A stretch of DNA of 64,000 bases, from the IMG/VR virus record IMGVR_UViG_3300027313_000002, positions 1-64,000 of that record; one strand, written 5' to 3'. Positions within the stretch are counted from its first letter, which is position 1; each line of letters opens with the position of its first letter. The notes under the pieces are model-generated. The model had not been told where the DNA came from. It was given only the letters and a program-made list of their open reading frames with translations, and ran no database searches. This document shows, piece after piece, positions 1 to 64,000 of the stretch. This DNA comes from a virus. The translations under genes and the position numbers were made by a program.

Positions 1-300
1 GGCGTTCATCGCCTGCGCCGCGTACAGCGCGTAATCCTCAGCCGTGGCGATGTCGTCCACCCATTCCCCGCCGCTCTTGCGCGGCGTGCGGACGGTGCCG
101 GAATACTGCAGGTGCGGCATCGCAGACGGGCGCTCCGGTGTCCGCACGTGCATGTCGCCGTGCGGCCTCGTTGTCGTGCTCATGTGCCTGTCCCTTCGAG
201 TAGGGCCCGGCAGGTCTCGCAGGGCGTGGCCTGCGAGCAGCCGGGCGTGATGTTGCATGTCACGGTGACCGTGATGGCCACCAGGTCCTTGCGCGGCCAG

Positions 301-825
301 TCAGGCATCAGAGCCGCCGTAGGGCCGGCCTGCCTGGTTTTCCCACTCCTCCCGGTATGCGCCGAGCAGGGCCAGGCGCCGCTGCAGGTTCTCGTTGCCG
401 GTGCCGCCGGTCTCGCCGAGCGCGGTCATCAGGTCCGCCGAGCCGGCGTCGGCGAGGTCGCCGAACGGCGCGACCTCAGCCCGGCCGTGGCGCCGGCCCA
501 GCGTGCGGGCGCCGTCCTCGGTGCCCTCGCCGCGCCGTTTCGCGCATGACGGATGCTGGCATTTCCCTCCGATCGCCACCGGGTGAAGGTCCTCCTCGCA
601 CATGGTGTACGTGCCGGGGGCATACCACTCCGCGCCCCACCTGGCACCATTGACCGGCTCGCGGTCGATCCAGTCGACCTGGCCCCGCAGGCCATCCATG
701 GCCGCCGCCTCATCGCGGCTGACCGGCCAGGTGACCGGCGTCCCGTTGCAGGTGCCGACCAGCGTGCCCCACTCACGGCCCTTCTTGACCTTGAGCCTGC
801 GGCCCTTGTACGTCTCGGTGAGCAT
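301..825 (-). CDS. Hypothetical phage protein
   Basis: 174-aa ORF with phage-like composition, co-oriented in the first cassette. Confidence 0.7.
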   Translation of the reverse strand: MLTETYKGRRLKVKKGREWGTLVGTCNGTPVTWPVSRDEAAAMDGLRGQVDWIDREPVNGARWGAEWYAPGTYTMCEEDLHPVAIGGKCQHPSCAKRRGEGTEDGARTLGRRHGRAEVAPFGDLADAGSADLMTALGETGGTGNENLQRRLALLGAYREEWENQAGRPYGGSDA

Positions 826-828
826 GCC

Positions 829-969
829 TCAGCCCTCCCTCAGCTCACGGGCGATGGCCCGGCGGCGCAGCTCGCCCTTCGGCGTGCGCCTGCGGTGGAT
901 GCCCGCCGCGCCGGACCGGCGCAGCTCGTACAGCTGCCGTCCGCGCCCGGTGCCTGCTCGCTTGCTCAT
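829..969 (-). CDS. Small basic protein (46 aa, MSKRAGTGRGRQLYELRRSGAAGIH...), not in the ORF track
   Basis: First ATG after the 990-1031 promoter, preceded by RBS GGGAGAGG; stop codon lies just upstream of the next gene. Confidence 0.7.
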   Translation of the reverse strand: MSKRAGTGRGRQLYELRRSGAAGIHRRRTPKGELRRRAIARELREG

Positions 970-989
970 GTGCCTCTCCCTGCGACTGC

Positions 990-1031
990 TTGACTTGAGT
1001 CAAGTCTATGGCCTGGGCGCCGCGATGTCAA
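990..1031 (-). promoter_or_regulatory. SigA-type promoter TTGACA-N17-TAGACT with operator (990-1003) over +1
   Basis: Read directly: -35 at 1026-1031, -10 at 1003-1008, operator TTGACTTGAGTCAA on the plus strand. Confidence 0.9.
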
Positions 1032-1176
1032 CCAGGGTGCCCGGCCTGGCCGGCGAGTGCCGCTTACAGCCGGTCGCGCCGCGAGGCGGCCACCATCAGC
1101 GCCATCACGAACACGCCGATCGCCGCGCCCATGAACAGGCCGCCAAGGCCGGCCAGCAACGGCACGAGCCACGTCA

Positions 1177-2199
1177 TCACAGCGCCACCTCCTGGCGGAC
1201 GGGCTCGACCCCGGCCGCACGCAGCTCGCCCTCGGGAATGAACTGGGCGCCCTGCTGCACCAGGCAGCCCGGGAACTTCTCATCGCGCAGCGCCAGCATC
1301 CGGTCGCGGTCGCGGTGCCCGCCGCTGACCAGCTCGCGGCCGTCGGCAGACACGATCCACCAGCGCTCGGCTGCGTCGGCCACGGTCAGGATCACGGTGG
1401 CGTACAGCCGCTTGTCGTCCTGGTCCAGGCGCGCGCCGTCGGGACGGACGCTGACGAGGGCGTAATCCCACCGGTCATCCCCGCGGCGGTGCGGCTCGGA
1501 CCCCTGCATCACGCCCAGCGAGGTGGCGGCCTGGCCGAGGCCCGCGCCGCCGCACAGCCACACCCGGGTACCCGGGCGGGCCAGCAGCGCCAGCTTGGCC
1601 AGCTTGGGGTCGTCGCCGTGCTGCTCGCGCAGCAGCTCGACCTCGGCCAGGAATCCGGCGGCGCGGATGCGCTGCTCGGTCTCGCGGACCGCGAACCCGG
1701 CCCGGCGGCACAGCTCCAGCATCGCCTGCTCGCGCCGTGCCGCGGCCTCGTGCAGCGCGATGGCGTCGGCCAGCTCCAGCTGCGCCACCCACAGCTCGCC
1801 GGACATGCCAGGCCCGTGGGGCTCGACGATGTCGAAGTTGAAGTCCTGGCGGTGCGACGGGCTGATGTGCCGGCCCTGCTGGTCGCTGCGCAGCATCCGG
1901 GTGCGGAACGCCTTGAGGGGGCGCAGCGCCCGCTTGTACTCCTCCGCGGTCGCGCTGCCCTCACCCGGGCGCCCGGTCACCATGGCGCGCATGATCATGT
2001 TCTGCAGCCCGGCCGCCGCGTCAGACGGCTTGCGCCAGTAAGGCCAGCCGTCGCTGTTCGCGTTGGTCATGTCCACCAGGTTCGCCATGGTGCGGGCCGC
2101 GGGGCCGAGCACCGGGTGCAGCTGGAACCTGTCCCAGGCCTCCTGGACGTCGCTCTCGTTCATGCCGCGGTAGTAAGCGCGGCGGGTCTGTCGGGCCAT
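1177..2199 (-). CDS. Hypothetical protein (340 aa, start MARQTRRAYY)
   Basis: RBS AGGGAGG upstream of the ATG at 2199, downstream of a promoter. Confidence 0.75.
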   Translation of the reverse strand: MARQTRRAYYRGMNESDVQEAWDRFQLHPVLGPAARTMANLVDMTNANSDGWPYWRKPSDAAAGLQNMIMRAMVTGRPGEGSATAEEYKRALRPLKAFRTRMLRSDQQGRHISPSHRQDFNFDIVEPHGPGMSGELWVAQLELADAIALHEAAARREQAMLELCRRAGFAVRETEQRIRAAGFLAEVELLREQHGDDPKLAKLALLARPGTRVWLCGGAGLGQAATSLGVMQGSEPHRRGDDRWDYALVSVRPDGARLDQDDKRLYATVILTVADAAERWWIVSADGRELVSGGHRDRDRMLALRDEKFPGCLVQQGAQFIPEGELRAAGVEPVRQEVAL

Positions 2200-2224
2200 T
2201 AGCTCTGTGCCTCCCTGTGAGTGA

Positions 2225-2259
2225 TTGACTTGAGTAAAGCCTAGCACCGGGGCCTGACA
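2225..2259 (-). promoter_or_regulatory. Promoter TGTCAG-N10-TAGGCT (PafBC/RecA-NDp-like) with degenerate operator 2225-2238
   Basis: -10 at 2238-2243; TGTCAG at 2254-2259; no TTGAC -35 at the canonical spacing. Confidence 0.6.
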
Positions 2260-2282
2260 TTCCGGCAGGCCCGCCCTCGTGC

Positions 2283-2630
2283 TCAGGCCTCGCGGCAGGC
2301 GACCGCCGGCCGCTTCGGCGGGTAGCCGTCGGCGCACGTCACGGTGTAGACGAACGCACCGTCGCCCGCGTCCGCGCTCATGATGCCCAGGCTGATGAAG
2401 TCCAGCGGCTGGCCGTCATGGGCGTACTCGCCGGCCTGCCAGACCACGAACTTGGCGGCCAGGTAGGACGGGTCATTGAACCGGGTGTCGCTGGTCTGTG
2501 CCTCGACGGCGGCAAAGAACCTGTCCAGGTCGGGCAGCACGCCCTCCGGATAGCCGTTGCTGTGGCGGTAGATGTTGGCCTCGACCTCGCCGCGCTCGTC
2601 GGCGAAGTGGATGTTGCACCTCGTGCTCAT
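2283..2630 (-). CDS. Conserved phage hypothetical protein (MSTR...IYRHSNGYP type)
   Basis: RBS AGGGAGG; N-terminal STR and Y-x-H-x-[DN]-G-Y-P motif common in phage early proteins. Confidence 0.75.
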   Translation of the reverse strand: MSTRCNIHFADERGEVEANIYRHSNGYPEGVLPDLDRFFAAVEAQTSDTRFNDPSYLAAKFVVWQAGEYAHDGQPLDFISLGIMSADAGDGAFVYTVTCADGYPPKRPAVACREA

Positions 2631-2658
2631 GATGGTCTGTGCCTCCCTGTGATTGGTC

Positions 2659-2721
2659 TTGACTTGAGTCAAGTCTACTCGCGGGCTAGACGCGAGTCAA
2701 GCAGGGCGCCCGGCCTGGTCA
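2659..2721 (-). repeat. 63-bp direct repeat copy 1: promoter TTGACT-N17-TAGACT plus operator
   Basis: Identical to 4138-4200. Confidence 0.95.
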
Positions 2722-4106
2722 CTCGCTCGCGTTGCCCCGGCCATGCGCCAGCGCGGCCCGGATGTCCGGCCGCAACTCGGCCTTGAGCACCGGGAACGGG
2801 TCCATGGGCACGTCCAGGGGCTGGAACAGGTAGTGCCGGGACGAGCCGGTGGTGAGCACCCGGAACCGGGACCAGCGGCCCTGCACCACGGCCACGTACT
2901 GCTTAGCCTGGCACTCGGGCCGGAACCTCACGGCTCCACCTTCCGCAGGTTAGCCGCCGAGACTTCCCACTCGCCGTCGTTCAGGATGGCCTGCACCGGC
3001 CCGCCGCCCAGGTCGACTAGCTCGGCCACGACCAGCGGGGGGTCCATGCCCCCGGTCCTGTAGGTCCCGTCCTGCTGCCGCCACGCCTCATTCTCGTAGA
3101 CCACGTGGTCGCCCGGCTTGATGGTCCCCTTGGCCCCGGTGAACCCGCGCAGCACCCTGGGCGCGTCCGGGTCGCCCGCGTCGGTGGCGTAGTACCTGCT
3201 CAACGGTGCTCGCCCCCCGCGGCCTCAGCGCGCTCGGCCTCGCGGCGCCACGCGTCCCCGGCCGGCTTCTCGCTCGCGCAGGCCAGCCAGGCCAGCCGAT
3301 CGTCCTGCGGCATGGGCAGCTCGGGCCCGTTCCAGTGCGACATCGCGGTCGCGGCGGCCAGCGCCAGCGTGGCGTGCACCTGGGCCGCCTGGCGCTGCCG
3401 GTCCGTTTCTGCCAGCAGCCGGCCCTGCTCGCCGGCCGCAGCCAGCAGCCGCTCGGCCTCGGCGTAGTGCTCGGGGCCGGTCATGACGCACCGTCCACCA
3501 GGTCGTCGAGGCGATCCAGCGAGATGCCGGGCTCCAGCACGGCCAGCGTCCGGGTCACCTGCTCCAGCACGGCCTTGCCGGTGCCCGGGTGCAACCTGAG
3601 GTACAGCACCGGGTACTGCGCCATCAGCTCGCCACGGTCCTCGGACGGCAGCCGGTTCATCAGCCAGGTGACCAGGGTGACCAGCTCGCCCTGGGTCAGG
3701 TTACCGGGCCGGAAGCTCACGTGCCCGCCTCCTCGTGCCAGGGCAGCTGCATGTCCGCCGCCATGTGCGCCACCGGGATGCCGTCTTCCTCCAGGGCCTC
3801 CAGGGTGTCATAACCGTAGCCGGCGACCCGGGCCAGCACCCGGGCCCGGATGACCTCGTTGTCGATCCACTCGACCAGCCAGCCGTCGTCGGCCTCCCAG
3901 CCGAACGTGCCCTCGGGCAGCTCGGGGCTGGCGGCGTAGAAGGTCCCGTGCCGGAACGGCCCGGTCCAGGTGATCCGCCCGGCCAGCGGGCGGGGGGCGT
4001 TGGCGATCAGCCAGCCCTCGGGGACCTCGGGCCGGTCCAGGCCCGGGCGGCCGGGCACGCTCGCCTCGGCGGCCCAGTCCGCGGTATTGACCAGGATAGC
4101 CTGCAT
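2719..4106 (-). CDS. Cassette of five small overlapping hypothetical genes (2719-2931, 2928-3203, 3200-3484, 3481-3720, 3717-4106)
   Basis: Consecutive 4-nt start/stop overlaps; bounded by the two 63-bp repeats. Confidence 0.75.
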
Positions 4107-4137
4107 GTGCTCGGCGCCTCCCTGTACTCGGGGTTCA

Positions 4138-4200
4138 TTGACTTGAGTCAAGTCTACTCGCGGGCTAGACGCGAGTCAAGCAGGGCGCCCGGCCTGGTCA
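4138..4200 (-). repeat. 63-bp direct repeat copy 2: promoter plus operator
   Basis: Identical to 2659-2721. Confidence 0.95.
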
Positions 4201-4773
4201 GTCCCGGTGCGGGGAATGCCACGGACCGGGGTCCGGCGGGGGCGGCGGCATCCGCGCGGCCAGCTGCGCGGCCAGGTGCTCGATGGTGCGGGCCAGCTCG
4301 GCGTTGCCGGTCACGATGCCCTCGATGCGCTCCAGCATGATGTCGCGCCCGCGCTCGGCCGAGGCGCGGGAGTCGGTGACGGCCAGGGCGATGCCGTCGG
4401 CGGTCACCTGGCCCTCCAGCACGTGCCGGGTCAGCTCGGTGTTCTGCTGCAGCAGGTCCCGGGCCAGGGCGCCCACCCTGGCCGTGTCCTCGGTCAGCTC
4501 GGTGTTGCGGGCCAGCAGCTCGGCCTGGGCCCGGGCCTGCCGGTCGCCCAGCGCCTGGGTCTTGTTCCCGATCCAGGTCAGCAGCGGCAGCGCGAACAGC
4601 TGCACCCACCCGCTGCCGTAATAGAACACCTTGGCCTGCACCGCGGCCGGGAACAGCGGAGCGACCAGCGGGATGACGAAGAACGCCCAGACGGTCCAGA
4701 CGAAGCCGAACACCAGCGCCAGCTTGACGGCCAGCCACTCGCTGCCGTCGCTGACGGCGCGCCACCAGCTCAC
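4198..4773 (-). CDS. Membrane protein with C-terminal coiled coil (DUF1003-like)
   Basis: GTG start overlapping the upstream stop; two hydrophobic segments, WVQLFALPLL motif, then a heptad-like tail. Confidence 0.6.
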   Translation of the reverse strand: MSWWRAVSDGSEWLAVKLALVFGFVWTVWAFFVIPLVAPLFPAAVQAKVFYYGSGWVQLFALPLLTWIGNKTQALGDRQARAQAELLARNTELTEDTARVGALARDLLQQNTELTRHVLEGQVTADGIALAVTDSRASAERGRDIMLERIEGIVTGNAELARTIEHLAAQLAARMPPPPPDPGPWHSPHRD

Positions 4774-4919
4774 GGGTAGGCCCGGGTGCCGCACACGGGC
4801 GGGCCGAGGTGCACCCGGACGCAGGCGTAGCCGTCCGGGCGAGGCGCCAGGACCAGCAGCAGCACGGTGCCGGCCGCGACCACGGCCAGCACGGCCGCGC
4901 TGAACGCCCGGGCACCCAT
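4770..4919 (-). CDS. Small membrane-anchored or secreted peptide, 49 aa with two Cys (MGARAFSAAVLAVVAAGTVLLLVLAPRPDGYACVRVHLGPPVCGTRAYP)
   Basis: Hand translation; stop overlaps the next start (GTGA). Confidence 0.6.
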   Translation of the reverse strand: MGARAFSAAVLAVVAAGTVLLLVLAPRPDGYACVRVHLGPPVCGTRAYP

Positions 4920-4947
4920 GCCTGTGTACTTCGGCACCGGGGGTGTA

Positions 4948-4976
4948 TTGACGGTACGTAGCCACGCGAGTACGTT
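4948..4976 (+). promoter_or_regulatory. SigA-type promoter TTGACG-N17-TACGTT for the peptide gene
   Basis: Read directly; no TTGACnnnnGTCAA operator. Confidence 0.7.
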
Positions 4977-5011
4977 CTGTTATTAAGCGCCGCCGGACCG
5001 GAAGGATGCCC

Positions 5012-5167
5012 ATGACCAGGAACCTGCGCCGCCTCGGTGCCGCCCTCGCCATCCTCGGCGGCGTGCTCGCCGCGTCCGGGGGCACCGCCGCCGCGGCCTC
5101 CGCGGTCACCTGGCACGCCCCCGCGGCCCCGCACGGCATCGCCCCCGACGTCACCTGGGGCGGCTGA
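5012..5167 (+). CDS. Secreted pro-peptide, 51 aa (signal peptide + AVTWHAPAAPHGIAPDVTWGG)
   Basis: Own promoter, RBS GAAGGA, GC3-rich codons, classical n/h/c signal regions. Confidence 0.75.
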   Translation: MTRNLRRLGAALAILGGVLAASGGTAAAASAVTWHAPAAPHGIAPDVTWGG

Positions 5168-5172
5168 GCCCC

Positions 5173-5586
5173 TTACCCGGGGCCGAGGCCGGACCGGCGG
5201 CTGGCCGGGCGCACCTGGCTCAGCGGCACCTGGTAGCTGGACGTCACGCCCTCGGGGACGACCCGGGCGGTGAACTCGGTCCCGGCGTCCAGGCCGGCGA
5301 ACGTGCCGCGGCGGGTGACGCCGCCCTCGCCGAACTGGTACTCGACCGGCTGGCCGGGCTCAGGCCAGCCCGCGGCGTCCAGCTGGGCCAGCGCGGTCAG
5401 CACCGCGGCGGCCGAGTCCTCGTAGCTCCAGCCGGGATGACGGACCCCGGCGGCGGCCAGCGCGGCGGCCACCTCCCGCGTGCCCGGCGGCGGGCCCTTG
5501 ACCAGATGCAGAACGGGCCGGGCCGGCGTCATGCCGGTGCTGTCGCTCAATGCGCCTCCCTGTCCCGGAACAGTCACGGGTTGCAC
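5173..5586 (-). CDS. Hypothetical protein
   Basis: ORF directly downstream of the 5598-5623 promoter/operator. Confidence 0.6.
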   Translation of the reverse strand: MQPVTVPGQGGALSDSTGMTPARPVLHLVKGPPPGTREVAAALAAAGVRHPGWSYEDSAAAVLTALAQLDAAGWPEPGQPVEYQFGEGGVTRRGTFAGLDAGTEFTARVVPEGVTSSYQVPLSQVRPASRRSGLGPG

Positions 5587-5597
5587 GGATCCCCCAG

Positions 5598-5623
5598 CCT
5601 ACCGGCTCGTTGACTCCGGTCAA
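5598..5623 (-). promoter_or_regulatory. Promoter TTGACC-N16-TAGGCT with operator TTGACTCCGGTCAA (5610-5623) on the -35
   Basis: Read directly. Confidence 0.75.
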
Positions 5624-5631
5624 AGACGACA

Positions 5632-5664
5632 CGCAGCCCCGGGCCGCCACGACCCGGGGCTGCG
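5632..5664 (-). terminator. Stem-loop (12-bp stem) downstream of the 5683-6288 gene
   Basis: cgcagccccggg ... cccggggctgcg. Confidence 0.6.
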
Positions 5665-5682
5665 CTCTCCTCTCGTGCTAGG

Positions 5683-6288
5683 TCAGCGCTCGGCCTTGAC
5701 CGGGTACAGCGCGGCCCAGGTGCTGCCCGCGGGCACGGCCTGGGAGCCGTCCTGGCTCCAGGTGCCGGCCAGCTGGCCCTTGATCTCGCCCCGGTGGTGC
5801 CGCGGCTGCGGCAGCACCTTGACGGTGCCGGTGAAGGTCCGGTTGCCCTGCACCGAGCCGGCCGGGTAGCTGACGGTGAACTTCACCGTGGCCGTGCCGT
5901 CCCGGTTCTCGGTGACGCTGCCGTCCTTGATCCGCATGACCAGCAGCTTGTCCTGGCCCGTGGTGAGCAGGTAGTACTTCGCGTCGGTCAGGTAGCCGCG
6001 CAGTGCGTAGACCTGGCCGGGCCGGTGACCGCGCAGCATGAACGCCGACTGGCTGAACCGGACCTGATAGGTCCAGGTCTGGCCGGCGAACGGCAGCGAG
6101 ATCTCGTTGCGCCCGGACAGGTCCCACTTCTGGGCCTGCTGGTAGCGCACTTGCGTGACGGCAGCCGGGTGAACGGCTGCCGTGGCGGTGGCCGCGCTGG
6201 CGGCCGGGGCGGCGAGCGACGCGCCGAGGACGGCGGCGGCGCCCGCTGCTGACAGGGCTATGATGGCCCTGCGCATGAGGTGTGGCAT
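5683..6288 (-). CDS. Secreted beta-rich protein
   Basis: N-terminal RR plus Ala-rich hydrophobic signal peptide. Confidence 0.75.
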   Translation of the reverse strand: MPHLMRRAIIALSAAGAAAVLGASLAAPAASAATATAAVHPAAVTQVRYQQAQKWDLSGRNEISLPFAGQTWTYQVRFSQSAFMLRGHRPGQVYALRGYLTDAKYYLLTTGQDKLLVMRIKDGSVTENRDGTATVKFTVSYPAGSVQGNRTFTGTVKVLPQPRHHRGEIKGQLAGTWSQDGSQAVPAGSTWAALYPVKAER

Positions 6289-6324
6289 GGTTGTTTCTCC
6301 CTTCTCGTGCCTGCCTCTTGTGGG

Positions 6325-6354
6325 GTACCGGGCCCGGGTTAGCGGGCCCGGTAC
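6325..6354 (-). terminator. Stem-loop after the DUF4190 gene
   Basis: gtaccgggcccg ... cgggcccggtac. Confidence 0.55.
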
Positions 6355-6368
6355 GTCTGGGGGCCGGG

Positions 6369-6686
6369 TCAGGACCCGGCGGCCGGGCCGTGCATCGCCG
6401 CGGCGATGACCGCGATCATGACGATGACGGCCAGGATGGTGAGCGCCCAGCCGATCCAGGTGGCCGCGACGGCCAGGCCGGACCGGCGGCGGCCCGCGCG
6501 GGCGGACTCGCGGTTGGACACGTGGCCGAGGATGGCGCCGGCCAGCGGCGCGATGAAGGCCGCGAGGAACGCGATGACGGCCAGGGCGTTGTGAACCGGC
6601 GGGGCCAGCGCGGCCTTGTCGTACTCGCGCCGTAGCCAGGCCGGGTCGCCGGGCTCGGGGCCCGGGATGTCAGGGGTGTTGCTCAT
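6369..6686 (-). CDS. DUF4190-family two-TM membrane protein
   Basis: NALAVIAF...GAILGHVS...GRRRSGLAVAATWIGW pattern. Confidence 0.75.
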   Translation of the reverse strand: MSNTPDIPGPEPGDPAWLRREYDKAALAPPVHNALAVIAFLAAFIAPLAGAILGHVSNRESARAGRRRSGLAVAATWIGWALTILAVIVMIAVIAAAMHGPAAGS

Positions 6687-6739
6687 GATGGATCCGGCGC
6701 CTCCCTGTGATCAGCGCCGCGCGGCCTCATGCCCGCGGC

Positions 6740-6781
6740 TTAACTACAGTCAAGGCTACCGGGAGGTTTAACCAGTGTCAA
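6740..6781 (-). promoter_or_regulatory. Promoter TTGACA-N17-TAGCCT with degenerate operator 6740-6753
   Basis: Read directly. Confidence 0.8.
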
Positions 6782-6800
6782 ATGGGACGGCTAACCGCCG

Positions 6801-7447
6801 TTAGACGGGCCGGGCACTGGGGAAGTGATGACGGCCGACGGCGCGGCCGAGGTCGGTCAGGGCATACCGGTCCCGGGTACCCTCGACCTCGCGCCCGGGA
6901 CCGGGCACCCGGCAGGAGGTGACCAGGCCGCGGGCGGCCAGGCTGCGCAGCAGGCGCCTGGTCTCGCCGGGCGTGCTGTAGGTCCAGCCGTCACCCGGCC
7001 AGTAGCTCTCGTGCCAGCCGTGGTGGCGGCCGAGCAGGCAGCCGAGCAGCGCGACCTGGTGCGCGCCGAGCCGCTCGCAGGCCCGGGCGATGTCCTGGTC
7101 GGTGACCGCGGTCATGACGGCGCCCCGGCCCTGGCGCGCTCGCGCACCTGGCCGAACAGCTCCTCGAAGCTGTCAGGGCCCTGCTCGGCCTCCCACACGG
7201 CGTTCAGGCCGTCCTTCGCGGTCAGCCAGCCGCGCAGCTGCCGCTCCAGCAGCACACCGTCACGGACCTCAGCGGGCTGGGCCCAGTAGTGGGCCATGAA
7301 CGCGTAGGCGACCACGGCCACCGGCCAGTCGAACCCCTGGTCAGCCTTGTTCTCTTCCCAGAACTGCATGTCTCGTGCCATCCCTTCGCTCGGTACTACG
7401 GACGGACGCGGCGCTCCCGCGGTACCGGGCCGCTGTTTACCTGGCAC
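6801..7447 (-). CDS. Two hypothetical genes (6801-7115; 7112-~7368/7447)
   Basis: Overlapping ORFs; the first has a winged-helix-like C-terminus; start of the second uncertain. Confidence 0.6.
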
Positions 7448-7553
7448 GCGGGCCAGGCATTGCGAACGACCTCCCAGACGACATCACCTAGAACCCGGGA
7501 CCTGCTCGGCTCCCGGCCCCCGGCCCGGCCGTGGTGTCTGTAACGCGCCGCGC

Positions 7554-7700
7554 CTCCACATCACCCCGGCCCTGGCGGGCTGCTTCCCTGACCTGGCTCG
7601 GCCCGGGTGCCCCGCAGGCTCCTTGGTCCGTCGGCCGGGTCTGGGTGCCCGATGCCTTCTCCGGGGGGAGTCCCGCCAGGAACGGGGTGATGTGGAGTTA
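7554..7700 (-). ncRNA. Candidate ~145-nt structured ncRNA (long terminal stem)
   Basis: 15-bp perfect inverted repeat 7554-7568/7683-7697 plus a 9-bp inner stem, starting at the predicted +1 of the 7708-7736 promoter; no credible ORF. Confidence 0.6.
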
Positions 7701-7707
7701 GGGCTCC

Positions 7708-7736
7708 AGCCTACCACGATACTTGACTAGAGTCAA
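7708..7736 (-). promoter_or_regulatory. Promoter TTGACT-N17-TAGGCT with operator TTGACTAGAGTCAA (7723-7736)
   Basis: Read directly. Confidence 0.85.
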
Positions 7737-8802
7737 ATCCAGGCGGGGCGCCCTGGCTGGCCGGAGCGCTCGGCGACAGACTCGGCGACGGGCCCGGCGG
7801 CGCTGTCGTACCGGTCATGCCCGGGCTCGGCGCAGGGCGGGCCGGAGCGGCGGCCGGGACCGCGCTCGGGCTGGCCGCGGGGGAGGTGCACGCCGCCGGG
7901 AGCATGGCCGGGGCGGCCCGGGCGTGCCGGCCGCCGCTCATGCGAGGTCCCGCGAGCGGGGGTGCGGGCACCGCGAGGGCGGGCCGGGACACGGCCGGGG
8001 CCGCGGGGGCCCCCGGCGGCGTGGCATAGGGGAGGGTGACCAGCGTCAGCCCGGCCGCGGCGGCCACCCCGGCGCCGAGCGCGGCCGGGTGCAGCCGGGT
8101 CAGGAACCGGCGGGCGGCCAGCAGCAGCGCGGCCGGGCCGAGCAGCTCGCGCATCCGGGCGTTCAGCCCGGCCAGCTCGGCGGCCTGCGCCCGGCAGCCG
8201 GGGCACCCGGCCAGGTGCGCGTCCAGGGCGGCCCGCCTGGACCGGGCCAGCCGGCCTCTCGTGGCGGCGCCGAGGTCCGCGGCGTACCGGCGGCAGGGCC
8301 CGGGCACCGGGCCCACGTGAGCCTGCAACCAGGCGCGGCGCAGCCCCTCGCGGGCCCGCGCGGCCAGCTGCGCCACGGCGGCCGGGCTCATGCCCCAGCG
8401 CCCGGCCAGCTCGGCCGGGCCGTGCCCCTCGACGGCGGTCGCCCACAGCACCGCGCGCCAGCGCTCGGGCAGCGCGGCGAACGCGGCCAGCACCCGCATG
8501 GCCTCCTCGGCCCGGGCGGCCTCCTCGTCCGCGCCGGGCGCGGGCGGCGGTTCCGGGGCGGGCTCCGGAACCGCCCGGAGCCGGTGCTTGCCGGCCGACC
8601 GGCGCGCCTCGTGGCGCATCACGGTCATGAGGTAGGGCCGGAACCGCTCCGGGCGCCCGCCCCGGCGCACCGCCGCGGTGATCCTGGCGAACGACTCGGC
8701 CACCAGGTCCTCCGCATCGTCGCGGGGGACCAGGCAGGCGGCCAGCCGGCGCGCGCCGGGCGCGTGCTCGGCATACAGCCCGGCCAGGTCCGGCGATGCC
8801 AT
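7711..8802 (-). CDS. ECF-type sigma-70 factor fused to a zf-HC2 anti-sigma zinc finger, TM helix and Pro-rich tail
   Basis: Region 2 DAEDLVAESF...FRPYL; region 4 LPERWRAVLW...AREGLR; HLAGCPGC (HxxxCxxC). Confidence 0.9.
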   Translation of the reverse strand: MASPDLAGLYAEHAPGARRLAACLVPRDDAEDLVAESFARITAAVRRGGRPERFRPYLMTVMRHEARRSAGKHRLRAVPEPAPEPPPAPGADEEAARAEEAMRVLAAFAALPERWRAVLWATAVEGHGPAELAGRWGMSPAAVAQLAARAREGLRRAWLQAHVGPVPGPCRRYAADLGAATRGRLARSRRAALDAHLAGCPGCRAQAAELAGLNARMRELLGPAALLLAARRFLTRLHPAALGAGVAAAAGLTLVTLPYATPPGAPAAPAVSRPALAVPAPPLAGPRMSGGRHARAAPAMLPAACTSPAASPSAVPAAAPARPAPSPGMTGTTAPPGPSPSLSPSAPASQGAPPGFDSSQVSW

Positions 8803-8983
8803 CAGGTCATGGTAGGGCCGGGGGCCCGGCCGCCGCAGGCGAAGGGGAATTATCCCGCCGGGACGGTGCCTACCCAGTCGTAGTCGGCGGCCAGCCGGGC
8901 GCTGATGCCGTCCTCGACCTGCAGCCGCGCCGCCTCCTCGTCATCGGCCTCGACGTAGAAGGCCATGTCCACCCGGTACCGGC

Positions 8984-9418
8984 TCATGCGGGCAGCCTGA
9001 CGCCGTACTTGCCGCTGAACCGGTCGAACCAGACCGTGGCGTCCTGGCCGTCGCCCAGCCGCACCCTCTTCGGGCCGCCGAGGCTGCCCGTCGCGGTCAG
9101 CTGGCGGTCCACGGTGTCCCGGACGGCGCCGCGGGCCATCAGCAGCTTGCGCGCGGCCGTGGTGCCGAGGCCCTCGTAATCCGGCCTGGGCACGGGCACC
9201 TGCCAGCCAGCCGCCTTGAACGCCTGCCAGAGGTGCTTGCAGAAGAAGTCCTCCAGCCGCGCGGGGCGGCCCTCGGGCGGGTTGGCGCGGCGGTACCGGA
9301 AGTCCGGGCACCAGCAGTCAGGCAGCTGCACCCGGTAGGTCCGCTCGGGGTCGGTCTCGGACTGGACCTCGAACGCGGTGGGCCGCAGGGCCATGACGGT
9401 GTCCTTGGTGATGCTCAC
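8984..9418 (-). CDS. SWIM zinc-finger protein
   Basis: CWCPDF...FCKHL motif; GTG start after RBS AAGGGAGG. Confidence 0.8.
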   Translation of the reverse strand: MSITKDTVMALRPTAFEVQSETDPERTYRVQLPDCWCPDFRYRRANPPEGRPARLEDFFCKHLWQAFKAAGWQVPVPRPDYEGLGTTAARKLLMARGAVRDTVDRQLTATGSLGGPKRVRLGDGQDATVWFDRFSGKYGVRLPA

Positions 9419-9444
9419 GGTGTGCCTCCCTTGCACTCGTTGGG

Positions 9445-9479
9445 TTGTCTGGAGTCAAGTCTAACTCGGGGCACTGTCA
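9445..9479 (-). promoter_or_regulatory. Promoter TGACAG-N10-TAGACT (PafBC-like, 1 mismatch) with operator 9445-9458
   Basis: Read directly. Confidence 0.55.
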
Positions 9480-11333
9480 TTTTCGCGGCCCGGCGGTGCC
9501 GTCCGAGCGCAGCACCATCCGGTTGCGGTTCCGGGTGCGCCCGGTGGCCACGAGCACCTCCAGCGCGGCCACCCGGTCCTCCAGCTCGGCGATCCGGCCG
9601 CCCTCCAGCGCGGCGATCCGGCCCCGGGCAATGTCCAGCTGGTGCTGCAGCCGGGTGATGTAGTCCCGGGCCCAGGCGGGCAGCAGGGCGATGCGCTCGG
9701 GGGTCGCGTCGGTGCGGGCGCCGTAGCGGGCCATCAGTACGGCGGCTTGTCGTCCTCAGGGCGCACGGCGTAAACCGCAAGCGCCGCGCAGGCTGCCGTG
9801 ATCCGCCGCCGCCCCCGGTCGCAGCCCTCGTGCCACTTCGGGTCAGCCGGGTGCGGCTCGGACAGCAGCAGGTCCAGGCCCTGCATGCAGGCCCGCAGGT
9901 AGTCATAGGTCCGCTGCCAGCTGCCCAGCCAGGACTCGGGCACGGCCGCATCATCCGGCGCTATCACCGAGACCACCGGGCCGTCGTAGTCGGACTGCAG
10001 CGAGACCACGGTGCCCTGCTGGGGGGACCGGCGATCCCACGGCGGGCCCGGCACGGTCACCGTGTCGCCGACCTTGGTGCCGTCCGGGGCCTCGTAGGTG
10101 TACCGGCGCGCGGCGCCGGGCAGCTCGACCAGGATCCTCATGCTGATGCCTCCTCCGCGGTGTAGGGCTCGACGATGACCTCGTCGCGGGCCAGGATGGT
10201 CACCCGGCCCGAGGCCTGCCAGCCGCCGCTCCAGTCGATGGTCTCCTGCACCTTGCTCTTCCAGCGCCTGGCGACCGCCCAGCCGCGGGCCGGGTCGTAG
10301 GCCCACCACGGGTCGGACCAGGCGCCCCTGACGGACAGCCCGCCGATGTGCCGGCTGCGCGGCCCGGCGATGAACGACACCGGGGCCCGGGCGATCAGCT
10401 GGTAGCCCTCGACCCAGTCGCCGGCGGCCAGCTCGCGCGGCGGCAGCTCGGGCAGCCCGGTCACGGGACCAGCCGCCAGCCGTTGCGCGCGGCGGTGCCC
10501 AGCGCGGTGATCCGGCGCTCGGTCTCGGTCGAGTCCCCGGCGCACCAGGTGCCGCCGGGCATGTGCTTCACAGCCCAGGCGTACCGGTCCGGCCGGGCGT
10601 ACTCGTACCGGCCAGGGAACTTGCGGGCCTGCTCCAGCACCCACTCGGCCTCGGCGGGCGGGTAACCGCGCGCGGCCAGGTAGCCGCGGGCCTGCTCCTC
10701 GGTGCCGCCCTGCACCTCGGCGGGCATGACCTGCTCAGCCATCGCCGGCCAGCTCCCGGGTGAAGTCGGTCGGCGTCTGTGCCATCCCGGCAAACCCGGC
10801 CAGCGGCTTGGCATCGGCGATGAACGCCAGCTGGCCCTTCTCCACCCGGACCACGAGGTCGTTGCCGCCCTCCGGGTCCGCGCAGGTCAGCAGCACGTGC
10901 TGCTCATCCCGCTCGACCTCGAAGCTCTTGACGTACCCGAACATGTCAGCCATGGCTCCTCCTAGTGGGTCGCGTAGGCGATGGCCGTACGGATGACTTC
11001 GGCCGTGGGGGTGCGGGACCAGCCCGACACCGGCACCGAGTAGCCGCCGCGCTCGCGGCTCTCATCGTCCACCCAGCGGGTAACCGGGCCCTTGACGAAG
11101 CTGAACGGCGGGTCAACCATGTTGACGGCCTGCCAGAGCGTGAGGCCGAGGCCGACGTCGGCATTCAGGATGATGCTGTAGGCGTTGTCCCACGTGGCCT
11201 CGCACGGGGTCTCGACCGCGGCGCGCAGCCGGTCTTTCAGCGCCCTGCCTAGCCGCCCGCTCATGTTGGTCATCGAGTCCAGGTCGCGCTCCAGCGTGTC
11301 GCCCGGCTGCGGCTTCTCGGAAGTCTCGCTCAT
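9477..11333 (-). CDS. Run of six small hypothetical genes (9477-9734, 9734-~10142, 10138-~10464, 10461-~10742, 10735-10953, 10962-11333)
   Basis: Tightly overlapping ORFs downstream of the 11382-11411 promoter; internal starts approximate. Confidence 0.65.
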
Positions 11334-11381
11334 GATGTGCCCCACCCTCTAGTACGGCCCTGGGACCGGGCCACTGATCCC

Positions 11382-11411
11382 ATGGTACCAGGCTGACTTG
11401 ACTCGGGTCAA
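11382..11411 (-). promoter_or_regulatory. Promoter TTGACC-N18-TACCAT with operator 11398-11411
   Basis: Read directly. Confidence 0.8.
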
Positions 11412-11502
11412 ATTATTCCTCGTCGGCGGGACGGTCCGGGTCCTCGGGATGGCGCTCCCGGCGGAGCATGAATTTCAGCTCGGTCATGGCGATGCTGTGC
11501 CC

Positions 11503-13060
11503 TCACTGCTCATGGCCGGCCTTCTTGATGCCGAGCAGGGGCCAGCAGTAGTGCACGGTACCGTCGGAGTGCAGCACCTCGAACTCGCCGTCCGTGCCGA
11601 AGCCCAGCAGCGTGCCCTCGGTCACCACGGCCGGCGTCTCGCCCTCGGCCAGTTTCAGGGTGACGACCACGCGCTTGCCCAGCAGAGGCCGCGCCTCGTC
11701 GAGCGGGTTACCGGCCATCACCTGGCCGCCTTGGCGAACTGGGCCACCATGCGCAGGAAGTCCTGCAGCGGCGGCTTCTCGACCGGTGCCCTTGATCCAG
11801 CCGTAGCCGCCGTCGGGGGCCTCGATGGCCAGGATGGTGACGTGCCCATCGACGCCGCCGCCGAGGATCATGCGCCCGCCGGCGAACTGGTCGGCCCGCT
11901 CCTGCATGTCCGCGTAGAACTCGCGGGACATCCCGTCACGGTCCTCGATGATCATTCTCATGCTGCGTGCCTCCTCCTCAGCGGGCAGTTACCCGGGTCG
12001 CGGTGCCGCACCAGGTGCGGCCGGACCTGCCAGTAGCTGGCGCGCAGGCAGGCGATGCACTGCCCGGCGGCCAGCGCCTGGTCGCGGATGACCGCCCAGG
12101 CGGCCTCCTCCTCGGCCCGCTTGCGCGCGGTGTACTCGGCGTGCCAGCGGGCCACGGCCTCGCGCCGCGCCTGCTCGGCCTCGCGCTCGGCCTGCTCCTC
12201 GTACCAGGCGGCCAGCCGGACCGCAGAATAATTCACCAGGCAGGCCGGGTTCTGGCAGCCGTGCGCCTCCCAGGCCGCGCGGTCGCTGTCGTAGTAACCC
12301 TGCGGGCGGTATTCGCTGCCCTCGGCCTGGCAGTAGCGGATGCGGTCCAGCTCGCGGGCGTTGTGGCCCTCGGGGCTGATCACCGGGGACTCGCACCACG
12401 GGCAGGCGTACTCCCCGTACGGGTAGTCCCGGGCGGGGCGCTCGGACCCGTCGGCCAGCACGACGAAGATGACCCGCTCGGGGTGCTCGGCCCGCTCGCG
12501 CTCGGCGAAGCCGCCCGGCTCGATGACGGTGCTCACGGCCTGGCCTCCTCGCGCTCGATGCTGCCGGGCGGGTAGGCCTGGGGGCCGGGCTCGGGCAGCT
12601 GCGCAGCGCGCAGCCGCTCCACCTGGCCGACCAGCCCGTCGCGCTCGGCCTCGACGGCCTCGATGTAGGCCCGGGCGTACAGCGGCAGCCGGTAGAACTG
12701 GTCCGCGGTCAGCCCCGCGCGGATGGGGAAGCCGCCGATGCGCTTCCAGGCCACCTGGTCGCGGCGCGCGGCGGGGCCCGCCGGGGTGGCGGGCCCCTCG
12801 CTCGTGCTCACCTGCTACCTCCCTTCGCTCGTGGTCACCGCGACACCGTAGCCGCGGCCCTCGCACCAGTACTCCCCGCGCGCCCACGCGTGGGCGGGGT
12901 GCGGGGTCTTGCGGGCCTCGCACTGCCGGTACAGCGGCCCGTCCTCGGCCATGTGCTGCGGCAGGATCGCGTAGCCGGGCTCGTCGCTATAGTCGGTCAG
13001 CTGGCCGGCGGTCATGAACGGGCCGTCCAGCGGGTCCGGGCCCTGCGGCTGCTGCGCCAT
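11503..13060 (-). CDS. Hypothetical genes (11503-11961, 11958-12536 with CxxC motifs, 12533-12811, 12815-13060)
   Basis: Overlapping ORFs downstream of the double-operator promoter. Confidence 0.65.
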
Positions 13061-13078
13061 CTCAGTCCTCCAATATGC

Positions 13079-13120
13079 TTGACTGGAGTCAAGTCTACTC
13101 GCGTCCTCGACTCCAGTCAA
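13079..13120 (-). promoter_or_regulatory. Promoter TTGACT-N17-TAGACT with two operators (13079-13092, 13107-13120)
   Basis: Read directly. Confidence 0.9.
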
Positions 13121-13130
13121 GCGATACGGT

Positions 13131-13646
13131 TCAGCGGCTCAGGACGTGCCCGGCCGTGTCGCGCACGTCGGACTCGCGCCGCTCCTCGGCCTGGGCCAGC
13201 GCGGAGAGCGCGAGCCGCCGCGTCTCGGTATAGACCTGGACTGCGCGCCGCGCGGACTCCAGATCATGCGTAGCCTGGTTGACCTGCTGCTGGCACAGCA
13301 CCACGATGGTACGGCCGAGCGCGGCCTCGGCAGTGCGCAGCCGGGCCTCGCCGACCTCGGTCAGGCCGTACCGGCGGCTGCCGTGAAGCGTGCGGTACCC
13401 AGCCCAGCCCTTGCTCACCAGGCGCCGCGCCACGCGGTGCCACTGCACCGGGTGATCCGGGTCCGGCAGCCAGCGCTCGGCGGACAGCTCGGTGATCAGG
13501 TGCATGCGGTGAATGCCGTCCGGCTGGCCAGGGGTCGGCTCGCGGCGCAGGGCCGAGGCATCGCGCAGCGCGCGGGCCAGGGCCAGCTCGTCGGGGGTGA
13601 AGTGGCGCAGCGCCGCCTCGGTCATCTCGGTCTGGTACAGGCTCAT
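13131..13646 (-). CDS. Putative winged-helix protein with coiled coil
   Basis: RRLVSKGW...RRYGLTEVGEARL resembles a PadR/MarR wing. Confidence 0.55.
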   Translation of the reverse strand: MSLYQTEMTEAALRHFTPDELALARALRDASALRREPTPGQPDGIHRMHLITELSAERWLPDPDHPVQWHRVARRLVSKGWAGYRTLHGSRRYGLTEVGEARLRTAEAALGRTIVVLCQQQVNQATHDLESARRAVQVYTETRRLALSALAQAEERRESDVRDTAGHVLSR

Positions 13647-13659
13647 GGTGCCGTCCCCC

Positions 13660-13860
13660 TCACGCGCGCCAGCGCGCGAACTCGATGTCGCCGGCCGACA
13701 GGGCCAGCCGAGCCATGCCCGCCGGGTCCTCGGCCGCGCCGTCGGCGATGGCGGCCAGGACCGAGCGGTACATCTCATCCTCCAGCCCGTGCGCGTGCTC
13801 GTCGTCTGCCTTGTTGCGGGCCACCTCGTCCACCAGGCCCTGCACATCCTTGACGTTCAT
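13660..13860 (-). CDS. Small conserved phage protein (DDEHAHGLEDEMY...IEFARW)
   Basis: 66-aa ORF after an operator/promoter. Confidence 0.7.
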   Translation of the reverse strand: MNVKDVQGLVDEVARNKADDEHAHGLEDEMYRSVLAAIADGAAEDPAGMARLALSAGDIEFARWRA

Positions 13861-13914
13861 GGCGCCGTCCCTTGCTCGGGGGTTGTCAGTACCCCTATAT
13901 CCTCTCATACGGAC

Positions 13915-13928
13915 TTGACTGGAGTCAA
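13915..13928. promoter_or_regulatory. Operator TTGACTGGAGTCAA on a -35 element
   Basis: Exact motif match. Confidence 0.85.
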
Positions 13929-13957
13929 GCAGGCGGCGCGCCCTGGACGCGGGAATC

Positions 13958-14164
13958 TCAGGTCACGCGGTACACCGGGCCGTCTGCCAGGCGCAGCTCC
14001 TCATGCACGCGGTGAACCGGGCACCACGCCAGGCCGCCCAGGCCCGCGGCCCTGATCCGGCCCTCGACACCGGAGCGGGTCAGCCGGTAGCGCTGCGCGA
14101 TCACGCACGCCGAGAGGCCCTGCCGGTACAGCCCGGCCGCCTGCTCGCTGGTCAGCCTGGCCAT
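13958..14164 (-). CDS. Small HTH DNA-binding protein
   Basis: LYRQGLSACVIAQRYRLTRSGVEGRIRAAG helix-turn-helix pattern. Confidence 0.7.
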   Translation of the reverse strand: MARLTSEQAAGLYRQGLSACVIAQRYRLTRSGVEGRIRAAGLGGLAWCPVHRVHEELRLADGPVYRVT

Positions 14165-14197
14165 GGAAGGAGATTATTTCCTGCCGATGGTCCGGGT

Positions 14198-14674
14198 ATG
14201 GCCACCACCCCGCTGCCGGGCGTCCCGGCGCCCGCGCAGCCCTCCCTCGGCGACCAGCTGCGCACCGCGGTCTCGCTCAACCCGGTCGCCGTCACCTGGG
14301 CGGTCAACACCGCCCTGGTGCTCGCCGCGGGGTTCGGCCTGCGGCTGGACCGGTCCCAGGCCGGCGCGATCACCACCGTGAGCACCTCCCTGGTCGCGGT
14401 GATCACCGCGCTGGCCGCCCGGCCGTGGTTCATCCCGGGCATCACCGGGGCCACCGCCGCGGTGCTGGCCGCGGCCTCGGCGTTCGGGCTGCACGCCAGC
14501 GGCCCGCAGGTCAGCGCGCTGACCGCGGGCCTGTCCGCGGTGCTCATGCTGCTGACCCACCAGGCCGTGATCCCGGTGGCCGCGCACCGCCTCGGGCTGA
14601 CCGCCGAGGACATCCTGCTCGGGAAGGTACCGCCCAACGGGCGCCACCACGCGCTGCCGATAGAGCAGGCATGA
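14198..14674 (+). CDS. Holin-like four-TM membrane protein
   Basis: Tandemly duplicated two-TM unit; leaderless start 9 nt after CCGAT; coupled to an amidase gene. Confidence 0.55.
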   Translation: MATTPLPGVPAPAQPSLGDQLRTAVSLNPVAVTWAVNTALVLAAGFGLRLDRSQAGAITTVSTSLVAVITALAARPWFIPGITGATAAVLAAASAFGLHASGPQVSALTAGLSAVLMLLTHQAVIPVAAHRLGLTAEDILLGKVPPNGRHHALPIEQA

Positions 14675-15243
14675 CACTGCTGCAGGCGGCGCCCGGTGAC
14701 GTGCTGGCGGTCTGGACCTCGGCCAGCTGGGCCTCGGACGCGATCCGGGCCGGCGAGGCGCTGATGGGCAGGCCCGCCGTCGCCAACCACGTGGCCATCG
14801 TCACCCACCAGGACAGGCGCGGCCGGTGGATCGCGGTGCAGGGCGAGCCCGGCGGGGTCGGCCTGGTCGACGTCACCCCCTGGCTGCCGGACTCCCGGAC
14901 CCGGTCCAACCACGGCCAGCCCAAGCCGGACAACCGCGGCCAGCTGAGCACCCTGCTCGCCTCGGCCGCGAAGTCCGTCGGCATCGCCTATGACTGGGTG
15001 GGCATCGCCGAGGACACCTGCCGGGCACTGCACCTGACCGACCTGAGCGAGGCGATCGACCCGCTGTGGCGCTGGCCCAGCGACCACAACCTGCTGCCCG
15101 GGCACGTGGTCTGCAGCTCGCTGGCGGCCATGCTGTACGACCTGCCCGAGGTCGGCTACGCGCACCCGGACCTGGGCGATGAGCGCAAGTGCACCCCTGC
15201 CGACTGGTGGGACTTCAGTGACCGCCAGCTGTGGGCGAAGTGA
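14671..15243 (+). CDS. Permuted papain-like NlpC/P60 (YiiX-type) amidase/peptidase
   Basis: PGDVL...NHVAIV...YDW...VVCSSLAAMLY (His before Cys). Confidence 0.8.
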   Translation: MTLLQAAPGDVLAVWTSASWASDAIRAGEALMGRPAVANHVAIVTHQDRRGRWIAVQGEPGGVGLVDVTPWLPDSRTRSNHGQPKPDNRGQLSTLLASAAKSVGIAYDWVGIAEDTCRALHLTDLSEAIDPLWRWPSDHNLLPGHVVCSSLAAMLYDLPEVGYAHPDLGDERKCTPADWWDFSDRQLWAK

Positions 15244-15250
15244 CCCCGGG

Positions 15251-16960
15251 CTAGCCCGGCCAGCCGTCCCGCTCCAGCTTCGCCAGGTCGCGGCGGACCT
15301 CGCGGCGGGCCTGCCAGGCCGGCCACCACCTGGTCGCAACCAGGACAGCCAGGATGCCGACGGCGAGCGTCACGGCCAGGCCCAGGGCCAGCGCCCAGGC
15401 CGGCAGCGGCGGCCCGGGTGGCGCACCCGCCGGCCACCGGGTCACGACGGCAGCTCCGGCTGAGGCGCGCGCTCCAGCTCCTTGAGGAACGCGGTCATCC
15501 GGGCCCCGGACAGCCAGCCGGTCTCCTTGGCCCGGATGGCCAGCCCGTGCAGCTCGCAGGCCCGGCCGATGTGCCCGGGCAGCGGCATCCCGGCGCGGCG
15601 CAGCGGGCCCGGGTTCGGGTGCCTGTCAGCCAGCCGGCGCAGCATCCACAGCGGCACCCAGGTCTCCTCCAGCAGGACGCCCTCCTCCCAGGCCGGGCGC
15701 CAGGCGGTCCTCACGTCCGGCCCCCGCGGGCCGAGTACCAGATGAGCCCGAGCCCGGCCACGGCACACAGCGACGCCATCACGGCCAGGCCCAGCGCCAG
15801 AGACATCACGAAGAGCGCCATCACGATGCCGCCGGACAGGTACAGCGGCCAGTCCTCCCGCCACGCCTGCCGGTCGAAGAACCAGGCCAGGAACTGCCTC
15901 ATCACGGGCGCCAGCGCATGGCATCGCCGGTCAGGACCTGGGACCGGCCGTCCAGGACGCACACGATCCAGGCGTAGACGGCCAGCTCCCACCACGCAGG
16001 ACGCACGCCCCAGGCCAGCGCGGCAGTGATCACCGCCGCGCACGCTAGCGAGACCGCCGACAGCGCCAGGCTGATCCGCGCCCAGCGCCGGGCCAGGAGC
16101 ACCTCAGTCTCCCCTCGACGCGTCCCGCTCGCGCTCGGCCGCGCTGCGGAACGGCTCGCCGGTCTCGACCGGCGCCACCCAGGGCCCGGGACCGGTATAG
16201 CCCGCGCGATCCCGGGCCGCGTCCGCGTGCGCCTCGCTGTCGTCGTCGGCCAGGTGCGGCACCGGCACGGGCGCCGGGTGCTCCCAGCCGGGGTGCCCGG
16301 TGACAGGCTCGCCCGACTCGTAGCGCTCGGCCAGCTCGACCAGGTGGACCACCGCGGCGTCCAGCTCGACGGCCAGCGGCGGGCGGCCGGGCCCGCGCTG
16401 GCAGATGGTCTCGATCCGGTTCCGCGCGGCCTGCTCGGCCACCTCGAACGCGTCCGCCTCCCGGCCGTGGCGGCCGGGCCCGCGGTACTCCGTGCGGAAC
16501 CTGGTCAGGTAGGCGCAGGCGCGGTGCTCGTCGACGGCGATCAGGTAGACGTCCAGGCGGCCGGAGCCGCGGACCGTGCGGTCCAGGGTGTACCACTCCA
16601 TCAGGCCTCCTCATGCTCGCAGCCGGGCTCATCCAGCAGCAGCCCGCCGCTCAGCTGGCCCAGGTCATAACCGCGCTCGGCCTCGGCGGCCAGCGCCTCG
16701 AAGTCCGCATCGCCCATCAGCTTGCCGCGGGCGGTGATCAGCGCCTGCAGGGCCTCGCGCAGCGCGGCCTCGGTGCCCTGGTCCTCGCAGCCGGGCTCAT
16801 CCAGCAGCAGCCCGCCGCGCAGCCGACCATACGGGCCGGCCATCAGGTCGCCCATCCGCCGGAAGAACGAGCCCTCGGCCTGGTCGGTGCACGCATCATG
16901 CAGGCCGTCGATCAGCTGCGCCAGGTCCGGCACCGGGTCATAGCCGCGCGCTGCGGTCAT
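15251..16960 (-). CDS. Run of small hypothetical and membrane genes (15251-15445, 15442-~15714, 15711-~15906, 15902-16102, 16104-16601, 16601-16960)
   Basis: Overlapping ORFs, several with TM segments. Confidence 0.6.
16616..16818. repeat. 35-bp direct repeat (16616-16650, 16784-16818) encoding GGLLLDEPGCE twice
   Basis: Identical copies read directly. Confidence 0.9.
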
Positions 16961-17151
16961 CCCCCCGTCACCTCCAGGTGCTCGGCCACGTCCGCCGGCA
17001 CGATGGCCGCGACGCGCCGGCCGTGGTCGGTCAGCCAGGTCACGCGGTCCTGGTCGCTGGCATTGTCGATGGCGTCGCGCAGCTGCTCCAGCCAGGCCTG
17101 CGTAACGTGCATCCCGAGCAGGTGCCCGACGTCCAGCGCGGTCCCGCTCAT
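16957..17151 (-). CDS. Phd/YefM-family antitoxin-like protein
   Basis: QLRDAIDNA...RVTWLTDHGRRVAAIVPAD matches the Phd DNA-binding domain pattern. Confidence 0.75.
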   Translation of the reverse strand: MSGTALDVGHLLGMHVTQAWLEQLRDAIDNASDQDRVTWLTDHGRRVAAIVPADVAEHLEVTGG

Positions 17152-17552
17152 GATGCCGCCCACGCCTGCTCGCGGTCCCGGAACCAGGCGATGCGGATGT
17201 GCCGGCTGGCCTCCCCGGCCAGCGCGACCGCCAGCTCCAGCACCCGGAGCATGGCCCGGGCCTCGGCCTCGCAGGCGGGCCCGTCCCGCATCGCCCAGGT
17301 GACCTCGGCGCCCGTGTCGCTGGCGCCCGGCTCGCCCGGGTCCGGCGTGGTGGTGATGACGACCCGGGCCTGCAGGCCGGGCACCGGCACGGGGTCCAGC
17401 GCGCCCGCGTTCACCGCGATGACGTCCACCTCGCGGTCGGCCAGCAGGGCGCCCAGCGCGGCCTCGAAGCCGGTCTCGTCCTCCTCGCCGCGGGGGGTCA
17501 GGTCCCGGCCGCCCCGGGCGATGATGCGGACCTTGTGCGGGTCATAGCTCAC
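17148..17552 (-). CDS. Hypothetical protein
   Basis: GTG start after RBS AGGGAGG and a promoter. Confidence 0.7.
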   Translation of the reverse strand: MSYDPHKVRIIARGGRDLTPRGEEDETGFEAALGALLADREVDVIAVNAGALDPVPVPGLQARVVITTTPDPGEPGASDTGAEVTWAMRDGPACEAEARAMLRVLELAVALAGEASRHIRIAWFRDREQAWAAS

Positions 17553-17594
17553 GTGCTCGTGCCTCCCTGTTCCGGTGATGCGGTCACGGGGCCC

Positions 17595-17623
17595 ATGATA
17601 GCGGGTCGCTTGACTGCAGTCAA
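17595..17623 (-). promoter_or_regulatory. Promoter TTGACT-N17-TATCAT with perfect palindromic operator TTGACTGCAGTCAA (17610-17623)
   Basis: Read directly. Confidence 0.9.
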
Positions 17624-18004
17624 AGCCCGGGGCGCCGGGCGCGGCCGGGGACGGCGCAGCACCGGCCGGGCCAGTACCGCGAGCCCGGCCGCCATGGCCA
17701 GGGCGAACGCCGCGCCGGGCACGGCCATGCCGGGGCGGGCCAGCCCGGCGGCGGCCTCGGCGGCCAGGAACGCGCCGAGCGCGGCCAGGACCGCCAGGCC
17801 GGCGATGAGGACGGCGCGCATCACGGCCTCCGCTCCCGGACCGCCCAGTCGGTCAGCTCGGCCGCCGCGGGGGTCATTTCCTCCAGCGCCTGCGCCGGGA
17901 AGTCCTCCAGGCACCCGGTGTCGGTGAAGTCATCGGGCACCTCGACCGCATGCGTGCTCTTCCAGGTGCAGGTGACCTGCACGATCTTCATCGCGCCCTC
18001 CTCT

Positions 18005-18937
18005 CTAGAACGGGGGATTATTTCCCTGCGGGTCCGGGTCGTACGGCGGCGGCTTGGGGGCCCGCTTCGGGTGAGTGCCGCGGCACTCGCAGCCGCGGTC
18101 CCGGCACAGGTCGCAGCGCTTGTCCAGGCAGTCATTGCAGTGCGCGCGCAGCAGGTACCCGTAGCCGGCTGGCAGGACCCGGGTCTTCGGCATCGGCGGG
18201 GCGCCGGGGGGCGGCGTGACCTGTCCGTTACCGTTGGGGGCGCGGGGCGGGCGGCTGCCATTGCCAGCCATCACGCGCGGCCGGGGGGAAGACCGGCCGC
18301 GAGCGGGCCGCCCGCCCCGCGCCTTGCGGGCCCGGCTCACGCCGTGCGTGGTGCGCTGCACGCGCGCCCGGGCACCGAGGTAGCGGCGGCGCCGGAACGG
18401 CCACAGCAGCGCGGTGCCGTAGCCGGTGCAGCAGTCCTCGGCGATGTGCAGGCCCATGCCCAGCGCGATCATCCAGGCCAGCGCGCCCGGGTCCCGGGTC
18501 ACCACGTACCAGGCGAGCCCGGCGCCGGCCAGCAGCGCGACCGGGCCCTGGCGGGCGAACCCGGTGGCGATCAGCCCGCCGGCGACCAGCACCGCGAGGA
18601 ACGCGCCGAACGCCCAGGCGGCCGGGCGGCAGTGCGCGACGCCCACGGTCCACAGGGCCAGGCCGGACAGCGCCGCGGTGACCGGGATGCTGTGCAGGCC
18701 CTGGCGGTGCCCGCCGAACGCGACCGCGGCCAGGTGGGACACGCCCCGGCTCAGCGGGCCCGCGGTCCAGGCGAACGTGGCGCGCGGGTGGTCGATGTCG
18801 GGGGCCAGCGCCAGCCCGCCGACGGCCAGCCCCTGCACCGCGGCCAGGGCCAGGTGATGCTGCCACGGGCCCGGGACGGCGAAGGCCAGGGCGGCGCCGG
18901 CGATCATGCCGCTCGCGGCGTGGGTGGTTCCCTCCAG
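18005..18937 (-). CDS. Membrane metal-dependent hydrolase (YdjM family) with basic/Cys-rich tail; probable CTG start
   Basis: GTTHAASG, APDIDHP, GHRQGLHS, HIAEDCCT..G..LLWP motifs. Confidence 0.85.
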   Translation of the reverse strand: MEGTTHAASGMIAGAALAFAVPGPWQHHLALAAVQGLAVGGLALAPDIDHPRATFAWTAGPLSRGVSHLAAVAFGGHRQGLHSIPVTAALSGLALWTVGVAHCRPAAWAFGAFLAVLVAGGLIATGFARQGPVALLAGAGLAWYVVTRDPGALAWMIALGMGLHIAEDCCTGYGTALLWPFRRRRYLGARARVQRTTHGVSRARKARGGRPARGRSSPRPRVMAGNGSRPPRAPNGNGQVTPPPGAPPMPKTRVLPAGYGYLLRAHCNDCLDKRCDLCRDRGCECRGTHPKRAPKPPPYDPDPQGNNPPF

Positions 18938-18938
18938 C

Positions 18939-19460
18939 TCACACTCCCTCGTACAGGCCCAAGTCTGAATTGGTGAGCGCGAACTCGCCGAAGTGCCGCG
19001 GCGCCGCGTCGTCGTAGGCCCGTGCCGCGTCCCGCTCATCATCGAAGTACCCAAGATGCACATGCCGCCCGGCACACGTAAGGCCAGCTGCCCACCGGCC
19101 GGTCCGCGGGGTGAAGCTGACGCCCTTGAACCGGGACGACGCATTGGCGCGCTTGCGCTTGGCGGTGTTCGCCTGGTTCTGGCCATCGGCGGCCTCGCGC
19201 AGGTTGAGCCGCGTGTTGTTCAGCCCGTTGCGGTCCCGGTGATCCACCCGTGGCCAGCCCGTGATGAGCGTGTGCATGGCGATGTAGCGCGGCGAACGCC
19301 CGAGCGGGCGGCTGAACGAGCCCGGGACGTAGGCCACCGCGTACCACAGGCCGTTGCCCTTGCGATGAGCACACCAGGTGAACCCGGCGACCAGCGGCAC
19401 GTCGGCCAGGTCGGCGAGGGCCGCCTTGCCCTGGCTGAGCAGGATGCTGACTGGTTCCAT
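18939..19460 (-). CDS. HNH endonuclease with AP2 domain
   Basis: VDHRDRNGLNNTRLNLR; SSRFKGVS...HLGYFDDERDAARAYD. Confidence 0.92.
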   Translation of the reverse strand: MEPVSILLSQGKAALADLADVPLVAGFTWCAHRKGNGLWYAVAYVPGSFSRPLGRSPRYIAMHTLITGWPRVDHRDRNGLNNTRLNLREAADGQNQANTAKRKRANASSRFKGVSFTPRTGRWAAGLTCAGRHVHLGYFDDERDAARAYDDAAPRHFGEFALTNSDLGLYEGV

Positions 19461-19536
19461 CGTTCTCCCGGTGCTCGCCGGCCCGGGACAGCGGCCGGCT
19501 CAGGTAGCTGGTGCGCAGCGGGGTTGCCATGCCCCC

Positions 19537-19566
19537 ATTGTCTCAAGTCAAGTTGACTCAAGTCAA
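19537..19566 (-). promoter_or_regulatory. Promoter TTGACT-N18-GACAAT covered by tandem operators (19538-19551, 19553-19566)
   Basis: Read directly. Confidence 0.85.
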
Positions 19567-19743
19567 GTGCTGGCGTCCGATCCCCCGGATTCTTTTCCTG
19601 ATTTCGGGTCGCCGGCAGGGTGGATGTGCTCCATCGACAAGCTGGCGTACTCGTCCCATGACTCGTGCAGCCAGCCCGGCTCGGGCTCGCCGGCCAGGTG
19701 CGCCACGCCGGCGCCCTCGGTCAGCCTCTCCACCGCCGGCCCC

Positions 19744-22085
19744 TCACAGCCGGTGCCCGAGGCGGAACCCGCCGGGCAGGCGGATGCTGCCGTACCAGCC
19801 CCGGCCGTAGGTGTAGTACAGGTTCGGGTGCGCGCCGTGCGCCCGGTAGTGCCGGCGGTGGCTGCGCGCCCCGCCGGCCAGGTGCGCCACGGCCAGCACG
19901 GCCAGCACCAGGCCCGCGATCACCAGACCTCCCATGGTCAGTTACCTCCTCAGTCCATCGGCAGCGGCGGCTCGCGCCAGCGGCGCGGGCCGAAGACGTA
20001 GGCCGCCCAGGCCGCCACGGCGACCGCCGCGGCCACCGTGGCCGGGAACGGCCAGAAGACATACCCGGCGGCCAGCGCGCCGGCCACCACGGCGGGCCCG
20101 GCCGACATCACCGCCCGGTACCAGGGCGGGCGGGCCAGCCAGCGGGCGTGGTGCCCGGTCGGGGAGGCGCCCAGCCAGCCGTGGTCGGCGCAGCCGTGCG
20201 CCACGGTCAGCCCGGCGGCCAGGATCACCAGCGCCAGCGCCCACCCGGTCACGGCACGGCCTGCTTCTGCTCCGCGGAGGCCTCCCAGCAGATCCGGCAC
20301 AGCCCGGCGTCCTGCCCGGCCCGCGGGTGACGGCCGCGGAACTGCGCGGCCACCACCGCCTCGCGCTGCCCGCAGTCGGTGCACCGCTCCGGGGGCTCCG
20401 GCGGCGCCGGGCGGCGCCAGGGCAGCCTCACGGGATCACCTCGAACTCGGTCATGTCCAGCGTGCCCGGGGCGTCATCGGGGCCCAGCGGCACGCCGCGC
20501 AGCAGCGCCGGGCGATCCGGGCCCGGCAGGGCCGGGCGGGCGGGGGCCGGCCAGCGGTACGGCGGCGGGTCCGGCAGCGGCGCCGGCGAGGGAGCAGGCG
20601 GGCCGGACGGGTCCAGGCCGGCGGCGATGACCAGGTCGCGGTCCACGGGCGGCGCGCCGGGCGTGACCCGGAACCCGGGCAGCGGGGCCGGGCGGGGGAC
20701 CCGGCGGGCACCGCGGCGCAGCGCGATGACGCCCCAGGCGAGCGCGCCGGCCGCCAGCGAGGCCTCGATCACGATCCCGGCCACCAGCGCCCGGACCACC
20801 CCGGCCGCGATCACCGTCCCGGCGAAGATGACCCCGCCGCCGATCAGGGCCCACGGGAAGCACTGCGCCGCCGCGCACTGGCGCGCGCACCAGGCCGCGT
20901 AGGCGGCATATGCCGCCCTCACGAGGCCCGCCCCCGGCGGCGGCGCAGCGCGGCCAGGGCCCGCGACAGGTCCGCGGCCAGGGCCCGGCCGGACAGCTGC
21001 GCCCACGGGAAGGCGCTCACGAGGCCCGCCCCCGCTCCCGCTCGTCCAGCACGTCGGTGACGTGCGCGGGCAGGTCCATCCGGGCCACCTCGCGGCGCCA
21101 GCCGCCGCGGGACGCGCCGCGCCGGGCGCCGGAGGCCCGCCACTCCTCGTACCCGGCGGTGCCCTTGAGGTTCTCCAGGTCCAGCCGGTCGATGAAGGTG
21201 AACTGGGTCAGCCGGGCCTGGTGCCGGTCCCGGCACGGGAACACCCGCACCTCGGCGATCCGGCCGGTCCCGCCGCCGTCCCCGCGCGGCCCGCCCGGGG
21301 CCAGCGGCACCCCGGCGCAGCCGTGCCTGCGCACCTTGGCGCCCAGGCGCTCCCACAGGTTCTCGGTCTCCCCGGCGTCGAACCAGCGGGTCGGCCGGCC
21401 GCCGCGCGGGGCGTCCTCGGCCAGCAGGTAGGCCCAGGCGCCCGGGCACAGCGCGAACCGCAGCCCGCCGAACACCGCGAACAGGTCCTCCGGGAACGCC
21501 AGCGGGGCCGCGGGCGGCGCCGCGGGCCGGTTCTTGCGGCCTCTCACGTAAATCCTCCTTCACGGGCGGCGCGGGGGGTGTCATTTTTTCCCGCGCCGGG
21601 CGGGCCCGGGCGGAAGATCTCCGGCCCGCGGCGGTCCCCGGGCCCGGGTGCTAGCAGTATGGCAGTACGGGCATGCCCGTACTGATAGCAGTATGGCAGT
21701 ACGGGCATGCCCTGCTGTATATCAGTACGGTCATGCCAGCGCGCTAGCGGCCCCGGCCCAGGCAGCGCTCGCACAGGTGCCGCTCGGTCACGCCGTCGTC
21801 CCAGGTGACGCTCAGGTGCACGCCCCGGTCCCGGGACCCGCAGCGCGGGCAGGTCCGGGCCGGGCGGGCCAGCCACATGCCCAGCGCCAGCGCGCCGAGG
21901 GCCGCCGCGGCCAGCGCCAGCGCGCCGCGATGCCCGGTGCCCAGCCCGGCCGCGAGCAGGGCCAGGGCGGGCACGGCCGCCAGCGGCACGGCGCGGACCA
22001 TCCGGCGGTGCCGCCGCGCCACCGCGGCCGGGTCGTTCCTGCTGGTCATCGGGGCCTCCGGGGGGCTCGGGTACCCCTCCAGCAT
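19744..22085 (-). CDS. Run of small hypothetical and membrane genes (19744-19935, 19950-~20252, 20249-20431, 20428-~20910, 21017-21547, 21744-~22049)
   Basis: Overlapping ORFs with TM segments and CxxC pairs. Confidence 0.55.
21652..21737. repeat. Intergenic repeat cluster: two 27-bp direct repeats, a 22-bp perfect palindrome and six CAGTAYGG octamers (clt/iteron/operator-like)
   Basis: TAGCAGTATGGCAGTACGGGCATGCCC at 21652-21678 and 21686-21712; CAGTACGGGCATGCCCGTACTG at 21663-21684. Confidence 0.9.
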
Positions 22086-22110
22086 ACCACGGGGGCTTGA
22101 CTGGAGTCAA
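22081..22110 (-). promoter_or_regulatory. Promoter TTGACT-N18-TATGCT with operator 22097-22110
   Basis: Read directly; last operator copy in the window. Confidence 0.85.
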
Positions 22111-22588
22111 GGGGGGCGGGGGGCACTGAGCGGGGGGCCGGGGGCAGGGCGCAGGCCACCGCACAGCGCCGGCTGCCGGCTGACTATATATTTGCTCCGC
22201 TTCCGGCCCTGCAGGTGCCCGGGCAATCTCCCTGCAATCTCCCCCCCTTCCGCTGACCGGGGGGCGTACTGACGCTGACAGCATGACCTACGTGCACCCC
22301 CTGACGCCGGCCAGCGGGTCGCAGCTGGCCAGCCTCACCTCGGCGCCCCCGGTGTGCGGCCTCGGCTCTCCGGTCATCAGGCCGGGGGTCCAGTCGGCGC
22401 CGTTCGGATTTGAGAAGTTCACGGATGTCCTCCCTTGACGTGGCCCGCGCTGGCTGCCGCGGCGTTCACGGCCTCCCCCAGGCGGGCGATGAGATGGCCT
22501 GCGGCCTGGCCCGCGCCGTGCGGGTCCCGGGCCGCCAGGACCAGGACGGCCGCCGCGGCAGCGGCCAGGGCCAGGTGCGCGAGCGCGG

Positions 22589-24562
22589 TCACGCCTCCTC
22601 CCCGGGCTCGTCCCGCGGGTCCTCATCCTGCCCTGCCGCGGGCGGCGGCGCCTCGCAGACGGCCCAGTGCTTGACCGGCGCGTCGCCCAGGTACTGCACC
22701 ACGCCGCGGTCCTCCAGCACGGCCATGGCGCCCTCCGGGCCGTACAGCCAGGACCGGGACCGCCCGGCCCGCTGGCAGACCCCGGACTCGTTCAGGTCCC
22801 GGGCAGTCACCTCGGCCTGGCCGGCGGCGTTGCGCGGGCGGGCCGGGTCGTCACGCAGGGCCCACAGCAGGTCGCGGACCAGGGCGATGGCCTGCGCCGG
22901 GGCGGGCTTGGCCGCGGGCGGCGGCGCGCCCGCCTTATCGTACCGGCCACCCACGGGCCTGTCCGTGCTGGTAGGAGACGGGCCGGGCTTGGCCAGCAGC
23001 GCGTCCATCGTGCAGCCGTCCACCTCGCGGTCGCGGTCCTGGGCGTACTGCTGCACGTGCTCGAAGATGGCCTGCGCGCCGTCCCCCCAGGAGTACAGCC
23101 GGACCGGCAGCGCCTTGTCCGCGTCCGGGATGGTGAGCGTGTCCCACACGCTCATCCCCGGGTAGGACGCCCCCCACAGCTGCGGCCGGGCGCCCCGCTG
23201 CCGCTGGGTCTCGCTCAGCCCCAGCTCGGCCTGGCCGGCGTCGGCCACCCCGAAGCACACGTGGCCCTGCTGGGCGCGGGCTACCGTCGGGCCCTGGCTG
23301 TGGTGCACCGACTGCTGGGAGGAGTCGGCCCGGATGCCGGCCGACCGGACGTTGCGCTGCAGGGACACCCACAGGTCCTCCAGCTGCTTGCGGTCCAGCA
23401 GCGCCAGGATGTCCGGGGTCTCCTCGAAGAGGGCGTGCAGGTAGCTCAGGCCGCAGCCCCGCTCCCACTCGGTCATCTTGCGCTTCGCCAGGTAGTCGCA
23501 GCGGGCCAGCCGGGCCCGCTTGAGCGCGTACAGCAGCTCGACGGCATCCTCGGGCTCCACGGCCAGCGGCAGCGCCATCGCTGCCTCCAGCGCGCCGAGG
23601 AACTGGCGCCGCTTGGCGACGTCCGCGGCCACCACCGCGTAGTCGCGCCGGGTGACGCCCTCGGCGATCATGTTCCAGGCGTAGCCCATCGACTTGGCCG
23701 ACCCGGACTGGCCCATCACCTTGACCGAGTGCGAGGGCAGCAGGCGGTACAGGAACAGGTCGGAGTCCTGCCGCAGGCCGAGGCGGAACGGCGCATCAGC
23801 GATGCTCTCCCCGGGAGCGGACGGCCCCGGCCACGGGACGGGCCCGCGCAGCAGCACCTGCGGGTCGGTGATCTTGACGTTGCCGACCCCCGCGTCGCCC
23901 AGGTCGCTGGTCACCGTCCAGCTGCCCGGCGGGTGCCGCAGGGCGGCCTCCACCCGCTCGATGTCCTCAGCGGCCTCGCCGACCACCATGCCGTCCGGCA
24001 GCTGCAGCCCGGCCTCGGTCACCACCGCCCGCTGGCCGCCCGCCGGGGACCCGGCCCGGCGGTGCCGGACGCTGAACAGCCGGGCGCCCTGCATGCCGAC
24101 CGGCTCGGCCTTGGCCGCGAACGCCTTGGCCAGGTCCCGGTTGTCGCCCGCGCTCAGCCACAGGTCCCAGATGACGCAGGCGCACAGCCCGCCCAGGAAG
24201 TAGGCCATCGCCAGCACCCGGCCGAAGCCGAAGATCAGGAACGCGGCCAGCGCCAGGGCGGCCAACGCCGCGGTGACCGGGCCGATCAGCCGACCGACCA
24301 CGGCGGCCCGGTGCCAGCGCAGGTGCAGGTCGAAGCCGGTCACGGCGGTGCCCAGCGCCAGCACCGTCAGCACCGTCCCGGCCCGGAACCAGAACCCGCT
24401 CTCGATGAGCAGGAACAGCTTCAGCACCAGCCCGGTCAGGGTCAGCCCGATCCAGGCGCCCCAGGGCAGCACCATGTGCCAGAGCTTGATCAGGACCTCG
24501 TTCCGGCCGCTCTGGTGCTGCGCGGACGGCGTCGGCCGCCCGCTGACGGTCCGGCTAGGCAC
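22589..24562 (-). CDS. traB: TraB-like FtsK/SpoIIIE conjugative DNA translocase
   Basis: Four N-terminal TMs; PWPGPSAPGESI motif; Walker A GQSGSAKS; Walker B LHALFEE; RSAGI; C-terminal wHTH (RSRSWLY). Confidence 0.85.
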   Translation of the reverse strand: MPSRTVSGRPTPSAQHQSGRNEVLIKLWHMVLPWGAWIGLTLTGLVLKLFLLIESGFWFRAGTVLTVLALGTAVTGFDLHLRWHRAAVVGRLIGPVTAALAALALAAFLIFGFGRVLAMAYFLGGLCACVIWDLWLSAGDNRDLAKAFAAKAEPVGMQGARLFSVRHRRAGSPAGGQRAVVTEAGLQLPDGMVVGEAAEDIERVEAALRHPPGSWTVTSDLGDAGVGNVKITDPQVLLRGPVPWPGPSAPGESIADAPFRLGLRQDSDLFLYRLLPSHSVKVMGQSGSAKSMGYAWNMIAEGVTRRDYAVVAADVAKRRQFLGALEAAMALPLAVEPEDAVELLYALKRARLARCDYLAKRKMTEWERGCGLSYLHALFEETPDILALLDRKQLEDLWVSLQRNVRSAGIRADSSQQSVHHSQGPTVARAQQGHVCFGVADAGQAELGLSETQRQRGARPQLWGASYPGMSVWDTLTIPDADKALPVRLYSWGDGAQAIFEHVQQYAQDRDREVDGCTMDALLAKPGPSPTSTDRPVGGRYDKAGAPPPAAKPAPAQAIALVRDLLWALRDDPARPRNAAGQAEVTARDLNESGVCQRAGRSRSWLYGPEGAMAVLEDRGVVQYLGDAPVKHWAVCEAPPPAAGQDEDPRDEPGEEA

Positions 24563-25289
24563 GGCTCACCTCCGGCGCGTGCCCGTTGACGTGCTCGCGC
24601 AGCAGCTGGCTGGCCGACTGGCGGCTGCAGCCGAGATCGCGGGCCAGCTCGTTGCGGCCCCCGGCGGCGGCCACCCGGCGCGCCAGCTCCTCCGGCGGCA
24701 GCTTGCGCCACTCGGGAATGGCGCCCGCCCTGCCACGCGGCTTGCGCCCGGCAGGGCGGCGCTGGACCCGCCGGGGGGCGCCGGGCCCGGGTGAGGCAGG
24801 CTCCTGCTCCGGCGCGCTCCCGGCGGCGGGCTCAGGCTCCGGCTGCGCCTCCGCGGCAGCCGGGGTCTCGCTGGCCATCCGCACCAGCCACACGGTCAGC
24901 TCATAGGCGGCGACGAACGCCACCGCGGGCCAGGCGCTGATGCCCGGCCGCAGCCACACGCCCCACGAGGGGTAATCCGGCGACAGGTTGATGATGATGG
25001 TGACCGCGATGCCGGCGATCAGCACCAGCCAGGCAGGCACGGTCCGCCAGAAACTCGCGTGCTTGCGGGCCGCCGCCCAGACGGCCAGGGTGGCGGCGAC
25101 GATCAGGCCGTCCACGCTCCACGGGAACAGCCCCGCATCCCAGTGCGCCTGGCCGTACCGGATGGCCTGCTCGTACTGATGCTGGTAAGACCCGGATGCA
25201 GCGACGCCCGCGACGAACGCGGTCACCGCGCAGGCGGCGGCGACCAGCCGCCAGGACTGCTCGATGCGGAGCCAGGACGGCACCTGCAT
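24555..25289 (-). CDS. DUF2637 / Spd-like membrane protein with C-terminal HTH
   Basis: SYQHQYEQAIRYG...FPWSVDGL...ISAWPAVAFVAAYEL; RNELARDLGCSRQSA. Confidence 0.8.
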   Translation of the reverse strand: MQVPSWLRIEQSWRLVAAACAVTAFVAGVAASGSYQHQYEQAIRYGQAHWDAGLFPWSVDGLIVAATLAVWAAARKHASFWRTVPAWLVLIAGIAVTIIINLSPDYPSWGVWLRPGISAWPAVAFVAAYELTVWLVRMASETPAAAEAQPEPEPAAGSAPEQEPASPGPGAPRRVQRRPAGRKPRGRAGAIPEWRKLPPEELARRVAAAGGRNELARDLGCSRQSASQLLREHVNGHAPEVSRA

Positions 25290-25552
25290 CAGGCCACCTC
25301 CTCGGCCGGGCGCTCCGCCCACCACGCGGCGGTCACCTCGGACATGTCCCCGGGACCGCTGCGCCCGGCCGAGGCCCGCACCGCATCCAGCCAGCTGACG
25401 TAGACCGACAGCTGCCCGCCGAAGGTGCGCACCGACGGCATCCGCCCGGCGTTCGCCCACTCGCGCAGCGCATCCTCCGAGCGGCCGAGCAGCCGGGCTG
25501 CCATCGGCAGGGTGGTCAGCCGCTCCAGCCGCTCCCATCCGGTTACCGCCAT
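25289..25552 (-). CDS. Xis/AlpA-like HTH DNA-binding protein
   Basis: TLPMAARLLGRSEDALREWANAGRMPSVRTFGG. Confidence 0.8.
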   Translation of the reverse strand: MAVTGWERLERLTTLPMAARLLGRSEDALREWANAGRMPSVRTFGGQLSVYVSWLDAVRASAGRSGPGDMSEVTAAWWAERPAEEVA

Positions 25553-25698
25553 CCGCCTGGTCCTCCCGGGGAATCCTGGGAATCTCCGTATCCGGCCAAT
25601 GTACTGCGTACCGTACACGACCGCAAGCAACCGGCTTACCGTTTCATCAGGCCCGACGTAAGATCAGGGCGTACCATCACCAGCACACGGAGGACGCG

Positions 25699-26466
25699 GT
25701 GTCTCCTCGGGCCCAGCGCACGCTGCCGCTGCACCAGCAGATTTACGACCACTACGAGCAGCTCATCACCGACGGGAACCTGCAGCCAGGCGACAAGCTG
25801 CCGTCCGTCCGCCGGACCGCCGAGGAGTGGGGCACCGGCCAGCAGGCCGCCCAGCACGCCTACGCACTGCTGCGCGCGGCCAAGCTGACCCGGACCAGCA
25901 CCGAGGGGACCTTCGTCGCGCAGCGTCGCGCCACCTACGGCCCGCAGCAGCGGGCCCGGTCGGTGCGGTTCTCCCCGGGCACCTCCACCGATGTCCGGGA
26001 CGCGGGCAGAGTCCTGATCACGCCGCCGCACCCGTGGGATTACGTCATCGCGATCCTCGGCCTGGAGCCCGACCATGAGGGCGACTTCGAGGTGATCCGG
26101 CGCGAGGAGCTGATCAGCGACGAGGGCGGACCGGTCATGCTGCTGGTCACCTGGGCCTCGCCGGGCTGGCTGCCGCGGGTGCCCGAGCTGGCCGTGGCCG
26201 ACATCCTGCCGGACCCGCGCGGCGCGGCGCACCTGATCGCGGACCGCTGGCCAGTCACGGTCGAATGGGGCGAGTACTCCGACGAGACCCGGCTGCCGAT
26301 GGACGACGGCCGCGAAATCCCGCTGCTGGAGCTGGCACCCGGTGAATACGTGGGCGGCAAGACCTGGAAGTGGGGCCACGGCGCCGGCGAGGCCGAGCAG
26401 CTGCTCGCCTACGAGGAGGCCACAGTCAAGCGGAACCGGGTCATCCGGCTGTACATCGAGCCCTAG
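25699..26466 (+). CDS. GntR (HutC/UTRA) regulator, KorA/TraR-like
   Basis: LHQQIYD...GNLQPGDKLPSVR...GTFV wHTH plus UTRA-like C-terminus; divergent from the tra operon. Confidence 0.88.
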   Translation: MSPRAQRTLPLHQQIYDHYEQLITDGNLQPGDKLPSVRRTAEEWGTGQQAAQHAYALLRAAKLTRTSTEGTFVAQRRATYGPQQRARSVRFSPGTSTDVRDAGRVLITPPHPWDYVIAILGLEPDHEGDFEVIRREELISDEGGPVMLLVTWASPGWLPRVPELAVADILPDPRGAAHLIADRWPVTVEWGEYSDETRLPMDDGREIPLLELAPGEYVGGKTWKWGHGAGEAEQLLAYEEATVKRNRVIRLYIEP

Positions 26467-26984
26467 CCGAGCACATCCTCGGCGAACGAGGCGTAGACCC
26501 ACTCGGTGGCCAGCGCCAGCGGCACCTCGCCGGCACCGCGCGGCAGCCACAGCATCCCGGCAGACAGCAGCGCGACCCGGGCGCCCAGGGGGGACCGCCT
26601 GCCCGGCTCGGTGTCGGCGCTCAGCTGCTCCCGGCGCACGTGGTAGCGCTCCAGCGCCCGGCCCAGCGGCACGGCCGAGGCGAGCAGCTGCTCGCGCACC
26701 TCCGCGTCGGGGATGCGGCCCGGGATGTAGGTGGCCTGGACCTCGGCGATGCGGGCGCCGCTGACCGTGCGCAGGAAGCCGGACCGCCAGGCCGCGATCA
26801 TCCCCCCGGGAGCCTGCAGCAGCCGCCGCTCCGCGCCGGTCAGGCAGGTCTCGTGCCACCGGGCGGTCACCTCGGCGGTCACCTCCTCGCCGGCCAGCTT
26901 CTCGGCCAGCGCGGTGAAGGTGAGGGCGCCGTCCAGCATGCCTGCTAGTTCGGCAGCCGGGGACAGCCGTGTCTCTGTCGCCAT
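26463..26984 (-). CDS. Chorismate pyruvate-lyase (UbiC/Rv2949c)-fold protein
   Basis: TFTALAE...AWRSGFLR...YIPGRIP...PLGRAL...ATEW pattern. Confidence 0.6.
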   Translation of the reverse strand: MATETRLSPAAELAGMLDGALTFTALAEKLAGEEVTAEVTARWHETCLTGAERRLLQAPGGMIAAWRSGFLRTVSGARIAEVQATYIPGRIPDAEVREQLLASAVPLGRALERYHVRREQLSADTEPGRRSPLGARVALLSAGMLWLPRGAGEVPLALATEWVYASFAEDVLG

Positions 26985-27149
26985 GCTGATGTTCCTTCCA
27001 GCATGGCCGGGCCGGGGGTACTCCCCGGGCCAACGGTTCTTCGCCCCGGGCCCGGCCGCTACGGAGCGCGTCCACAGCCTCGCGTCAAGTGAACGCCGCC
27101 CTCCTACCGTGCCCCCGGGCACGGAGCGCTGTCAAGAGGCCGCACATGG

Positions 27150-27184
27150 CGAGCGCCCTGCGGACGCAGACCGCAGGGCGCTCG
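27150..27184 (-). terminator. Stem-loop (14-bp stem)
   Basis: cgagcgccctgcgg ... ccgcagggcgctcg immediately after the 27201 stop. Confidence 0.65.
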
Positions 27185-27200
27185 GGTCAGGGGGCAGGGA

Positions 27201-27962
27201 TCAGGTGGCAGGAGCGAACGGGTAGATGGTCCTGGTCTTGGTCGGGGTAGGGACCGGGACCGGCACTGACGCCAGCCTGGACGTGCCGACGGCCTGCACC
27301 TGGACGTCGAACACGGTCGGGGTGCCGAGCGCGCCCGGGTCATAGTTCAGGAACCAGGCCGCATTGAAGCTGTTGACGAAGCGCGGCAGGCTGCACTGCG
27401 GCTGGCCGTACTTCAGCCCCCTGGTCGGGAAGCTCCACATGCCCTCCAGGTCATACCGGCCCGAGCCGGTCACCCCGGCGTAGATGCCGGTGCCGGGGCC
27501 GAACCGCCAGGGCAGGTCGAACTGGCTGACCGTGATGGAGCAGGTGGCGCGGTCCACCCTCGCGCCGGACAGCGGGAAGTGCCGGATGTCCACGCCGTTC
27601 GGGCCCTGGAAGATGAAGCTGAGCACCTGGCTGAGCGTGGTGAGGTGACCGATGTCCAGCGAGACCGGGCCGGTGGCGATCACGTAGCCGTCCGGGTCAG
27701 CAGTGCCGACGTTGATGTCGATGTCCTGCTGGCCAAACGGGGTGACGACCGGGGGAACGGTCTCGGTGACGGTCGGCGTCGGCAGTGGCTGGGTCGGCGT
27801 CGGCGTCACAGTGGGCTTGCCGGTCGAGTAGGTAGGCGTGGGCGTCGGGTGGTGCGTGCCCGCGAGCGCCGGGACGGTCATCGCGGCGAGCCCCCCCACG
27901 GCCAGCACGACCACCGTGCCGGCAGCCGCCCAGGCCTGCCTCGACGTCAGATGTCCGAACAT
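27201..27962 (-). CDS. Secreted protein with Pro/Thr-rich linker
   Basis: Signal peptide (PALA), PTPTPT repeats, four Cys-free-linker-flanked beta domain. Confidence 0.75.
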   Translation of the reverse strand: MFGHLTSRQAWAAAGTVVVLAVGGLAAMTVPALAGTHHPTPTPTYSTGKPTVTPTPTQPLPTPTVTETVPPVVTPFGQQDIDINVGTADPDGYVIATGPVSLDIGHLTTLSQVLSFIFQGPNGVDIRHFPLSGARVDRATCSITVSQFDLPWRFGPGTGIYAGVTGSGRYDLEGMWSFPTRGLKYGQPQCSLPRFVNSFNAAWFLNYDPGALGTPTVFDVQVQAVGTSRLASVPVPVPTPTKTRTIYPFAPAT

Positions 27963-28088
27963 GTTGGTCCTTTCCGTTGGTCTTGCGCTTGTCAGCGGAA
28001 GTAGCCGAACGGAAAGCCGCTATCGGACACCCGGAGCGCCAGCCCGCGATACGAGGTAACGAAAGGGCAACAACCTGCGCCCGGAAAC

Positions 28089-28814
28089 CTACGAGAAAAC
28101 GACAGTCGTCGCAAAAACCCACGCAGCCCCGGGCATCTTCTGGCCCAGCCCGCCCGCCGGGATTTTCCTGTTCAGCATGGCGGCCGACCCGCCCGTGGCG
28201 TACACCGAGGACAGCACCGGCCCGGCGGTCGGCACCCCGGCGCCCGAAGCCCAGCACCACTCCAGCCAGGTGAAGTTGGCGTTGCCCGCGGCGAAGGTGG
28301 ACTGCCCGTTGATCGTGGCGGGCAGGGTCAGCGTGGGATAGGTGGCGTCCATCGACTGGTACCAGCTGTTACCCGCGCCCTCCCCGCCGGCGTTGGACAG
28401 GTGCGTCTGGGTGGCCACGAACCCGGTGGCCCCGTCGATGCCCACCCCGATGCACGGCGCGCCTGCCGCGCCGCCGCCGGAGGCCAGGGTGAGCGGGCGC
28501 CCGGCGGCGCCGGACGGCGCGGCGCCGGTCAGCAGGTTGATCAGGTTGGTGAGCCCGCCGTTGACCATGGAATTGCCCTCGTCATAGGCGTAGCCGTCCT
28601 CCGGCCCGCCGGGGAACACCCGGCGCAGCCAGTCGCCGTGCAGGCGGGGCACCCTGATCCCGAGGAACTCGACGAGCAGGTGGCGGCCCCAGCTCAGCTC
28701 GCTCTCCAGCTTGCGCTGCGCCCAGGCGGCCTGGTCCGGGCTGTACTTCTCGACCGTGACCGTGGGGTACCAGCGGATGCTGTCCCGGCCCGTCCGCGGG
28801 CTCACGTCAGTCAC
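28089..28814 (-). CDS. Minor tail/virion protein
   Basis: GNSMVNGGL...IGVG...ATQTHL...ANFTWLEW pattern seen in phage tail-end proteins; position at the end of the tail module. Confidence 0.65.
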   Translation of the reverse strand: MTDVSPRTGRDSIRWYPTVTVEKYSPDQAAWAQRKLESELSWGRHLLVEFLGIRVPRLHGDWLRRVFPGGPEDGYAYDEGNSMVNGGLTNLINLLTGAAPSGAAGRPLTLASGGGAAGAPCIGVGIDGATGFVATQTHLSNAGGEGAGNSWYQSMDATYPTLTLPATINGQSTFAAGNANFTWLEWCWASGAGVPTAGPVLSSVYATGGSAAMLNRKIPAGGLGQKMPGAAWVFATTVVFS

Positions 28815-28941
28815 GGGCAGCTCCTCGGGCCGGCGAGTCGGGACTACCCGCTCCAATCGGCCCACCAGCGCCTTGGCGCGGTGTTAGGCTGCGCGGATTC
28901 CGTGCCGAATTTCCGGGTGGGGCTGATTCGAGGAGGCCGGT

Positions 28942-29562
28942 ATGAGCGGATCCCTGACCGAGCTGCTGGAGGCCCGGCGCGTGACGCCGGAGGAGGTCGA
29001 GCAGGCCAGCTTCTCCAGGGTCCGCTTCGGCGGCGTCAGCGACGGGGAGGTGGCCGCGTTCCTGGACCGGGTGCACGACGAGCTGGTGGTGCTGGCCGCC
29101 GAGCGGGACGCCGCGCTGGCCGGCGCCGCGCGGGACCGGGATACCGCGGCGGCGACCGCCGGCGAGCCAGGCCCGGGCGCCATGGAGGCGGTGCGCATCC
29201 TGGCCGAGGCGCAGGCCACCGCCGCCAGGCTAGTGGCCGAGGCCCGGGCCGAGGCGGACGAGCTGACCGGCAACGCCAAGCGGCAGCGCGACCAGCTGCT
29301 CGCCGACGCCGAGGCGAAAGCCGCCGCGACCCTGAGCACCGCCGGGGCGGAGGCCGCCGCCGTGCGCGCCCAGGCGCCCGCTGAGGCCCTCGCGCGGCTG
29401 GCCCGGTGGCAGAGCATGGGGCAGAGCCTCGGCGGCCACCTGGAGGCGCTGCAGGACGAGATCACGGCGGTCCTGGACTTCTGGGGAGAGCCGCCACCGG
29501 AGCCCGCGCCCGCCCGGCCGGCCCGGCGCCGCCGCCCCGCTACGCCAGCGGATACGGCATGA
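28942..29562 (+). CDS. divIVA: DivIVA/Wag31-domain coiled-coil protein
   Basis: VTPEEVEQASFSRVRFGG.S..EVAAFLDRV N-terminal domain; AVRILAEAQATAARLVAEARAEAD coiled coil. Confidence 0.85.
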   Translation: MSGSLTELLEARRVTPEEVEQASFSRVRFGGVSDGEVAAFLDRVHDELVVLAAERDAALAGAARDRDTAAATAGEPGPGAMEAVRILAEAQATAARLVAEARAEADELTGNAKRQRDQLLADAEAKAAATLSTAGAEAAAVRAQAPAEALARLARWQSMGQSLGGHLEALQDEITAVLDFWGEPPPEPAPARPARRRRPATPADTA

Positions 29563-29968
29563 CCTCGGTGACGAGCACGCCCTCCGGCGGCAGCTGAGTC
29601 GCGGCGGCCGTGCCGCGCTGGTTCCCCGCCATCATCCACGCCCGCTGCACCTGGACCGTGGCCTGCACCGCGGGCTGGGCGACGCCGAGCAGGCCGGCGA
29701 TGTCCTGGCAGATGCCGTCCAGCGTGCTGGCGATGGCCGCCTCCACCTGGTCCTGGTCGAACTTGCTGTAGTCCCAGGTGTAGACGTTCAGGTCCTTCTG
29801 CGGGTCCGGCTGGGTGCTGCCGGTCTCGAAGAAGAACACGAACTGGACCGGGTTCGGCACCCCGAACGCCACCGTGCCGCCCTGGGCGGTCAGCCCGCTG
29901 AACGTGCAGTCGTAGCTGACCGACGCGCAGTGCGCCAGCGGGCCGAGGTCCGGCATCCGTGTGGCCAT
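29540..29968 (-). CDS. Hypothetical tail-associated protein
   Basis: RBS GAGGGAGG; follows the tail fibre gene. Confidence 0.65.
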   Translation of the reverse strand: MATRMPDLGPLAHCASVSYDCTFSGLTAQGGTVAFGVPNPVQFVFFFETGSTQPDPQKDLNVYTWDYSKFDQDQVEAAIASTLDGICQDIAGLLGVAQPAVQATVQVQRAWMMAGNQRGTAAATQLPPEGVLVTEVMPYPLA

Positions 29969-29977
29969 GGCCCTCCC

Positions 29978-32900
29978 TCAGTGCGTGTAGCTGACGGTGA
30001 GCATCGGCTTCTGGCTGTTAGTGGCGTTCATGCCCCGGTAATACCCAGTGTACTGCGAGGACCCGCCGCCGATCGGGTTGCAGGCCGCCATCAGGTACGT
30101 GTAGGTGCCCAGCAGGTCAGTGATGAGCTGGAGGTTGGTGGTGGACCCGACCGAGTTGGTCTGCCCGGCCTTGAAGCTGGGCTGAGTCCGGGGCGTCGTG
30201 GAGACCACGCTGCCGGTGCTCCGCGCGCTGGACGGGTAGATGCCGACGACCGCCCCGCCCGAATAATAGGTGCCCATGCACGTCATCCGCAGCGACCAGC
30301 TGGTGATCGTCGCCCCGGACGGGATAGCCGCCTTGACATTCGAGAAGTCCATGAACGAGTAGCAGCTGCCGCCGCCATTGTTATAGGCATTCCAGCCGCA
30401 GTACACCGCGCCCCCGACGGCGAGCAGGCCGCCAGCGCCCGAGTAGGCCCAGGTCTGGTTCGGGTAGAACGACTGCGTGTAGAGCTGGCTGCCGGCGCCG
30501 CCGCTGGTGCCGGTGCCCAGGGCCAGGCCGGTGTTGGTGGTGACGCCGGGGCCGCCGAAGCCGAGGTCGGTCACCCGCATCTCCACCACGTTCTCGTACT
30601 TGAACGCGCCGGACTGGATGAAGGCGGTCAGCAGGAACCGGAAGGTCTGCGCGGCCGAGCTGTTGTACGGCATCACGTATTCCATGTACGGGCTCATGTT
30701 GTTGCTGGTCGAGCCGCTGGGCACCGGGACGATGCTGGGGTTGCTCAGCACGGTCGCCGACGACGTGGTGGGCGTGGAGCCGTCCGTCGTGTAGTGCAGC
30801 TTCTGCACCATCTGCGTGGCCGAGCCGGGCGCGGTCGTCGGCACGAAGTCGCACGGCAGCACCTGGAGCAGGTAGGCCCGGCCGGGCGGCACGGTCACGT
30901 CCAGTTCCAGGACGGCGACCTCGCTGGCCCCGATCGCGGTGGACGGCCACGGGCCGCCCGGCGTCCAGCCCCGCGAGACCAGGCCCTGCGGCAGGCTCGG
31001 CAGCAGCGTGTTCAGCAGCGACTGGCCCTGCACGATGACGTCGGTCGCGGCGCTGACGTACTGGCCGGTCACATCGCCGTCCGCGTCGATGCCGCCGAGC
31101 TGGTTGCCCCACGGGTCGGTCACCCCGAGGACGTTGGTCAGCATCGGCAGCCCGTAGAAGTTGATGCCCTGCGGGACGGCGTTGCCCAGTGCGTCGGTGC
31201 CGGGCACGGGCGAGTTGGAGTACACCAGGCCGCCGGCCACCTGCACGGTGTCGATGTACAGCAGCGTGCCGCTGGTGTCGGCGTGCGCCTCCTGCACGGT
31301 GAAGGTGGCGCTCACCGCGGTCGACGGCACCGTGGCCCCGGTCAGGGTCACCGCGGTCGGCGTGGTCGCGGCCAGCGCGAACGCGCCCTGGTCCCCGGCC
31401 ACCGTGCCCAGGTTCGTGCCGGTGCCGTTCGCGCCGCTCCAGAACGTGACGAAGACCGACACCGCGGACAGCGCGACGGCCGAGTACAGCACCGCCTGGG
31501 CGGTGGTGAACGTGCCGGCCTGGACCGTGAAGGCAGGCGAGGTCGCGCCCCAGGTGGCCGCCCCGGTCGCCGTGCACAGCAGCGAGTACGAGCCGGTGTT
31601 CGCCCAGGCGCCGGAGGCGGACAGCGTGCAGCTGACCGCCGCCCAGGACGAGGTGCTGCCCGACCCGGAGCCCTCGAAGTCCCACGTCGTCGGGCCGGTC
31701 GGCGACCCGTAGATGAGCTGGGTGCCGCCCGGCTGCAGCTCCATGAGCAGCTGCGTGCCGGCCGCGGTGTACCAGTAGATGGTGCCGTCCGGGCCGATCT
31801 TGAACACGACCGCGCCCGCCGAGTTGGTGATGGTGATCGAGCCGTCAGGGTTGATGGACGTACGCGGGTTGGTGCTGCTGTTCTGGATGGTGGAACCGGT
31901 GACCGTGGTGCCGTTGATGATCCCGGCGAGCACGATCCCGGCCTGGAACAGGCCCGCGGTCAGCGTCCCGGTGGCGATCTGGCCTGCGGTGATGGTCGAG
32001 CTGGCGATCTGGGTGGCCGTTATCGTACCGCTCGCGATCTGCGTCGCGGTGATGGTGCCCGCCGCGATGAGCGCCGCCGTGACCGAGCCCGCCGCGATGG
32101 CCTGCGTGCCGTACTGGTACGCCGTCCAGGCCGAGCCGGTCCAGCGCTGCAGCTGGTAGCCAGCAGTGCCGTTGAACCACAGGTCACCGGTCTGCGGCGA
32201 GGTCGGCGCCGTGCTGCCCACGGTGACGTTCGGCCCGCCGCCGATGGCCTGGGCGGTGAACGCCACCTGCCCGGCGGTGATCCCGGCGGTAGCCGATAGC
32301 TGACTGCCCAGGATCCCGGCCGTGGCGGAGATCTGGGTGGAGGTGATGGTCCCGGTCTGGATGACGGTGCCGGGCAGGCTGCCCGGGGTGATGGCCGACC
32401 CCACCGCCAGCGGGGTGGCGGTGCTCTGCGCCGACGCCGCCGAGGCCACGCCGGACTGGTTGACCGCCACCAGCTTGACGTAATACGGGGTGCCCGCGGT
32501 CAGCCCGCCGATGCCGAACAGCCCGCCCACGGCCATGGTGCCCTGCAGGGTGGGCGTGCCCGGGGTGAACCCGGACGTCGTCGACCCGTGCACCTGGACG
32601 TAGCGGAAGTCGTACAGCGGCGCCGCCCCGGCCAGGTTCCCGTCCCAGCCGACGATGACCCCGAGCAGCCCGGCCACGACCGTGGGGGCGTCCGGCTGGC
32701 CCGGCGGCGGGGCGTTGACCGTGACCGCGGTCACCGTCCCGTCGGACTGCTGGCCGAGGACGACCCGCGCGGTGCCGGTCGGGTCGCGGATCACGACGCC
32801 GGTCGGGGTGGTGGACACCGAGGCGGCCGGGACGGCGCCGGCCGAGTCGGCCGCCGTGCCCGCCGAGGCGCCCGCCGCGGTCACGGTGTGGCTGCCCGGA

Positions 32901-35047
32901 GCGATGGTGGTCGTGCCGCCCGAGCCGGTGACGGTGACGTTGGCGGTGCTGCCGGTGTCCGGGTTGACCGTGCCGGCCGGCACCCAGGTCCCCGTCTGGG
33001 AGTTGTACACCAGCGGCGCGTTGTTGGCCGCGCCGCCGCCCACCACGTTGGACAGGCCGGCCATGGTCAGCGAGTACACCGACGGCTGGGTCAGGTTGCT
33101 GATACCGCCGGCCACCGCGGTGGTCCCGGTGACAGACAGGAACTGCCCGCCGAGCTTGCCGACCACGTAGGCCAGCTGCTCCTGCAGCCACTGCAGGTAG
33201 GACACCAGGGTCAGCTCATGGGTCTCGACCCCGCTGGCGTCGACCTGCACGGCGATGGCGATGACCTGCACGGAGTCGACCGCAGAGTAATCCGGCCGCT
33301 CCAGCCCCACCCAGTCGCCGACGTCGAAGTCCCGGAACACGGTCTTGCCCGGCCGGTTCGGGGTGATCTGCAATGTCCACTGCAGCTGCTCGATGGAGGT
33401 CTGCTCGACCGAGGCGGCGGCCACCACGTCGATGTCGGTGGGGCTGACCTGGACGGCGGCTTGGATCCATGCCTCGCGCTGGCCCCAGCTGGCGATCGAC
33501 GTGGTGTTCGAGGCGGTGACCGTGCGGCCGTCGGAGTTGATGGCGGCGATGAGGTTGGCGATCTGGTTGCGGGTGCGGGTGCGCTGCTTGGAGGTCTCGT
33601 CCCGGGCCTCGCGCAAGATGACAGACTGCGACCGGTCCGCGCCCAGGGTGATGATCCCGGTGGCCCTCGGGATGCCGACCTGCAGGACGAACCCGGGCTG
33701 CATGACGAACTCGGCGTTGATCATGCTCGCGTGGCCCTGGAGCAGGGCGAACAGGTCGGTGCCGTTCTGGATTTGCACGGACTGGCTGTCGCTCCAGGCG
33801 TTGCCGAAGCTGTCGTAGCTGGCGCTCATCCGGGTAGTGATGAACGGGATGGTGCCGCGGCCCTGGGCGGCCTGCAGCTCCTGCAGCCACACCGACATGA
33901 TGGGCTGGTTGAAGTACAGCGCCCCGGCCAGGCTGGACGTCGTGACGTTGCTGTTCAGGCTGGTGATGGTGGCGAACTGGCTGTTGTCGACGTCGTACTT
34001 GGCGCTCACGTAGAACGCCACCTGAGTCGCGTTCCAACTGTGCGCGACCTTGAACTGCTGAGCCCAGTTCTGGCCGTCGGGACTGGTCCAGGCATAGAAG
34101 TAGCCGGCGCTCTCGCTGATCTGCCAGTACTGGTAGGCCTGGTTGTTGGCAGCGACGGTGTTGAAATTGGCGGCCGAGCTGATGACCTTGGTCTGCGTGC
34201 CGGTCGGGTCGCCCAGCTGAGCGTAGAAGTTCAGCCCGCTCATCCCGATGAGGAAGTAATGGCCCGCGTTGTTCACGTCCTGCACGTAGAACTGGGTGAG
34301 CTGGCTGCCGTCCAGGGTGGCGCCTGCGGCGTTCGGCGAGACCATGGGGTTGACCTGGGCGGATATGAGGGTGCTGGTGGCGTCGAAGACGCTGGTGCCC
34401 AGGAACGTGGTGGACGGGCTGGCCATGACCTGAGCGGTGCCGCTCGGGTTCAGCGCGATGTGCGAGGTCGGGCTGGCCAGGTTCCACAGGTAGAAGTCGG
34501 GCACCAGCTGGCCGGAGGTGTTGACCTCGGAGAAGCTGTCGGTGATGGCGTCCAGCTTGTAGATGATGCTCGGGAAGCCGGGCGGCGCCGCCATGGCCCA
34601 GGACAGCGCGGCGATGGAGCCCGGCCCGGTGACGGTGGCGATCCGCTGCTCGCTCGGGTCGACGAGCTGCTCGGTCACGGTCTCGGCGAAGAACTCGAAC
34701 CGGAGCACGCCGTCCTGCCAGACCTGCCACAGGTGCTCGTAGTCCAGGATGTTGTGCGCGGCCAGGCCGCCGGGCAGCACGACCTGCCAGAACGAGTCAT
34801 CCATGTTCAGCGTGACGGTGCCCGAGCCCTTGTCAGACAGCTGCTTGGCGAACTGCAGGGTCAGGACCGTCCGCGGCGGCAGCTTGGCCAGCTGCTGGTA
34901 GTAGGACGGGGCGGCCAGCACGGTGACCTCCCAGCCCGACCCGGCGCCGGGGGGAGGCGGGCCGCCCGGGCCGCCCGCGGCGTACGGCTGGCCGGGCAGC
35001 AGCAGGCCGGAGCCGATGGCGTCGGGCAGGACGGTGGCGAGCGGCAC
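29978..35047 (-). CDS. Large minor tail / central fibre protein (Tal-like N-terminus, FN3, ITA..I repeats, CBM-like domain)
   Basis: 1689 aa; siphovirus tail N-terminus (DFDVGDWV); FN3-like YYVKLVAVN; repeated GTITATQIA. Confidence 0.88.
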   Translation of the reverse strand: MPLATVLPDAIGSGLLLPGQPYAAGGPGGPPPPGAGSGWEVTVLAAPSYYQQLAKLPPRTVLTLQFAKQLSDKGSGTVTLNMDDSFWQVVLPGGLAAHNILDYEHLWQVWQDGVLRFEFFAETVTEQLVDPSEQRIATVTGPGSIAALSWAMAAPPGFPSIIYKLDAITDSFSEVNTSGQLVPDFYLWNLASPTSHIALNPSGTAQVMASPSTTFLGTSVFDATSTLISAQVNPMVSPNAAGATLDGSQLTQFYVQDVNNAGHYFLIGMSGLNFYAQLGDPTGTQTKVISSAANFNTVAANNQAYQYWQISESAGYFYAWTSPDGQNWAQQFKVAHSWNATQVAFYVSAKYDVDNSQFATITSLNSNVTTSSLAGALYFNQPIMSVWLQELQAAQGRGTIPFITTRMSASYDSFGNAWSDSQSVQIQNGTDLFALLQGHASMINAEFVMQPGFVLQVGIPRATGIITLGADRSQSVILREARDETSKQRTRTRNQIANLIAAINSDGRTVTASNTTSIASWGQREAWIQAAVQVSPTDIDVVAAASVEQTSIEQLQWTLQITPNRPGKTVFRDFDVGDWVGLERPDYSAVDSVQVIAIAVQVDASGVETHELTLVSYLQWLQEQLAYVVGKLGGQFLSVTGTTAVAGGISNLTQPSVYSLTMAGLSNVVGGGAANNAPLVYNSQTGTWVPAGTVNPDTGSTANVTVTGSGGTTTIAPGSHTVTAAGASAGTAADSAGAVPAASVSTTPTGVVIRDPTGTARVVLGQQSDGTVTAVTVNAPPPGQPDAPTVVAGLLGVIVGWDGNLAGAAPLYDFRYVQVHGSTTSGFTPGTPTLQGTMAVGGLFGIGGLTAGTPYYVKLVAVNQSGVASAASAQSTATPLAVGSAITPGSLPGTVIQTGTITSTQISATAGILGSQLSATAGITAGQVAFTAQAIGGGPNVTVGSTAPTSPQTGDLWFNGTAGYQLQRWTGSAWTAYQYGTQAIAAGSVTAALIAAGTITATQIASGTITATQIASSTITAGQIATGTLTAGLFQAGIVLAGIINGTTVTGSTIQNSSTNPRTSINPDGSITITNSAGAVVFKIGPDGTIYWYTAAGTQLLMELQPGGTQLIYGSPTGPTTWDFEGSGSGSTSSWAAVSCTLSASGAWANTGSYSLLCTATGAATWGATSPAFTVQAGTFTTAQAVLYSAVALSAVSVFVTFWSGANGTGTNLGTVAGDQGAFALAATTPTAVTLTGATVPSTAVSATFTVQEAHADTSGTLLYIDTVQVAGGLVYSNSPVPGTDALGNAVPQGINFYGLPMLTNVLGVTDPWGNQLGGIDADGDVTGQYVSAATDVIVQGQSLLNTLLPSLPQGLVSRGWTPGGPWPSTAIGASEVAVLELDVTVPPGRAYLLQVLPCDFVPTTAPGSATQMVQKLHYTTDGSTPTTSSATVLSNPSIVPVPSGSTSNNMSPYMEYVMPYNSSAAQTFRFLLTAFIQSGAFKYENVVEMRVTDLGFGGPGVTTNTGLALGTGTSGGAGSQLYTQSFYPNQTWAYSGAGGLLAVGGAVYCGWNAYNNGGGSCYSFMDFSNVKAAIPSGATITSWSLRMTCMGTYYSGGAVVGIYPSSARSTGSVVSTTPRTQPSFKAGQTNSVGSTTNLQLITDLLGTYTYLMAACNPIGGGSSQYTGYYRGMNATNSQKPMLTVSYTH

Positions 35048-35437
35048 GGCGGGCTACTTCTTGGCCCGGCCGGTAACGTGCAAGCGGGCGTTACCGGTGA
35101 CCGGCGGCGGGTCCGGGCCGGGCGTAGCCGGGAACACGGTGCCGAGACGTGCCTGGTCCTCGCCCGGCCCGGGGTCCTCCCACGGGCCGCCATGATCCAT
35201 AGCGTCCCGGATGTCCCCGAGTACGTCAGCGTCCGGCCGGGACCACGGCAGGTCATTCTGCTCGGTCATGGCGCACACTCGATGACGGCCAGCAGGTCGG
35301 CAACGTCCTGGCTCTCCAAGGCCCGGACTTCCAGCCGGGCCCGGGCCTCGGCGTACCGGCACTCGCGCTCCTGGCGCTGCGCGCGCAGCCCGTCGGCGAC
35401 GGCGGACAGGTCGATGACTAGCTCGTGATCCATTGGC

Positions 35438-36351
35438 TCACCCAAATGCGTAGAGGCCGAAGAAGGAACCGGACAGGTAGTAGCAGCTGGCCGGGCAGGC
35501 CAGCGACAGCGAGCTGATCGCGGCCTGGGCGGCCGGGTTGTAGAAGCCCCAGCGGATCCGGCCGTCGACCATGGCCCCGGTCCCGTTGCCCGACCCGGAC
35601 ATGCTGTAGTAGCTCTTGTTGTACGTCGCCTGGCTGTAGTTGGGCAGGAAGGCGAACCCGCCGCCGGCGTTGACCGCCGACCCGGCCAGGCTGGCCGCGA
35701 CCCGGCAGACCGGCCAGACGGTGTTCGCGGCCGAGGCGAACTGGCTGCTGGCCAGCGCCCCGGTGCCGGCCCCGCTGATGTTGGACAGGTAGAAGCTCAG
35801 GTAGCTGTAGACCGCGGTGGTATCCCCGTTGACCTGCATCAGGATGTCGTCGGTCTGGTTGTTGGTCTCGGTCAGCCGGGCCTGGATCATGATGAGCAGG
35901 TGCTTGAAGGTCGCCGGGATGGCGCTCCAGGTAACCAGGTTCGTGGTGCTGTTGGGCAGCGTGGTCTCGTTGATGGTCGTGAAGGCGCCGACCGACCAGG
36001 CGGTCGAGGGCAGGCCGTGCGGCAGCTGGGCCAGCTGGGCGATCTCGTGGGCCCGGCTCAGCGCCAGGTCCCCGGCCGTCATCTCGTGCTGCACCGTGGT
36101 GCCGGCACCCCAGGCCGAGGCCGAGGTGGTGTCCTGGGCCCGGGTGATGGTCCACGGCGTGCCCGAAGTCCCGGCCCCGGCCGTGACGTAGACGATTTCC
36201 GCGCCGCCGAGCACCAGCTTGAACGGGAACGTGGTGGGGTACCCGGACGGCGTGGTACTCAGGTACACGCTGGTCGCGGAGTTGGAGATGGCCGCTCCGG
36301 TCACGCCGGCTACGGCGACGTTGCTAAATAGTAGAAGGCGGGCGTCGTCAT
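35438..36351 (-). CDS. Minor tail protein; probable start ATG 36351 with a frame change at TTA (36325-36327)
   Basis: EIVYVTA...TITRAQDTT..HE motif and IPATFKHL domain; RBS-ATG is out of frame by a 2-nt gap at TAT-TTA. Confidence 0.75.
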
Positions 36352-36381
36352 CCTTCCTCGTCACCCCCGCCCACGCCACCG

Positions 36382-36951
36382 TTACTGCAAGGAGCGCCGC
36401 CTGCCTCGCACGATGTAGGAGATACTGGCCTGAGACACCCCGTAAAGGGCAGCCAAGCTCTCCTGCGAGACACCACCAGCCTGGTAAACGGCAATGAGCG
36501 CGCGAGCCTGGTCATCGGTGAGCTTGGCCCGTCCTGCCTCAATGCCAACCCGCACAGGAGGCAGGTGACCGCGCCCCCGCGAATGCATTTCCTTGGTGTT
36601 CTCAGCTGCTGTGCCCTCATGGACATGCTCAGGGTTCTCGGCATTGCAACAGAGCCCGAAGTCACAGCCGTGCAGGGCCTGCGGCTCAGGCCAGTGACCG
36701 TGCACAAAATAGAACGCTGCACGGTGGGCAAGAACAAACTGCCGCCGCTCGCCTCCCCAGAAGAACCTGCCGTAGTACAGGTCCGGCATGCCCTTGGCAA
36801 GCGCCTTGGCACCCGTCCAGGGCCAGCACTCGTCATAGCCCCGGCGGTCCACCTTGGGCCAGAAGCGAACCTCAGGCGATACAACGCCACTGCCCTTTGG
36901 CCGTCCTGCTGACTGGTGCCGTCGGCACCGGCACCCTGACTCGCAACGCAT
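36382..36951 (-). CDS. HNH endonuclease with C-terminal HTH
   Basis: RFWPKVD...CWPWTG...AHR...LHGCD...CCN..H...GT..EN; AKLT...QESLAALYGVSQ. Confidence 0.92.
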   Translation of the reverse strand: MRCESGCRCRRHQSAGRPKGSGVVSPEVRFWPKVDRRGYDECWPWTGAKALAKGMPDLYYGRFFWGGERRQFVLAHRAAFYFVHGHWPEPQALHGCDFGLCCNAENPEHVHEGTAAENTKEMHSRGRGHLPPVRVGIEAGRAKLTDDQARALIAVYQAGGVSQESLAALYGVSQASISYIVRGRRRSLQ

Positions 36952-36976
36952 ATCTTAATGATACAGCCTCGCATAT

Positions 36977-37834
36977 CTATAGGTAGCAATCGTTCCATTT
37001 CAGCGTGGCTGTCCCAGCGGAGACCTGGATGATGTTGGCTCCGGGCAAGAGACAGAGCCACATGCGGCTGCCGCTGTGGGTGAGCCCGGCCGCCTGGTTG
37101 ATGCCCGCGGTGTCGGTGACGGTGAAGTTGAGGATGTCGACGGTGACCGGGTAGACAGCCCCGGCCGCGCTGAAGCTGAACGCCACCCCGCACGTGGTGT
37201 TGGTGACGGTGGCCGCGGCGCTCAGCTGGACGGTGAAGGCGCTGACCGCACTGGGGTACCCCTCGCCCACGATGCCCTCGCCCAGGGCCGTGCACGTGGT
37301 GCTGGCGCCCGTGCAGGCCGCGGTCTGCTGCGCGCCGTAGAAGTACGGGTCGGACAGGAGGAAGTCGACGCTGAACGCGGCCGAGGTACGGCCGTTCATG
37401 GTCAGGTCCATGGAGCCGGCGATCTCGGCCATGGCCGTGCTGGTGACCAGCTTGGGAGTGCCCTGGGTGAGGTACCAGTTGCGCTGCAGCTGGCCCTGCA
37501 CCGACCCGGTGGGGTTGCGGTACCACAGCATCTTGCGCAGCTGCTGCAGGTTGTCGTTGAAGGCCAGCCGCTCGTCCGCACTCGGGTAGGACTGCGAGGC
37601 GCTGGCCTGGCCGCCGGCCCACATGGCCAGGGTGAGGGTGCGCTCGTCCGGGTATTTCTGCCGGAAGCCCTGGCCCGCGCGGTAGGCCGCCGCGTAGTCC
37701 GAGCCGCGCAACGTGGGCAGCGCGAACCGGCTGCCGCCGAAGGTGGCGATGTTCATGTAGGACTGGTTGAGCGCGGTGCCGTTCCAGTACCACAGCTCGG
37801 CCGGGGAGTAGGCGGCAGCCGACGGCGCTGGCAT
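36977..37834 (-). CDS. Distal tail protein (Dit)
   Basis: Follows the tape measure gene; ERTLTL...SDPYFYG...LLPGAN motif. Confidence 0.85.
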   Translation of the reverse strand: MPAPSAAAYSPAELWYWNGTALNQSYMNIATFGGSRFALPTLRGSDYAAAYRAGQGFRQKYPDERTLTLAMWAGGQASASQSYPSADERLAFNDNLQQLRKMLWYRNPTGSVQGQLQRNWYLTQGTPKLVTSTAMAEIAGSMDLTMNGRTSAAFSVDFLLSDPYFYGAQQTAACTGASTTCTALGEGIVGEGYPSAVSAFTVQLSAAATVTNTTCGVAFSFSAAGAVYPVTVDILNFTVTDTAGINQAAGLTHSGSRMWLCLLPGANIIQVSAGTATLKWNDCYL

Positions 37835-40800
37835 AACGCGAGCCCCCTTCCGGCCAGGAACGCGAGGCGGTTGGACGCCCGGGTGATCGACTGGCTGGGC
37901 TGCTCGGCCGTGGGGTTGTTGATGACCATGCTCTCGACGTTCAGGGCCGGCCCCCTGGTCGCCGCAGCGGCATCGGACAGGGTGCGCGGCTGCTCACCGC
38001 CGAACCCCGGGGCGGACAGCTTGCGGGCCATCACGGGACTCACGCCCATCGGGCTGAAGTAGACCGGCCCGCCGAGCGCGAACATGCCGGCGACGTCGCC
38101 CAGGCCGCCGCCCGCGGCGAAGCCGTAGCCCGCGCCGGTCACCGACAGGTCGAAGACGGGCTGGCCGGGTCCGCCGACGGTGACCAGCGGGCCCAGGTTC
38201 CAGCCGATGCCGGGCGTGGTGTCCACCCGCGGCGCCGCCGGGCCCGGGCCGCCGAGGATGCCGCCGGCGATGCCCGCGCCGGCGTACAGCTCGGACCAGG
38301 CCTGCTGCGCCACGTCCTTGGTAATCCCCAGGTGCCCCAGCTGGGTCCGCATGGCGCTCCACTGGCCGGGCAGGTAACGGAGCGCATCCCACCCGCTGGG
38401 CGGCACGGTGCCCGGCTTCCACCCGGACGGCATCTTCTTCGGCCAGGTATGGCCCAGCTCGGCGCCCCACGCGCTGCGCGGCGCTCCGGGCACGGTGTAC
38501 AGCCAGTTCCACATCGTGCTCAGCTGCTTGCCGAAGTTCGTCCACATGCCCGGCGTGATGACGTCGGGCCGCACGAAGTCCTCGGACAGCGCCATGTACG
38601 CCCCGGCCGGGACGGCGCCGATGCCGATGGCCCTGTTCTGCTGGGCCTGGAGGATGTCGATGTCGGCCTGCCATTGCAGCGCGCCCGGTGTCTGCGCGAT
38701 AGCCTTCGGCAGCCTGGCATTCTTGAGCGCGGTCCACGCCTGCGCCTCAGCCTGCACCGCCTGCGGCAGCGTGGTCTTGGAGTAGTTCAGCCACGTGGTC
38801 TCGGCGTCCAGGCCGCCGGGGAAGACCGTGCCGCCCGCGGCGTAGCTCAGGCCCGAGGCGATCAGCGCGCTGGCCACCGGGTCCGACGCCCACGGCTGGT
38901 ACCCGGACGCGTTGTACAGGGAGACGGCCGCCCGGGTGTTGTTGGCCGCGTTGAGCAGGTTCCCGAAGGCGCCGTTCTGGCTGATGCCGCTGGTCGGGGT
39001 GATCTGGTACAGGCCCCAGCCGGTCAGGCCGGGCGGCTGGCCCTGCTGGATGGCGCCCGCGTTGTCCCCGGACTCGGCGTAGGCGATCCGGGCCATGTTC
39101 TGTGCCGCGGAGGCCCGGCCGCCCTCCTGGACCCACAGCGAGGCGATCTGCGCCGCCGTCATGAGACCGCCGGTCGGGCCGGCCGCAGCGGCGGAGGCGA
39201 AGGCGCCGAGCGCAGACTGGCTGGCGATGGCCTGGCTCTTAGCCTTGGAGTCCTGGCCGGTCATGAAGTTGTCGATGCCCAGCTTCAGGTTATGGGCCAG
39301 CGCCTGCAGGATGGCCCCGGGCATGGTGTCGCCGGGCACCACGCCGAACAGCGGCGCGACGGTGTGGTCCCAGACGGCGTTGAAGATGGCCGTGGCGCCC
39401 TGCCGGGCCAGCTTCAGCAGCTCGCCGGCACCGCCGCTGACCAGGTTCGCCAGCGGCTTGATGAGGCTGCCCAGCCCGGTGCCTGCCGAGTCCAGCAGCC
39501 CTTCCACGGTCTGCCAGACCTGGCCGATGCCGCCGAGCGCGGCGCTGATGACGTTCTGCCCGCCGGGGCCGCCGAGCCGCACGCCGACGACGAAATTGTC
39601 GTTGCTGATGGGCGTCTCGGTCACGCCCAGGGCGGTGTCGTAGGCGCTGATGAGGGTGCCGGACGCGGCGGCCATGCCGGTATGGCCGATGCCGCCCCAC
39701 TTGGACGGGTCGGGCGAGGCCCCGGTGAAGAACAGGATGTCGCCGGCCTGGATCTGGCTGCGGTTGGTGAAGGTGTAGTCCGAGTCCCAGGCCGAGAACC
39801 AGTCGGCTTCGAGGTTGGCGATGGCCGAGGACTGCGGGATGGGCACCCCAGCCGCGTTGGCGGCGGACCACACCAGGCTGGAACAGTCGTACGGCGGGCG
39901 CCCCCACCGGTTGGCCTCGCTGTAGGCATCCCCCCGGCGGGCCAGCATGTAGCTGAGCATGGCCTGCTCGATCTGGCCGCCCGAGGCGTACGGGGCCGGG
40001 GACCAGTCCCTCGGCGCGTTGCCCCGGCCGGGCATGTGCGGCGGGTTGCCGAGCCCGCCGCCGGCCGCGAACCCCTGCGAGGCCATGGTGCCGCGGGACC
40101 CGGCGCCGAGCCACTGGTCCGCCTGGTTGAGGCCGTTCAGGAAGTCCGGCCCGAACGCCCGGTCCAGCGCCATCCGGGCCGGCTGGCGGAGCATGTACTC
40201 CCCGCCCATGGCCAGGATGGGCGTGCCGTCCACCGCGCTGGCCCCGGGCACCGACCCGCCGCCCGGGTAGACCGGGCCCCCGGCTGCCCTGATGAGCGGC
40301 ACATCAGGGATGGACAGGCCGCCCGGCAGGTGCTTCAGGATGACGTTGTTAATCGCGTTGATCGTGCCATTGATGGGGTTCTGGATTACCCAGTTAATGG
40401 CAGCCTTGAAGGCGGTCTCGATGTCATTGCCGAGGCCGGAGATCATGCCGCCGACGGGTATGGCGATCTTGGACTGGAACCAGCCGCGGAACTGGTCGAA
40501 CCACTGCGGCACCAGCACGGTGAACAGGTGCGACATCCCGCCCACGATGTCGTTATTGAAGAAGCGCCAGCTGTCGGCCCAGGCGATGGCGGACCCGGAC
40601 ACGAAGCTGTTAAGCCAGGCCGGCACGCTGACGGTGAAGAAGTGCGCCACGTTGCTGACCAGGGTGCTGCTGAAGAACCGCCAGGCCTGGGCCCAGGCGA
40701 TGCTGGCCCCGTTCACGAAGCCGGCGAACCAGGCGGGCACGGAGGCGGTGAAGAAGTGCGCGACATTGGCCACGATGGCGCTGTCGAACCAGTGCCAGGC

Positions 40801-43800
40801 GGCGAAGAACCCGTCATGCGCCGCCTTCGGGATGGTGACGTTGAAGAAGCCCGGGGCGGTGACGGTGAGGAAGTGCGTGAGCGGGCCGGCGAAGTCCTGC
40901 TGGAAGTGCTCGTAGCCGATCGACCAGCCGTGCGCGATGGCATTGGGCAGCAAGGTGCTGAAGAACCGGCTCACCGGGTCGCCGAAGCCGGAGGAGAAAT
41001 TGGCCGCCGCGGTGTTCCACGTGCCCTTGGTGCCGAGCGCGAAGCTCCGGGCCCAGCCCGGCATCAGGAGCATGAACAGCTCCTCGACCTTGGTCACGAA
41101 CCCGCCGTTGAGCGAGTCCCAGATGCTGGCGCCCCACCCGGCGATGGCATGCGGCAGCGTGCGGTTGAAGAAGCCCGGCATCGTGACCGTGAGGAAATTG
41201 GTGACCGGGCTGCCGAACCCGCGCATGAAGTTCTCGTAGATGGTGCTCCAGGCGAAGGCGATCCCGTGCGGCAGGGACACGTTGAACCAGTTGGGGATCT
41301 TGTTGACCAGCACCTCGGTCAGCGGGCCGGCGAAATTGCGCTGGAAGTCCTCGTAGGCGACGCTCCAGCCATGCGCGGTGGCATTCGGGATGGTGTCGGT
41401 GAAGAAGTGCGGCAGGGTGGTCCCGAAGAACCGGCCCATCTGGTCGATGTTGGAGAAGAAATCGTCTTTCCGCTGGCCCCAGAACCCGGACTGGGCCAGC
41501 TTGTCTGAGGCATCAGCGGACTTGGCCAGGCCCTGCTGCAGCGACTGCATGGGCTTCTCGCCCTTGGACACCTCGGCCCACAGCCTGTCGGCCTGGACCT
41601 GGGTGAAGCCCATGGACTTCATCCAGGCCTCGAACTGGGTCTTGGCGTCCTTGGCGTTCCCGCTGGCGCTGATCAGGATCTCGGCGACCTGCCTGCCTGC
41701 CTGGATGGTCGGCTGGGCGCTCGGCCCGAACTTGGCCAGGTCGGTGGCGAAGCCGTTGAAGGCGCCCTGGCCGCCGAGGGCGTTGAAAGTCGCGGTGGAC
41801 ATGGCCGGGACCAGGTCCTGCTGCAAGGTCGTGGTGAGCTTGGCGGCATCCTGGTCCAGCTGGGACAGCGGCTTGTCAGCCGTGGCCATCTTGTTCTGCA
41901 GGTCCTGCGTGGCCGCCGCCGCGCCGAGCGGGCCGATCCACCTGGTCAGCTGCTTCCAGGTGGTGATCGACGGGTCGGCCTCCTGGACCAGGGCGAGGAT
42001 GGCGCTGCGCGCGGTCGAGCTGTTGCCGGCCAGCGGGACGAGCATGGCGGCCAGGTCCCTGGTCGCCCCGGTGAGCAGCGCCGTGCCGGCCGCGCCGGAC
42101 TGGGTGACCGCGGACTGGCTGCGCAGCCAGTCGAGCACCTGCCCGGCCTGCGGGATGAGCTGGATGAACGAGGACCGCAGCGTCAGGCTCTGGCTGTTCA
42201 GCCCGGACATGGAGGCGCCCGCGGCAGCCGCGTTGGTGTGGGTGGTGTTGAGGTTCTGCTCCAGGGTGACGAAGGTGGACTCGCCGCCGGTTATCAGGGT
42301 CAGCCACTGGTCCCAGGCGGTGTTCAGCGCCTGCATCTGCTTGAGCTGGTCGGAGTTCATGACCAGCTGCACCGACACGTCGCCCTGCAGCTGGGTGAGC
42401 CCCTGGCCCATCGCGGCGTACCCGGCGACCAGCCCCTTGACCTGCTGCATGTCGGCGGCCCACACCTTGCCCTGGGCGGTGAACAGGTCGCTGGTCTTGA
42501 CCCCGGCGGTCTGCAGCAGCTGCAGCGCGCCGGGCATGTTCACCCCGTAGGCCTTCTGGATTTCCCCGGTGTGCACCAGCTCGGCCTGCAGCTGGCCGGA
42601 CAGCTGAGCATGCTGGGCGCTCAGCTCGCCGACCTCGGTCGAGTTGAGATGCTGGGCGTTGGTCAGCTGGACCGTGGTGGCGGCCAGGTCCGAGACGGTC
42701 TTGCCGATGACGGTGAGCATGGACTGCTGGCCCAGCCCCTGGTTCATCGTGTCGATCCACTGCTGGGCGGCGTCCTTGGCGGTGGCCACCTTGTAGGCGA
42801 AATAGCCGATGGCTGCGACGAACGCCGCGATCAGCGCGACGTCGAGCACGGAGGCCAGCAGGGCCAGCGCCCCGGACAGGCTGAAGGTCGCCCCGGCGGC
42901 GGCGGTCTCCGCCACCGCCAGCTCCCCGCCGGACATCGCCGCCGCCTCCTCGGCGATGGCCGCCTGCCCGGCCGAGGCCGCGACTGCCTCCTGGGCCGGG
43001 GCCAGGATCCCGAGGCTGACCAGGAGATCCCGGATCCGGGTGGGGATGGCGCCGAACCCGGCCGCGATGTCGGTGAGGATGGCCCGGAACCGCTGCAGCC
43101 CGCTGGCGCCCTCGGGCAGCAGGCCCAGCGCGCTGGTGGCCGCGGAGATGCCGCCGACCAGCAGGGCCAGCGACCGGACCATGTTGAGCACGACGGTGAC
43201 GGCCAGGCCGCCCCACAGCTGGATGCCGTGCAGGCCGAGGACGAACACGGTCAGCCACGCGCCGACCTGGGTGTGCATGAGGTCGCCCAGCAGGCCGAGC
43301 AGCTTGGACAGCACCGCGGTGACGGCCACCAGGTCCTCGGCGATGTGAGTCTTCTGGGCCGCGTCGAACAGGCCGGAGATGAACCGGCCGACGTTCAGCG
43401 CGATCTGGCCGAGGTTCTTCAGGACCGACTCACCATCGGCCAGGAAGCGCTGGATGGCCGGCCCGGCCGCGTTGAAGTCCACCACGAGGCGGGCCAGGAA
43501 CCGGTCCAGCACGGCTCCGGTGCTGAGCGCTAGCTGGCCGATCAGGCTCATCTTCCCGCTCGCCGCGCCGAGGGCATCCCCGAACAGCTGCCAGACCTGC
43601 GGCCGGATCTTGCTAGCCAGGTTGTCGAAGAAGTTGCCCAGCGGGTAGATGGCCTGCCCGGTGGCGGTGGAAGCCGCCCAGACCGCCTTCATCCGGTCGC
43701 TGATCCGGCCCAGGGTGTCCTGGGCGAGGTAGGCGACGAGCAGGAACGAGCCGATGCCGGCCGCCAGGGTGCCGATGGCAGTGGTCAGGATGATGGCGGT

Positions 43801-45374
43801 CTCGACCACGGCATCCAGGGCGAAGTGCCAGGCGTGGATAGAGCCGATGAACCCGGTCGTGCCGAGCAGGCCGGCGAAGACCAGGACCTTGGCGTTCAGG
43901 AACCCCCAGCCGTTGGCCGCGTTCACCAGCCACGGGGCCATCCAGCCGAGCGCGGAGCCCAGGGTGCGGCCCGTATCCGCGGTGTCCTTGTTGGCCGCGG
44001 CGGCCTCCCGGGCAGCCTGCGCCTGGGCCATGGTGGCCATCCAGATAAGCCGGGCCTTGGCCGTCAGGTCGTCCTCGGCCGCGGCGGCGGCCCACAGCTC
44101 GTCCGCCATGTCCTTGGTGCTCTTGGCCGCATCGTCGGCGGCGGCGGCCTGGTTGCGCAGCGCGCTGGCGGTCGCGTTGATGTCGGCCGGCTCCTCGGGC
44201 GGCGGGGCCGCGCCCGCAGCCGGCGGAGGGCCCCCGCCTCCCCCGCCTGCCGCGCCGCCCATGCCCAGCGTGGGCCCGATGGTCGGCGCGAACCGCTCGG
44301 CCATGGCCGCCTTCAGCCGGGCCATGAACGCGTTCAGCTCCTCCATCGCCGCGGTGTCGTCGAACTCGGCGGCGAAGGCGTACCGCTCCCGGACCGCGCG
44401 CATCAGCTCGTCCATCCACTGGCTCAGCTGCACCTGGGCGTGGCTGGTGTCGACGTCGATGACCTCCAGTTCCTCCAGCCTGGCGGGCAGGAACCTGTAG
44501 GGCTCGATGGCCTTGGACGGCTCGGTGCCCGGGTAGGTGGCCGGCCCGTAGCCGCCCTGGCCGGGCGGCAGCGCGGCTCGCAGCGGCGGCGGCAGGACGG
44601 CGGGCCGGAACGTCTCCGCGCTCGGCAGGGCTGCCAGCGCGGCCCGGTAGACAGCCAGCTGGGCCATGGCCCTGGTGGCATCGAACTGCGCCTGGGTGAC
44701 CACGATGTCCGGCAGGCCGGACAGCGCGGCGGCGTAGCTGGCCGCGGCGCTGATGCCCTCGCCGAGCTGGCCGATGGACTCGTGCGTGCCGTGCACCGCA
44801 TCCTGGTAGGCCAGCATCGCCTGGGTCTCGGCTGTGATGGCGGTGGTCCGCGCCCGGATGGCGGCGCCCTCCTGGGAGTAGGCGGTGATCTCCTTCTGCA
44901 GGTACGTCAGCCACTGATCCGGCGTGAGATAGCCGCCAAACCGGGCCCTGTTCTCCTGCAGGGTCAGCGTGAGCATCTGCATCCGCCAGGCGGCGTACTG
45001 CTGCGGGGTGGTGAAGCCGAGGTCCCGGGCACGGTTGAGCAGCTCCTGCAGCTGGGTCTCGCGCTGCAGGTCGGCCAGGTGCTGGGTCATGTCGGACCGG
45101 CCGCCGTACAGCAGCTGCGGGTTGGTCGCCTTGGCCGCCGCGCCCAGCTGGTTCAGCGCGGTGGTCTCCTCGCGCATGGCGGCCACGTCGGCCTTGCGGG
45201 CCGCTGCCGCCGCGGTCGCGCCGGCCACCTCGGCCGCCGACTCGGCCTTGGCCGCCTCGGCCATGCCCTGCATTTCCTTCTTGGCGGCCTCGGCGTCCCG
45301 CATCAGGTCACCGAAGTCGGCAATGGCCTTAACTTGTAGATGACATACCAGTACTCGGGTCCCTCATAGGCCAT
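37753..45374 (-). CDS. Tape measure protein with NlpC/P60 and lysozyme-like domains; true start probably ATG 45374 via a 5-nt bypass
   Basis: >2500 aa Ala-rich helical protein; aromatic 11-residue-type repeats; PYDCSSLV...GHTGM (~39600-39960); AESG...GLYQI...QPW (~38880-39160). Confidence 0.92.
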
Positions 45375-45384
45375 CTACGAACTC

Positions 45385-45888
45385 TCACCCCCCTCCGTGC
45401 CCGTTACCGCCGGCGCCCGGCGGCGGGCCGCCGAACTTCGTCATGAACGCCTCGAAGCTGCCCTCGGCGTTAGCCGCCTCCACGCCGCGCTCCGGATCCG
45501 CCTGGACCTTCCCGAACCGCGGGTCGTCCTCGATCCGGTCGGCCACCTTCGGCCCGCGGATGCGGTCCAGCTCGGCCTCCCGGGGATCCTGGCCGCCCAT
45601 GATGTCGAGGGCCTGGGCCATCTCGACCAGCGGGTTGCGCCCGCCGTGCCGGTCCGGGTCGACCTGGGCCTGCGCCCCGATGAACGTGCACACCGTCTTC
45701 ACCTGCCATTCGGCCAGGCGCAGCCGGGCTACGCTGTCCCGTTCCCGGCGGGCGCTGATGGCCTCCGCGATCTGCCTGAGCCGGCAGAGCGGGAGGCCGA
45801 GGATGTCAGCGTCGCGCCATCCGTACTCGGAGCTGATGAGGTCGAAGGCGGTGGCGAAGGCTCCTGCGAGGCCAGCTGCTCGGGGCCC
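45385..45888 (-). CDS. Tail assembly chaperone, second (-1) frame
   Basis: FDLISSEYGW.D..IL.LP..R motif; no own start; overlaps the first chaperone ORF in the -1 frame. Confidence 0.7.
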   Translation of the reverse strand, partial: GPRAAGLAGAFATAFDLISSEYGWRDADILGLPLCRLRQIAEAISARRERDSVARLRLAEWQVKTVCTFIGAQAQVDPDRHGGRNPLVEMAQALDIMGGQDPREAELDRIRGPKVADRIEDDPRFGKVQADPERGVEAANAEGSFEAFMTKFGGPPPGAGGNGHGGG

Positions 45889-46403
45889 GGCTCCGGTTCC
45901 GGCGGCTCCTTGTCCTGCCCGGTCCGGCGGAACAGGTCCATCATGGCCTCCAGCCGTTTTCCCAGGGCCTGCAGCTCCGGCGCCTCCTGCCGCACGATGA
46001 CCTCGATGAGGTCCAGCGTGTCGCCCAGTTCCGGGTTGAACAGCGCCTCGTTGAACCCCTCCCAGGCGGCGGCGTTGTCTTCCTTCTCCTGCTTGGTCAG
46101 CTGCGAGTCCGGCTTGTCGGCCAGGCCCGCGGGCTTGCACATGGACTGCAGGAACGTGATGGCCTCGGACTCGGCGTCGGGGATGCTCATCAGCACGAGC
46201 ATCAGGAACCGCTCGGTGAACTGCTCCGGCTCGTCGCGGAAGTTCAGCCGGGTCAGCGCGGGCCCGGCGCCGTGGGTGAGCACCCGCAGCAGCCGGAAGA
46301 ACTGCCTGGTCCTGAGCCTGACGACCTCGACGGGGAATCCGGTGGACAGCTTGACGGTGACAGGCTGCGGGTCGAGTCGCTCCAGCTCGCTCTCGTCCGG
46401 CAT
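45729..46403 (-). CDS. Tail assembly chaperone
   Basis: Between tail tube and tape measure genes; Ser-rich overlapping tail. Confidence 0.8.
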   Translation of the reverse strand: MPDESELERLDPQPVTVKLSTGFPVEVVRLRTRQFFRLLRVLTHGAGPALTRLNFRDEPEQFTERFLMLVLMSIPDAESEAITFLQSMCKPAGLADKPDSQLTKQEKEDNAAAWEGFNEALFNPELGDTLDLIEVIVRQEAPELQALGKRLEAMMDLFRRTGQDKEPPEPEPGPEQLASQEPSPPPSTSSAPSTDGATLTSSASRSAGSGRSRRPSAPAGNGTA

Positions 46404-46458
46404 GCGGGCCTCCCGGGGCCTCTAGACGTTTCCCCGGCTATCGACACCCGGCTGCGGG

Positions 46459-47097
46459 CTAGACGATGGTGCCGCCGCCGGCGCCGAACGGCTCGGCGAC
46501 GAACGCTCCGGTCACGCTGCCCGGCCAGGAGACCAGCCGGCCGATGGATTTCGGATAGGCAGCGGGCAGCGCCCCGCCTATTTCATTGACTGCCGAGAAA
46601 AGCGCCCGGCCTGCAATTGAGCAGGACAATCCGGTCTTATAGCTCGGACCGGTGAAGTTGAAAGGCTGGAACTGGACCGCATACAAAACGAAGTCCAATG
46701 TCCTGACTTGACCGCCCGCATCCTTTGACGGGACACGAATGGCAAGAGGCCAGGTAGGCTGGTTCATAGACGCCAATGTCCAGAGCGGGATCGCGTAATA
46801 GTCTGCGCCCGCAGCGCCCGAGGAGGTGACCGTCGTCCCGGTGATCAGTGCAATTGTAGAGAAGGGGATAAACCCTTCTTCAATTGTCACGTTGGCGAAG
46901 TTGATCCAGAAATGCTCGCTCAGGACGACATCATCACCGGTATTTTCAAAGTTCCCCTGGTCGGTGCTTATCGTACCGTTTCTCACGCCGTAGACCGTAG
47001 AGGCCTCCGCGCCGGTCGTGCCGCTCAGGATGGCAGCGTGGCTGAGGCTGAAGCCCTCGAAGGGGGTGCCCGGATACGAGCTGCTGAGGTTGGCCAT
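46459..47097 (-). CDS. Major tail tube protein
   Basis: 212 aa, RBS AGGAGG; synteny upstream of the chaperones; IYGV-like YGVRNGTI motif. Confidence 0.8.
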   Translation of the reverse strand: MANLSSSYPGTPFEGFSLSHAAILSGTTGAEASTVYGVRNGTISTDQGNFENTGDDVVLSEHFWINFANVTIEEGFIPFSTIALITGTTVTSSGAAGADYYAIPLWTLASMNQPTWPLAIRVPSKDAGGQVRTLDFVLYAVQFQPFNFTGPSYKTGLSCSIAGRALFSAVNEIGGALPAAYPKSIGRLVSWPGSVTGAFVAEPFGAGGGTIV

Positions 47098-47150
47098 GCC
47101 CGCGTGCCCTCCTGGGTCGGCGAGTTGCGTCAGCCTGGATAATCGGCCGG

Positions 47151-47369
47151 CTACGGGCAGCCGGGCAGTTGCAGCTGCGCAGGGTGCTGGCCGAGCGCGA
47201 ACAGCTCGGCCAGCTGCCGGTCGTCGATGACGCAGACGTCGGTCTGGACATGCCGGACGACCATCAGGACCTCCAGCGACCAGACCGCGGCGCCGCCGAG
47301 CGCGCAGCCGACGATGACGGCCGTCACGACGGCCACGGCGAAAAACCACCATGGCGGCCCGGCCCTCAG
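47151..47369 (-). CDS. Small membrane protein (possible CTG start overlapping the upstream stop)
   Basis: One long TM, two Cys; lies in the lysis-like cluster. Confidence 0.5.
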   Translation of the reverse strand: MRAGPPWWFFAVAVVTAVIVGCALGGAAVWSLEVLMVVRHVQTDVCVIDDRQLAELFALGQHPAQLQLPGCP

Positions 47370-47686
47370 TGCGTGAGGCGCAGGTGCAGCCACACCGTCA
47401 GGAACACCACCAGCAGCGGCAGCAGCAGGCTCGTCAGCAAGATGGTTGCCAGCGTCCATATACGACTCCTCCGGGACTCGATCTGGCCGGCTATGCCATC
47501 GACCCTGATGGCCAGGGTCCGGCGGTTCTCCTCCGCGGTCGCCACCGACCGCTCGGTGGCCTCGATCCGGGTGAACTGCTCCGCCGTGTCGCTCTCCACG
47601 CCATCGAGCCGGTGCAGCACCGCCCGCTGAGCTTCCTGCCATCGTCCCCAGGTAACCGCCTGGTCATCAGGGCGAGCATTCGGCAT
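47366..47686 (-). CDS. Coiled-coil protein with C-terminal TM (lysis-associated/holin-like)
   Basis: Follows the peptidase gene; single C-terminal hydrophobic helix. Confidence 0.6.
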   Translation of the reverse strand: MPNARPDDQAVTWGRWQEAQRAVLHRLDGVESDTAEQFTRIEATERSVATAEENRRTLAIRVDGIAGQIESRRSRIWTLATILLTSLLLPLLVVFLTVWLHLRLTH

Positions 47687-47687
47687 G

Positions 47688-48515
47688 CTAGGCCGCCGGG
47701 AGAGCCAGGGTGCCGCCGGTCAGCTGGTGGAAGTCCGCGGCCAGCGCCTGCTTGTCGACGCCGTACTCGAAGGCCACAGCGCCCAGGTGCTCGGGCCAGA
47801 TGCACACCCAGGCCTCCTCAGCCTGGGCGGTCCAGTACGCGTCGGTGAAGCTGGTCTCCTGCGCCCAGGTGATGAACCGCTCATCGCCGCCGAGCGGGCC
47901 CGCCCCGGGCGTCCCGTAGCCCCCGGTGAGGACCGAGTGCCCGCCCTCGGCCGCGCTGCCCGCCACCAGGTCCCACGGCTGGCCGGCCTGGAACTGGGCG
48001 AGATTGGCTGCCAGCACGTTGACCCCGGTCCAGACATACCCGAAGATCGCGATGGCCGCCTTGACCTCAGCGGCGTCCTGCGGGTTGACCGCGCCGAACG
48101 CGACCGCCTTCACCCCGTCCGGGCCGCCGACACGGACCAGGGCCTCCAGCGCGGTCTGGATGTCCATGCCGGCGTCGGCCTGGCTGCCGGGCCCGTCGGC
48201 GGCCGGGGAGCCCGCGGGGTCGAAGCCCGGGTTCTGGGTCCTGTAAAACTGCCAGACCTGGTCCTGGTCCGGGTAATGCCCTGGCGGGGCAAGCAGGGTG
48301 GTGACCAGCCGCCGGGCGTTGGCCCAGGTGACGGCCACGCAGTCCCCGGCCTCGCCGTTGCCGAGCACCTGCCAGCCGCCGTGCAGCTGGGCCAGGTAGT
48401 CGGCTGCGACAGGATAGCCCAGCGGCGCGCCGGGCGCGGTCAGCCGCCACCGGGAGAACTGCATGGCCGGGGCGCGCTTGGGCGGCCTGCGGCCATACCT
48501 GCCGGGCTGCGGCAT
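47688..48515 (-). CDS. Papain-like cysteine peptidase (possible endolysin)
   Basis: LGN...GDCVAV; GGHSVLTGGY; FITWA. Confidence 0.75.
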   Translation of the reverse strand: MPQPGRYGRRPPKRAPAMQFSRWRLTAPGAPLGYPVAADYLAQLHGGWQVLGNGEAGDCVAVTWANARRLVTTLLAPPGHYPDQDQVWQFYRTQNPGFDPAGSPAADGPGSQADAGMDIQTALEALVRVGGPDGVKAVAFGAVNPQDAAEVKAAIAIFGYVWTGVNVLAANLAQFQAGQPWDLVAGSAAEGGHSVLTGGYGTPGAGPLGGDERFITWAQETSFTDAYWTAQAEEAWVCIWPEHLGAVAFEYGVDKQALAADFHQLTGGTLALPAA

Positions 48516-48579
48516 GGGGCCTCCCGGGAAGGACGGAGGGCGGGACCCGCTCTAGAGCCTCGCCCTCCGTATCGACCCC

Positions 48580-49398
48580 TTAACAGCCGTCGTAGGGAGA
48601 CCAGTTGGACTGGCCGCCAGCAGCCAGGGCGTTAGCGAAGACCTGGTTCTGCTCGGCCACGCTGGCATGTCCGAAGTCCGCCGGGTTCCCGCCATACGCC
48701 GCCCAGGTGCTGGCGGCGAACTGGTACAGGCCGTAGTGCCCGGTGGCGTTCATCACCTGGGCGTTGCCGCCGGATTCGCGGGCGACCACGCACTGGCCGA
48801 ACGAGCCGCCGGGGTAAGAGCCGCCGGAATACCCGGCGGTGGCGACCTGATGCGGCTGGGAAGCCGGGGCCTGGTAGGCCGGGGCCTGGCGGGAGCCGCA
48901 GCTGACGTCCCATCCGTCGCCGTCGCCGTCGCCGCAGTAGTTCGGGTAGCCGTAGGTCACGCCCCAGACTTTCCCGGCCGGGTCGGCGGCCGGAGCGGCG
49001 GCAGCGGCCACGGCCGCGACCGCCGCGTGGCAGGCGAGGAGGATGTCCCGCCCGGCGTAGATGAGATCGGCGTCGGGGATGTGGTTGGCGGCGGCCAGGC
49101 TGGGATAGTCGCCAGCCGTGCCGCAGAACCGCCCGGAGATGCCCGAGAGCGTGTCCCCGGCCCGGATAAGGTATATGCCGGGAGCCTGGCCCGCGCGGGC
49201 GGCTGCATGGCTCTCAGCGGCTGCCAGCAGGACCATGTGACCGTCCTCCGGCAGCGCGGGCGGCACTGCCGGGCGGGCCGGGACCACCGCGGCATGCGCG
49301 GCCTCCGGCCTGGGGAAGATGGCGGCAATGGCCGCCATGACGGTGAGCACGGCCGCTATCCTGGCCGCGCGGATGAGGGTACAGGCGTGCTCCAGCAT
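48580..49398 (-). CDS. rpf: Secreted LysM + Rpf-like lytic transglycosylase
   Basis: Signal peptide; YLIRAGDTLSGI...DLIYAG (LysM); CVVARESGGN...GLYQF...TW...EQ...W. Confidence 0.88.
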   Translation of the reverse strand: MLEHACTLIRAARIAAVLTVMAAIAAIFPRPEAAHAAVVPARPAVPPALPEDGHMVLLAAAESHAAARAGQAPGIYLIRAGDTLSGISGRFCGTAGDYPSLAAANHIPDADLIYAGRDILLACHAAVAAVAAAAAPAADPAGKVWGVTYGYPNYCGDGDGDGWDVSCGSRQAPAYQAPASQPHQVATAGYSGGSYPGGSFGQCVVARESGGNAQVMNATGHYGLYQFAASTWAAYGGNPADFGHASVAEQNQVFANALAAGGQSNWSPYDGC

Positions 49399-49553
49399 GG
49401 TCTCTCCCCGCCCGGCAGGAGCAAGCCGCCGAGACTGCTTCCGGCGCGCCCGGGTCAGGGGGCGCTGCGGACTGGCGTCCTGCGGGCCAGTCGGTAACGG
49501 AACGAGGCGACCCTAACAGCAGCCGGAGGCGTCTCGCAGGTAAACGCCGCAGG

Positions 49554-49811
49554 TCATGGCGTATCTCGGCGCCCGTCGTACTGCTTCAGGAGCCAGTCCA
49601 CCCCGTTCACCCAGCCCTTTATGTCGCTGCTGGCGCCGCCCTGCTCGGGGAAAAACCGGTGCCACTTCTCCCGGCGCAGCCGCCTGGACCGGCCGATGAT
49701 GACACTGCCCTCAGCGTGCGGGACGCCCAGCCAGATGATGTACCACTCCGCCGGCTTCTTCTTGTCCCCGCGCTCACGGTGGGTGCCGTCGGGGACGAGC
49801 CGCATCCCCAC
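49554..49811 (-). CDS. Hypothetical protein
   Basis: Coupled to the Lsr2 gene. Confidence 0.6.
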   Translation of the reverse strand: MGMRLVPDGTHRERGDKKKPAEWYIIWLGVPHAEGSVIIGRSRRLRREKWHRFFPEQGGASSDIKGWVNGVDWLLKQYDGRRDTP

Positions 49812-50209
49812 TAGGCGCCCTTACCCCGGCTCAGCAGGTGCTCCTGGTACCGCTGCTCCAGCCAGTCCGGGTAGGTGAAGGTGCCTTTCTTGCTGACGAA
49901 CGCGAGCCGCGACGGGTCGCGGGGATTGCGGATGTCCTCCTTCTCCGCCCAGGCCCGCAGCCGCGCCCGGTACACGCGGCGCTCCCGGCTGTTCTGCGCG
50001 CCGGACACGCTGGGCGAGGCGTCCGGCACGTGGCCTGCCTGCAGGTACGGGGCCAGCTTCTTCTCCAGCGCGGCAAAATTCTCGCCGGTCAGCTCCAGCT
50101 CGATCACCTTGCCGACCCAGCCGAGCCTGACCGTACGGTCTGCGCGGACATGACGGCCGGCGGCCAGCTCCAGGTCATCCCACAGCGCGACCTCGATGGT
50201 CTTAGCCAT
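49811..50209 (-). CDS. lsr2: Lsr2-family nucleoid-associated protein
   Basis: MAKTIEVALWDDL...TVRLG...IELELTGEN...LAPYL; RLRAWA; the RGR hook is replaced by KKG. Confidence 0.85.
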   Translation of the reverse strand: MAKTIEVALWDDLELAAGRHVRADRTVRLGWVGKVIELELTGENFAALEKKLAPYLQAGHVPDASPSVSGAQNSRERRVYRARLRAWAEKEDIRNPRDPSRLAFVSKKGTFTYPDWLEQRYQEHLLSRGKGA

Positions 50210-50654
50210 GCCTGAACCTAGCCTGCGGCACCTCCCCGGGCGCCCGGTCCGTGACCCGCGCGGCCTCCAGCACGATGGCCCTGTAGGGGCCGCCGGCCCG
50301 GGCATCGGCGACCACCCGGAACGTGCGCTTGCCGACCCGGCCCAGCTCCTGCGGGACTTTCTTCCACCTCCTGGAGTACCGGTACCGGTAGATCACGTCG
50401 ACGTCATAGGCGCCGCCGGGCAAGGTGACCGACCACCGCTCGACCATGCCGCACTCCAGGCAGGTCTCGATGACCAGGTAGCACCCGTCGACCTGCCGGA
50501 CCGCCTCCACGCCTTTCAGCCGCGAGCCCTTGCGACGGCGCCTGTCCAGTGCGAACGAGTGCCCGGCCGGGCCGCGGCATTCCACCTCCTCGTCGTCCAT
50601 CGAGTCGATGATGCTGGCGAGCCTGGCGTCGTTGTCGGCTGTCACTGCGGTCAT
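50202..50654 (-). CDS. Hypothetical protein (C/H/CxxC, possibly zinc binding)
   Basis: ECRG..GH...CLECG. Confidence 0.65.
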   Translation of the reverse strand: MTAVTADNDARLASIIDSMDDEEVECRGPAGHSFALDRRRRKGSRLKGVEAVRQVDGCYLVIETCLECGMVERWSVTLPGGAYDVDVIYRYRYSRRWKKVPQELGRVGKRTFRVVADARAGGPYRAIVLEAARVTDRAPGEVPQARFRHG

Positions 50655-50725
50655 GGGCCCCACCTCCCGGCACAGGTGAGCTTAACCCGAGACCAGGCCC
50701 GCCCTCAGCCAGAGTCTCCGCAAGG

Positions 50726-51034
50726 TCACCTGCTACTACGAGGATCATCCCTGTCCTCGGTCAGAGTCTGGACGAGACAGCCTGCAAGGTCATAACGGTG
50801 CAGCACCCGCCCGACCCGGACACCTGCCTGCTTCAGCCGGTACTTGCAGTCCTCGCAGGTCAGCTCGATGAGGTTGTCCGGATGCACGTAAGACGGGCGC
50901 CCGCCGGCCAGCCGCAGCTTCAGCAGCAGGCGGCCCGGCCTGCACCGGCCGCTGGGCAGCTGCTCGGGAACAGGGCAGCGGACCTCGACCACAGTCAAGC
51001 TCTCCGGGGCCATGCCCCGGCTGATCGTCACCAT
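50726..51034 (-). CDS. Small zinc-ribbon protein (Com-like)
   Basis: EVRCP...C..GRLL...IELTCEDC. Confidence 0.6.
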   Translation of the reverse strand: MVTISRGMAPESLTVVEVRCPVPEQLPSGRCRPGRLLLKLRLAGGRPSYVHPDNLIELTCEDCKYRLKQAGVRVGRVLHRYDLAGCLVQTLTEDRDDPRSSR

Positions 51035-53362
51035 TTACCCGCGCCTCCACCCGGCAGGCGCGGCCAGCGCGGCGATGCCGGCCTCCTCCGGCTCCCGACG
51101 GCAGCCCATGGCCAGGTCGTACACGGCCGCGCCCGGGCCGGCCACCTCGTCGCGGATACGCCGGAACAGCGCCTCGATGACCACCTGCCAGTCGCACATC
51201 AGCGGGATGGTGCGGGCGGCCAGCTCGGCCTTGCGCCGGGCCTCCTCGCGATGCGTGTAGATGTGCCAGATGACGTCCTTCAGGTGCGGCACCTGGACCC
51301 GGGCGTCATGAGCGGCCCACGGCTTCTGCTCGAAGGTCGGGGCCAGCTCGTAGCCCAGCGGGTAGGCGTAGTCGGCGTTCAGCCACTGCCGGTGGCCGCC
51401 GAAGTCGGTGGCGGCCACCGCCCCGCCCGTGGTCATGAACTCCAGCGCGGGCAGGTTCTTGCCCTCCCCCCTGGACGGCGCCAGCAGCACGTGCCCGGAG
51501 GCGTAGAAGTCCTGCAGCGTGCGGTGGTCGAACGCGTCGACGAACACCTTGATCCGCTGCTCCTCGAAGACCTTGTTCAGCTCGGGGAACAGGTCTCCCG
51601 GCAAGATGGTATGCAGCGCGAAGGTGGCGTTGTCGAAGCCGTCCGGCCATGGGCCCGGCCGCTCGAACTTCAGCTCGTTGAAGGCCTGGATGGCGGTCCA
51701 CGGGCACTTGCGGGCGCCGAGCGCGCCGTGCATGAGGAAGCCGAACCGGCCCAGGCCGTCCCAGTCCCGGGTGAGGAAGTGCCACTCCGAACTGTCGTAG
51801 CCGCCCTGCAGGACGCCGCGGCATACCCGGCGCGGGATGTAGGGCTCCAGCGCGGCCAGGCTCACCTCGTCATAGCCCAGCAGCAGGTCGAACCAGCGCA
51901 GCGCCGACGGCAGCCGGGTGCGGCCCCGGCAGTGCGGGACCAGCCCGGACACGCCCCTGCCGTCCCTGCCCGGGCCGCCGGCAAATTCCCACATCGTGTT
52001 ACCTGTGTAGAAGATGTGACCCTCATGCCGGGCCAGCCAGTTCCCGTGCTTAACCGACGGGCACCAGATCACGCCCTGGTACGTCTCTCGGGTCGGTGAC
52101 CGGGTATTGAGCACCGCCGTGTCCCGGGAAGAGAGGCGCACCGTAGCAAGGTGCGGATGCTGAGTCCTGTGCGGCCGGGACACCGGCTGGCCGGCCAGCA
52201 CGCAGGCAGCCACGAAAGCATCCAAGCGAGGCCCGCGAGCCTGCGAGAAAACCCGCTCGCTCTCGCATTCATGCCCGTCAGCCAGCAGGCTGACCTTAAT
52301 GAACAGCTCCAGCTGAGCTGGCGTAAGCGACAGCAGGAACCTCATCGACGGCACTTTGCCCGGGCAGGCGGCAAGGACCTCCTGAGACACCGGGCGAGAG
52401 ATATTGAAGATGATCATCCCGTCCGGCTTAGGTGGCGCCTCGGTCCAGGTCTGATACCCAGCCCGCTGCCCGAGAGCGCCCCGACCGGATTCACGCATGT
52501 AGCAGGTGTGGCACAGCCCGCGCGCCCGGGTGACCCGGCCGAGGCTGTCTGGCTTAGTGCTACCGCACAAGTCGCATGCCTCGGGCTTCCCGTTCGGCTG
52601 AGCCGGTCCGCACAGAGCCAGCAGCGCCGCGCGGATGCGCTGCGTCTTGGACGGGTTGACGCGCTCATTCTGCCCGATGCGGACAGACTTCCCGCGCTCC
52701 AGCCATCCCTCGGTGTAGGTCCAGGCGACCAGCTCAACGAACGCATCCGTGTACTTGGACTCTTGCGGCAGCTGAGCGCACGGCACGCTGCGGATGATCT
52801 GGTCACCCGCCTTCAAGGCCGCCGACGTCCGCCAGGCCAGGTGCTGCGCCGCGTCCCGGATGAGCCAACGGTGCGACGGGTTAGTCAGCGACTCGTGCCC
52901 GGGCGCCTTCAGGCGCACCATCTCGTGGCACGCATCGCCCGACCGGTAAACATCCCGGATGTCCTGCCATTCAGACAAGCCGGTCGCCGGATTGATCCCG
53001 AGTGCCTGGTCACTGGCCTCGATCTCCTCATGCCAGAGCCAGCCTCGCCTGGTGAAGATTTCCACGTTCTGTGATACGCACCAGGCGACCGCCACCCTGG
53101 TAGCCAGGCGCGCCTCCCTGGTGATGTACAGGTGAGCGGGATCCCAGTGATTGATCAGCAAGTCGAACGGCGGCTTCAGCTCGCGCGTGAACAGGTGCAC
53201 AAGGTCCCGGGGGATGGGCACATCGAGCCAGGTGGGCTGCGGGTACACCTCGCAGCCCCAGCGGTCCAGCCCCCGGATGAGGCCCCAGCCGTCAGTGCCG
53301 TACCCAGAGAACTCGCTAAACGGGCTCTTGACGATGACCTTCAGCGGGCGGTCAGCAGGCAC
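51035..53362 (-). CDS. GT-B (family 4-like) glycosyltransferase containing an intein
   Basis: FSGYG; HVLLAPSRGEGKNLPALEFMTTG; extein junction VAW|TMWE. Confidence 0.9.
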   Translation of the reverse strand: MPADRPLKVIVKSPFSEFSGYGTDGWGLIRGLDRWGCEVYPQPTWLDVPIPRDLVHLFTRELKPPFDLLINHWDPAHLYITREARLATRVAVAWCVSQNVEIFTRRGWLWHEEIEASDQALGINPATGLSEWQDIRDVYRSGDACHEMVRLKAPGHESLTNPSHRWLIRDAAQHLAWRTSAALKAGDQIIRSVPCAQLPQESKYTDAFVELVAWTYTEGWLERGKSVRIGQNERVNPSKTQRIRAALLALCGPAQPNGKPEACDLCGSTKPDSLGRVTRARGLCHTCYMRESGRGALGQRAGYQTWTEAPPKPDGMIIFNISRPVSQEVLAACPGKVPSMRFLLSLTPAQLELFIKVSLLADGHECESERVFSQARGPRLDAFVAACVLAGQPVSRPHRTQHPHLATVRLSSRDTAVLNTRSPTRETYQGVIWCPSVKHGNWLARHEGHIFYTGNTMWEFAGGPGRDGRGVSGLVPHCRGRTRLPSALRWFDLLLGYDEVSLAALEPYIPRRVCRGVLQGGYDSSEWHFLTRDWDGLGRFGFLMHGALGARKCPWTAIQAFNELKFERPGPWPDGFDNATFALHTILPGDLFPELNKVFEEQRIKVFVDAFDHRTLQDFYASGHVLLAPSRGEGKNLPALEFMTTGGAVAATDFGGHRQWLNADYAYPLGYELAPTFEQKPWAAHDARVQVPHLKDVIWHIYTHREEARRKAELAARTIPLMCDWQVVIEALFRRIRDEVAGPGAAVYDLAMGCRREPEEAGIAALAAPAGWRRG
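51998..53080 (-). mobile_element. Intein (361 aa) with LAGLIDADG-like blocks and an inserted zinc finger
   Basis: Starts CVSQNVEIFTRRGW, ends WLARHEGHIFYTGN followed by Thr; LVAWTYTEG and LLADG blocks; CDLC...ARGLCHTCY. Confidence 0.92.
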
Positions 53363-53398
53363 GGCGAATCCCCCATCCCCTCCGGCGCGCGGGATTCC

Positions 53399-53923
53399 CT
53401 ATTCTGCCGCATCGGTCCAGCCCGCAGTGCCCACCCCGTAATACGCGGTGCCCCGCAGCAGCCCGTCGCCGTCCGGCACCGGGATGAACTGGATGTCGGT
53501 GAGCAGGTGGCAGTCGACGGTCACCAGGTCCCCCCACAGCAGGGCGTCCGGGTCCGTACGCTGCAGGCGGAACTGGGCGGCGGCGAACACGGCCAGGCCC
53601 CGGTTGGTGGTCAGCGAGGACGATTCGGTCAGGTTGCGCGAGGCATCGCGCAGCGGGTCGGTCCACACGTCCAGGCGCAGCCGCCGGAACCGCAGCGTGC
53701 CGAGCACCTCGGGCACCGACCAGCCGCCGAAGTCGGCGCACACGATGGCGGAGGCCGAGCTGCCCTCCATGGTCTTGAACACCCCGGTGTTGGTGTCGGC
53801 AAACAGCCACGGCCGCCCGGCGTTGGCCTGGTTGAGGTCGCCGGCCGGGAACGCGCCGAGCAGCGAGGTGACGTCGGGGAACCCGGCCAGGAACTTGACC
53901 GCGCCGCTCGCCACGTCGTCCAT
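53399..53923 (-). CDS. Tail terminator/completion protein
   Basis: Synteny after the head-tail genes; leaderless late promoter. Confidence 0.65.
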   Translation of the reverse strand: MDDVASGAVKFLAGFPDVTSLLGAFPAGDLNQANAGRPWLFADTNTGVFKTMEGSSASAIVCADFGGWSVPEVLGTLRFRRLRLDVWTDPLRDASRNLTESSSLTTNRGLAVFAAAQFRLQRTDPDALLWGDLVTVDCHLLTDIQFIPVPDGDGLLRGTAYYGVGTAGWTDAAE

Positions 53924-54098
53924 GCCCGCCAATATCGGGACAAGCGGCCCGGCCGGCCGGTAACGTGGGAGGCCGCTCAGAGCACCCCTCCGCTGCGCCA
54001 GGCTGCCGGCGCCGGTTAACGCCGGTCCGGGCGCGCCGAGACACTCTCCGCGAAACGGGTAGCGCCGGGCCCTGCTTCATCGGCCAGGGCCCGGCGCG

Positions 54099-54536
54099 CT
54101 AAGATCCGCCACTGTAGGGCCCCAGGCCGCCGCTGGGCGCGTCGCCGCCCTTACCGTCGGTAACCCAGTCCCACAGGGCCTGCCGGACCTCGTGCTCGAA
54201 CTCAGGGCCGCCGGGGTCAAAGAAGTAGTGCATCCCCTCGGGATGATGATGCGGCGTGGTCTTCGGAGTAGGCGCCTGCCCGCGGGCCAGCTCGAAGATG
54301 CCGGGGTCGCGGACGTAGCTCACCTCGCCGCGCCAGGTCCCGAAGCCGAAGTCGGATTCCGGGTGACCGGAGCCCTTCAGCCCCCCGGTGATCACGTGCA
54401 CCCGGGCCTCGCTGACCGCGTAGCAGGCCAGCAGCGCGCTCTCCCACCGCCCGACGGTCGCCGCTCCCGGGCCGCGGGCCAGCCGGGACAGCTCGTCGCC
54501 GGCGCCATTCAGGTCGACCCAGAAGACGACGCCCAT
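54099..54536 (-). CDS. HK97 gp10-like neck/tail-completion protein
   Basis: VHVITGGLKGSG...IFELARG...HYFF pattern and synteny. Confidence 0.65.
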   Translation of the reverse strand: MGVVFWVDLNGAGDELSRLARGPGAATVGRWESALLACYAVSEARVHVITGGLKGSGHPESDFGFGTWRGEVSYVRDPGIFELARGQAPTPKTTPHHHPEGMHYFFDPGGPEFEHEVRQALWDWVTDGKGGDAPSGGLGPYSGGS

Positions 54537-54609
54537 CAGGATGACCCTGGGCCGGGTGCGTGGTCGTCCCCGACCTGTCCATACACCCGGCCCATGAGCA
54601 TTACTACGG

Positions 54610-55101
54610 TCATGGCGGACTACCGGGGAACGGGGTGGGGCTGCCCGGCTGCAGCTGCTGGCTGACCTCGATGACCTGGACCTCGCAGTGGCTGGCGCCG
54701 ACCAGGTCCTGGGCGACGTCGGGGATCTGGCGGATCTCGAAGGTGCCGAAGATGGGCCCGACCACGCACTGCAGCCGGTCCGCGGCCAGCACCAGCGGCA
54801 CCCCGTTCGCGTCGGCGGTCACGCCGAAGTAGCACACCCCCACCCGGTCCGGCGCCCGGCCGGCCACGTAGGCGGGCGGGGCGTCCTTGCCGGGCCGCAG
54901 GAAGGTCAGGTCGATCCGGCACCTCATCAGCCCGGGCTGGTCCAGCAGCGGGTCGACGATGGCAGTGACCCGCTGCCAGGACATGGTCATGCCCCCGCCT
55001 GCCTGCAGGGTCTCGTTGAGCCGCAGCACCTGCACGGTGGAGGTGTAGAACGCTGCCAGCCCCGCCTGGCCCGGCGCGAACGGGACATACGGGCTGCTCA
55101 C
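54610..55101 (-). CDS. Head-closure (stopper) protein
   Basis: Synteny; beta-rich; ends SHCEVQVIE. Confidence 0.65.
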   Translation of the reverse strand: MSSPYVPFAPGQAGLAAFYTSTVQVLRLNETLQAGGGMTMSWQRVTAIVDPLLDQPGLMRCRIDLTFLRPGKDAPPAYVAGRAPDRVGVCYFGVTADANGVPLVLAADRLQCVVGPIFGTFEIRQIPDVAQDLVGASHCEVQVIEVSQQLQPGSPTPFPGSPP

Positions 55102-55517
55102 CGCTCCTCCAGCGGGATTTCCGGCGGCGGCTGGACGCCCTTGGCGGCCAGGGCCGCGCTCATGGCTCCGTAATCTGTCGCCAGATTGGCGTACACCGAG
55201 TAGACGAGCGTGATGAAGATGCCCACAGTCTCCCAGAAGCTGCGATGGAAGAAGAACAGCCAGGCCACAATGGGGAAATTGATGAGCCAGTACAGCACGC
55301 CCCAGCGGTGCACGCTGTACTGGGTGTCCGGGTCAGACTCCAGCCGGGCGATCATGCTCCTGACCGGACGGTTGCGCAGCATCCGCCAGGCCACGTAGAC
55401 CAGGACCGCCCCGGCCGCGCCGAGCAGGACATAGCCCGCGTGCAGCTTGCCGTCCGCGTCGATGACCACGGCAGCTACCAGCAGGCCGAGCAGCAGGTAG
55501 CGCAGCGCAGCCATCAC
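55098..55517 (-). CDS. Four-TM membrane protein
   Basis: Hydrophobic segments; SVYAN motif. Confidence 0.65.
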   Translation of the reverse strand: MMAALRYLLLGLLVAAVVIDADGKLHAGYVLLGAAGAVLVYVAWRMLRNRPVRSMIARLESDPDTQYSVHRWGVLYWLINFPIVAWLFFFHRSFWETVGIFITLVYSVYANLATDYGAMSAALAAKGVQPPPEIPLEER

Positions 55518-55936
55518 GCCCGGAGAATCGGGTCGGTGAACCGCCGGGTCGGGATGCCGCAGCGCTTCTCGGCATAGTCGGCGCAGTGCACCGCGCCGTG
55601 CGAGCCGTGCGAGCCGTGCAGCGGGCAATCCTCCTTCTCGCACGGCCCGATGAAGGCCAGGCACGCGGTGGCACCGAGATCAGCCATGGCCTCGCTGCGC
55701 TCGAAGCCGGCCCGCGGGTTGAACCGGCCGTCCCGGTACCAGTTCCTGACCGGGTGCGGCTCGACCTGGCCGCCCAGGTCCTTCCAGATGCGCTCCAGGT
55801 CCTGGTCGCCCTTCCGGGCATGCCCGGAGACCAGGACGGCGTCCGGGGCCAGCTCGTGCGCCCGGCCGAGCACTCGGCAGGCCAGCGCCCAGTCGTTCCA
55901 GCTGCGGGAGCAGGTGATCAGGATGCGACGGGTCAC
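55514..55936 (-). CDS. SLOG-family (DUF2493/YspA-like) protein
   Basis: RILITCSRSW...LVSGHA.KGD...AGFERS..MADLGA...CLAF...G...C. Confidence 0.8.
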   Translation of the reverse strand: MTRRILITCSRSWNDWALACRVLGRAHELAPDAVLVSGHARKGDQDLERIWKDLGGQVEPHPVRNWYRDGRFNPRAGFERSEAMADLGATACLAFIGPCEKEDCPLHGSHGSHGAVHCADYAEKRCGIPTRRFTDPILRA

Positions 55937-56667
55937 GTCAGGATTCCCTCGCGCTCTAGTACGGCGACCGCCCGCTGGTAGACCCCGGCAGCCTCATCCT
56001 CGGTGAGGAAGGTCCCGAGGTGAATACGCGCGACCCAGCCGGTGCGCCCCTCCCCGTAGCGCAGGTCCTTGATCTTGCTCACGCCCTTGGAACGGCCATC
56101 CCGCCGATCCTTATTGCGGTTCTGCTGTGAGTACGTCGCCCAGCGCACCTTGCCTGGCTCGTAATTGCCGTTTCCGTCCCGGCGGTCAAGGCTCCAGCCA
56201 CGCCCGGGATGCGGCCCTATTTCCGTCTCGACATCCTCGATGAACTGGCGCAGGTCGTGCCAGCGGTCACAGACCTCGATCCCCCGGCCACCGTAGTGCT
56301 CCCACCGGACATTATCCGGGTTCTCGCACCGGCTCAACATGTTGTGCCAGACCGCGTAGAGGGGATGCCCGGATAGCCCGTAGCCTGGCTGCTTAGCGAC
56401 CCAGGCTGCCTTGGCAACCTTGATGGTCTCCCGGCCGATGCGCGCAGACTGCTCCCGCCGCGCGCAGCCACAGGACGTGGTGTTGATCCGGCCTCTGCGC
56501 TCCACCAGAGACAGCAGCGCGGCCTCGTAGTTGCTGCCGCAGTCACAGCGGAGCAAGGCCCCGCGCTTGCCGCCTGTGACCCTGATCTGAGGGTCCAGCA
56601 CCACACCGCGGCCAATACGCTGGCCGACTTCGAAGTTTAGGGTAGGAGGTCTTCCTGTCTTCGGCAT
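55933..56667 (-). CDS. HNH/AP2-type homing endonuclease
   Basis: CDCG...SCGC; W.NM..RC...YGGRGI.VC.RW...SLDR.DGNGNYEPG.VRWAT. Confidence 0.92.
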   Translation of the reverse strand: MPKTGRPPTLNFEVGQRIGRGVVLDPQIRVTGGKRGALLRCDCGSNYEAALLSLVERRGRINTTSCGCARREQSARIGRETIKVAKAAWVAKQPGYGLSGHPLYAVWHNMLSRCENPDNVRWEHYGGRGIEVCDRWHDLRQFIEDVETEIGPHPGRGWSLDRRDGNGNYEPGKVRWATYSQQNRNKDRRDGRSKGVSKIKDLRYGEGRTGWVARIHLGTFLTEDEAAGVYQRAVAVLEREGILT

Positions 56668-56691
56668 AAAGACAGTGTAGCAGCCATTATG

Positions 56692-57273
56692 CTAGAGACC
56701 AGGATCGGAGGGGAAGATTTGCGCGTTGATGTCGAACATCTGCCAGTCGATCTGGTCCCGGTCGCTCGGCCCGGCCATCACCATCCGCTGCTCGCGCTTG
56801 TCCCACACGATGCCCACGCCGTCGTAGCGCTCGCTGTACCGCTCGAACCCCGTGATCTGCCCGTAGAAGACGCCGTTGGCCCGGGTCCGCCTGGCCAGGA
56901 ACCGGACGGCCAGGTCGAACATGTCGACCCCGGTGCGCTCAGCGGTGACTTCCAGCGCCTGGGCGTTGCGGGCCATCTCCTGGATGGGCTTGGAGTAGCT
57001 GTAGGACCCGACCGTCTCGCTCATCAGCGGGTTGGCGAGGACCTGCTGGTAGGGCCAGCGCAGGTACAGGTAGTCGGCCATGGCCATGATGCCGGAGTTG
57101 GCCAGGGTCTGGTCGTCCGGGTTCATCGCGCCGTAGTCAGCCACGCCCAGCTCGGTCAGCGTGGTGAACATGATGGTGGCCTGCAGCAGCGCGCTGTTCA
57201 CGTACGTGGTGTAGCTGACCTCGGCCCGGCCGGTGTACTCGGCCAGCTCGGCGAGGGTGGGCAGCGGCCACAT
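56692..57273 (-). CDS. Head-tail connector/adaptor protein
   Basis: SETVGSYSYS motif; synteny. Confidence 0.8.
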   Translation of the reverse strand: MWPLPTLAELAEYTGRAEVSYTTYVNSALLQATIMFTTLTELGVADYGAMNPDDQTLANSGIMAMADYLYLRWPYQQVLANPLMSETVGSYSYSKPIQEMARNAQALEVTAERTGVDMFDLAVRFLARRTRANGVFYGQITGFERYSERYDGVGIVWDKREQRMVMAGPSDRDQIDWQMFDINAQIFPSDPGL

Positions 57274-57691
57274 ACCTGGTACATCGGCCGGGGAGGGCTG
57301 CGCGCAGCCCGGTTTCCGCCTCAGGGGGCCGGACTCGGGTCAGAGGCCACATAGCAGGGATCGGACTCCGTGATGCGGCCCTCGCCTTCAAGGCCCCGGA
57401 GGCGGGGGCGTAGAGCCACCCTCCCCGGTGAGGAGAACATCGGCCACTACGAGCGGGGCCACCATACGGTGCATGCCCGGCAGAGATGCTGAGCCCCGCC
57501 ATGGCCCGGCGCCAGGGCGCAGCTGTGCTCGCCGCGCGTCTCGGTGCACCGCCGGGTCACGGCCCGGCGCTGGGCTAGCGCGAACTCGATGTCGCGCAGC
57601 CCGTGCTCGGTGAGCCCGATCCGGTAGATCGCCGGATGCTCCCGCAGCTCCAGGGTCAGGTGGCCGCCGTGGTCGGTGACCTGGACGTCCA

Positions 57692-58030
57692 CTACAGCAG
57701 CGTGCTGATGTCGACGGTGGCGCCGAGGCTGGCCGGGATGGGTACCCCGGTCACCGGGGGCGGCGCGGTGGCGTCCGGGACGGCCAGCCTGGTCGTGATG
57801 GTGTAGGTGAACGCCGGGCTCACCGAGTCAGTCGTCGGGATGACCAGCGGCGTCATCACCCCGGCGATCACCTCGCCGGTCGCCGAGCCCTCCAGCAGCG
57901 TGGCCGCGGCCGGGTCGCTGACCGGGCCGGACGGGGTGAAGACGAAGAACCCGTTCAGTGGCTCGCCACCCATGTCCAGCACGTGCTGGCCGGTGACGGT
58001 GATGGTGGTGATGCCGGCCGGGAGGCTCAC
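57692..58030 (-). CDS. Minor virion protein (Ig/BppU-like beta domain)
   Basis: LPAGITTITVTG...G...FTPS...TVDISTL pattern. Confidence 0.55.
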   Translation of the reverse strand: MSLPAGITTITVTGQHVLDMGGEPLNGFFVFTPSGPVSDPAAATLLEGSATGEVIAGVMTPLVIPTTDSVSPAFTYTITTRLAVPDATAPPPVTGVPIPASLGATVDISTLL

Positions 58031-58716
58031 CGGAACGCCGGGGCGGGCACGCCGCGGGCCCGCCTCGCCTCCGCCGCGTCGGCCTGCCGCAGCGCCTCCT
58101 CGCCCGGCCCGGCGATGGTCACCGGGTTGCCGGCGTGGTCGGTGCCGGACAGCTGCTGGAAGCCGCCCTGCTCCTCGGTGTAGGAGCGGCGCCCTGGCCA
58201 CGGCCCGTGCTCGAAGAACTGCCGGCCCCACCGCTCGGCCTGCTGCGCCCGGTTCAGCAGGATCCAGCCCCGGGCCTCCTCCCAGCGCGGGTGATCCGGG
58301 CCGATCTCCAGCTCCTGGCCGCGGTACCACACCTGGCCGAACGCGGTCAGCCCGTCGTCGATGAAGTGGATGAGCACGGCCCTGCCCTCGGTCGGCTGCC
58401 AGGCCTGCGGCTGGGCCTCGAAGCGGGCCGTCTCGGCGACCGCGGCGGCATGCGCCTTATCCCGCTCGGCCAGCTCCTCCGGGCTCAGCTGCGCCGCGGG
58501 CCGCGGCCGGACCCCCTCGGCCCGGACCGCGTCCGGGGCCTGCGCGGTCATGTCCAGGCCGCAGCTCGCGCAGAACCGGGCCCCGGTCACGTTCTGGTGG
58601 CCCAGCGCGCACACCGGGCCGGGCAGGCCCGGCTCTTCCGCCGGGCCGTCCGGCACCAGCTGCCCGGCCGCGGCGGCCGGGTCGACGATAACCTGCTTTC
58701 CGCTCAGTCCTGCCAC
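58027..58716 (-). CDS. Zinc-ribbon-containing phage protein
   Basis: CALGH.N..GARFCASCG; IHFIDDGLTAFGQVWYRGQELE. Confidence 0.7.
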   Translation of the reverse strand: MAGLSGKQVIVDPAAAAGQLVPDGPAEEPGLPGPVCALGHQNVTGARFCASCGLDMTAQAPDAVRAEGVRPRPAAQLSPEELAERDKAHAAAVAETARFEAQPQAWQPTEGRAVLIHFIDDGLTAFGQVWYRGQELEIGPDHPRWEEARGWILLNRAQQAERWGRQFFEHGPWPGRRSYTEEQGGFQQLSGTDHAGNPVTIAGPGEEALRQADAAEARRARGVPAPAFR

Positions 58717-58735
58717 GCCCGGGGAATCGGCCGCC

Positions 58736-59494
58736 CTACACCACGATGTCCACGTCCCCGGCAGCGACCTCATGCCAGCGCTGCGGCGGGTAGTCCTCCT
58801 GATAGCAGCTGCTGCGGGTCGACGGGTACATGTGCGCGGACAGCTCGGAGCGGTACAGCGCGCTGACCTCGCCGATGTGCAGCGCACGGGACCGCAGCGG
58901 GAACAGGCACCGCACGCCCGCCTCGCCGAGCCGGATGCGCAGCTGGGCGTCCCAGCCGAGCGCGTTGCCCTCCGGCACCCCCCAGCCGGGCTCGATGAAC
59001 TCCTCCCAGCAGACCTTCCAGGTGCCCCAGGTCAGCGGGCTGAACCACGGCAGCCGCACGACGGCACCCGCCCGGGCATCCCGGCTGGACAGCACGTGCG
59101 CGCAGGCGATCATGATGTCCGGGTCCGCCGCATAGGTCGCCGCAGCCCAGCTGAAGTACTCCAGCACGTCGGCGGACACCACGACGTCCTCCTCGGCCAG
59201 CACCGCGAACGGGGCGCTGCTGCGGAAGGCGAGATCCAGGGCCCGGCGCGTGTTGGCCACCACGCCGAGGCGCTCGCGGTTGACCGAGCAGTGCGCGTGC
59301 CGGAAGGACCGCTCCGCCCAGGCCTCGAAGTCCGCCACCGGGAACGACGGGTCCGGCTCGATGCAGAACAGCAGGTAGGCGTCGTCTGCACCGCGGACCC
59401 GGGCCCAGGACTCCAGGGCCGCGCGCAGGTAGTCCTGCCGTTGCCCGCTGACCGTGAACGCGACAGTGACGGCTAGCAGAGCGATGCCGCCAGG
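58736..59494 (-). CDS. GT-A glycosyltransferase, in frame with and immediately after the capsid stop codon
   Basis: RQDYLRAALESW...LFCIEP; LAEEDVVVS (DxD-like); FSPLTWGTW; GWD; no ATG/GTG for the first 52 codons. Confidence 0.8.
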   Translation of the reverse strand, partial: PGGIALLAVTVAFTVSGQRQDYLRAALESWARVRGADDAYLLFCIEPDPSFPVADFEAWAERSFRHAHCSVNRERLGVVANTRRALDLAFRSSAPFAVLAEEDVVVSADVLEYFSWAAATYAADPDIMIACAHVLSSRDARAGAVVRLPWFSPLTWGTWKVCWEEFIEPGWGVPEGNALGWDAQLRIRLGEAGVRCLFPLRSRALHIGEVSALYRSELSAHMYPSTRSSCYQEDYPPQRWHEVAAGDVDIVV

Positions 59495-60700
59495 CTAGTC
59501 GATGGTGCCGCCGCCCGGGGCGTTGCCCACCGCGCCAGCCCAGTACCCGGCCGGGGCCGCGGTCGCTCCGGTGCCGATGATGCCGGTGGCCACGAGCATC
59601 TGCTCAGGCCTGGTCACAATAGGCAGAAGATGCCATTCCAGAAGGTACTGCCTGGCCGACGGATCTTTTTCCTTCCAGGTTTTCGCGTACTTTCCAGTAA
59701 ATCCATCGGGCGCTTCATCATCGGCGGTCGGGCCGATTAGCAGCTCGATAGGCCGCTGGTCGGTGTAGTTGCCCAAATACATCTGTCCATCGGGGACAAA
59801 AAAGCTGATATTGCCGAGGTCCGACTCGAAGACCTGCTCCACTGTGTTCCATACGAGCCCCATAAAGCCGGACATTATGCCCGTGCTATAAAACTCGTCC
59901 TTCATACGATCTGAGAGCATGGTCGCCGGGATATTGACCGTGGCGCCGGAGGTAGCCTGGGTCCAGGCTTCCATGAGGGCCGCCATTGTCACCGAGGTCG
60001 CGAATACTTCCTTGGCCGGGACGCGCCCGTGGATTTGCACGACCCGCTTCCAGGAGCGGACGTCCTCCAGGATGGACACCGGGTTGGCGTACGTTATCGT
60101 ACCGGTCCCGGCGTTCAGCCGCGTGCCCGCCTGGCCCAGCGTGAGCGGGTTGCTCGGCGAGCCGGTGCCCGTGCCGCCGGTCGTGTAGTAGACCAGCGAG
60201 GGGTTGTTGACCCACGGCGTGGCCGGGGTGACGAAATGCGAGGCGGGGAACTTGTAGTCCACGACCGCCTGGATGTCCGCGTAGTTGTAATTGATACCGC
60301 CGCCGAGGGCCTGCCAGCAGCTCCATTCCGCAAAATTGTCGAACCTCATATTGAGGTCATTGATCTCGCGGAGGACTGCCTGCTCGGCGTTTACCCGCGC
60401 GATTTCCCCGGGCACCCGGAGCCAGTGAAGGGTGGTCGGCTCGAACACTTTCTTCTCGCGAAGATAAATGAATGCAGCCGACTCTTGCGAGCGGCCGAGA
60501 CGGGAAATTATGTGCGCTTCCGAATTGGGGACGTTAGGCTTAGCGACCGCACGCGAGCCCTTTACCACATCCCATGTCGCGGACGGGAAAGGCCAGGGAG
60601 TCTGATCCAGCCTGTTCATGAGCACGAGCGTTTCCGGCGTGACGAACTTCTCCACGACTCCGCGCAGGACCACGGGCTCAAGGAGGCTGATGTCTGGCAT
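59495..60700 (-). CDS. Major capsid protein (lambda gpE-like family)
   Basis: 401 aa, RBS AAAGGGAG; EWSCWQAL.G...VDYK; KDPS...LP; downstream of a gpD-like gene. Confidence 0.88.
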   Translation of the reverse strand: MPDISLLEPVVLRGVVEKFVTPETLVLMNRLDQTPWPFPSATWDVVKGSRAVAKPNVPNSEAHIISRLGRSQESAAFIYLREKKVFEPTTLHWLRVPGEIARVNAEQAVLREINDLNMRFDNFAEWSCWQALGGGINYNYADIQAVVDYKFPASHFVTPATPWVNNPSLVYYTTGGTGTGSPSNPLTLGQAGTRLNAGTGTITYANPVSILEDVRSWKRVVQIHGRVPAKEVFATSVTMAALMEAWTQATSGATVNIPATMLSDRMKDEFYSTGIMSGFMGLVWNTVEQVFESDLGNISFFVPDGQMYLGNYTDQRPIELLIGPTADDEAPDGFTGKYAKTWKEKDPSARQYLLEWHLLPIVTRPEQMLVATGIIGTGATAAPAGYWAGAVGNAPGGGTID

Positions 60701-60840
60701 TTGCCGGCTCCCTTTCAGGTGCTTTCCGCTACGGAGGCAGCGGCACCTGCCCGGTGCCCGGCCTGCGCCGCCCCCCCGGGGGAGCCACCTGGCTGGCCTG
60801 GCCGCATGATCGCGGTTACCCGGTCTTATCGACCCGGGCA

Positions 60841-60879
60841 CGCGAGAGCCCCCGGCGCTGCGACGCCGGGGGTCTCGCG
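60841..60879 (-). terminator. Stem-loop between the peroxidase gene and the capsid promoter
   Basis: cgcgagagccccggcg ... cgccgggggtctcgcg. Confidence 0.55.
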
Positions 60880-60906
60880 CGGACAAGTGCCGCGGCCGGG
60901 ATGCGA

Positions 60907-62643
60907 TCAGGACTGCGGGCCGGCGTTCTGGCCGAGGGCAGGGGCCGGGCTGCTGCCGGACGGGACCACCCCGGCGAACCTCAGCAGGTCCGCCAGGCCG
61001 AACGACCCGTCCGCCGCGGCAATCGGCGCCGCTGGCTTGAAGTTGCTGGCGATGGCACCGCCCTTGTCGACCTGGAGAAGGCGCAGCAGCACATCAGTGC
61101 AGATCCTGGCCCCCACGGGGCCGAGCATCGCCTGGGTGTTGTTGCCGGCCGTGCCGGTGCCGTCGAAATTGTCCACCGTGGTGACGCCCTGGTTCTGCAG
61201 GAACGCCTCGTAGCCGACGTAGAACAGCAGCGGCGTGCCGTCCTCGAAGCCGGGGATGACGGTCGGGTCGATCGCCGTGCCGGGCGCAATTGGGGTCAGC
61301 CCGTAGGCCCTGGCCACGTCCTGCCCGGAGGGCATCTGGTAGAAGAACGCGCGGATGAAGTCGCGGAACATCAGCGAGTTGGACCCGGACGGCTGCGCGC
61401 CGCTCGGGCCGCCGATCGGCAGGCCCGCCCCGGTGCCGAGCAGCGCCGCGCCGGGCGGCTGGCCGAACAGCGACTGCGCGACCATGTGCAGGCCATCGGC
61501 GCCGGGCTGCTTGAGGACCTGGAGCGCCAGGCCGGGCACCGAGGGGTCATACAGCGCCTCGTGCCACTGCCGCCAGTCAATCTGGTGGTCGAGCGTCAGC
61601 GGATACCCGCCGTGCAGGTCACCCGCGGACTTGTTCGGCACGCCGCCTCCTCCGGCCGTGCCGGTGGCCCCGGCCACGCCCGTGAACAGGTTGTTCCGGC
61701 TGTCGGAGTTCGGGGAGATCACCGGGTTGGGCGCGTAGGCGTTCCTGACCAAGAAGTGACCGAACCTGTACGCGCCGACCGAGAACTCGATCGGCATGAC
61801 GGGCTTGGTCACGTCGGCGCCGGGGTCGTAGACCCGGCCTTTGCCGTCCAGCATGTCGGTGATGGTCTGCTGGCCGAAGAATGTCGGCATCAGGTCATGC
61901 AGGATGAGCCACTGCCAGTAGTGGATGACTGTCTTCTGGGCCTTGGCGAAGTGCTTGATCTTGAGCTGGTCGACCACGGCGTTATGGAACAGCAGCAACG
62001 AGACATGCAATTGCGAGATGATCTCGTTCTCGTCGTCGCGGGTCTCGACCACGATCGCCGAGCCGTCCGCGCGGCGGGGGAGGTCGACGACGCCGTTGAC
62101 GTTGGGGCCGACGATGAAGTGCAGCTTGTCGGCCTGGTACAGCTCGGGCGACACGCTCGGGCCGCCGCCGTAGATCATGGACAAGTCGACCTTCTTGGTC
62201 TCGTAGTCCAGGACCGGGTTGCCGTCCGGATCTAGCAGCGGGTCACGCGCCGACTTGGCCTTGAAGGAGAACGCGGCGGTGGGCTGCGGCTGCACGTCCA
62301 GGGTCACGTCGTGGTCGAGGATCTGGAGGGCGTAGGTGCGGGCGGCACCGAACGTGGTGTCAAACTTGCCGCCGGGCTGGAGCATGGCATCCGCCAGCGC
62401 GGCCAGCGCGGTGGCCGGGTCGCCGTTCGGGACGAACCCGGTCAGCTTGGGGAACATCCGGCCGAACATGGCGCCGGACGGGTCCTGGCCGGGCACCGAG
62501 ACGGCCCGGGTCGGGTCGAGCGCCATTGAAGCGGACGCCGGGCTGGCCAGCGCCCGGCCGCCGCCCTTCAGCAAGACGACGGCAGCGGGCGCGCCCACCA
62601 GGCCCAGGCGCAGCAGGGTGCGGCGGGACATATCAGCGGTCAT
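60907..62643 (-). CDS. Tat-exported haem peroxidase (peroxidase-cyclooxygenase superfamily)
   Basis: SRRTLL signal; FGRMFP; Q.LDHD; DL..IYG; R.DEN; FHN; EFSVGAYRFGH; PSGQ; LGPVGARI. Confidence 0.9.
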   Translation of the reverse strand: MTADMSRRTLLRLGLVGAPAAVVLLKGGGRALASPASASMALDPTRAVSVPGQDPSGAMFGRMFPKLTGFVPNGDPATALAALADAMLQPGGKFDTTFGAARTYALQILDHDVTLDVQPQPTAAFSFKAKSARDPLLDPDGNPVLDYETKKVDLSMIYGGGPSVSPELYQADKLHFIVGPNVNGVVDLPRRADGSAIVVETRDDENEIISQLHVSLLLFHNAVVDQLKIKHFAKAQKTVIHYWQWLILHDLMPTFFGQQTITDMLDGKGRVYDPGADVTKPVMPIEFSVGAYRFGHFLVRNAYAPNPVISPNSDSRNNLFTGVAGATGTAGGGGVPNKSAGDLHGGYPLTLDHQIDWRQWHEALYDPSVPGLALQVLKQPGADGLHMVAQSLFGQPPGAALLGTGAGLPIGGPSGAQPSGSNSLMFRDFIRAFFYQMPSGQDVARAYGLTPIAPGTAIDPTVIPGFEDGTPLLFYVGYEAFLQNQGVTTVDNFDGTGTAGNNTQAMLGPVGARICTDVLLRLLQVDKGGAIASNFKPAAPIAAADGSFGLADLLRFAGVVPSGSSPAPALGQNAGPQS

Positions 62644-62684
62644 GAGCGGTTTCCTCTCAGGTGGCTTCCCCCTCACGAGCCGAA

Positions 62685-63095
62685 TCAGCTCAGGATGTAC
62701 ACGGACACGTGATTCCGGAGACTGACACAGATGATGGACGGCACGTGGATGACCACGGTCCGGTGCAGGACCACCGAGTAAGTGGACTCGGCGGTAGTCG
62801 CCAGCCGGCAGCCGGAAAACGGGCTCGCCGACGGCGGCGCAGTGGGGGCGGCCGGGGACGTCACCGCGGGCGTGCTGCTCGGGCTAACAGTCACGGTGGG
62901 CGTCGGGGTCACGGTTGCCGCCGGGGTCACGGTTGCCGCCGGGGTCACGGTCACGGTCACGGTGGGGGTCGGCGAACTGGTGTCGGCCGGGCCAGCCGCA
63001 TGAGTGCTGGCCGCCAGGGCGGTGCCGCCAATGGCCAGCGCGGCGACGATTGCGCCCAAGACCGCGGCGACACGGATCATCAGTGAACGGGGCAT
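62685..63095 (-). CDS. Secreted Thr/Pro-rich protein with TVTPAA repeats
   Basis: Signal peptide; 18-bp tandem repeats; leaderless late promoter. Confidence 0.7.
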   Translation of the reverse strand: MPRSLMIRVAAVLGAIVAALAIGGTALAASTHAAGPADTSSPTPTVTVTVTPAATVTPAATVTPTPTVTVSPSSTPAVTSPAAPTAPPSASPFSGCRLATTAESTYSVVLHRTVVIHVPSIICVSLRNHVSVYILS

Positions 63096-63159
63096 ACCTG
63101 CCCTATCGGGCCCAGCAGGCGCTACGCACAACAAACCTGAAAGTTACTTCTGAATTGCT

Positions 63160-63825
63160 TCAGAACACGAACGCGTTCACCCCAGGCGCGGTGGCCGGGA
63201 GCTGGCCGTCCATCGGGCCGCCGGGGAACGGCGCCGGGCCCTGCGCGGCGACCGAACCGCCGTACGGCACGTACCGCGCGCCCAGCTGGGCCAGGATCTG
63301 GCCTGCCCCGGATCCGAGGCCGTTGCCGACCACGTTGGTGGTCTCGGTGCCAGACACGATGTTTCCGTTCAGGATGCCGCGGATGACCATGTTGCCGAGC
63401 GCGTCGTTGGCCACCTTGCCCGCCGGGCTGGCCGGGAACACGACCGTGCCGCCGGCCAGCGTAATACCGTCCGGGTTCACGCTGTTGGTGTTGGAGTTGT
63501 ACGCGGCCACCGAGGCCGCGCCCGGGCCGCCCGTGTCCCGCGCATCGCGCAGCACGCCCATGGCCACGCCCCGCCCGTCGGTGGCGGCGGCCTGGTAGGC
63601 GAAGTACTTGCCGCTGGCCGTGTGCCTGGCCACCACGCAGCCGGTGGGCAGCACGCCCTGGCCCGCGGCCAAGGTGACGCCCCGCTGGGTGTAGCCGGCC
63701 ATGGACAGGAGCAGCTCGGCGACCGCTTCGGCATGGAACTCGTCACCGTAGGGTGCGCCCTGCTCATGAGTCGGCTTCTGGTACTGGGCCGGGTAGTCGA
63801 ACTCCACGCTGTCGCTGGCTGGCAT
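63160..63825 (-). CDS. Head decoration protein (lambda gpD-like)
   Basis: GVTLAAGQGVLPTG.VV....SGKY..Y....DG...A.GVL. Confidence 0.8.
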   Translation of the reverse strand: MPASDSVEFDYPAQYQKPTHEQGAPYGDEFHAEAVAELLLSMAGYTQRGVTLAAGQGVLPTGCVVARHTASGKYFAYQAAATDGRGVAMGVLRDARDTGGPGAASVAAYNSNTNSVNPDGITLAGGTVVFPASPAGKVANDALGNMVIRGILNGNIVSGTETTNVVGNGLGSGAGQILAQLGARYVPYGGSVAAQGPAPFPGGPMDGQLPATAPGVNAFVF

Positions 63826-63842
63826 CTAGGTCGCCTCCCCGT

Positions 63843-64000
63843 CTACCTGGTCTTGGTGCCGTTGGGCGAGAAGAACTGGGAGTGCGCAGCGGTGAGCCGC
63901 GCCACCTCGGTGTCGATGTCCTGCTCCTGGCGCTGGTCCCCGTCCGGCCCGCTGAGGCCCTCCTGGTTGTTCAGCTTGACCACCGGCTCCTCGGGCAGCA
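63843..64000 (-). CDS. C-terminus of scaffold/prohead protease (partial)
   Basis: Open frame running off the window end; synteny upstream of the decoration gene. Confidence 0.55.
   Translation of the reverse strand, partial: LPEEPVVKLNNQEGLSGPDGDQRQEQDIDTEVARLTAAHSQFFSPNGTKTR

Follow-up and report, generated by a model that had tools for sequence, protein, structure and literature searches.

TraB-type transfer genes, TTA-led gaps and a CGAT start motif in a family of uncultured soil siphoviruses

Can a phage spread through a mycelium by plasmid-type transfer genes and tie virion production to the development of its host? A sequence-only reading of the DNA analysed here had proposed such a phage, conjugating in vegetative mycelium and building virions on developmental cues. 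The window takes up positions 1–64,000 of a viral contig 77 kb long (CheckV completeness, ~53%) from a family of soil siphoviruses with genomes of 124–152 kb; the source is an uncultured soil phage whose whole genome is ~150 kb, of which the window covers about half. The major capsid protein has 68 related IMG/VR loci, and the comparison set consisted of 13 genomes, labelled from G000 (the window's genome) onward, plus outgroups.

Among cultured phages, Microbacterium phage Magritte (OR553905, 133 kb) is the closest relative: its major capsid, portal and major tail proteins are 46–53% identical to those of the window phage, and the structural gene order, glycosyltransferase included, is common to both. 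The minus strand of the window carries genes for the major capsid protein (59495–60886; phrog_29, 49% identical to that of Magritte), a glycosyltransferase-like protein of the structural module (51035–53362; 775 aa, phrog_2170, Magritte gp31), the major tail protein (46459–47097, with ATG 47097 and the SD sequence AGGAGG; phrog_36442, 53% identical to Magritte's), a tail assembly chaperone (45729–46403; phrog_34893/33493, Magritte gp34) and a minor tail protein homologous to Magritte gp37 (36977–37834). A gene for a large minor tail or fibre protein (29978–35047, minus strand; 1689 aa), 33–50% identical in all six relatives tested, follows the minor tail genes, an order also seen in Magritte. 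Unlike the window phage, Magritte lacks TraB, has a GC content of 64.6% (41-kb stretch examined) and bears normal SD sites at most of its genes; its host is unicellular, the phage having been isolated on Microbacterium foliorum.

The transfer cassette and the question of a plasmid state

A three-gene cassette separates the tail genes from the early genes. The minus-strand gene at 22589–24562 encodes a TraB-like FtsK-type dsDNA translocase of 657 aa (phrog_24831), which matches NCBIfam plasmid_TraB (NF041214) with an E-value of 4e-45 and a score of 154 bits, far under the equivalog cut-off of 800 bits. The protein has N-terminal transmembrane helices and a C-terminal wHTH (GRSRSWLY), the alignment contains Walker A (GQSGSAKS) and Walker B (LFEE) motifs, and its atlas neighbours, by feature and by fold, are TraB/FtsK clusters from Actinomycetota. 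In the phage TraBs, S, T or K takes the place of the Arg in the conserved S-x-Q-R stretch, and given this loss the ATPase function predicted from sequence is not certain. The adjoining gene (24555–25538, minus strand; PF10935 40 bits, phrog_733) encodes a DUF2637 (SpdB2-like) membrane protein with four transmembrane helices and a C-terminal HTH, and probably starts at Met84, near 25289. Divergent from these is a GntR-family regulator of the TraR/KorA-like type (25699–26466, plus strand; PF00392 37 bits).

TraB is found in seven of the 13 genomes, its homologues in 6 of the 12 large relatives being 34–42% identical, and the order of GntR divergent from DUF2637/SpdB-like and TraB genes is syntenic in the same number (7/13). 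The regulator is 42–45% identical and syntenic with TraB in G001, G005, G007 and G008; across four relatives, TraB/GntR are 34–45% identical as compared with 60–80% for structural proteins. The genes are ordered alike in a Streptomyces traB plasmid, in which a DUF2637 gene occupies the corresponding position. The cassette is an intact Streptomyces-type DNA-transfer set that has been inherited vertically, and domain matches, motifs and plasmid-like gene order bear out the proposal of TraB/Spd transfer genes in this phage.

The cassette resembles the TraR–Spd–TraB systems of pSVH1, pIJ101 and AICEs in having a GntR gene divergent from those of a DUF2637/SpdB-type protein and a TraB with transmembrane, FtsK-like ATPase and wHTH domains (for the biology, see PMC4447253). 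It differs in that it lies in a virion-encoding genome of ~150 kb, with no Rep seen in the adjoining region of the window, no traA and a TraB just 27–38% identical to plasmid TraBs. Downstream of traB, three small ORFs (113, 44 and 57 aa; 21744–22592, minus strand) were called from GC3; the 113-aa product has a transmembrane segment and a C-terminal CxxC...CxxC, family searches gave no match for the three, and it is possible from these sequence features that they are Spd-type accessory proteins. The gap downstream of the operon (21649–21742) holds three direct repeats of ~34 nt with perfect 16-nt inverted arms (CAGTACGGGCATGCCC / GGGCATGCCCGTACTG), a candidate clt or operator as judged by repeat structure. 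The search for 8-bp clt repeats found no clear array; GACCCGGA is enriched 4.4-fold, yet scattered, and its enrichment could be explained by codon bias.

SpdB2 homologues in actinophages have been suggested to move phage DNA through mycelium (Thoma et al., PMC4447253). In the present phage, infection of one hyphal compartment would allow TraB and Spd to pump phage dsDNA across cross-walls into neighbours, while the GntR regulator would restrain the toxic translocase, like TraR on plasmid TraB. Alternatively, the cassette might be an AICE-derived module which does not move phage DNA and serves host takeover or competition; this could involve Kil-type growth arrest, membrane or wall permeabilisation, or exclusion of rival plasmids and phages. 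Consistent with this alternative, traB is toxic without traR (a Kil–Kor pair), SpdB2 is a pore former that promotes wall access (PMC4447253), and the closest bacterial homologues lie in AICE- or plasmid-like loci in Nonomuraea and Thermobispora; the lost Arg and the lack of a clear clt array fit as well. However, the DNA-recognition wHTH and Walker A/B motifs are retained over 34–42% divergence, all three genes are retained in order, beyond the toxic part, and several relatives have other AT-rich palindrome clusters 3' of their TraB genes. A pure takeover role is considered unlikely, though by no means negligible.

A further alternative takes the phage as plasmid-like, in the manner of pZL12, persisting and conjugating in vegetative mycelium, with late WhiG promoters and bldA-dependent reading of TTA. 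The cassette is real, and pZL12/phiZL12 of Streptomyces and PhiNon1 of Nonomuraea provide precedents in which phage structural genes and plasmid transfer or developmental genes occupy one replicon in mycelial actinomycetes. Those elements (pZL12 being compared by description) live as resident plasmids or as integrating prophages 59–90 kb in size, whereas searches of the TraB clade for integrase and ParB found neither. No copy of the phage was found among 72,556 plasmids, and the sole match in 185,579 species genomes was one metagenome-assembled contig, with none in isolate genomes. These results speak against the proposed conjugative, plasmid-like spread; evidence from the virion genes and the start motif bears on the same alternative.

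TTA-led gaps in virion genes

Six gap sites occur in three virion genes, namely those for the tape measure, a minor tail protein and the portal. The inserts are 2–14 nt long, and all six begin with TTA right after the take-off codon; the landing codon is identical, synonymous or one base off at five of the six. Leaving out each gap restores sequence found in uninterrupted relatives, and the peptide before each gap is conserved in those relatives and, beyond them, in outgroups (MAYEGPEYWYVIYKA.., WRYYSN and GGMGVT-TQGYGQEGY). The tape measure sites are gap A (TGG-TTA..-TGG; G002, G007 and G008), gap B (AAG-TT-AAG; G000) and gap C (GGT-TTA..-GGT/C; G002, G003, G007 and G008). Gap D in the minor tail gene reads TAY-TT-AGC (G000, G001 and G008), and in the portal gene, P1 reads ACC-TTAG-ACC in G002 and ACC-TTAA-GCC in G008, and P2 reads GGC-TTAACCT-GGT in G008. 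Within the essential portal gene, the distances from the start to the gaps are 24 and about 60 codons.

In the window, the tape measure gene (37753–45374, minus strand) opens at ATG 45374 with a leader encoding MAYEGPEYWYVIYK, followed by a 5-nt insert (45328–45332; AAG-TT-AAG) and then by AIADFGDLMRDA. If the TTA at 45332–45330 is decoded, the frame stops at a TGA overlapping ATG 45303. The gene is uninterrupted in G001, G004, G005 and outgroups, and gaps led by TTA occur in other relatives, at two sites nearby. In the minor tail gene (35438–36351, minus strand), the N-terminus is split from the body: ATG 36351 (MTTPAFYY) is followed by TAT-TT-AGC, the zero frame contains the TTA (36327–36325) and, five codons on, a stop, and a +2 shift is required. 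The landing codon of this 2-nt gap is not well matched; G005, G007, G006, G002, G003 and G004 are uninterrupted here, with (W/A)(R/Y)(Y/F)YSN. In contigs of four other soil runs, both G000 gap sites are unchanged and free of indels; contigs of two runs cover the tape measure site without gaps in the alignment.

The gaps might instead be tolerated defects or gene-start artefacts, with downstream starts in use and the TTA coincidental. The TGATG overlap at 45303 may serve for termination–reinitiation, which could yield a near-full-length tape measure without bypass; the minor tail frame begins with an in-frame GTG (36379), and G004 and G005, with TraB present, are yet gap-free at the tape measure, minor tail and portal sites examined. 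Coincidence is difficult to reconcile with six of six independent gaps beginning with a codon used just 0.3–0.5 times per 1000, with the matched landing codons, with conserved pre-gap peptides and with gaps inside the portal gene, and a site of the same kind in phiHau3 has partial experimental support (PMC10732093). The artefact explanation is quite improbable.

Bypass triggered by UUA when charged tRNA-Leu(UAA) is lacking has been proposed for the phiHau3 terminase, and likewise for terminase genes of StrepC.1 and an S. catenulae prophage (Smith 2013; Antonov et al. 2023, PMC10732093). In both systems, short UUA-led non-coding blocks interrupt essential virion-production genes that are uninterrupted in relatives. 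In contrast to phiHau3, the window family has its gaps in the tape measure, minor tail and portal genes, the terminase being gap-free and intact in all 12 relatives; the gaps are 2–14 nt rather than 7–10 nt, and the six sites, most with plainly matched landing codons, belong to an unrelated, uncultured, tRNA-rich family. The idea of UUA-linked virion synthesis is accordingly not new.

In bypass of T4 gene 60, the ribosome leaves a take-off codon with its A site over a stop codon and crosses a 50-nt gap to a matched landing codon with the help of a nascent-peptide signal. The window family likewise combines take-off and matched landing codons with an A-site codon that cannot be read, but this codon is a rare sense codon and the gaps are very short.

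TTA is simply the rarest codon, as ~70% GC predicts, and tRNA-Leu(UAA) is missing from all 10 tRNA-bearing genomes (31–37 tRNAs each). The ribosome would stall at an unread UUA and hop or shift over the gap, producing full-length virion proteins. Such bypass would depend on a shortage of charged tRNA-Leu(UAA), which the phiHau3 model places in young vegetative hyphae; abundant tRNA would result in UUA decoding and truncated virion proteins. Since a decoded TTA truncates the protein, the polarity is opposite to that of classic bldA gating, and tails would be made under tRNA scarcity, not on late developmental cues. The earlier idea of TTA gates in tail genes therefore holds for the two TTA-led frame interruptions of the window and not for ordinary in-frame TTA codons, and a dependence of virion output on bldA status is retained as a plausible link with tRNA-Leu(UAA) but with reversed polarity. 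Two further in-frame TTAs were examined: 'codon 71' of ORF 46459–47352 is inside a GCCGATTA motif upstream of the true major tail start, and codon 2490 of the tape measure is a stop codon position in three of four aligned relatives, G008 having TTA there.

The CGAT start motif and late transcription

A CGAT-N9-ATG/GTG motif is strand-specific and family-wide (63 sites in seven genomes), and the positions upstream of −1 carry no information. On the minus strand of the window, it occurs as CGAT-N10-ATG at the putative tail terminator start (53921–53938), as CGAT-N9-GTG at the gene starts at 55515–55531 and 58714–58730, and as CGAT-N9-ATG at the start of gene 56692–57273 (57271–57287). At the major tail gene, GCCGATTA (47140–47147) is located ~37 nt upstream of the SD-led ATG, suggesting promoter-like behaviour. 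The motif is also present in the TraB-negative clade and in Magritte, which has two GCCGATATCCCTGA copies.

As in the WhiG −10 sequence GCCGATAA, the phage motif has a CGA core, often preceded by CC, and its spacing to the start fits the −10 element of leaderless mRNAs, in the manner of sigma28/WhiG and −10-only promoters alike. Unlike sigma28/WhiG promoters, its 3' half is TTA/G..GGC, not TAA, and it lacks a −35. According to the published WhiG consensus (bioRxiv 10.64898/2026.01.14.699351), T(A/C)AA (WhiG2) at N16 is found at none of 126 motif sites and CTCA (WhiG1) at two, and exact GCCGATAA is not enriched (29 matches versus 22.5 ± 4.9 expected, none of them perfect). Of the WhiG-like late promoters proposed from the sequence, the start motif is real, and its assignment to WhiG is not upheld.

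T4 late promoters are of the −10-only class. The phage motif, being without a −35, works more in that manner, and CGAT-N9-start would be a −10-only late promoter giving mostly leaderless mRNAs; as its reader, a general factor or one encoded by the phage is more likely than WhiG. As a separate observation relevant to the reader of the motif, the window encodes an ECF-type sigma that has regions 2 and 4 and, in the same protein, a zf-HC2 anti-sigma domain (7711–8802, minus strand), with homologues in the four TraB-positive relatives tested and not in G006 or G012; Sigma70_r2 is above cut-off in eight of 13 genomes, and Sigma70_r2-like ORFs occur in 11.

The plasmid-like alternative gains from the resemblance of the CCGAT core to the GCCGA core of the WhiG −10. 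It is countered by the missing −35 elements, the motif in relatives devoid of TraB and the reversed polarity of TTA reading, in addition to the lack of a plasmid state, and is highly improbable.

Accessory genes, host and mode of spread

A DivIVA-domain protein (28942–29562, plus strand; 206 aa, N-terminal motif RFGGVSDGEVAAFLD) is encoded on the opposite strand with its own SD. It scores 27.1 bits with TIGR03544 (cut-off 22) and 27.4 with Pfam (cut-off 28), the latter rising above cut-off to 29.1 bits in the genome search once neighbouring in-frame matches are summed, and has supporting atlas matches; the gene is found in six of 13 genomes. A secreted LysM plus Rpf-like lytic transglycosylase (48580–49398, minus strand; PF06737 40 bits with a cut-off of 27, LysM 25 bits) has a signal or SAR-like N-terminus, the Glu of RESGG and flanking Cys residues, and the Rpf domain is above cut-off in five of 13 genomes, each of them TraB-positive. 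The predicted DivIVA and Rpf homologues are thus confirmed, at the level of domains. By analogy with the Rpf-like motif of TM4 (PMC1796659), also a phage-borne Rpf-family peptidoglycan hydrolase, though inside the tape measure rather than a separate secreted protein, wall penetration or lysis offers an ordinary alternative to a 'germination factor' role. Both genes would be accessory cell-wall or polarity genes of the clade, with putative roles.

A single clade of the related phages has TraB, DivIVA and Rpf together, a clade-level association that is phylogenetically non-independent. The TTA gaps are likewise restricted to this clade; the CGAT motif is family-wide.

The host might be a non-mycelial actinobacterium, with TraB, DivIVA and Rpf as generic accessory genes and UUA unassigned or very poorly read. 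Magritte infects Microbacterium, a Corynebacterium control was positive for the DivIVA and Rpf families, which unicellular actinobacteria have too, and WhiG homologues are widespread beyond sporulating genera. On the other hand, the complete TraR–SpdB–TraB arrangement is that of Streptomyces-type conjugation, the best bacterial TraB matches are exclusively from mycelial genera (Nonomuraea, Thermobispora, Streptomyces and Amycolatopsis), and Magritte, without TraB, is on a distant branch (46–49% MCP identity). A non-mycelial host is decidedly unlikely, and the host is most likely a mycelial high-GC actinomycete.

Each component of this phage system has a published precedent. Taken as a whole, TraB-mediated spread between compartments, UUA bypass and a −10-only late promoter form the best explanation, held tentatively at slightly short of an even chance. 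The gene content points to an actinomycete host with limiting UUA decoding, in which the TTA-led gaps plausibly link virion protein synthesis to the status of a bldA-type tRNA-Leu(UAA).

Phage family and the transfer cassette

The window covers the first 64 kb of a 77,292-bp viral contig, a single sequence without terminal repeats whose completeness CheckV puts at 53%. Nearly every gene in the window is on the minus strand, and its GC content is 71%. The portal gene (contig positions 68975–70576) and an array of ~35 tRNA genes, which reaches the contig end, are located directly past the window. MCP relatives in IMG/VR number 68; 12 of these are contigs of 124–152 kb, two of which have a 127-bp terminal overlap as in a circular assembly, suggesting that the true genome is ~150 kb. 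Among cultured phages, only Microbacterium phage Magritte (133 kb) is related; its MCP, portal and major tail protein share 46–53% identity with those of the contig. The curated Magritte annotation provided the names of the structural genes, i.e., portal, scaffold (63843–64952), capsid (59495–60886), glycosyltransferase (51035–53362), major tail protein (46459–47097), tail assembly chaperone, tape measure and minor tail genes. Only the MCP query retrieved Magritte from the phage collection; in 50,697 phage records, megablast with 27 kb of the window and tblastn with TraB and a 589-aa ORF gave no matches. At least 24 soil metagenome runs contain near-identical phage DNA.

The 589-aa ORF (60907–62676, minus strand; GC3 0.93) is flanked by the capsid gene and, on the scaffold side, by a small ORF (62685–63095), and matches the Pfam animal haem peroxidase family (30 bits; cut-off 25). 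A homologue was found in none of six relatives tested and none in the phage collection, and the ORF therefore looks like an insertion. In the early region, 18005–19186 (minus strand) encodes a YdjM-family (LexA-regulated membrane hydrolase-like) protein with TTA at codon 36, which is kept in three relatives. The 16-bp palindrome CTTGACTnnAGTCAAG occurs ~14 times within 1000–22150, nearly always in early-region intergenic gaps and sometimes in tandem (e.g., 989–1004, 2658–2701, 4137–4180, 13078–13121, 13914–13929, 19537–19567 and 22096–22111). It includes TTGACT, a -35-like hexamer, and probably acts as an operator or an element of early promoters.

The TraB/Spd transfer genes proposed by the sequence-only reading are borne out by protein architecture and by gene context. 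The product of 22589–24562 (minus strand) matches the NCBIfam model plasmid_TraB (NF041214; E 3.9e-45) with 154.5 bits, far below the equivalog cut-off of 800, and has no match to Pfam FtsK_SpoIIIE; its sequence assigns it to a distant subfamily of TraB homologues. The TraB architecture is complete, consisting of an N-terminal TM region, an FtsK-like ATPase with Walker A (GQSGSAKS) and Walker B (LFEE) motifs, and a C-terminal wHTH (GRSRSWLY). The A-K variant of Walker A is common to Thermobispora and Nonomuraea plasmid homologues, and an alignment that set the window protein beside three TraBs of plasmids and four homologues of phages shows both Walker motifs and the wHTH preserved, whereas the Arg following the conserved Q is not kept in the phage proteins. 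Upstream of TraB is a DUF2637/SpdB2-like protein (PF10935, 40 bits; cut-off 22.8) with four hydrophobic segments (TM helices) and an HTH tail, whose pore function is putative. A GntR regulator (TraR/KorA context) is divergent from the Spd and TraB genes.

The gene order is the same in a Streptomyces plasmid whose annotation includes traB (GntR divergent from a small ORF, DUF2637, traA and traB), except that traA is inserted there between DUF2637 and traB. The best bacterial TraB matches are from Nonomuraea (38%), Thermobispora (35%) and Streptomyces (28–30%), and a Nonomuraea chromosomal locus combines TraB, DUF2637 and GntR without phage genes. The next-closest TraB homologue is on the circular 145-kb Thermobispora bispora plasmid NZ_CP039125, which also encodes GntR, thyX and ParA and lacks a homologue of the phage capsid. 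Single-protein peptide patterns found no TraB in IMG/VR, and the TraB proteins of relatives were retrieved by searching their whole IMG/VR records. TraB is present in seven of the 13 family genomes (the contig, G000, and the related soil phages G001–G012). Among relatives, TraB and GntR are syntenic and 34–45% identical, and structural proteins are 60–80% identical. The cassette is an old one that has been passed on vertically and has stayed whole.

A cluster of repeats and palindromes at 21649–21742 is a candidate clt or operator, and no classical 8-bp clt repeat array was found. The sequence GACCCGGA, which we take to be the pSVH1 TRS, occurs 20 times in the window, compared with 4.5 ± 2.2 times in dinucleotide shuffles (4.4-fold enriched). 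It was discarded as evidence of clt/TRS because its sites are dispersed on both strands without strand bias and coding bias could account for the enrichment. This sequence was not found in PMC4447253.

UUA-led gaps in virion genes

TTA gates in tail genes had also been proposed from the sequence; TTA-led gaps do occur in these genes, but the ordinary in-frame TTA codons examined are not supported as gates. TTA is the rarest codon (0.3–0.5 per 1000, in 7–10% of genes), and its ordinary use is unremarkable. The TTA of the major tail ORF was rejected because it is inside the promoter-like motif GCCGATTA, upstream of the true start and outside the coding sequence. Tape-measure codon 2490 is a TTA; of the four relatives aligned there, three carry a stop codon at this site, and only G008 has the same TTA. 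At this site (37834–37836, minus strand), TTATG takes the place of the stop-start overlap of those three, adding 26 tape-measure codons that overlap the next gene. Other in-frame TTA codons were rejected as gates, the tested positions not being common to most relatives. A generic scan for TTA followed by a frame change yielded mostly gene ends and performed no better than control triplets; gaps, i.e., short inserts starting with TTA directly after a take-off codon, were located instead by homology-based junction finding.

Six distinct gaps were found in three virion genes. The tape measure is uninterrupted in G001, G004, G005 and outgroups, where it starts with MAYEGPEYWYVIYKA(I/V)(A/G)DFGDLMRDA. 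It is interrupted in G000 by AAG-TT-AAG after ...VIYK, in G002, G007 and G008 by TGG-TTA(7–8 nt)-TGG after ...EYW, and in G002, G003, G007 and G008 by GGT-TTA(4–7 nt)-GGT/C after ...KAxG. The minor tail gene, uninterrupted in six genomes as (W/A)(R/Y)(Y/F)YSN, contains TAY-TT-AGC in G000, G001 and G008, with a stop five codons later. The portal gene has ACC-TTAG-ACC in G002, and ACC-TTAA-GCC and GGC-TTAACCT-GGT in G008 (C1:149640-149880); that of G000 has no gap. All six gaps start with TTA in the A site, and skipping them restores the conserved protein. Take-off and landing codons are paired as AAG/AAG, TGG/TGG, GGT/GGT or GGC, ACC/ACC (GCC in G008) and GGC/GGT, and do not match at the 2-nt minor-tail gap. 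Both gap sites of G000 are identical in contigs of four other runs.

A C-terminal frame break occurs in a ~1070-aa (1071-aa) protein at G003:C1:~77860, G007:C1:~46290 and G002:C1:~63880, the protein being uninterrupted in G008. This ambiguous break was not counted as a seventh gap, because TTA is present only in G003 (GCC-TTAC-GCA) and not in G007 or G002; a frameshift site and a gene boundary are both conceivable explanations.

Smith et al. (2013) put forward UUA bypass for the terminase gene of phiHau3, and Antonov et al. (2023; PMC10732093) provided support for it. The model holds that bypass takes place in the absence of charged tRNA-Leu(UAA), so that the phage senses the growth stage of the host (PMC10732093). 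In actinophages, the evidence rested on three terminase genes among 100 surveyed, and the authors call the phenomenon little known (PMC10732093). Judged by their sequences, the six gaps follow the phiHau3-type pattern, in which a UUA-led non-coding block interrupts a conserved ORF whose homologues are uninterrupted. Unlike in phiHau3, the terminase is intact in all relatives, and the gaps are instead in the tape measure, minor tail and portal genes. By this analogy, their polarity would be the reverse of that of a classic bldA gate.

No tRNA-Leu(UAA) gene is present in any of 10 tRNA-rich genomes, and four further U34 anticodons are also absent among the 36 tRNAs of the contig. The tRNA array (contig 72.3–77.2 kb) includes only CAG, GAG and CAA as Leu anticodons, the same set as in relatives, and lacks Tyr, Trp, Leu-UAA, Leu-UAG, Val-UAC, Thr-UGU and Ala-UGC.

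Candidate late-promoter motif and DivIVA and Rpf-like genes

The starts of many structural genes coincide exactly with the motif c-CGAT-T-(A/G)-n-ccgg-GC-(A/G)TG. Its strand specificity holds in all family genomes, also those lacking TraB, with 11–16 sites on the coding strand versus 0–3 on the opposite strand. WhiG-dependent late promoters had been suggested for this motif. The WhiG consensus requires a conserved -35 element, T(A/C)AA (WhiG2) or CTCA (WhiG1), at a spacing of N16–17 (bioRxiv 10.64898/2026.01.14.699351); at the motif sites, these were found at 0 of 126 and 2 of 126, respectively, and positions -50 to -2 carry no information in a sequence logo built from 63 sites. With regard to the WhiG -10 sequence GCCGA, 40 of 63 sites have C at -1 and 27 of 63 have G at -2, the invariant CGA being fixed by site selection. 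WhiG as the reader of the motif is therefore unsupported. At the major tail gene, the motif is ~37 nt upstream of an SD-led ATG, and one Magritte copy is placed likewise; this position favors a promoter -10 element, which would mostly give leaderless mRNAs.

A single ORF at 7711–8802 (minus strand) joins an ECF-type sigma factor (regions 2 and 4), a zf-HC2 anti-sigma domain and a lengthy Pro/Ala-rich tail in one protein. This fusion is kept in TraB-positive relatives, and Sigma70_r2-like ORFs are present in 11 of the 13 genomes, relatives having a second, weak one (e.g., G001:96777–96863). Given these sigma genes and the missing WhiG -35 element, the motif is better explained as a -10-only late promoter recognized by a general or phage factor than as a WhiG promoter.

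A DivIVA homologue, also proposed earlier, is real at the domain level (TIGR03544, 27.1; cut-off 22). The Pfam score of 27.4 is just below the cut-off of 28 and rises to 29.1 when neighboring matches are included. The N-terminal domain is accompanied by a coiled coil, and the fold has a TM score of 0.59 to DivIVA clusters in the Atlas. The Rpf domain (PF06737) is likewise real, with the catalytic Glu and Cys pair present, in a protein predicted to be secreted (signal or SAR-like N-terminus, followed by LysM). Its GLYQF..STW stretch resembles SLT-type transglycosylases as well, and the TM4 tape measure carries an Rpf motif (PMC1796659). A role in wall penetration or lysis is at least as likely as the germination factor previously suggested. 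DivIVA is present in six of the 13 genomes and an Rpf-like domain above the cut-off in five, and the carriers are nearly all within the TraB clade. The features of the sequence-only reading are largely real and co-occur at the clade level only; the CGAT motif extends to TraB-negative genomes.

Host, lifestyle and possible modes of spread

Conjugation in mycelium was part of the earlier proposal. In the TraB clade, no tyrosine integrase, serine integrase or ParB was found (half of G000 is missing). MCP has no match in the plasmid collection, and its profile, searched against 185,579 species genomes, detects one MAG contig alone and no isolate genome. A resident plasmid-phage of the pZL12 type is therefore unsupported, neither maintenance genes nor a resident replicon having been found. 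The host is probably a mycelial actinomycete, to which TraR–SpdB–TraB, the UUA gaps, Actinomycetota-specific genes and the GC content point; Magritte, the closest phage in culture, has a host from a unicellular genus. A search for SsgA gave no match anywhere and is uninformative, its controls being silent as well.

Inter-compartment DNA spread was suggested earlier for actinophages with SpdB2 homologues (PMC4447253), and FtsK-like genes are known in Streptomyces phages (PMC13587820). In the model we favor, which differs from the earlier proposal, TraB and Spd would spread phage DNA between hyphal compartments within one infection, and virion proteins would be made only when UUA stays undecoded. 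We consider it conceivable, but rather unlikely, that these elements together give a large actinophage without detected integrase or ParB two routes of spread, chosen by sensing one host tRNA. When tRNA-Leu(UAA) is scarce, as in young hyphae, ribosomes would hop the UUA-led gaps in portal, tape-measure and tail-tip genes, and virions would be built; once its level goes up as development begins, virion proteins would be truncated, and naked dsDNA would pass through cross-walls via the phage's own TraR–SpdB–TraB, so that the phage would spread from cell to cell without particles. Precedents exist for each element: pZL12 and PhiNon1, FtsK-like genes (PMC13587820), phiHau3 and TM4.

The main value of these results lies in six new, well-controlled candidate bypass sites and a complete transfer cassette that is conserved in a phage clade without detected lysogeny genes. 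The UUA bypass hypothesis thereby gains six sites in three further virion genes, and their natural uninterrupted controls and plain take-off/landing pairs allow bypass to be tested directly in small reporter cassettes. For late transcription in high-GC phages, the -10-only motif present at leaderless starts throughout the family offers a handle. A complete cassette in a ~150-kb phage clade without detectable lysogeny genes suggests possible virion-free spread of DNA between compartments. If DNA does spread in this way, plaque formation, soil phage ecology and gene flow among actinomycetes that produce antibiotics would call for a different view.

What the first reader, a model, noticed from the sequence alone, without database searches (positions are those of the whole stretch)
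45303..45374. Tape measure gene appears to need a TTA-triggered ribosomal bypass (AAG-TT-AAG matched codons)
Seen: an ATG with RBS at 45374 reads MAYEGPEYWYVIYK, then meets TTA (45332-45330). The take-off codon AAG (45335-45333) is repeated 5 nt later (45330-45328) in the tape measure frame, so a 5-nt hop gives ...YVIYK-AIADFGDLMRDAE. Without the hop, the short ORF ends in a TGA overlapping ATG 45303. Established: TTA is the rare bldA-tRNA-dependent codon of filamentous actinomycetes, and UUA-associated matched-codon bypassing has been proposed for the Streptomyces phage phiHau3 terminase. Inference: production of an essential tail protein senses Leu-tRNA(UUA) availability, either by bypass or by TTA-gated coupling.
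Basis: partly seen in the sequence, partly recalled or inferred. Interest (0 to 1): 0.9.

Follow-up and report, generated by a model that had tools for sequence, protein, structure and literature searches.

The report
TTA-led ribosome hop in tape-measure gene
The tail tape measure gene of this uncultured soil actinophage is broken after codon 14 by five extra bases that begin with the almost unused codon TTA. Comparison with about 20 related phages indicates that ribosomes hop over them, a decoding trick published so far only for a few Streptomyces phage terminase genes.

Summary
On the minus strand, ATG 45374 reads MAYEGPEYWYVIYK, then TTA (45332-45330), then a stop. The 2516-codon tape measure (TMP) frame is open from 45363. 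AAG (45335-45333) recurs at 45330-45328.

- **Homologues:** many TMPs read YVIYK-AIADFGDLMRDA without a break, which is exactly the 5-nt hop product.
- **Gapped relatives:** 10 other distinct relatives carry 4-15 nt gaps at five sites within the first 21 codons. Of 16 gaps in 11 alleles, 15 open on TTA and 13 have an identical or synonymous take-off and landing codon.
- **Selection:** the peptide upstream of the gaps is still conserved (409 synonymous versus 122 nonsynonymous codon differences).
- **Assemblies:** contigs from four soil runs show the same sequence with no indel.
- **Other genes:** TTA-led breaks also occur in a tail-fibre-like gene (window 36327) and in a relative's portal gene.
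- **Codon usage:** about 100,000 codons from three relatives hold no internal TTA, and four relatives' arrays of 33-37 tRNA genes lack tRNA-Leu(UAA).
- **Nuclease link:** 8 of 11 gapped alleles, and 0 of 10 ungapped ones, have an Endonuclease VII or HNH gene or remnant just upstream. The window does not.

Best reading: a phiHau3-type UUA-triggered bypass. The insert probably originated as a homing-endonuclease immunity mark; a bldA-sensing role is untested. This scan found the same design before in at least 26 other genomes.

The parts
45372..45374 (-). Start codon (ATG) of the tape measure gene
   Evidence: It lies 11 nt after the chaperone stop. It is homologous to the ATG/GTG that opens (M/V)AYEGPEYW in relatives, where GGAGGTGA precedes it.
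45333..45374 (-). Coding segment 1, codons 1-14 (MAYEGPEYWYVIYK)
   Evidence: Identical to the first 14 residues of P0003/P0004. It is under purifying selection in gapped alleles.
45333..45335 (-). Take-off codon AAG (Lys14)
   Evidence: It is the last codon that aligns with homologues in the incoming frame.
45330..45332 (-). TTA in the A site at take-off (the slow or undecoded codon). TAA lies in the +1 frame at 45331-45329.
   Evidence: TTA is otherwise not used as an internal codon.
45328..45332 (-). The 5 nt skipped in the hop (TTAAG), which are extra relative to contiguous homologues
   Evidence: Frameshift-aware alignment needs exactly a 5-nt gap here. Contigs of four runs hold it.
45328..45330 (-). 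Landing codon AAG, identical to the take-off codon
   Evidence: The same design appears in relatives.
37753..45327 (-). Coding segment 2 of the tape measure gene. It resumes at GCC 45327-45325 (AIADFGDLMRDAE...) and runs to the stop at 37755-37753.
   Evidence: ORF. Amidase_5 and NlpC/P60 domains. 42 homologues of 1400-3400 aa. A tail assembly chaperone lies upstream.
45301..45303 (-). ATG of Met21, the start that ORF callers pick. It overlaps the TGA (45305-45303) that ends the 0-frame short ORF.
   Evidence: Met21 is invariant in the homologue alignment.
37834..37836 (-). TTA at the position where homologues have the tape measure stop codon. It overlaps ATG 37834 of the next gene.
   Evidence: Homologues end ..NRLAFLAGRG-x-x-stop. 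G002 and G004 have GTC TGA TG, whereas the window, G001 and G005 have TTA TG.
36325..36351 (-). Second TTA-led break: ATG 36351 MTTPAFYY, TTA 36327-36325, then 2 extra nt (TT) before AGC AAC GTC of the tail-fibre-like gene
   Evidence: G002, G003 and G004 read ..R[YF]Y-SN[VT]AV contiguously, and G001 has the same TT break. phrog_38058 tail fiber.
45385..46140 (-). Tail assembly chaperone gene directly upstream of the tape measure gene, with no endonuclease gene between them
   Evidence: phrog_33493. Homologous chaperones in all relatives.
36385..36951 (-). HTH protein with a weak HNH_3 match (possible homing endonuclease), immediately upstream of the second TTA break
   Evidence: Pfam HTH_3 E 1.7e-5; HNH_3 E 0.007, below the cut-off.

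Best explanation
The tape measure protein is made from two out-of-frame pieces by a short translational bypass.

**Proposed steps (inferred from sequence comparison)**
1. Ribosomes start at ATG 45374 and translate 14 codons.
2. They then stall with peptidyl-tRNA-Lys on AAG (45335-45333) and UUA in the A site. UUA is rare or undecoded here, and UAA lies in the overlapping +1 frame.
3. The peptidyl-tRNA releases the mRNA, the mRNA slips 5 nt, and the tRNA re-pairs with the identical AAG (45330-45328).
4. Decoding resumes at GCC, giving ...YVIYK-AIADFGDLMRDAE... as in uninterrupted homologues.
5. Ribosomes that do decode UUA, or fail to hop, terminate at TGA 45305.

**Shown**
- The 5 nt are an insertion relative to homologues.
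- The same TTA-plus-matched-codon design recurs at several sites and in several genes of the clade.
- The upstream peptide stays under protein-level selection.
- TTA is not otherwise used as an internal codon.

**Inferred**
- The hop itself and its efficiency.
- The origin of the insert. Most likely it began as, or descends from, an immunity insert in the target site of a homing endonuclease. Such endonucleases sit just upstream of this gene in relatives, as with T4 gene 60 and mobA. UUA-provoked bypass would be what makes the insert tolerable.
- A secondary effect: lowering the output of a low-copy virion protein, or tying it to tRNA-Leu(UAA) supply.
For: - **Exact hop product in homologues:** P0003-P0009, P0012, P0015, P0016 and loci L003, L007, L009, L019, L027-L029, L035 and L036 read (M/V)AYEGPEYWYVIYKA[IV][AG]DFGDLMRDA without a break.
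- **Recurrent design:** 11 of about 22 distinct 5' ends are gapped, with 16 gaps at five sites (after W9, V11, K14, G/A17, G20). Fifteen start with TTA and one with AGA. Take-off and landing codons are identical in 10 and synonymous in 3.
- **Selection:** codons 2-20 of gapped alleles show 409 synonymous versus 122 nonsynonymous pairwise codon differences, compared with 118 versus 54 in ungapped alleles.
- **Same grammar in other genes:** a tail-fibre-like gene in the window and G001, and the portal gene of G001 at two sites, one with the gap GGC TTAACCT GGT.
- **Codon usage:** no bona fide internal in-frame TTA in G000 or in about 99,600 homology-supported codons of G001-G003.
- **tRNA sets:** four relatives carry 33-37 tRNA genes including Leu-CAG, GAG and CAA but no Leu-UAA. 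The window's record shows 36 tRNA genes and no Leu-UAA, though its array is cut by the contig end.
- **Real sequence, live population:** identical in contigs of four runs, and held by 24 soil runs from 2016-2018.
- **Precedent:** UUA-led 7-10 nt gaps in phiHau3, StrepC.1 and S. catenulae terminase genes, a junction peptide seen by mass spectrometry, and a +1-frame stop after UUA that doubled recoding (PMC10732093).
- **Nuclease link:** an Endonuclease_7 or HNH gene or remnant lies directly upstream in 8 of 11 gapped and 0 of 10 ungapped alleles (Fisher p = 0.001, not corrected for relatedness).
Against: - There is no protein or RNA evidence for this phage, so the hop is inferred from sequence comparison only.
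- Met21 (ATG 45303) is invariant. A protein starting there would lack only 20 of about 2500 residues and might still work.
- Three of 16 gaps (L006 AAG TTAG, L008 GTT TTAGGCC, L010 TGG..TGT) and the 2-nt TT break lack a matched landing codon, so matched-codon re-pairing is not the whole rule.
- The window itself has no endonuclease gene beside the gap.
- The host, and whether it has a regulated or any tRNA-Leu(UAA), is unknown.
- The predicted hairpin 5' of the take-off codon is no better than shuffled sequence (z = -1.25).
Confidence: 0.75

Rival explanations
1. No recoding occurs. The functional tape measure protein starts at ATG 45303 (MRDAE...). The 23-codon upstream ORF is a leader peptide whose translation, paused at TTA and ending at TGA overlapping the ATG, merely couples or gates initiation.
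For: TGA 45305-45303 overlaps ATG 45303. Met21 is invariant. Gene callers start many homologues at MRDA. A uORF with UUA next to the main start is described for Streptomyces adpA (PMC10732093). In G001 and G002 the upstream endonuclease ORF ends TTA TGA across the tape measure GTG start.
Against: In other gapped alleles the 0-frame stop has no fixed relation to Met21. With two gaps, the middle segment (YVIYKAIG) is in a third frame yet still conserved. The 3.4:1 ratio of synonymous to nonsynonymous differences in codons 2-20 of gapped alleles shows that the pieces are translated as this peptide. A free 14-residue peptide identical to the N-terminus of the uninterrupted protein is an unlikely product.
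Confidence: 0.12
2. Recoding occurs, but as a +2 (or -1) frameshift at the hungry TTA rather than as a matched-codon hop. The product would be YK-K-AIADF or YK-V-K-AIADF, with one or two extra residues.
For: The 2-nt TT break in the tail-fibre-like gene and the 4-nt and 7-nt gaps of L006 and L008 have no matched landing codon, so short shifts without re-pairing must be possible in this system.
Against: Homologues have no extra residue between K14 and A15. The exact AAG repeat here, and the identical or synonymous codon pairs in 13 of 16 gaps, are unexplained by simple frameshifting. AAG-TTA is not a slippery sequence. Antonov et al. argue the same way for phiHau3.
Confidence: 0.08
3. The gene is simply broken, either in a defective phage or through an assembly artefact, and no full-length protein is made.
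For: The record is a metagenomic contig that CheckV estimates at 53% complete. No expression data are available.
Against: The same sequence occurs in independently built contigs of four runs, and 24 soil runs over two years hold it. Half of all distinct relatives have equivalent gaps with one grammar, including 98-100% complete genomes. Selection on the upstream peptide is retained.
Confidence: 0.04

Closest known systems
UUA-led coding gaps in the large terminase genes of Streptomyces phage phiHau3 (two 10-nt blocks), prophage StrepC.1 and an S. catenulae prophage (7 nt): Smith et al. 2013 J Bacteriol; Antonov et al. 2023 RNA Biol (PMC10732093)
   Same: - A short frame-breaking insert whose first codon is UUA.
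- Flanks that are adjacent in uninterrupted homologues.
- A matched landing codon.
- A phage genome otherwise free of UUA.
- Take-off often on Gly or Trp codons (KGWG-UUA in phiHau3; W-TTA and G-TTA in relatives here).
- A +1-frame stop after UUA, which raised recoding in their assay and occurs naturally here (UUAA or UUAG in most gaps).
   Different: - The gene is the tape measure gene, not the terminase gene.
- The gap is only 5 nt.
- The site is within the first 15 codons.
- The phage is a roughly 150-kb tRNA-rich phage of unknown host, and no integrase was looked for, so the lysis/lysogeny sensor rationale was not examined.
- The clade has many sites in several genes, versus 3 of 100 terminase genes.
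- Relatives link the gaps to Endonuclease VII/HNH genes, which is not reported for phiHau3.
Phage T4 gene 60 50-nt bypass with the mobA homing-endonuclease cassette (from my own knowledge: Bonocora et al. 2011; also Manning and Atkins 2022 preprint)
   Same: - Matched take-off and landing codons.
- A non-decodable codon in the A site at take-off.
- The insert sits beside a free-standing homing endonuclease gene in relatives, which suggests a role as an immunity insert.
   Different: - 5 nt rather than 50 nt.
- A sense codon (UUA) rather than UAG.
- No evident nascent-peptide signal or take-off hairpin.
- No endonuclease gene beside the gap in this window.
Short +5/+6 hops and hungry-codon bypassing in E. 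coli (Weiss et al. 1987; Gallant and Lindsley; cited in PMC10732093)
   Same: [quoted passage not shown] A +5 hop is exactly the geometry seen here.
   Different: Those were low-level events on synthetic or starved constructs. Here the event is required for a virion protein and is conserved across a phage clade.
Programmed bypass elements (byps) of Magnusiomyces capitatus mitochondria (Lang et al. 2014, cited)
   Same: Many short inserts in several genes of one genome lineage, with matched take-off and landing codons and likely mobility.
   Different: Byps are 27-55 nt, mitochondrial, and not triggered by one specific rare codon.
UUA at the 3' end of the adpA upstream ORF in Streptomyces (PMC10732093)
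   Same: A UUA sits a few nucleotides before, or across, the start codon of the next ORF. This resembles the TTATG junctions seen here at the tape measure 3' end and elsewhere.
   Different: That is a chromosomal regulatory uORF. No bypass is proposed there.

Membership tests
UUA-triggered translational bypass (phiHau3 type) | A short insert, not a multiple of 3 or containing a stop, relative to homologues in which the flanks are adjacent | tested here: met
   There is a 5-nt insert. Contiguous YVIYK-AIADF occurs in more than 15 homologues.
UUA-triggered translational bypass (phiHau3 type) | UUA is the first codon of the insert in the incoming frame | tested here: met
   TTA at 45332-45330 directly follows codon 14. 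The same holds in 15 of 16 family gaps.
UUA-triggered translational bypass (phiHau3 type) | A landing codon cognate to the take-off codon immediately before the resume codon | tested here: met
   AAG and AAG.
UUA-triggered translational bypass (phiHau3 type) | UUA otherwise avoided in the phage's genes | tested here: met
   The only in-frame sense TTAs in G000 are three: two at frame breaks (45332, 36327) and one at the tape measure stop position (37836). None is internal in about 99,600 codons of G001-G003.
UUA-triggered translational bypass (phiHau3 type) | A joined protein is produced, and this depends on slow decoding of UUA | not testable with these tools
   This needs mass spectrometry or reporters. 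No RNA or protein data are available.
UUA-triggered translational bypass (phiHau3 type) | A host with limiting, bldA-type tRNA-Leu(UAA) (Streptomyces) | tested here: inconclusive
   The host is unknown. There was no match in 185,579 species genomes. The nearest cultured portal is from Microbacterium phage Magritte at 48.6% identity. The phage tRNA sets lack Leu-UAA.
T4 gene 60 / mobA bypass cassette | A homing endonuclease gene adjacent to the insert | tested here: not met
   In the window the chaperone gene ends 11 nt before the tape measure ATG. The feature is met in 8 of 11 gapped relatives.
T4 gene 60 / mobA bypass cassette | A gap of about 50 nt, a stop codon after take-off, a take-off hairpin and a nascent-peptide signal | tested here: not met
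   The gap is 5 nt and the 0-frame codon is a sense codon. The fold is not better than shuffles.
Tape measure protein of siphoviruses | A very long protein encoded after the tail assembly chaperone genes and before the distal tail genes, often with cell-wall hydrolase domains | tested here: met
   About 2500 aa, with Amidase_5 and NlpC/P60 domains. The chaperone phrog_33493 is upstream and a tail-fibre-like gene downstream. Homologues carry tail lysozyme or SLT domains.

The most novel reading that the evidence does not exclude
In this clade of roughly 150-kb actinophages, UUA is never decoded as an ordinary sense codon during infection. Instead it acts as a general end-of-decoding signal.

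- It replaces stop codons at gene ends. Examples are the tape measure gene in three lineages, and a radical-SAM gene and another gene in all three complete relatives, with no canonical stop nearby.
- It opens every coding gap.
- Homing-endonuclease-driven inserts in low-copy virion genes (tape measure, portal, tail fibre) exploit it.

If so, UUA would be effectively unassigned or stop-like in the host-phage system, and ribosome hopping would be a routine part of gene expression there.
Probability: 0.3. Interest if true: 0.85.

Novelty: new member of a known kind. Interest (0 to 1): 0.66.

Why it matters
UUA-triggered bypassing has rested on three terminase genes and limited experiments. Its authors note that it has largely escaped attention.

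This case adds a different essential gene with the shortest gap yet (5 nt), set in a family with at least a dozen differently built gaps that obey one grammar. That is strong comparative evidence that ribosomes of high-GC actinobacteria routinely hop at UUA.

It also offers several things that can be tested or used:
- It gives concrete constructs for testing the rules (matched codon, +1-frame stop, gap length).
- It links the inserts to homing endonucleases, as in T4 gene 60.
- It warns annotators that genes called from an internal Met in such phages may be split by coding gaps.

Tried and rejected
- **Phage database:** blastn and tblastn of the region against 50,697 phage records gave no match.
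- **Species genomes:** the genome-contig scan found no relative, so there is no prophage or host clue.
- As a result, DNA upstream of most of the MRDA-starting proteins could not be read; P0013 is covered because it lies on the G004/L022 contig.
- **RNA runs:** The look-up of sequencing runs listed no RNA holder. Only contigs, not raw reads, could be laid.
- **Matched-codon scan of G000:** it also flagged 35934, 2176, 64974 and 54019. In these the TTA is out of the coding frame or intergenic, so they were rejected.
- **Hairpin:** a predicted 9-bp hairpin pairing the start region with codons 11-13 is not better than shuffled sequence (z = -1.25). It was not pursued.
- **tmRNA:** none was found in G000-G003, and Rfam found only tRNAs in the three tRNA-array loci searched (L048-L050).
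- **First all-ORF tblastn:** it timed out and was repeated on sense-signature ORFs only. Breaks whose upstream piece is shorter than about 20 aa are missed by that method.
- **Frame-break candidates:** most of those were ordinary gene boundaries.
- **Apparent internal TTAs:** those were wrong-frame or antisense alignments.
- **Complex prediction and structure tools:** not used, because they do not bear on the question.

Full report
**Observation**

Read on the minus strand, the window has the stop of a tail assembly chaperone gene (TGA 45387-45385), followed 11 nt later by ATG 45374. This frame reads MAYEGPEYWYVIYK, then TTA (45332-45330), then RPLPTSVT, and stops at TGA 45305-45303.

The long ORF 37753..45303 (2516 aa) is in another frame. 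That frame is open back to 45363 and reads ..VKAIADFGDLMRDAE. AAG at 45335-45333 is repeated at 45330-45328, so a 5-nt forward move of the P-site tRNA joins YVIYK to AIADF.

The protein is a tape measure protein:
- It is about 2500 aa long and has Amidase_5 and NlpC/P60 domains.
- A chaperone gene (phrog_33493) lies upstream and a tail-fibre-like gene downstream.
- It has 42 homologues of 1400-3400 aa, some with tail-lysozyme or SLT domains.

The window belongs to a 77-kb IMG/VR record that CheckV estimates at 53% complete. Relatives are 149-152 kb, and one has terminal repeats.

**The decisive comparison**

The N-termini of the homologues fall into two classes. One class reads (M/V)AYEGPEYWYVIYKA[IV][AG]DFGDLMRDA without a break, which is exactly the hop product. 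The other class was called by gene finders from MRDA.

I fetched DNA for about 30 loci and read the 5' ends in three frames.
- Ungapped loci have GGAGGTGA, a start codon and the contiguous peptide.
- Gapped loci encode the same peptide in two or three frames, separated by short inserts.

A frameshift-aware alignment gave 11 gapped and about 11 ungapped distinct alleles. The gapped alleles hold 16 gaps of 4-15 nt at five sites: after W9, V11, K14, G/A17 and G20.

When each gap is written with the take-off codon first, 15 of 16 begin with TTA. The exception begins with AGA, another rare codon, and contains an in-frame TGA.

The codon just before the resume point compares with the take-off codon as follows:
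- Identical in 10 gaps (TGG/TGG, GGT/GGT, GCT/GCT, AAG/AAG).
- Synonymous in 3 (GGT/GGC, GGA/GGT).
- Imperfect in 3.

Given a TTA trinucleotide frequency of 0.0015 on the coding strand, this cannot be chance. Most gaps read TTAA or TTAG, which places a stop in the +1 frame (10 of 12 gap families by my count, p about 0.02). Antonov et al. found that a +1-frame stop after UUA doubled recoding.

**The broken pieces are translated**

Across gapped alleles, codons 2-20 differ by 409 synonymous and 122 nonsynonymous codon pairs. Ungapped alleles show 118 and 54. If the protein simply started at Met21, these codons would not be translated as this peptide. Protein-level selection therefore continues across the gaps, including on the middle segment of two-gap alleles, which sits in a third frame.

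**The insert is real**

Contigs from four soil metagenome runs cover 45150-45550 with no difference and no indel, and 24 runs from 2016-2018 hold the stretch. These are contigs, possibly from one campaign, so minority alleles cannot be excluded.

**TTA elsewhere**

- In G000 the only in-frame TTAs in real genes are three. Two are at frame breaks (45332 and 36327). The third is 37836, where homologues have the tape measure stop codon and which overlaps the ATG of the next gene.
- The break at 36327 was another first-reader note, and I confirmed it. Three relatives read ..RYY-SNVAV contiguously, while the window and G001 have two extra T's that create TTA after the Tyr codon. No matched landing codon exists there.
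- I fetched three whole relatives and compared their ORFs by tblastn. The portal gene (PF06074) of G001 has two TTA-led gaps. One is GGC TTAACCT GGT, the same 7 nt as a tape measure gap in L024.
- In about 99,600 homology-supported codons, TTA occurs 40 times and never as a bona fide internal codon. Its positions resemble those of stop codons.
- Several genes end their homology exactly at a TTA, conserved in three genomes. A radical-SAM gene and another gene have no canonical stop nearby. I cannot explain how such ribosomes are released, and no tmRNA gene was found.
- Four relatives carry 33-37 tRNA genes, including Leu-CAG, GAG and CAA and several readers of rare A-ending codons, but no Leu-UAA. 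The window's record shows 36 tRNA genes and no Leu-UAA, but its array is cut by the contig end.

**Origin of the inserts**

- In G001, G002, L004, L006 and L010, an Endonuclease VII-family gene (PF02945, E about 1e-13) lies between the chaperone and the tape measure gene. In G001 and G002 it ends TTA TGA across the tape measure start codon.
- L022 keeps a C-terminal remnant of that gene.
- L024 has an HNH gene (PF01844), and L008 has an HNH-like stretch.
- No ungapped allele has any of these.

The counts are 8 of 11 gapped versus 0 of 10 ungapped (Fisher p = 0.001). This is not corrected for relatedness, but at least three different nuclease insertions are involved.

This parallels T4 gene 60 and mobA, where the insert protects the target site of the neighbouring homing endonuclease. 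The highly conserved first 25 codons would make a good nuclease target. The many A/T-ending synonymous codons in gapped alleles fit selection for target-site change.

The window, G003 and L023 have a gap but no nuclease gene. That is the expected state of an immune allele after loss of the nuclease gene, or after co-conversion. The window's gap (TTAAG) sits at the same site as L006's (TTAG), and L006 does have the nuclease gene. In the window, an HTH protein with a weak HNH_3 match lies right before the second break.

**Comparison with what is known**

The closest published system is the UUA-led gaps in the phiHau3, StrepC.1 and S. catenulae terminase genes (Smith et al. 2013; Antonov et al. 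2023, PMC10732093). Full-text searches found no paper describing such gaps in tape measure genes.

The geometry here (+5, matched codon, slow A-site codon) matches the short hops of Weiss et al. 1987. The defining sequence features of the phiHau3 type are all met. The joined product and its dependence on tRNA supply could not be tested, and the host is unknown.

The bldA-sensor purpose remains an inference. An immunity-insert origin, with bypass as the tolerance mechanism and perhaps reduced output of a low-copy protein as a by-product, has more support from the relatives.

**Verdict**

This is a real and well-supported new instance of a known but little-documented kind of recoding. This scan has found the same design before in at least 26 other genomes, including a tape measure gene.

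My confidence is 0.75 that a hop joins the two pieces. The main rival is initiation at Met21 (0.12).

Noticed in passing
window 37834-37836 (minus strand): TTA occupies the position of the tape measure stop codon and overlaps the ATG of the next gene (GCG TTA TG). G002 and G004 have GTC TGA TG there, while G001 and G005 also have TTA. Read as Leu, it would add 27 out-of-frame residues. A matching GCG lies 11 nt downstream in the next gene's frame, which may be chance or may allow a fusion hop.
   Followed up: partly
window 36325-36351 (minus strand): Second TTA-led break: two extra T's after codon 8 of a tail-fibre-like gene. G001 shares it, and G002, G003 and G004 are contiguous. No matched landing codon exists, so a +2 shift, or a -1 shift with one extra residue, would be needed.
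   Followed up: yes
window 36385-36951 (minus strand): A 189-aa HTH protein with a sub-threshold HNH_3 match sits between the distal tail gene and the broken tail-fibre-like gene. It may be a homing endonuclease. A related HTH gene in G003 ends with TTA 8 nt before the next gene's ATG.
   Followed up: partly
G000 72291-77200 (beyond the window) and L048-L051: Arrays of 33-37 tRNA genes cover all amino acids and several rare A-ending codons (Arg-UCU, Lys-UUU, Glu-UUC, Gln-UUG, and Ile-UAU in G002). None carries tRNA-Leu(UAA) or tRNA-Leu(UAG).
   Followed up: yes
G001 about 149,670-149,810 (minus strand; loci L071/L072): The portal gene of a 100%-complete relative has two TTA-led gaps within its first 70 codons (ACC TTAAGCC ACG and GGC TTAACCT GGT). 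The second uses the same 7 nt as the tape measure gap of L024.
   Followed up: yes
G002 46278, G001 19493, G003 77847; G002 127436, G001 88478, G003 11895: A radical-SAM/B12-binding gene of about 955 aa, and another gene, end their conserved coding exactly at a TTA in all three genomes. No canonical stop follows for 24-70 codons, and in G001 the frame runs into the next gene. TTA behaves like a stop.
   Followed up: partly
G001 about 126,780-126,860 and G002 about 88,150-88,230 (L005, L018): The Endonuclease VII-type gene inserted upstream of the tape measure gene ends ...TGT GGC TTA TGA, overlapping the GTG start. No Shine-Dalgarno sequence lies directly before that GTG, so tape measure initiation there may depend on coupling to the nuclease ORF.
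   Followed up: no
window 45385-46403 (minus strand): Two overlapping ORFs in different frames (45729-46403 and 45385-46140) lie upstream of the tape measure gene. This is the usual layout of tail assembly chaperones G and G-T, which are joined by a -1 frameshift. No slippery site was looked for.
   Followed up: no
L005, L010, L018, L022, L024 (first 20 tape measure codons): Gapped alleles use many A/T-ending synonymous codons (TAT, GGA, CCA, GAA, GTA, ATT, AAA) in a genome with about 95% GC at third positions. This is consistent with selection to change a nuclease target site without changing the protein.
   Followed up: no
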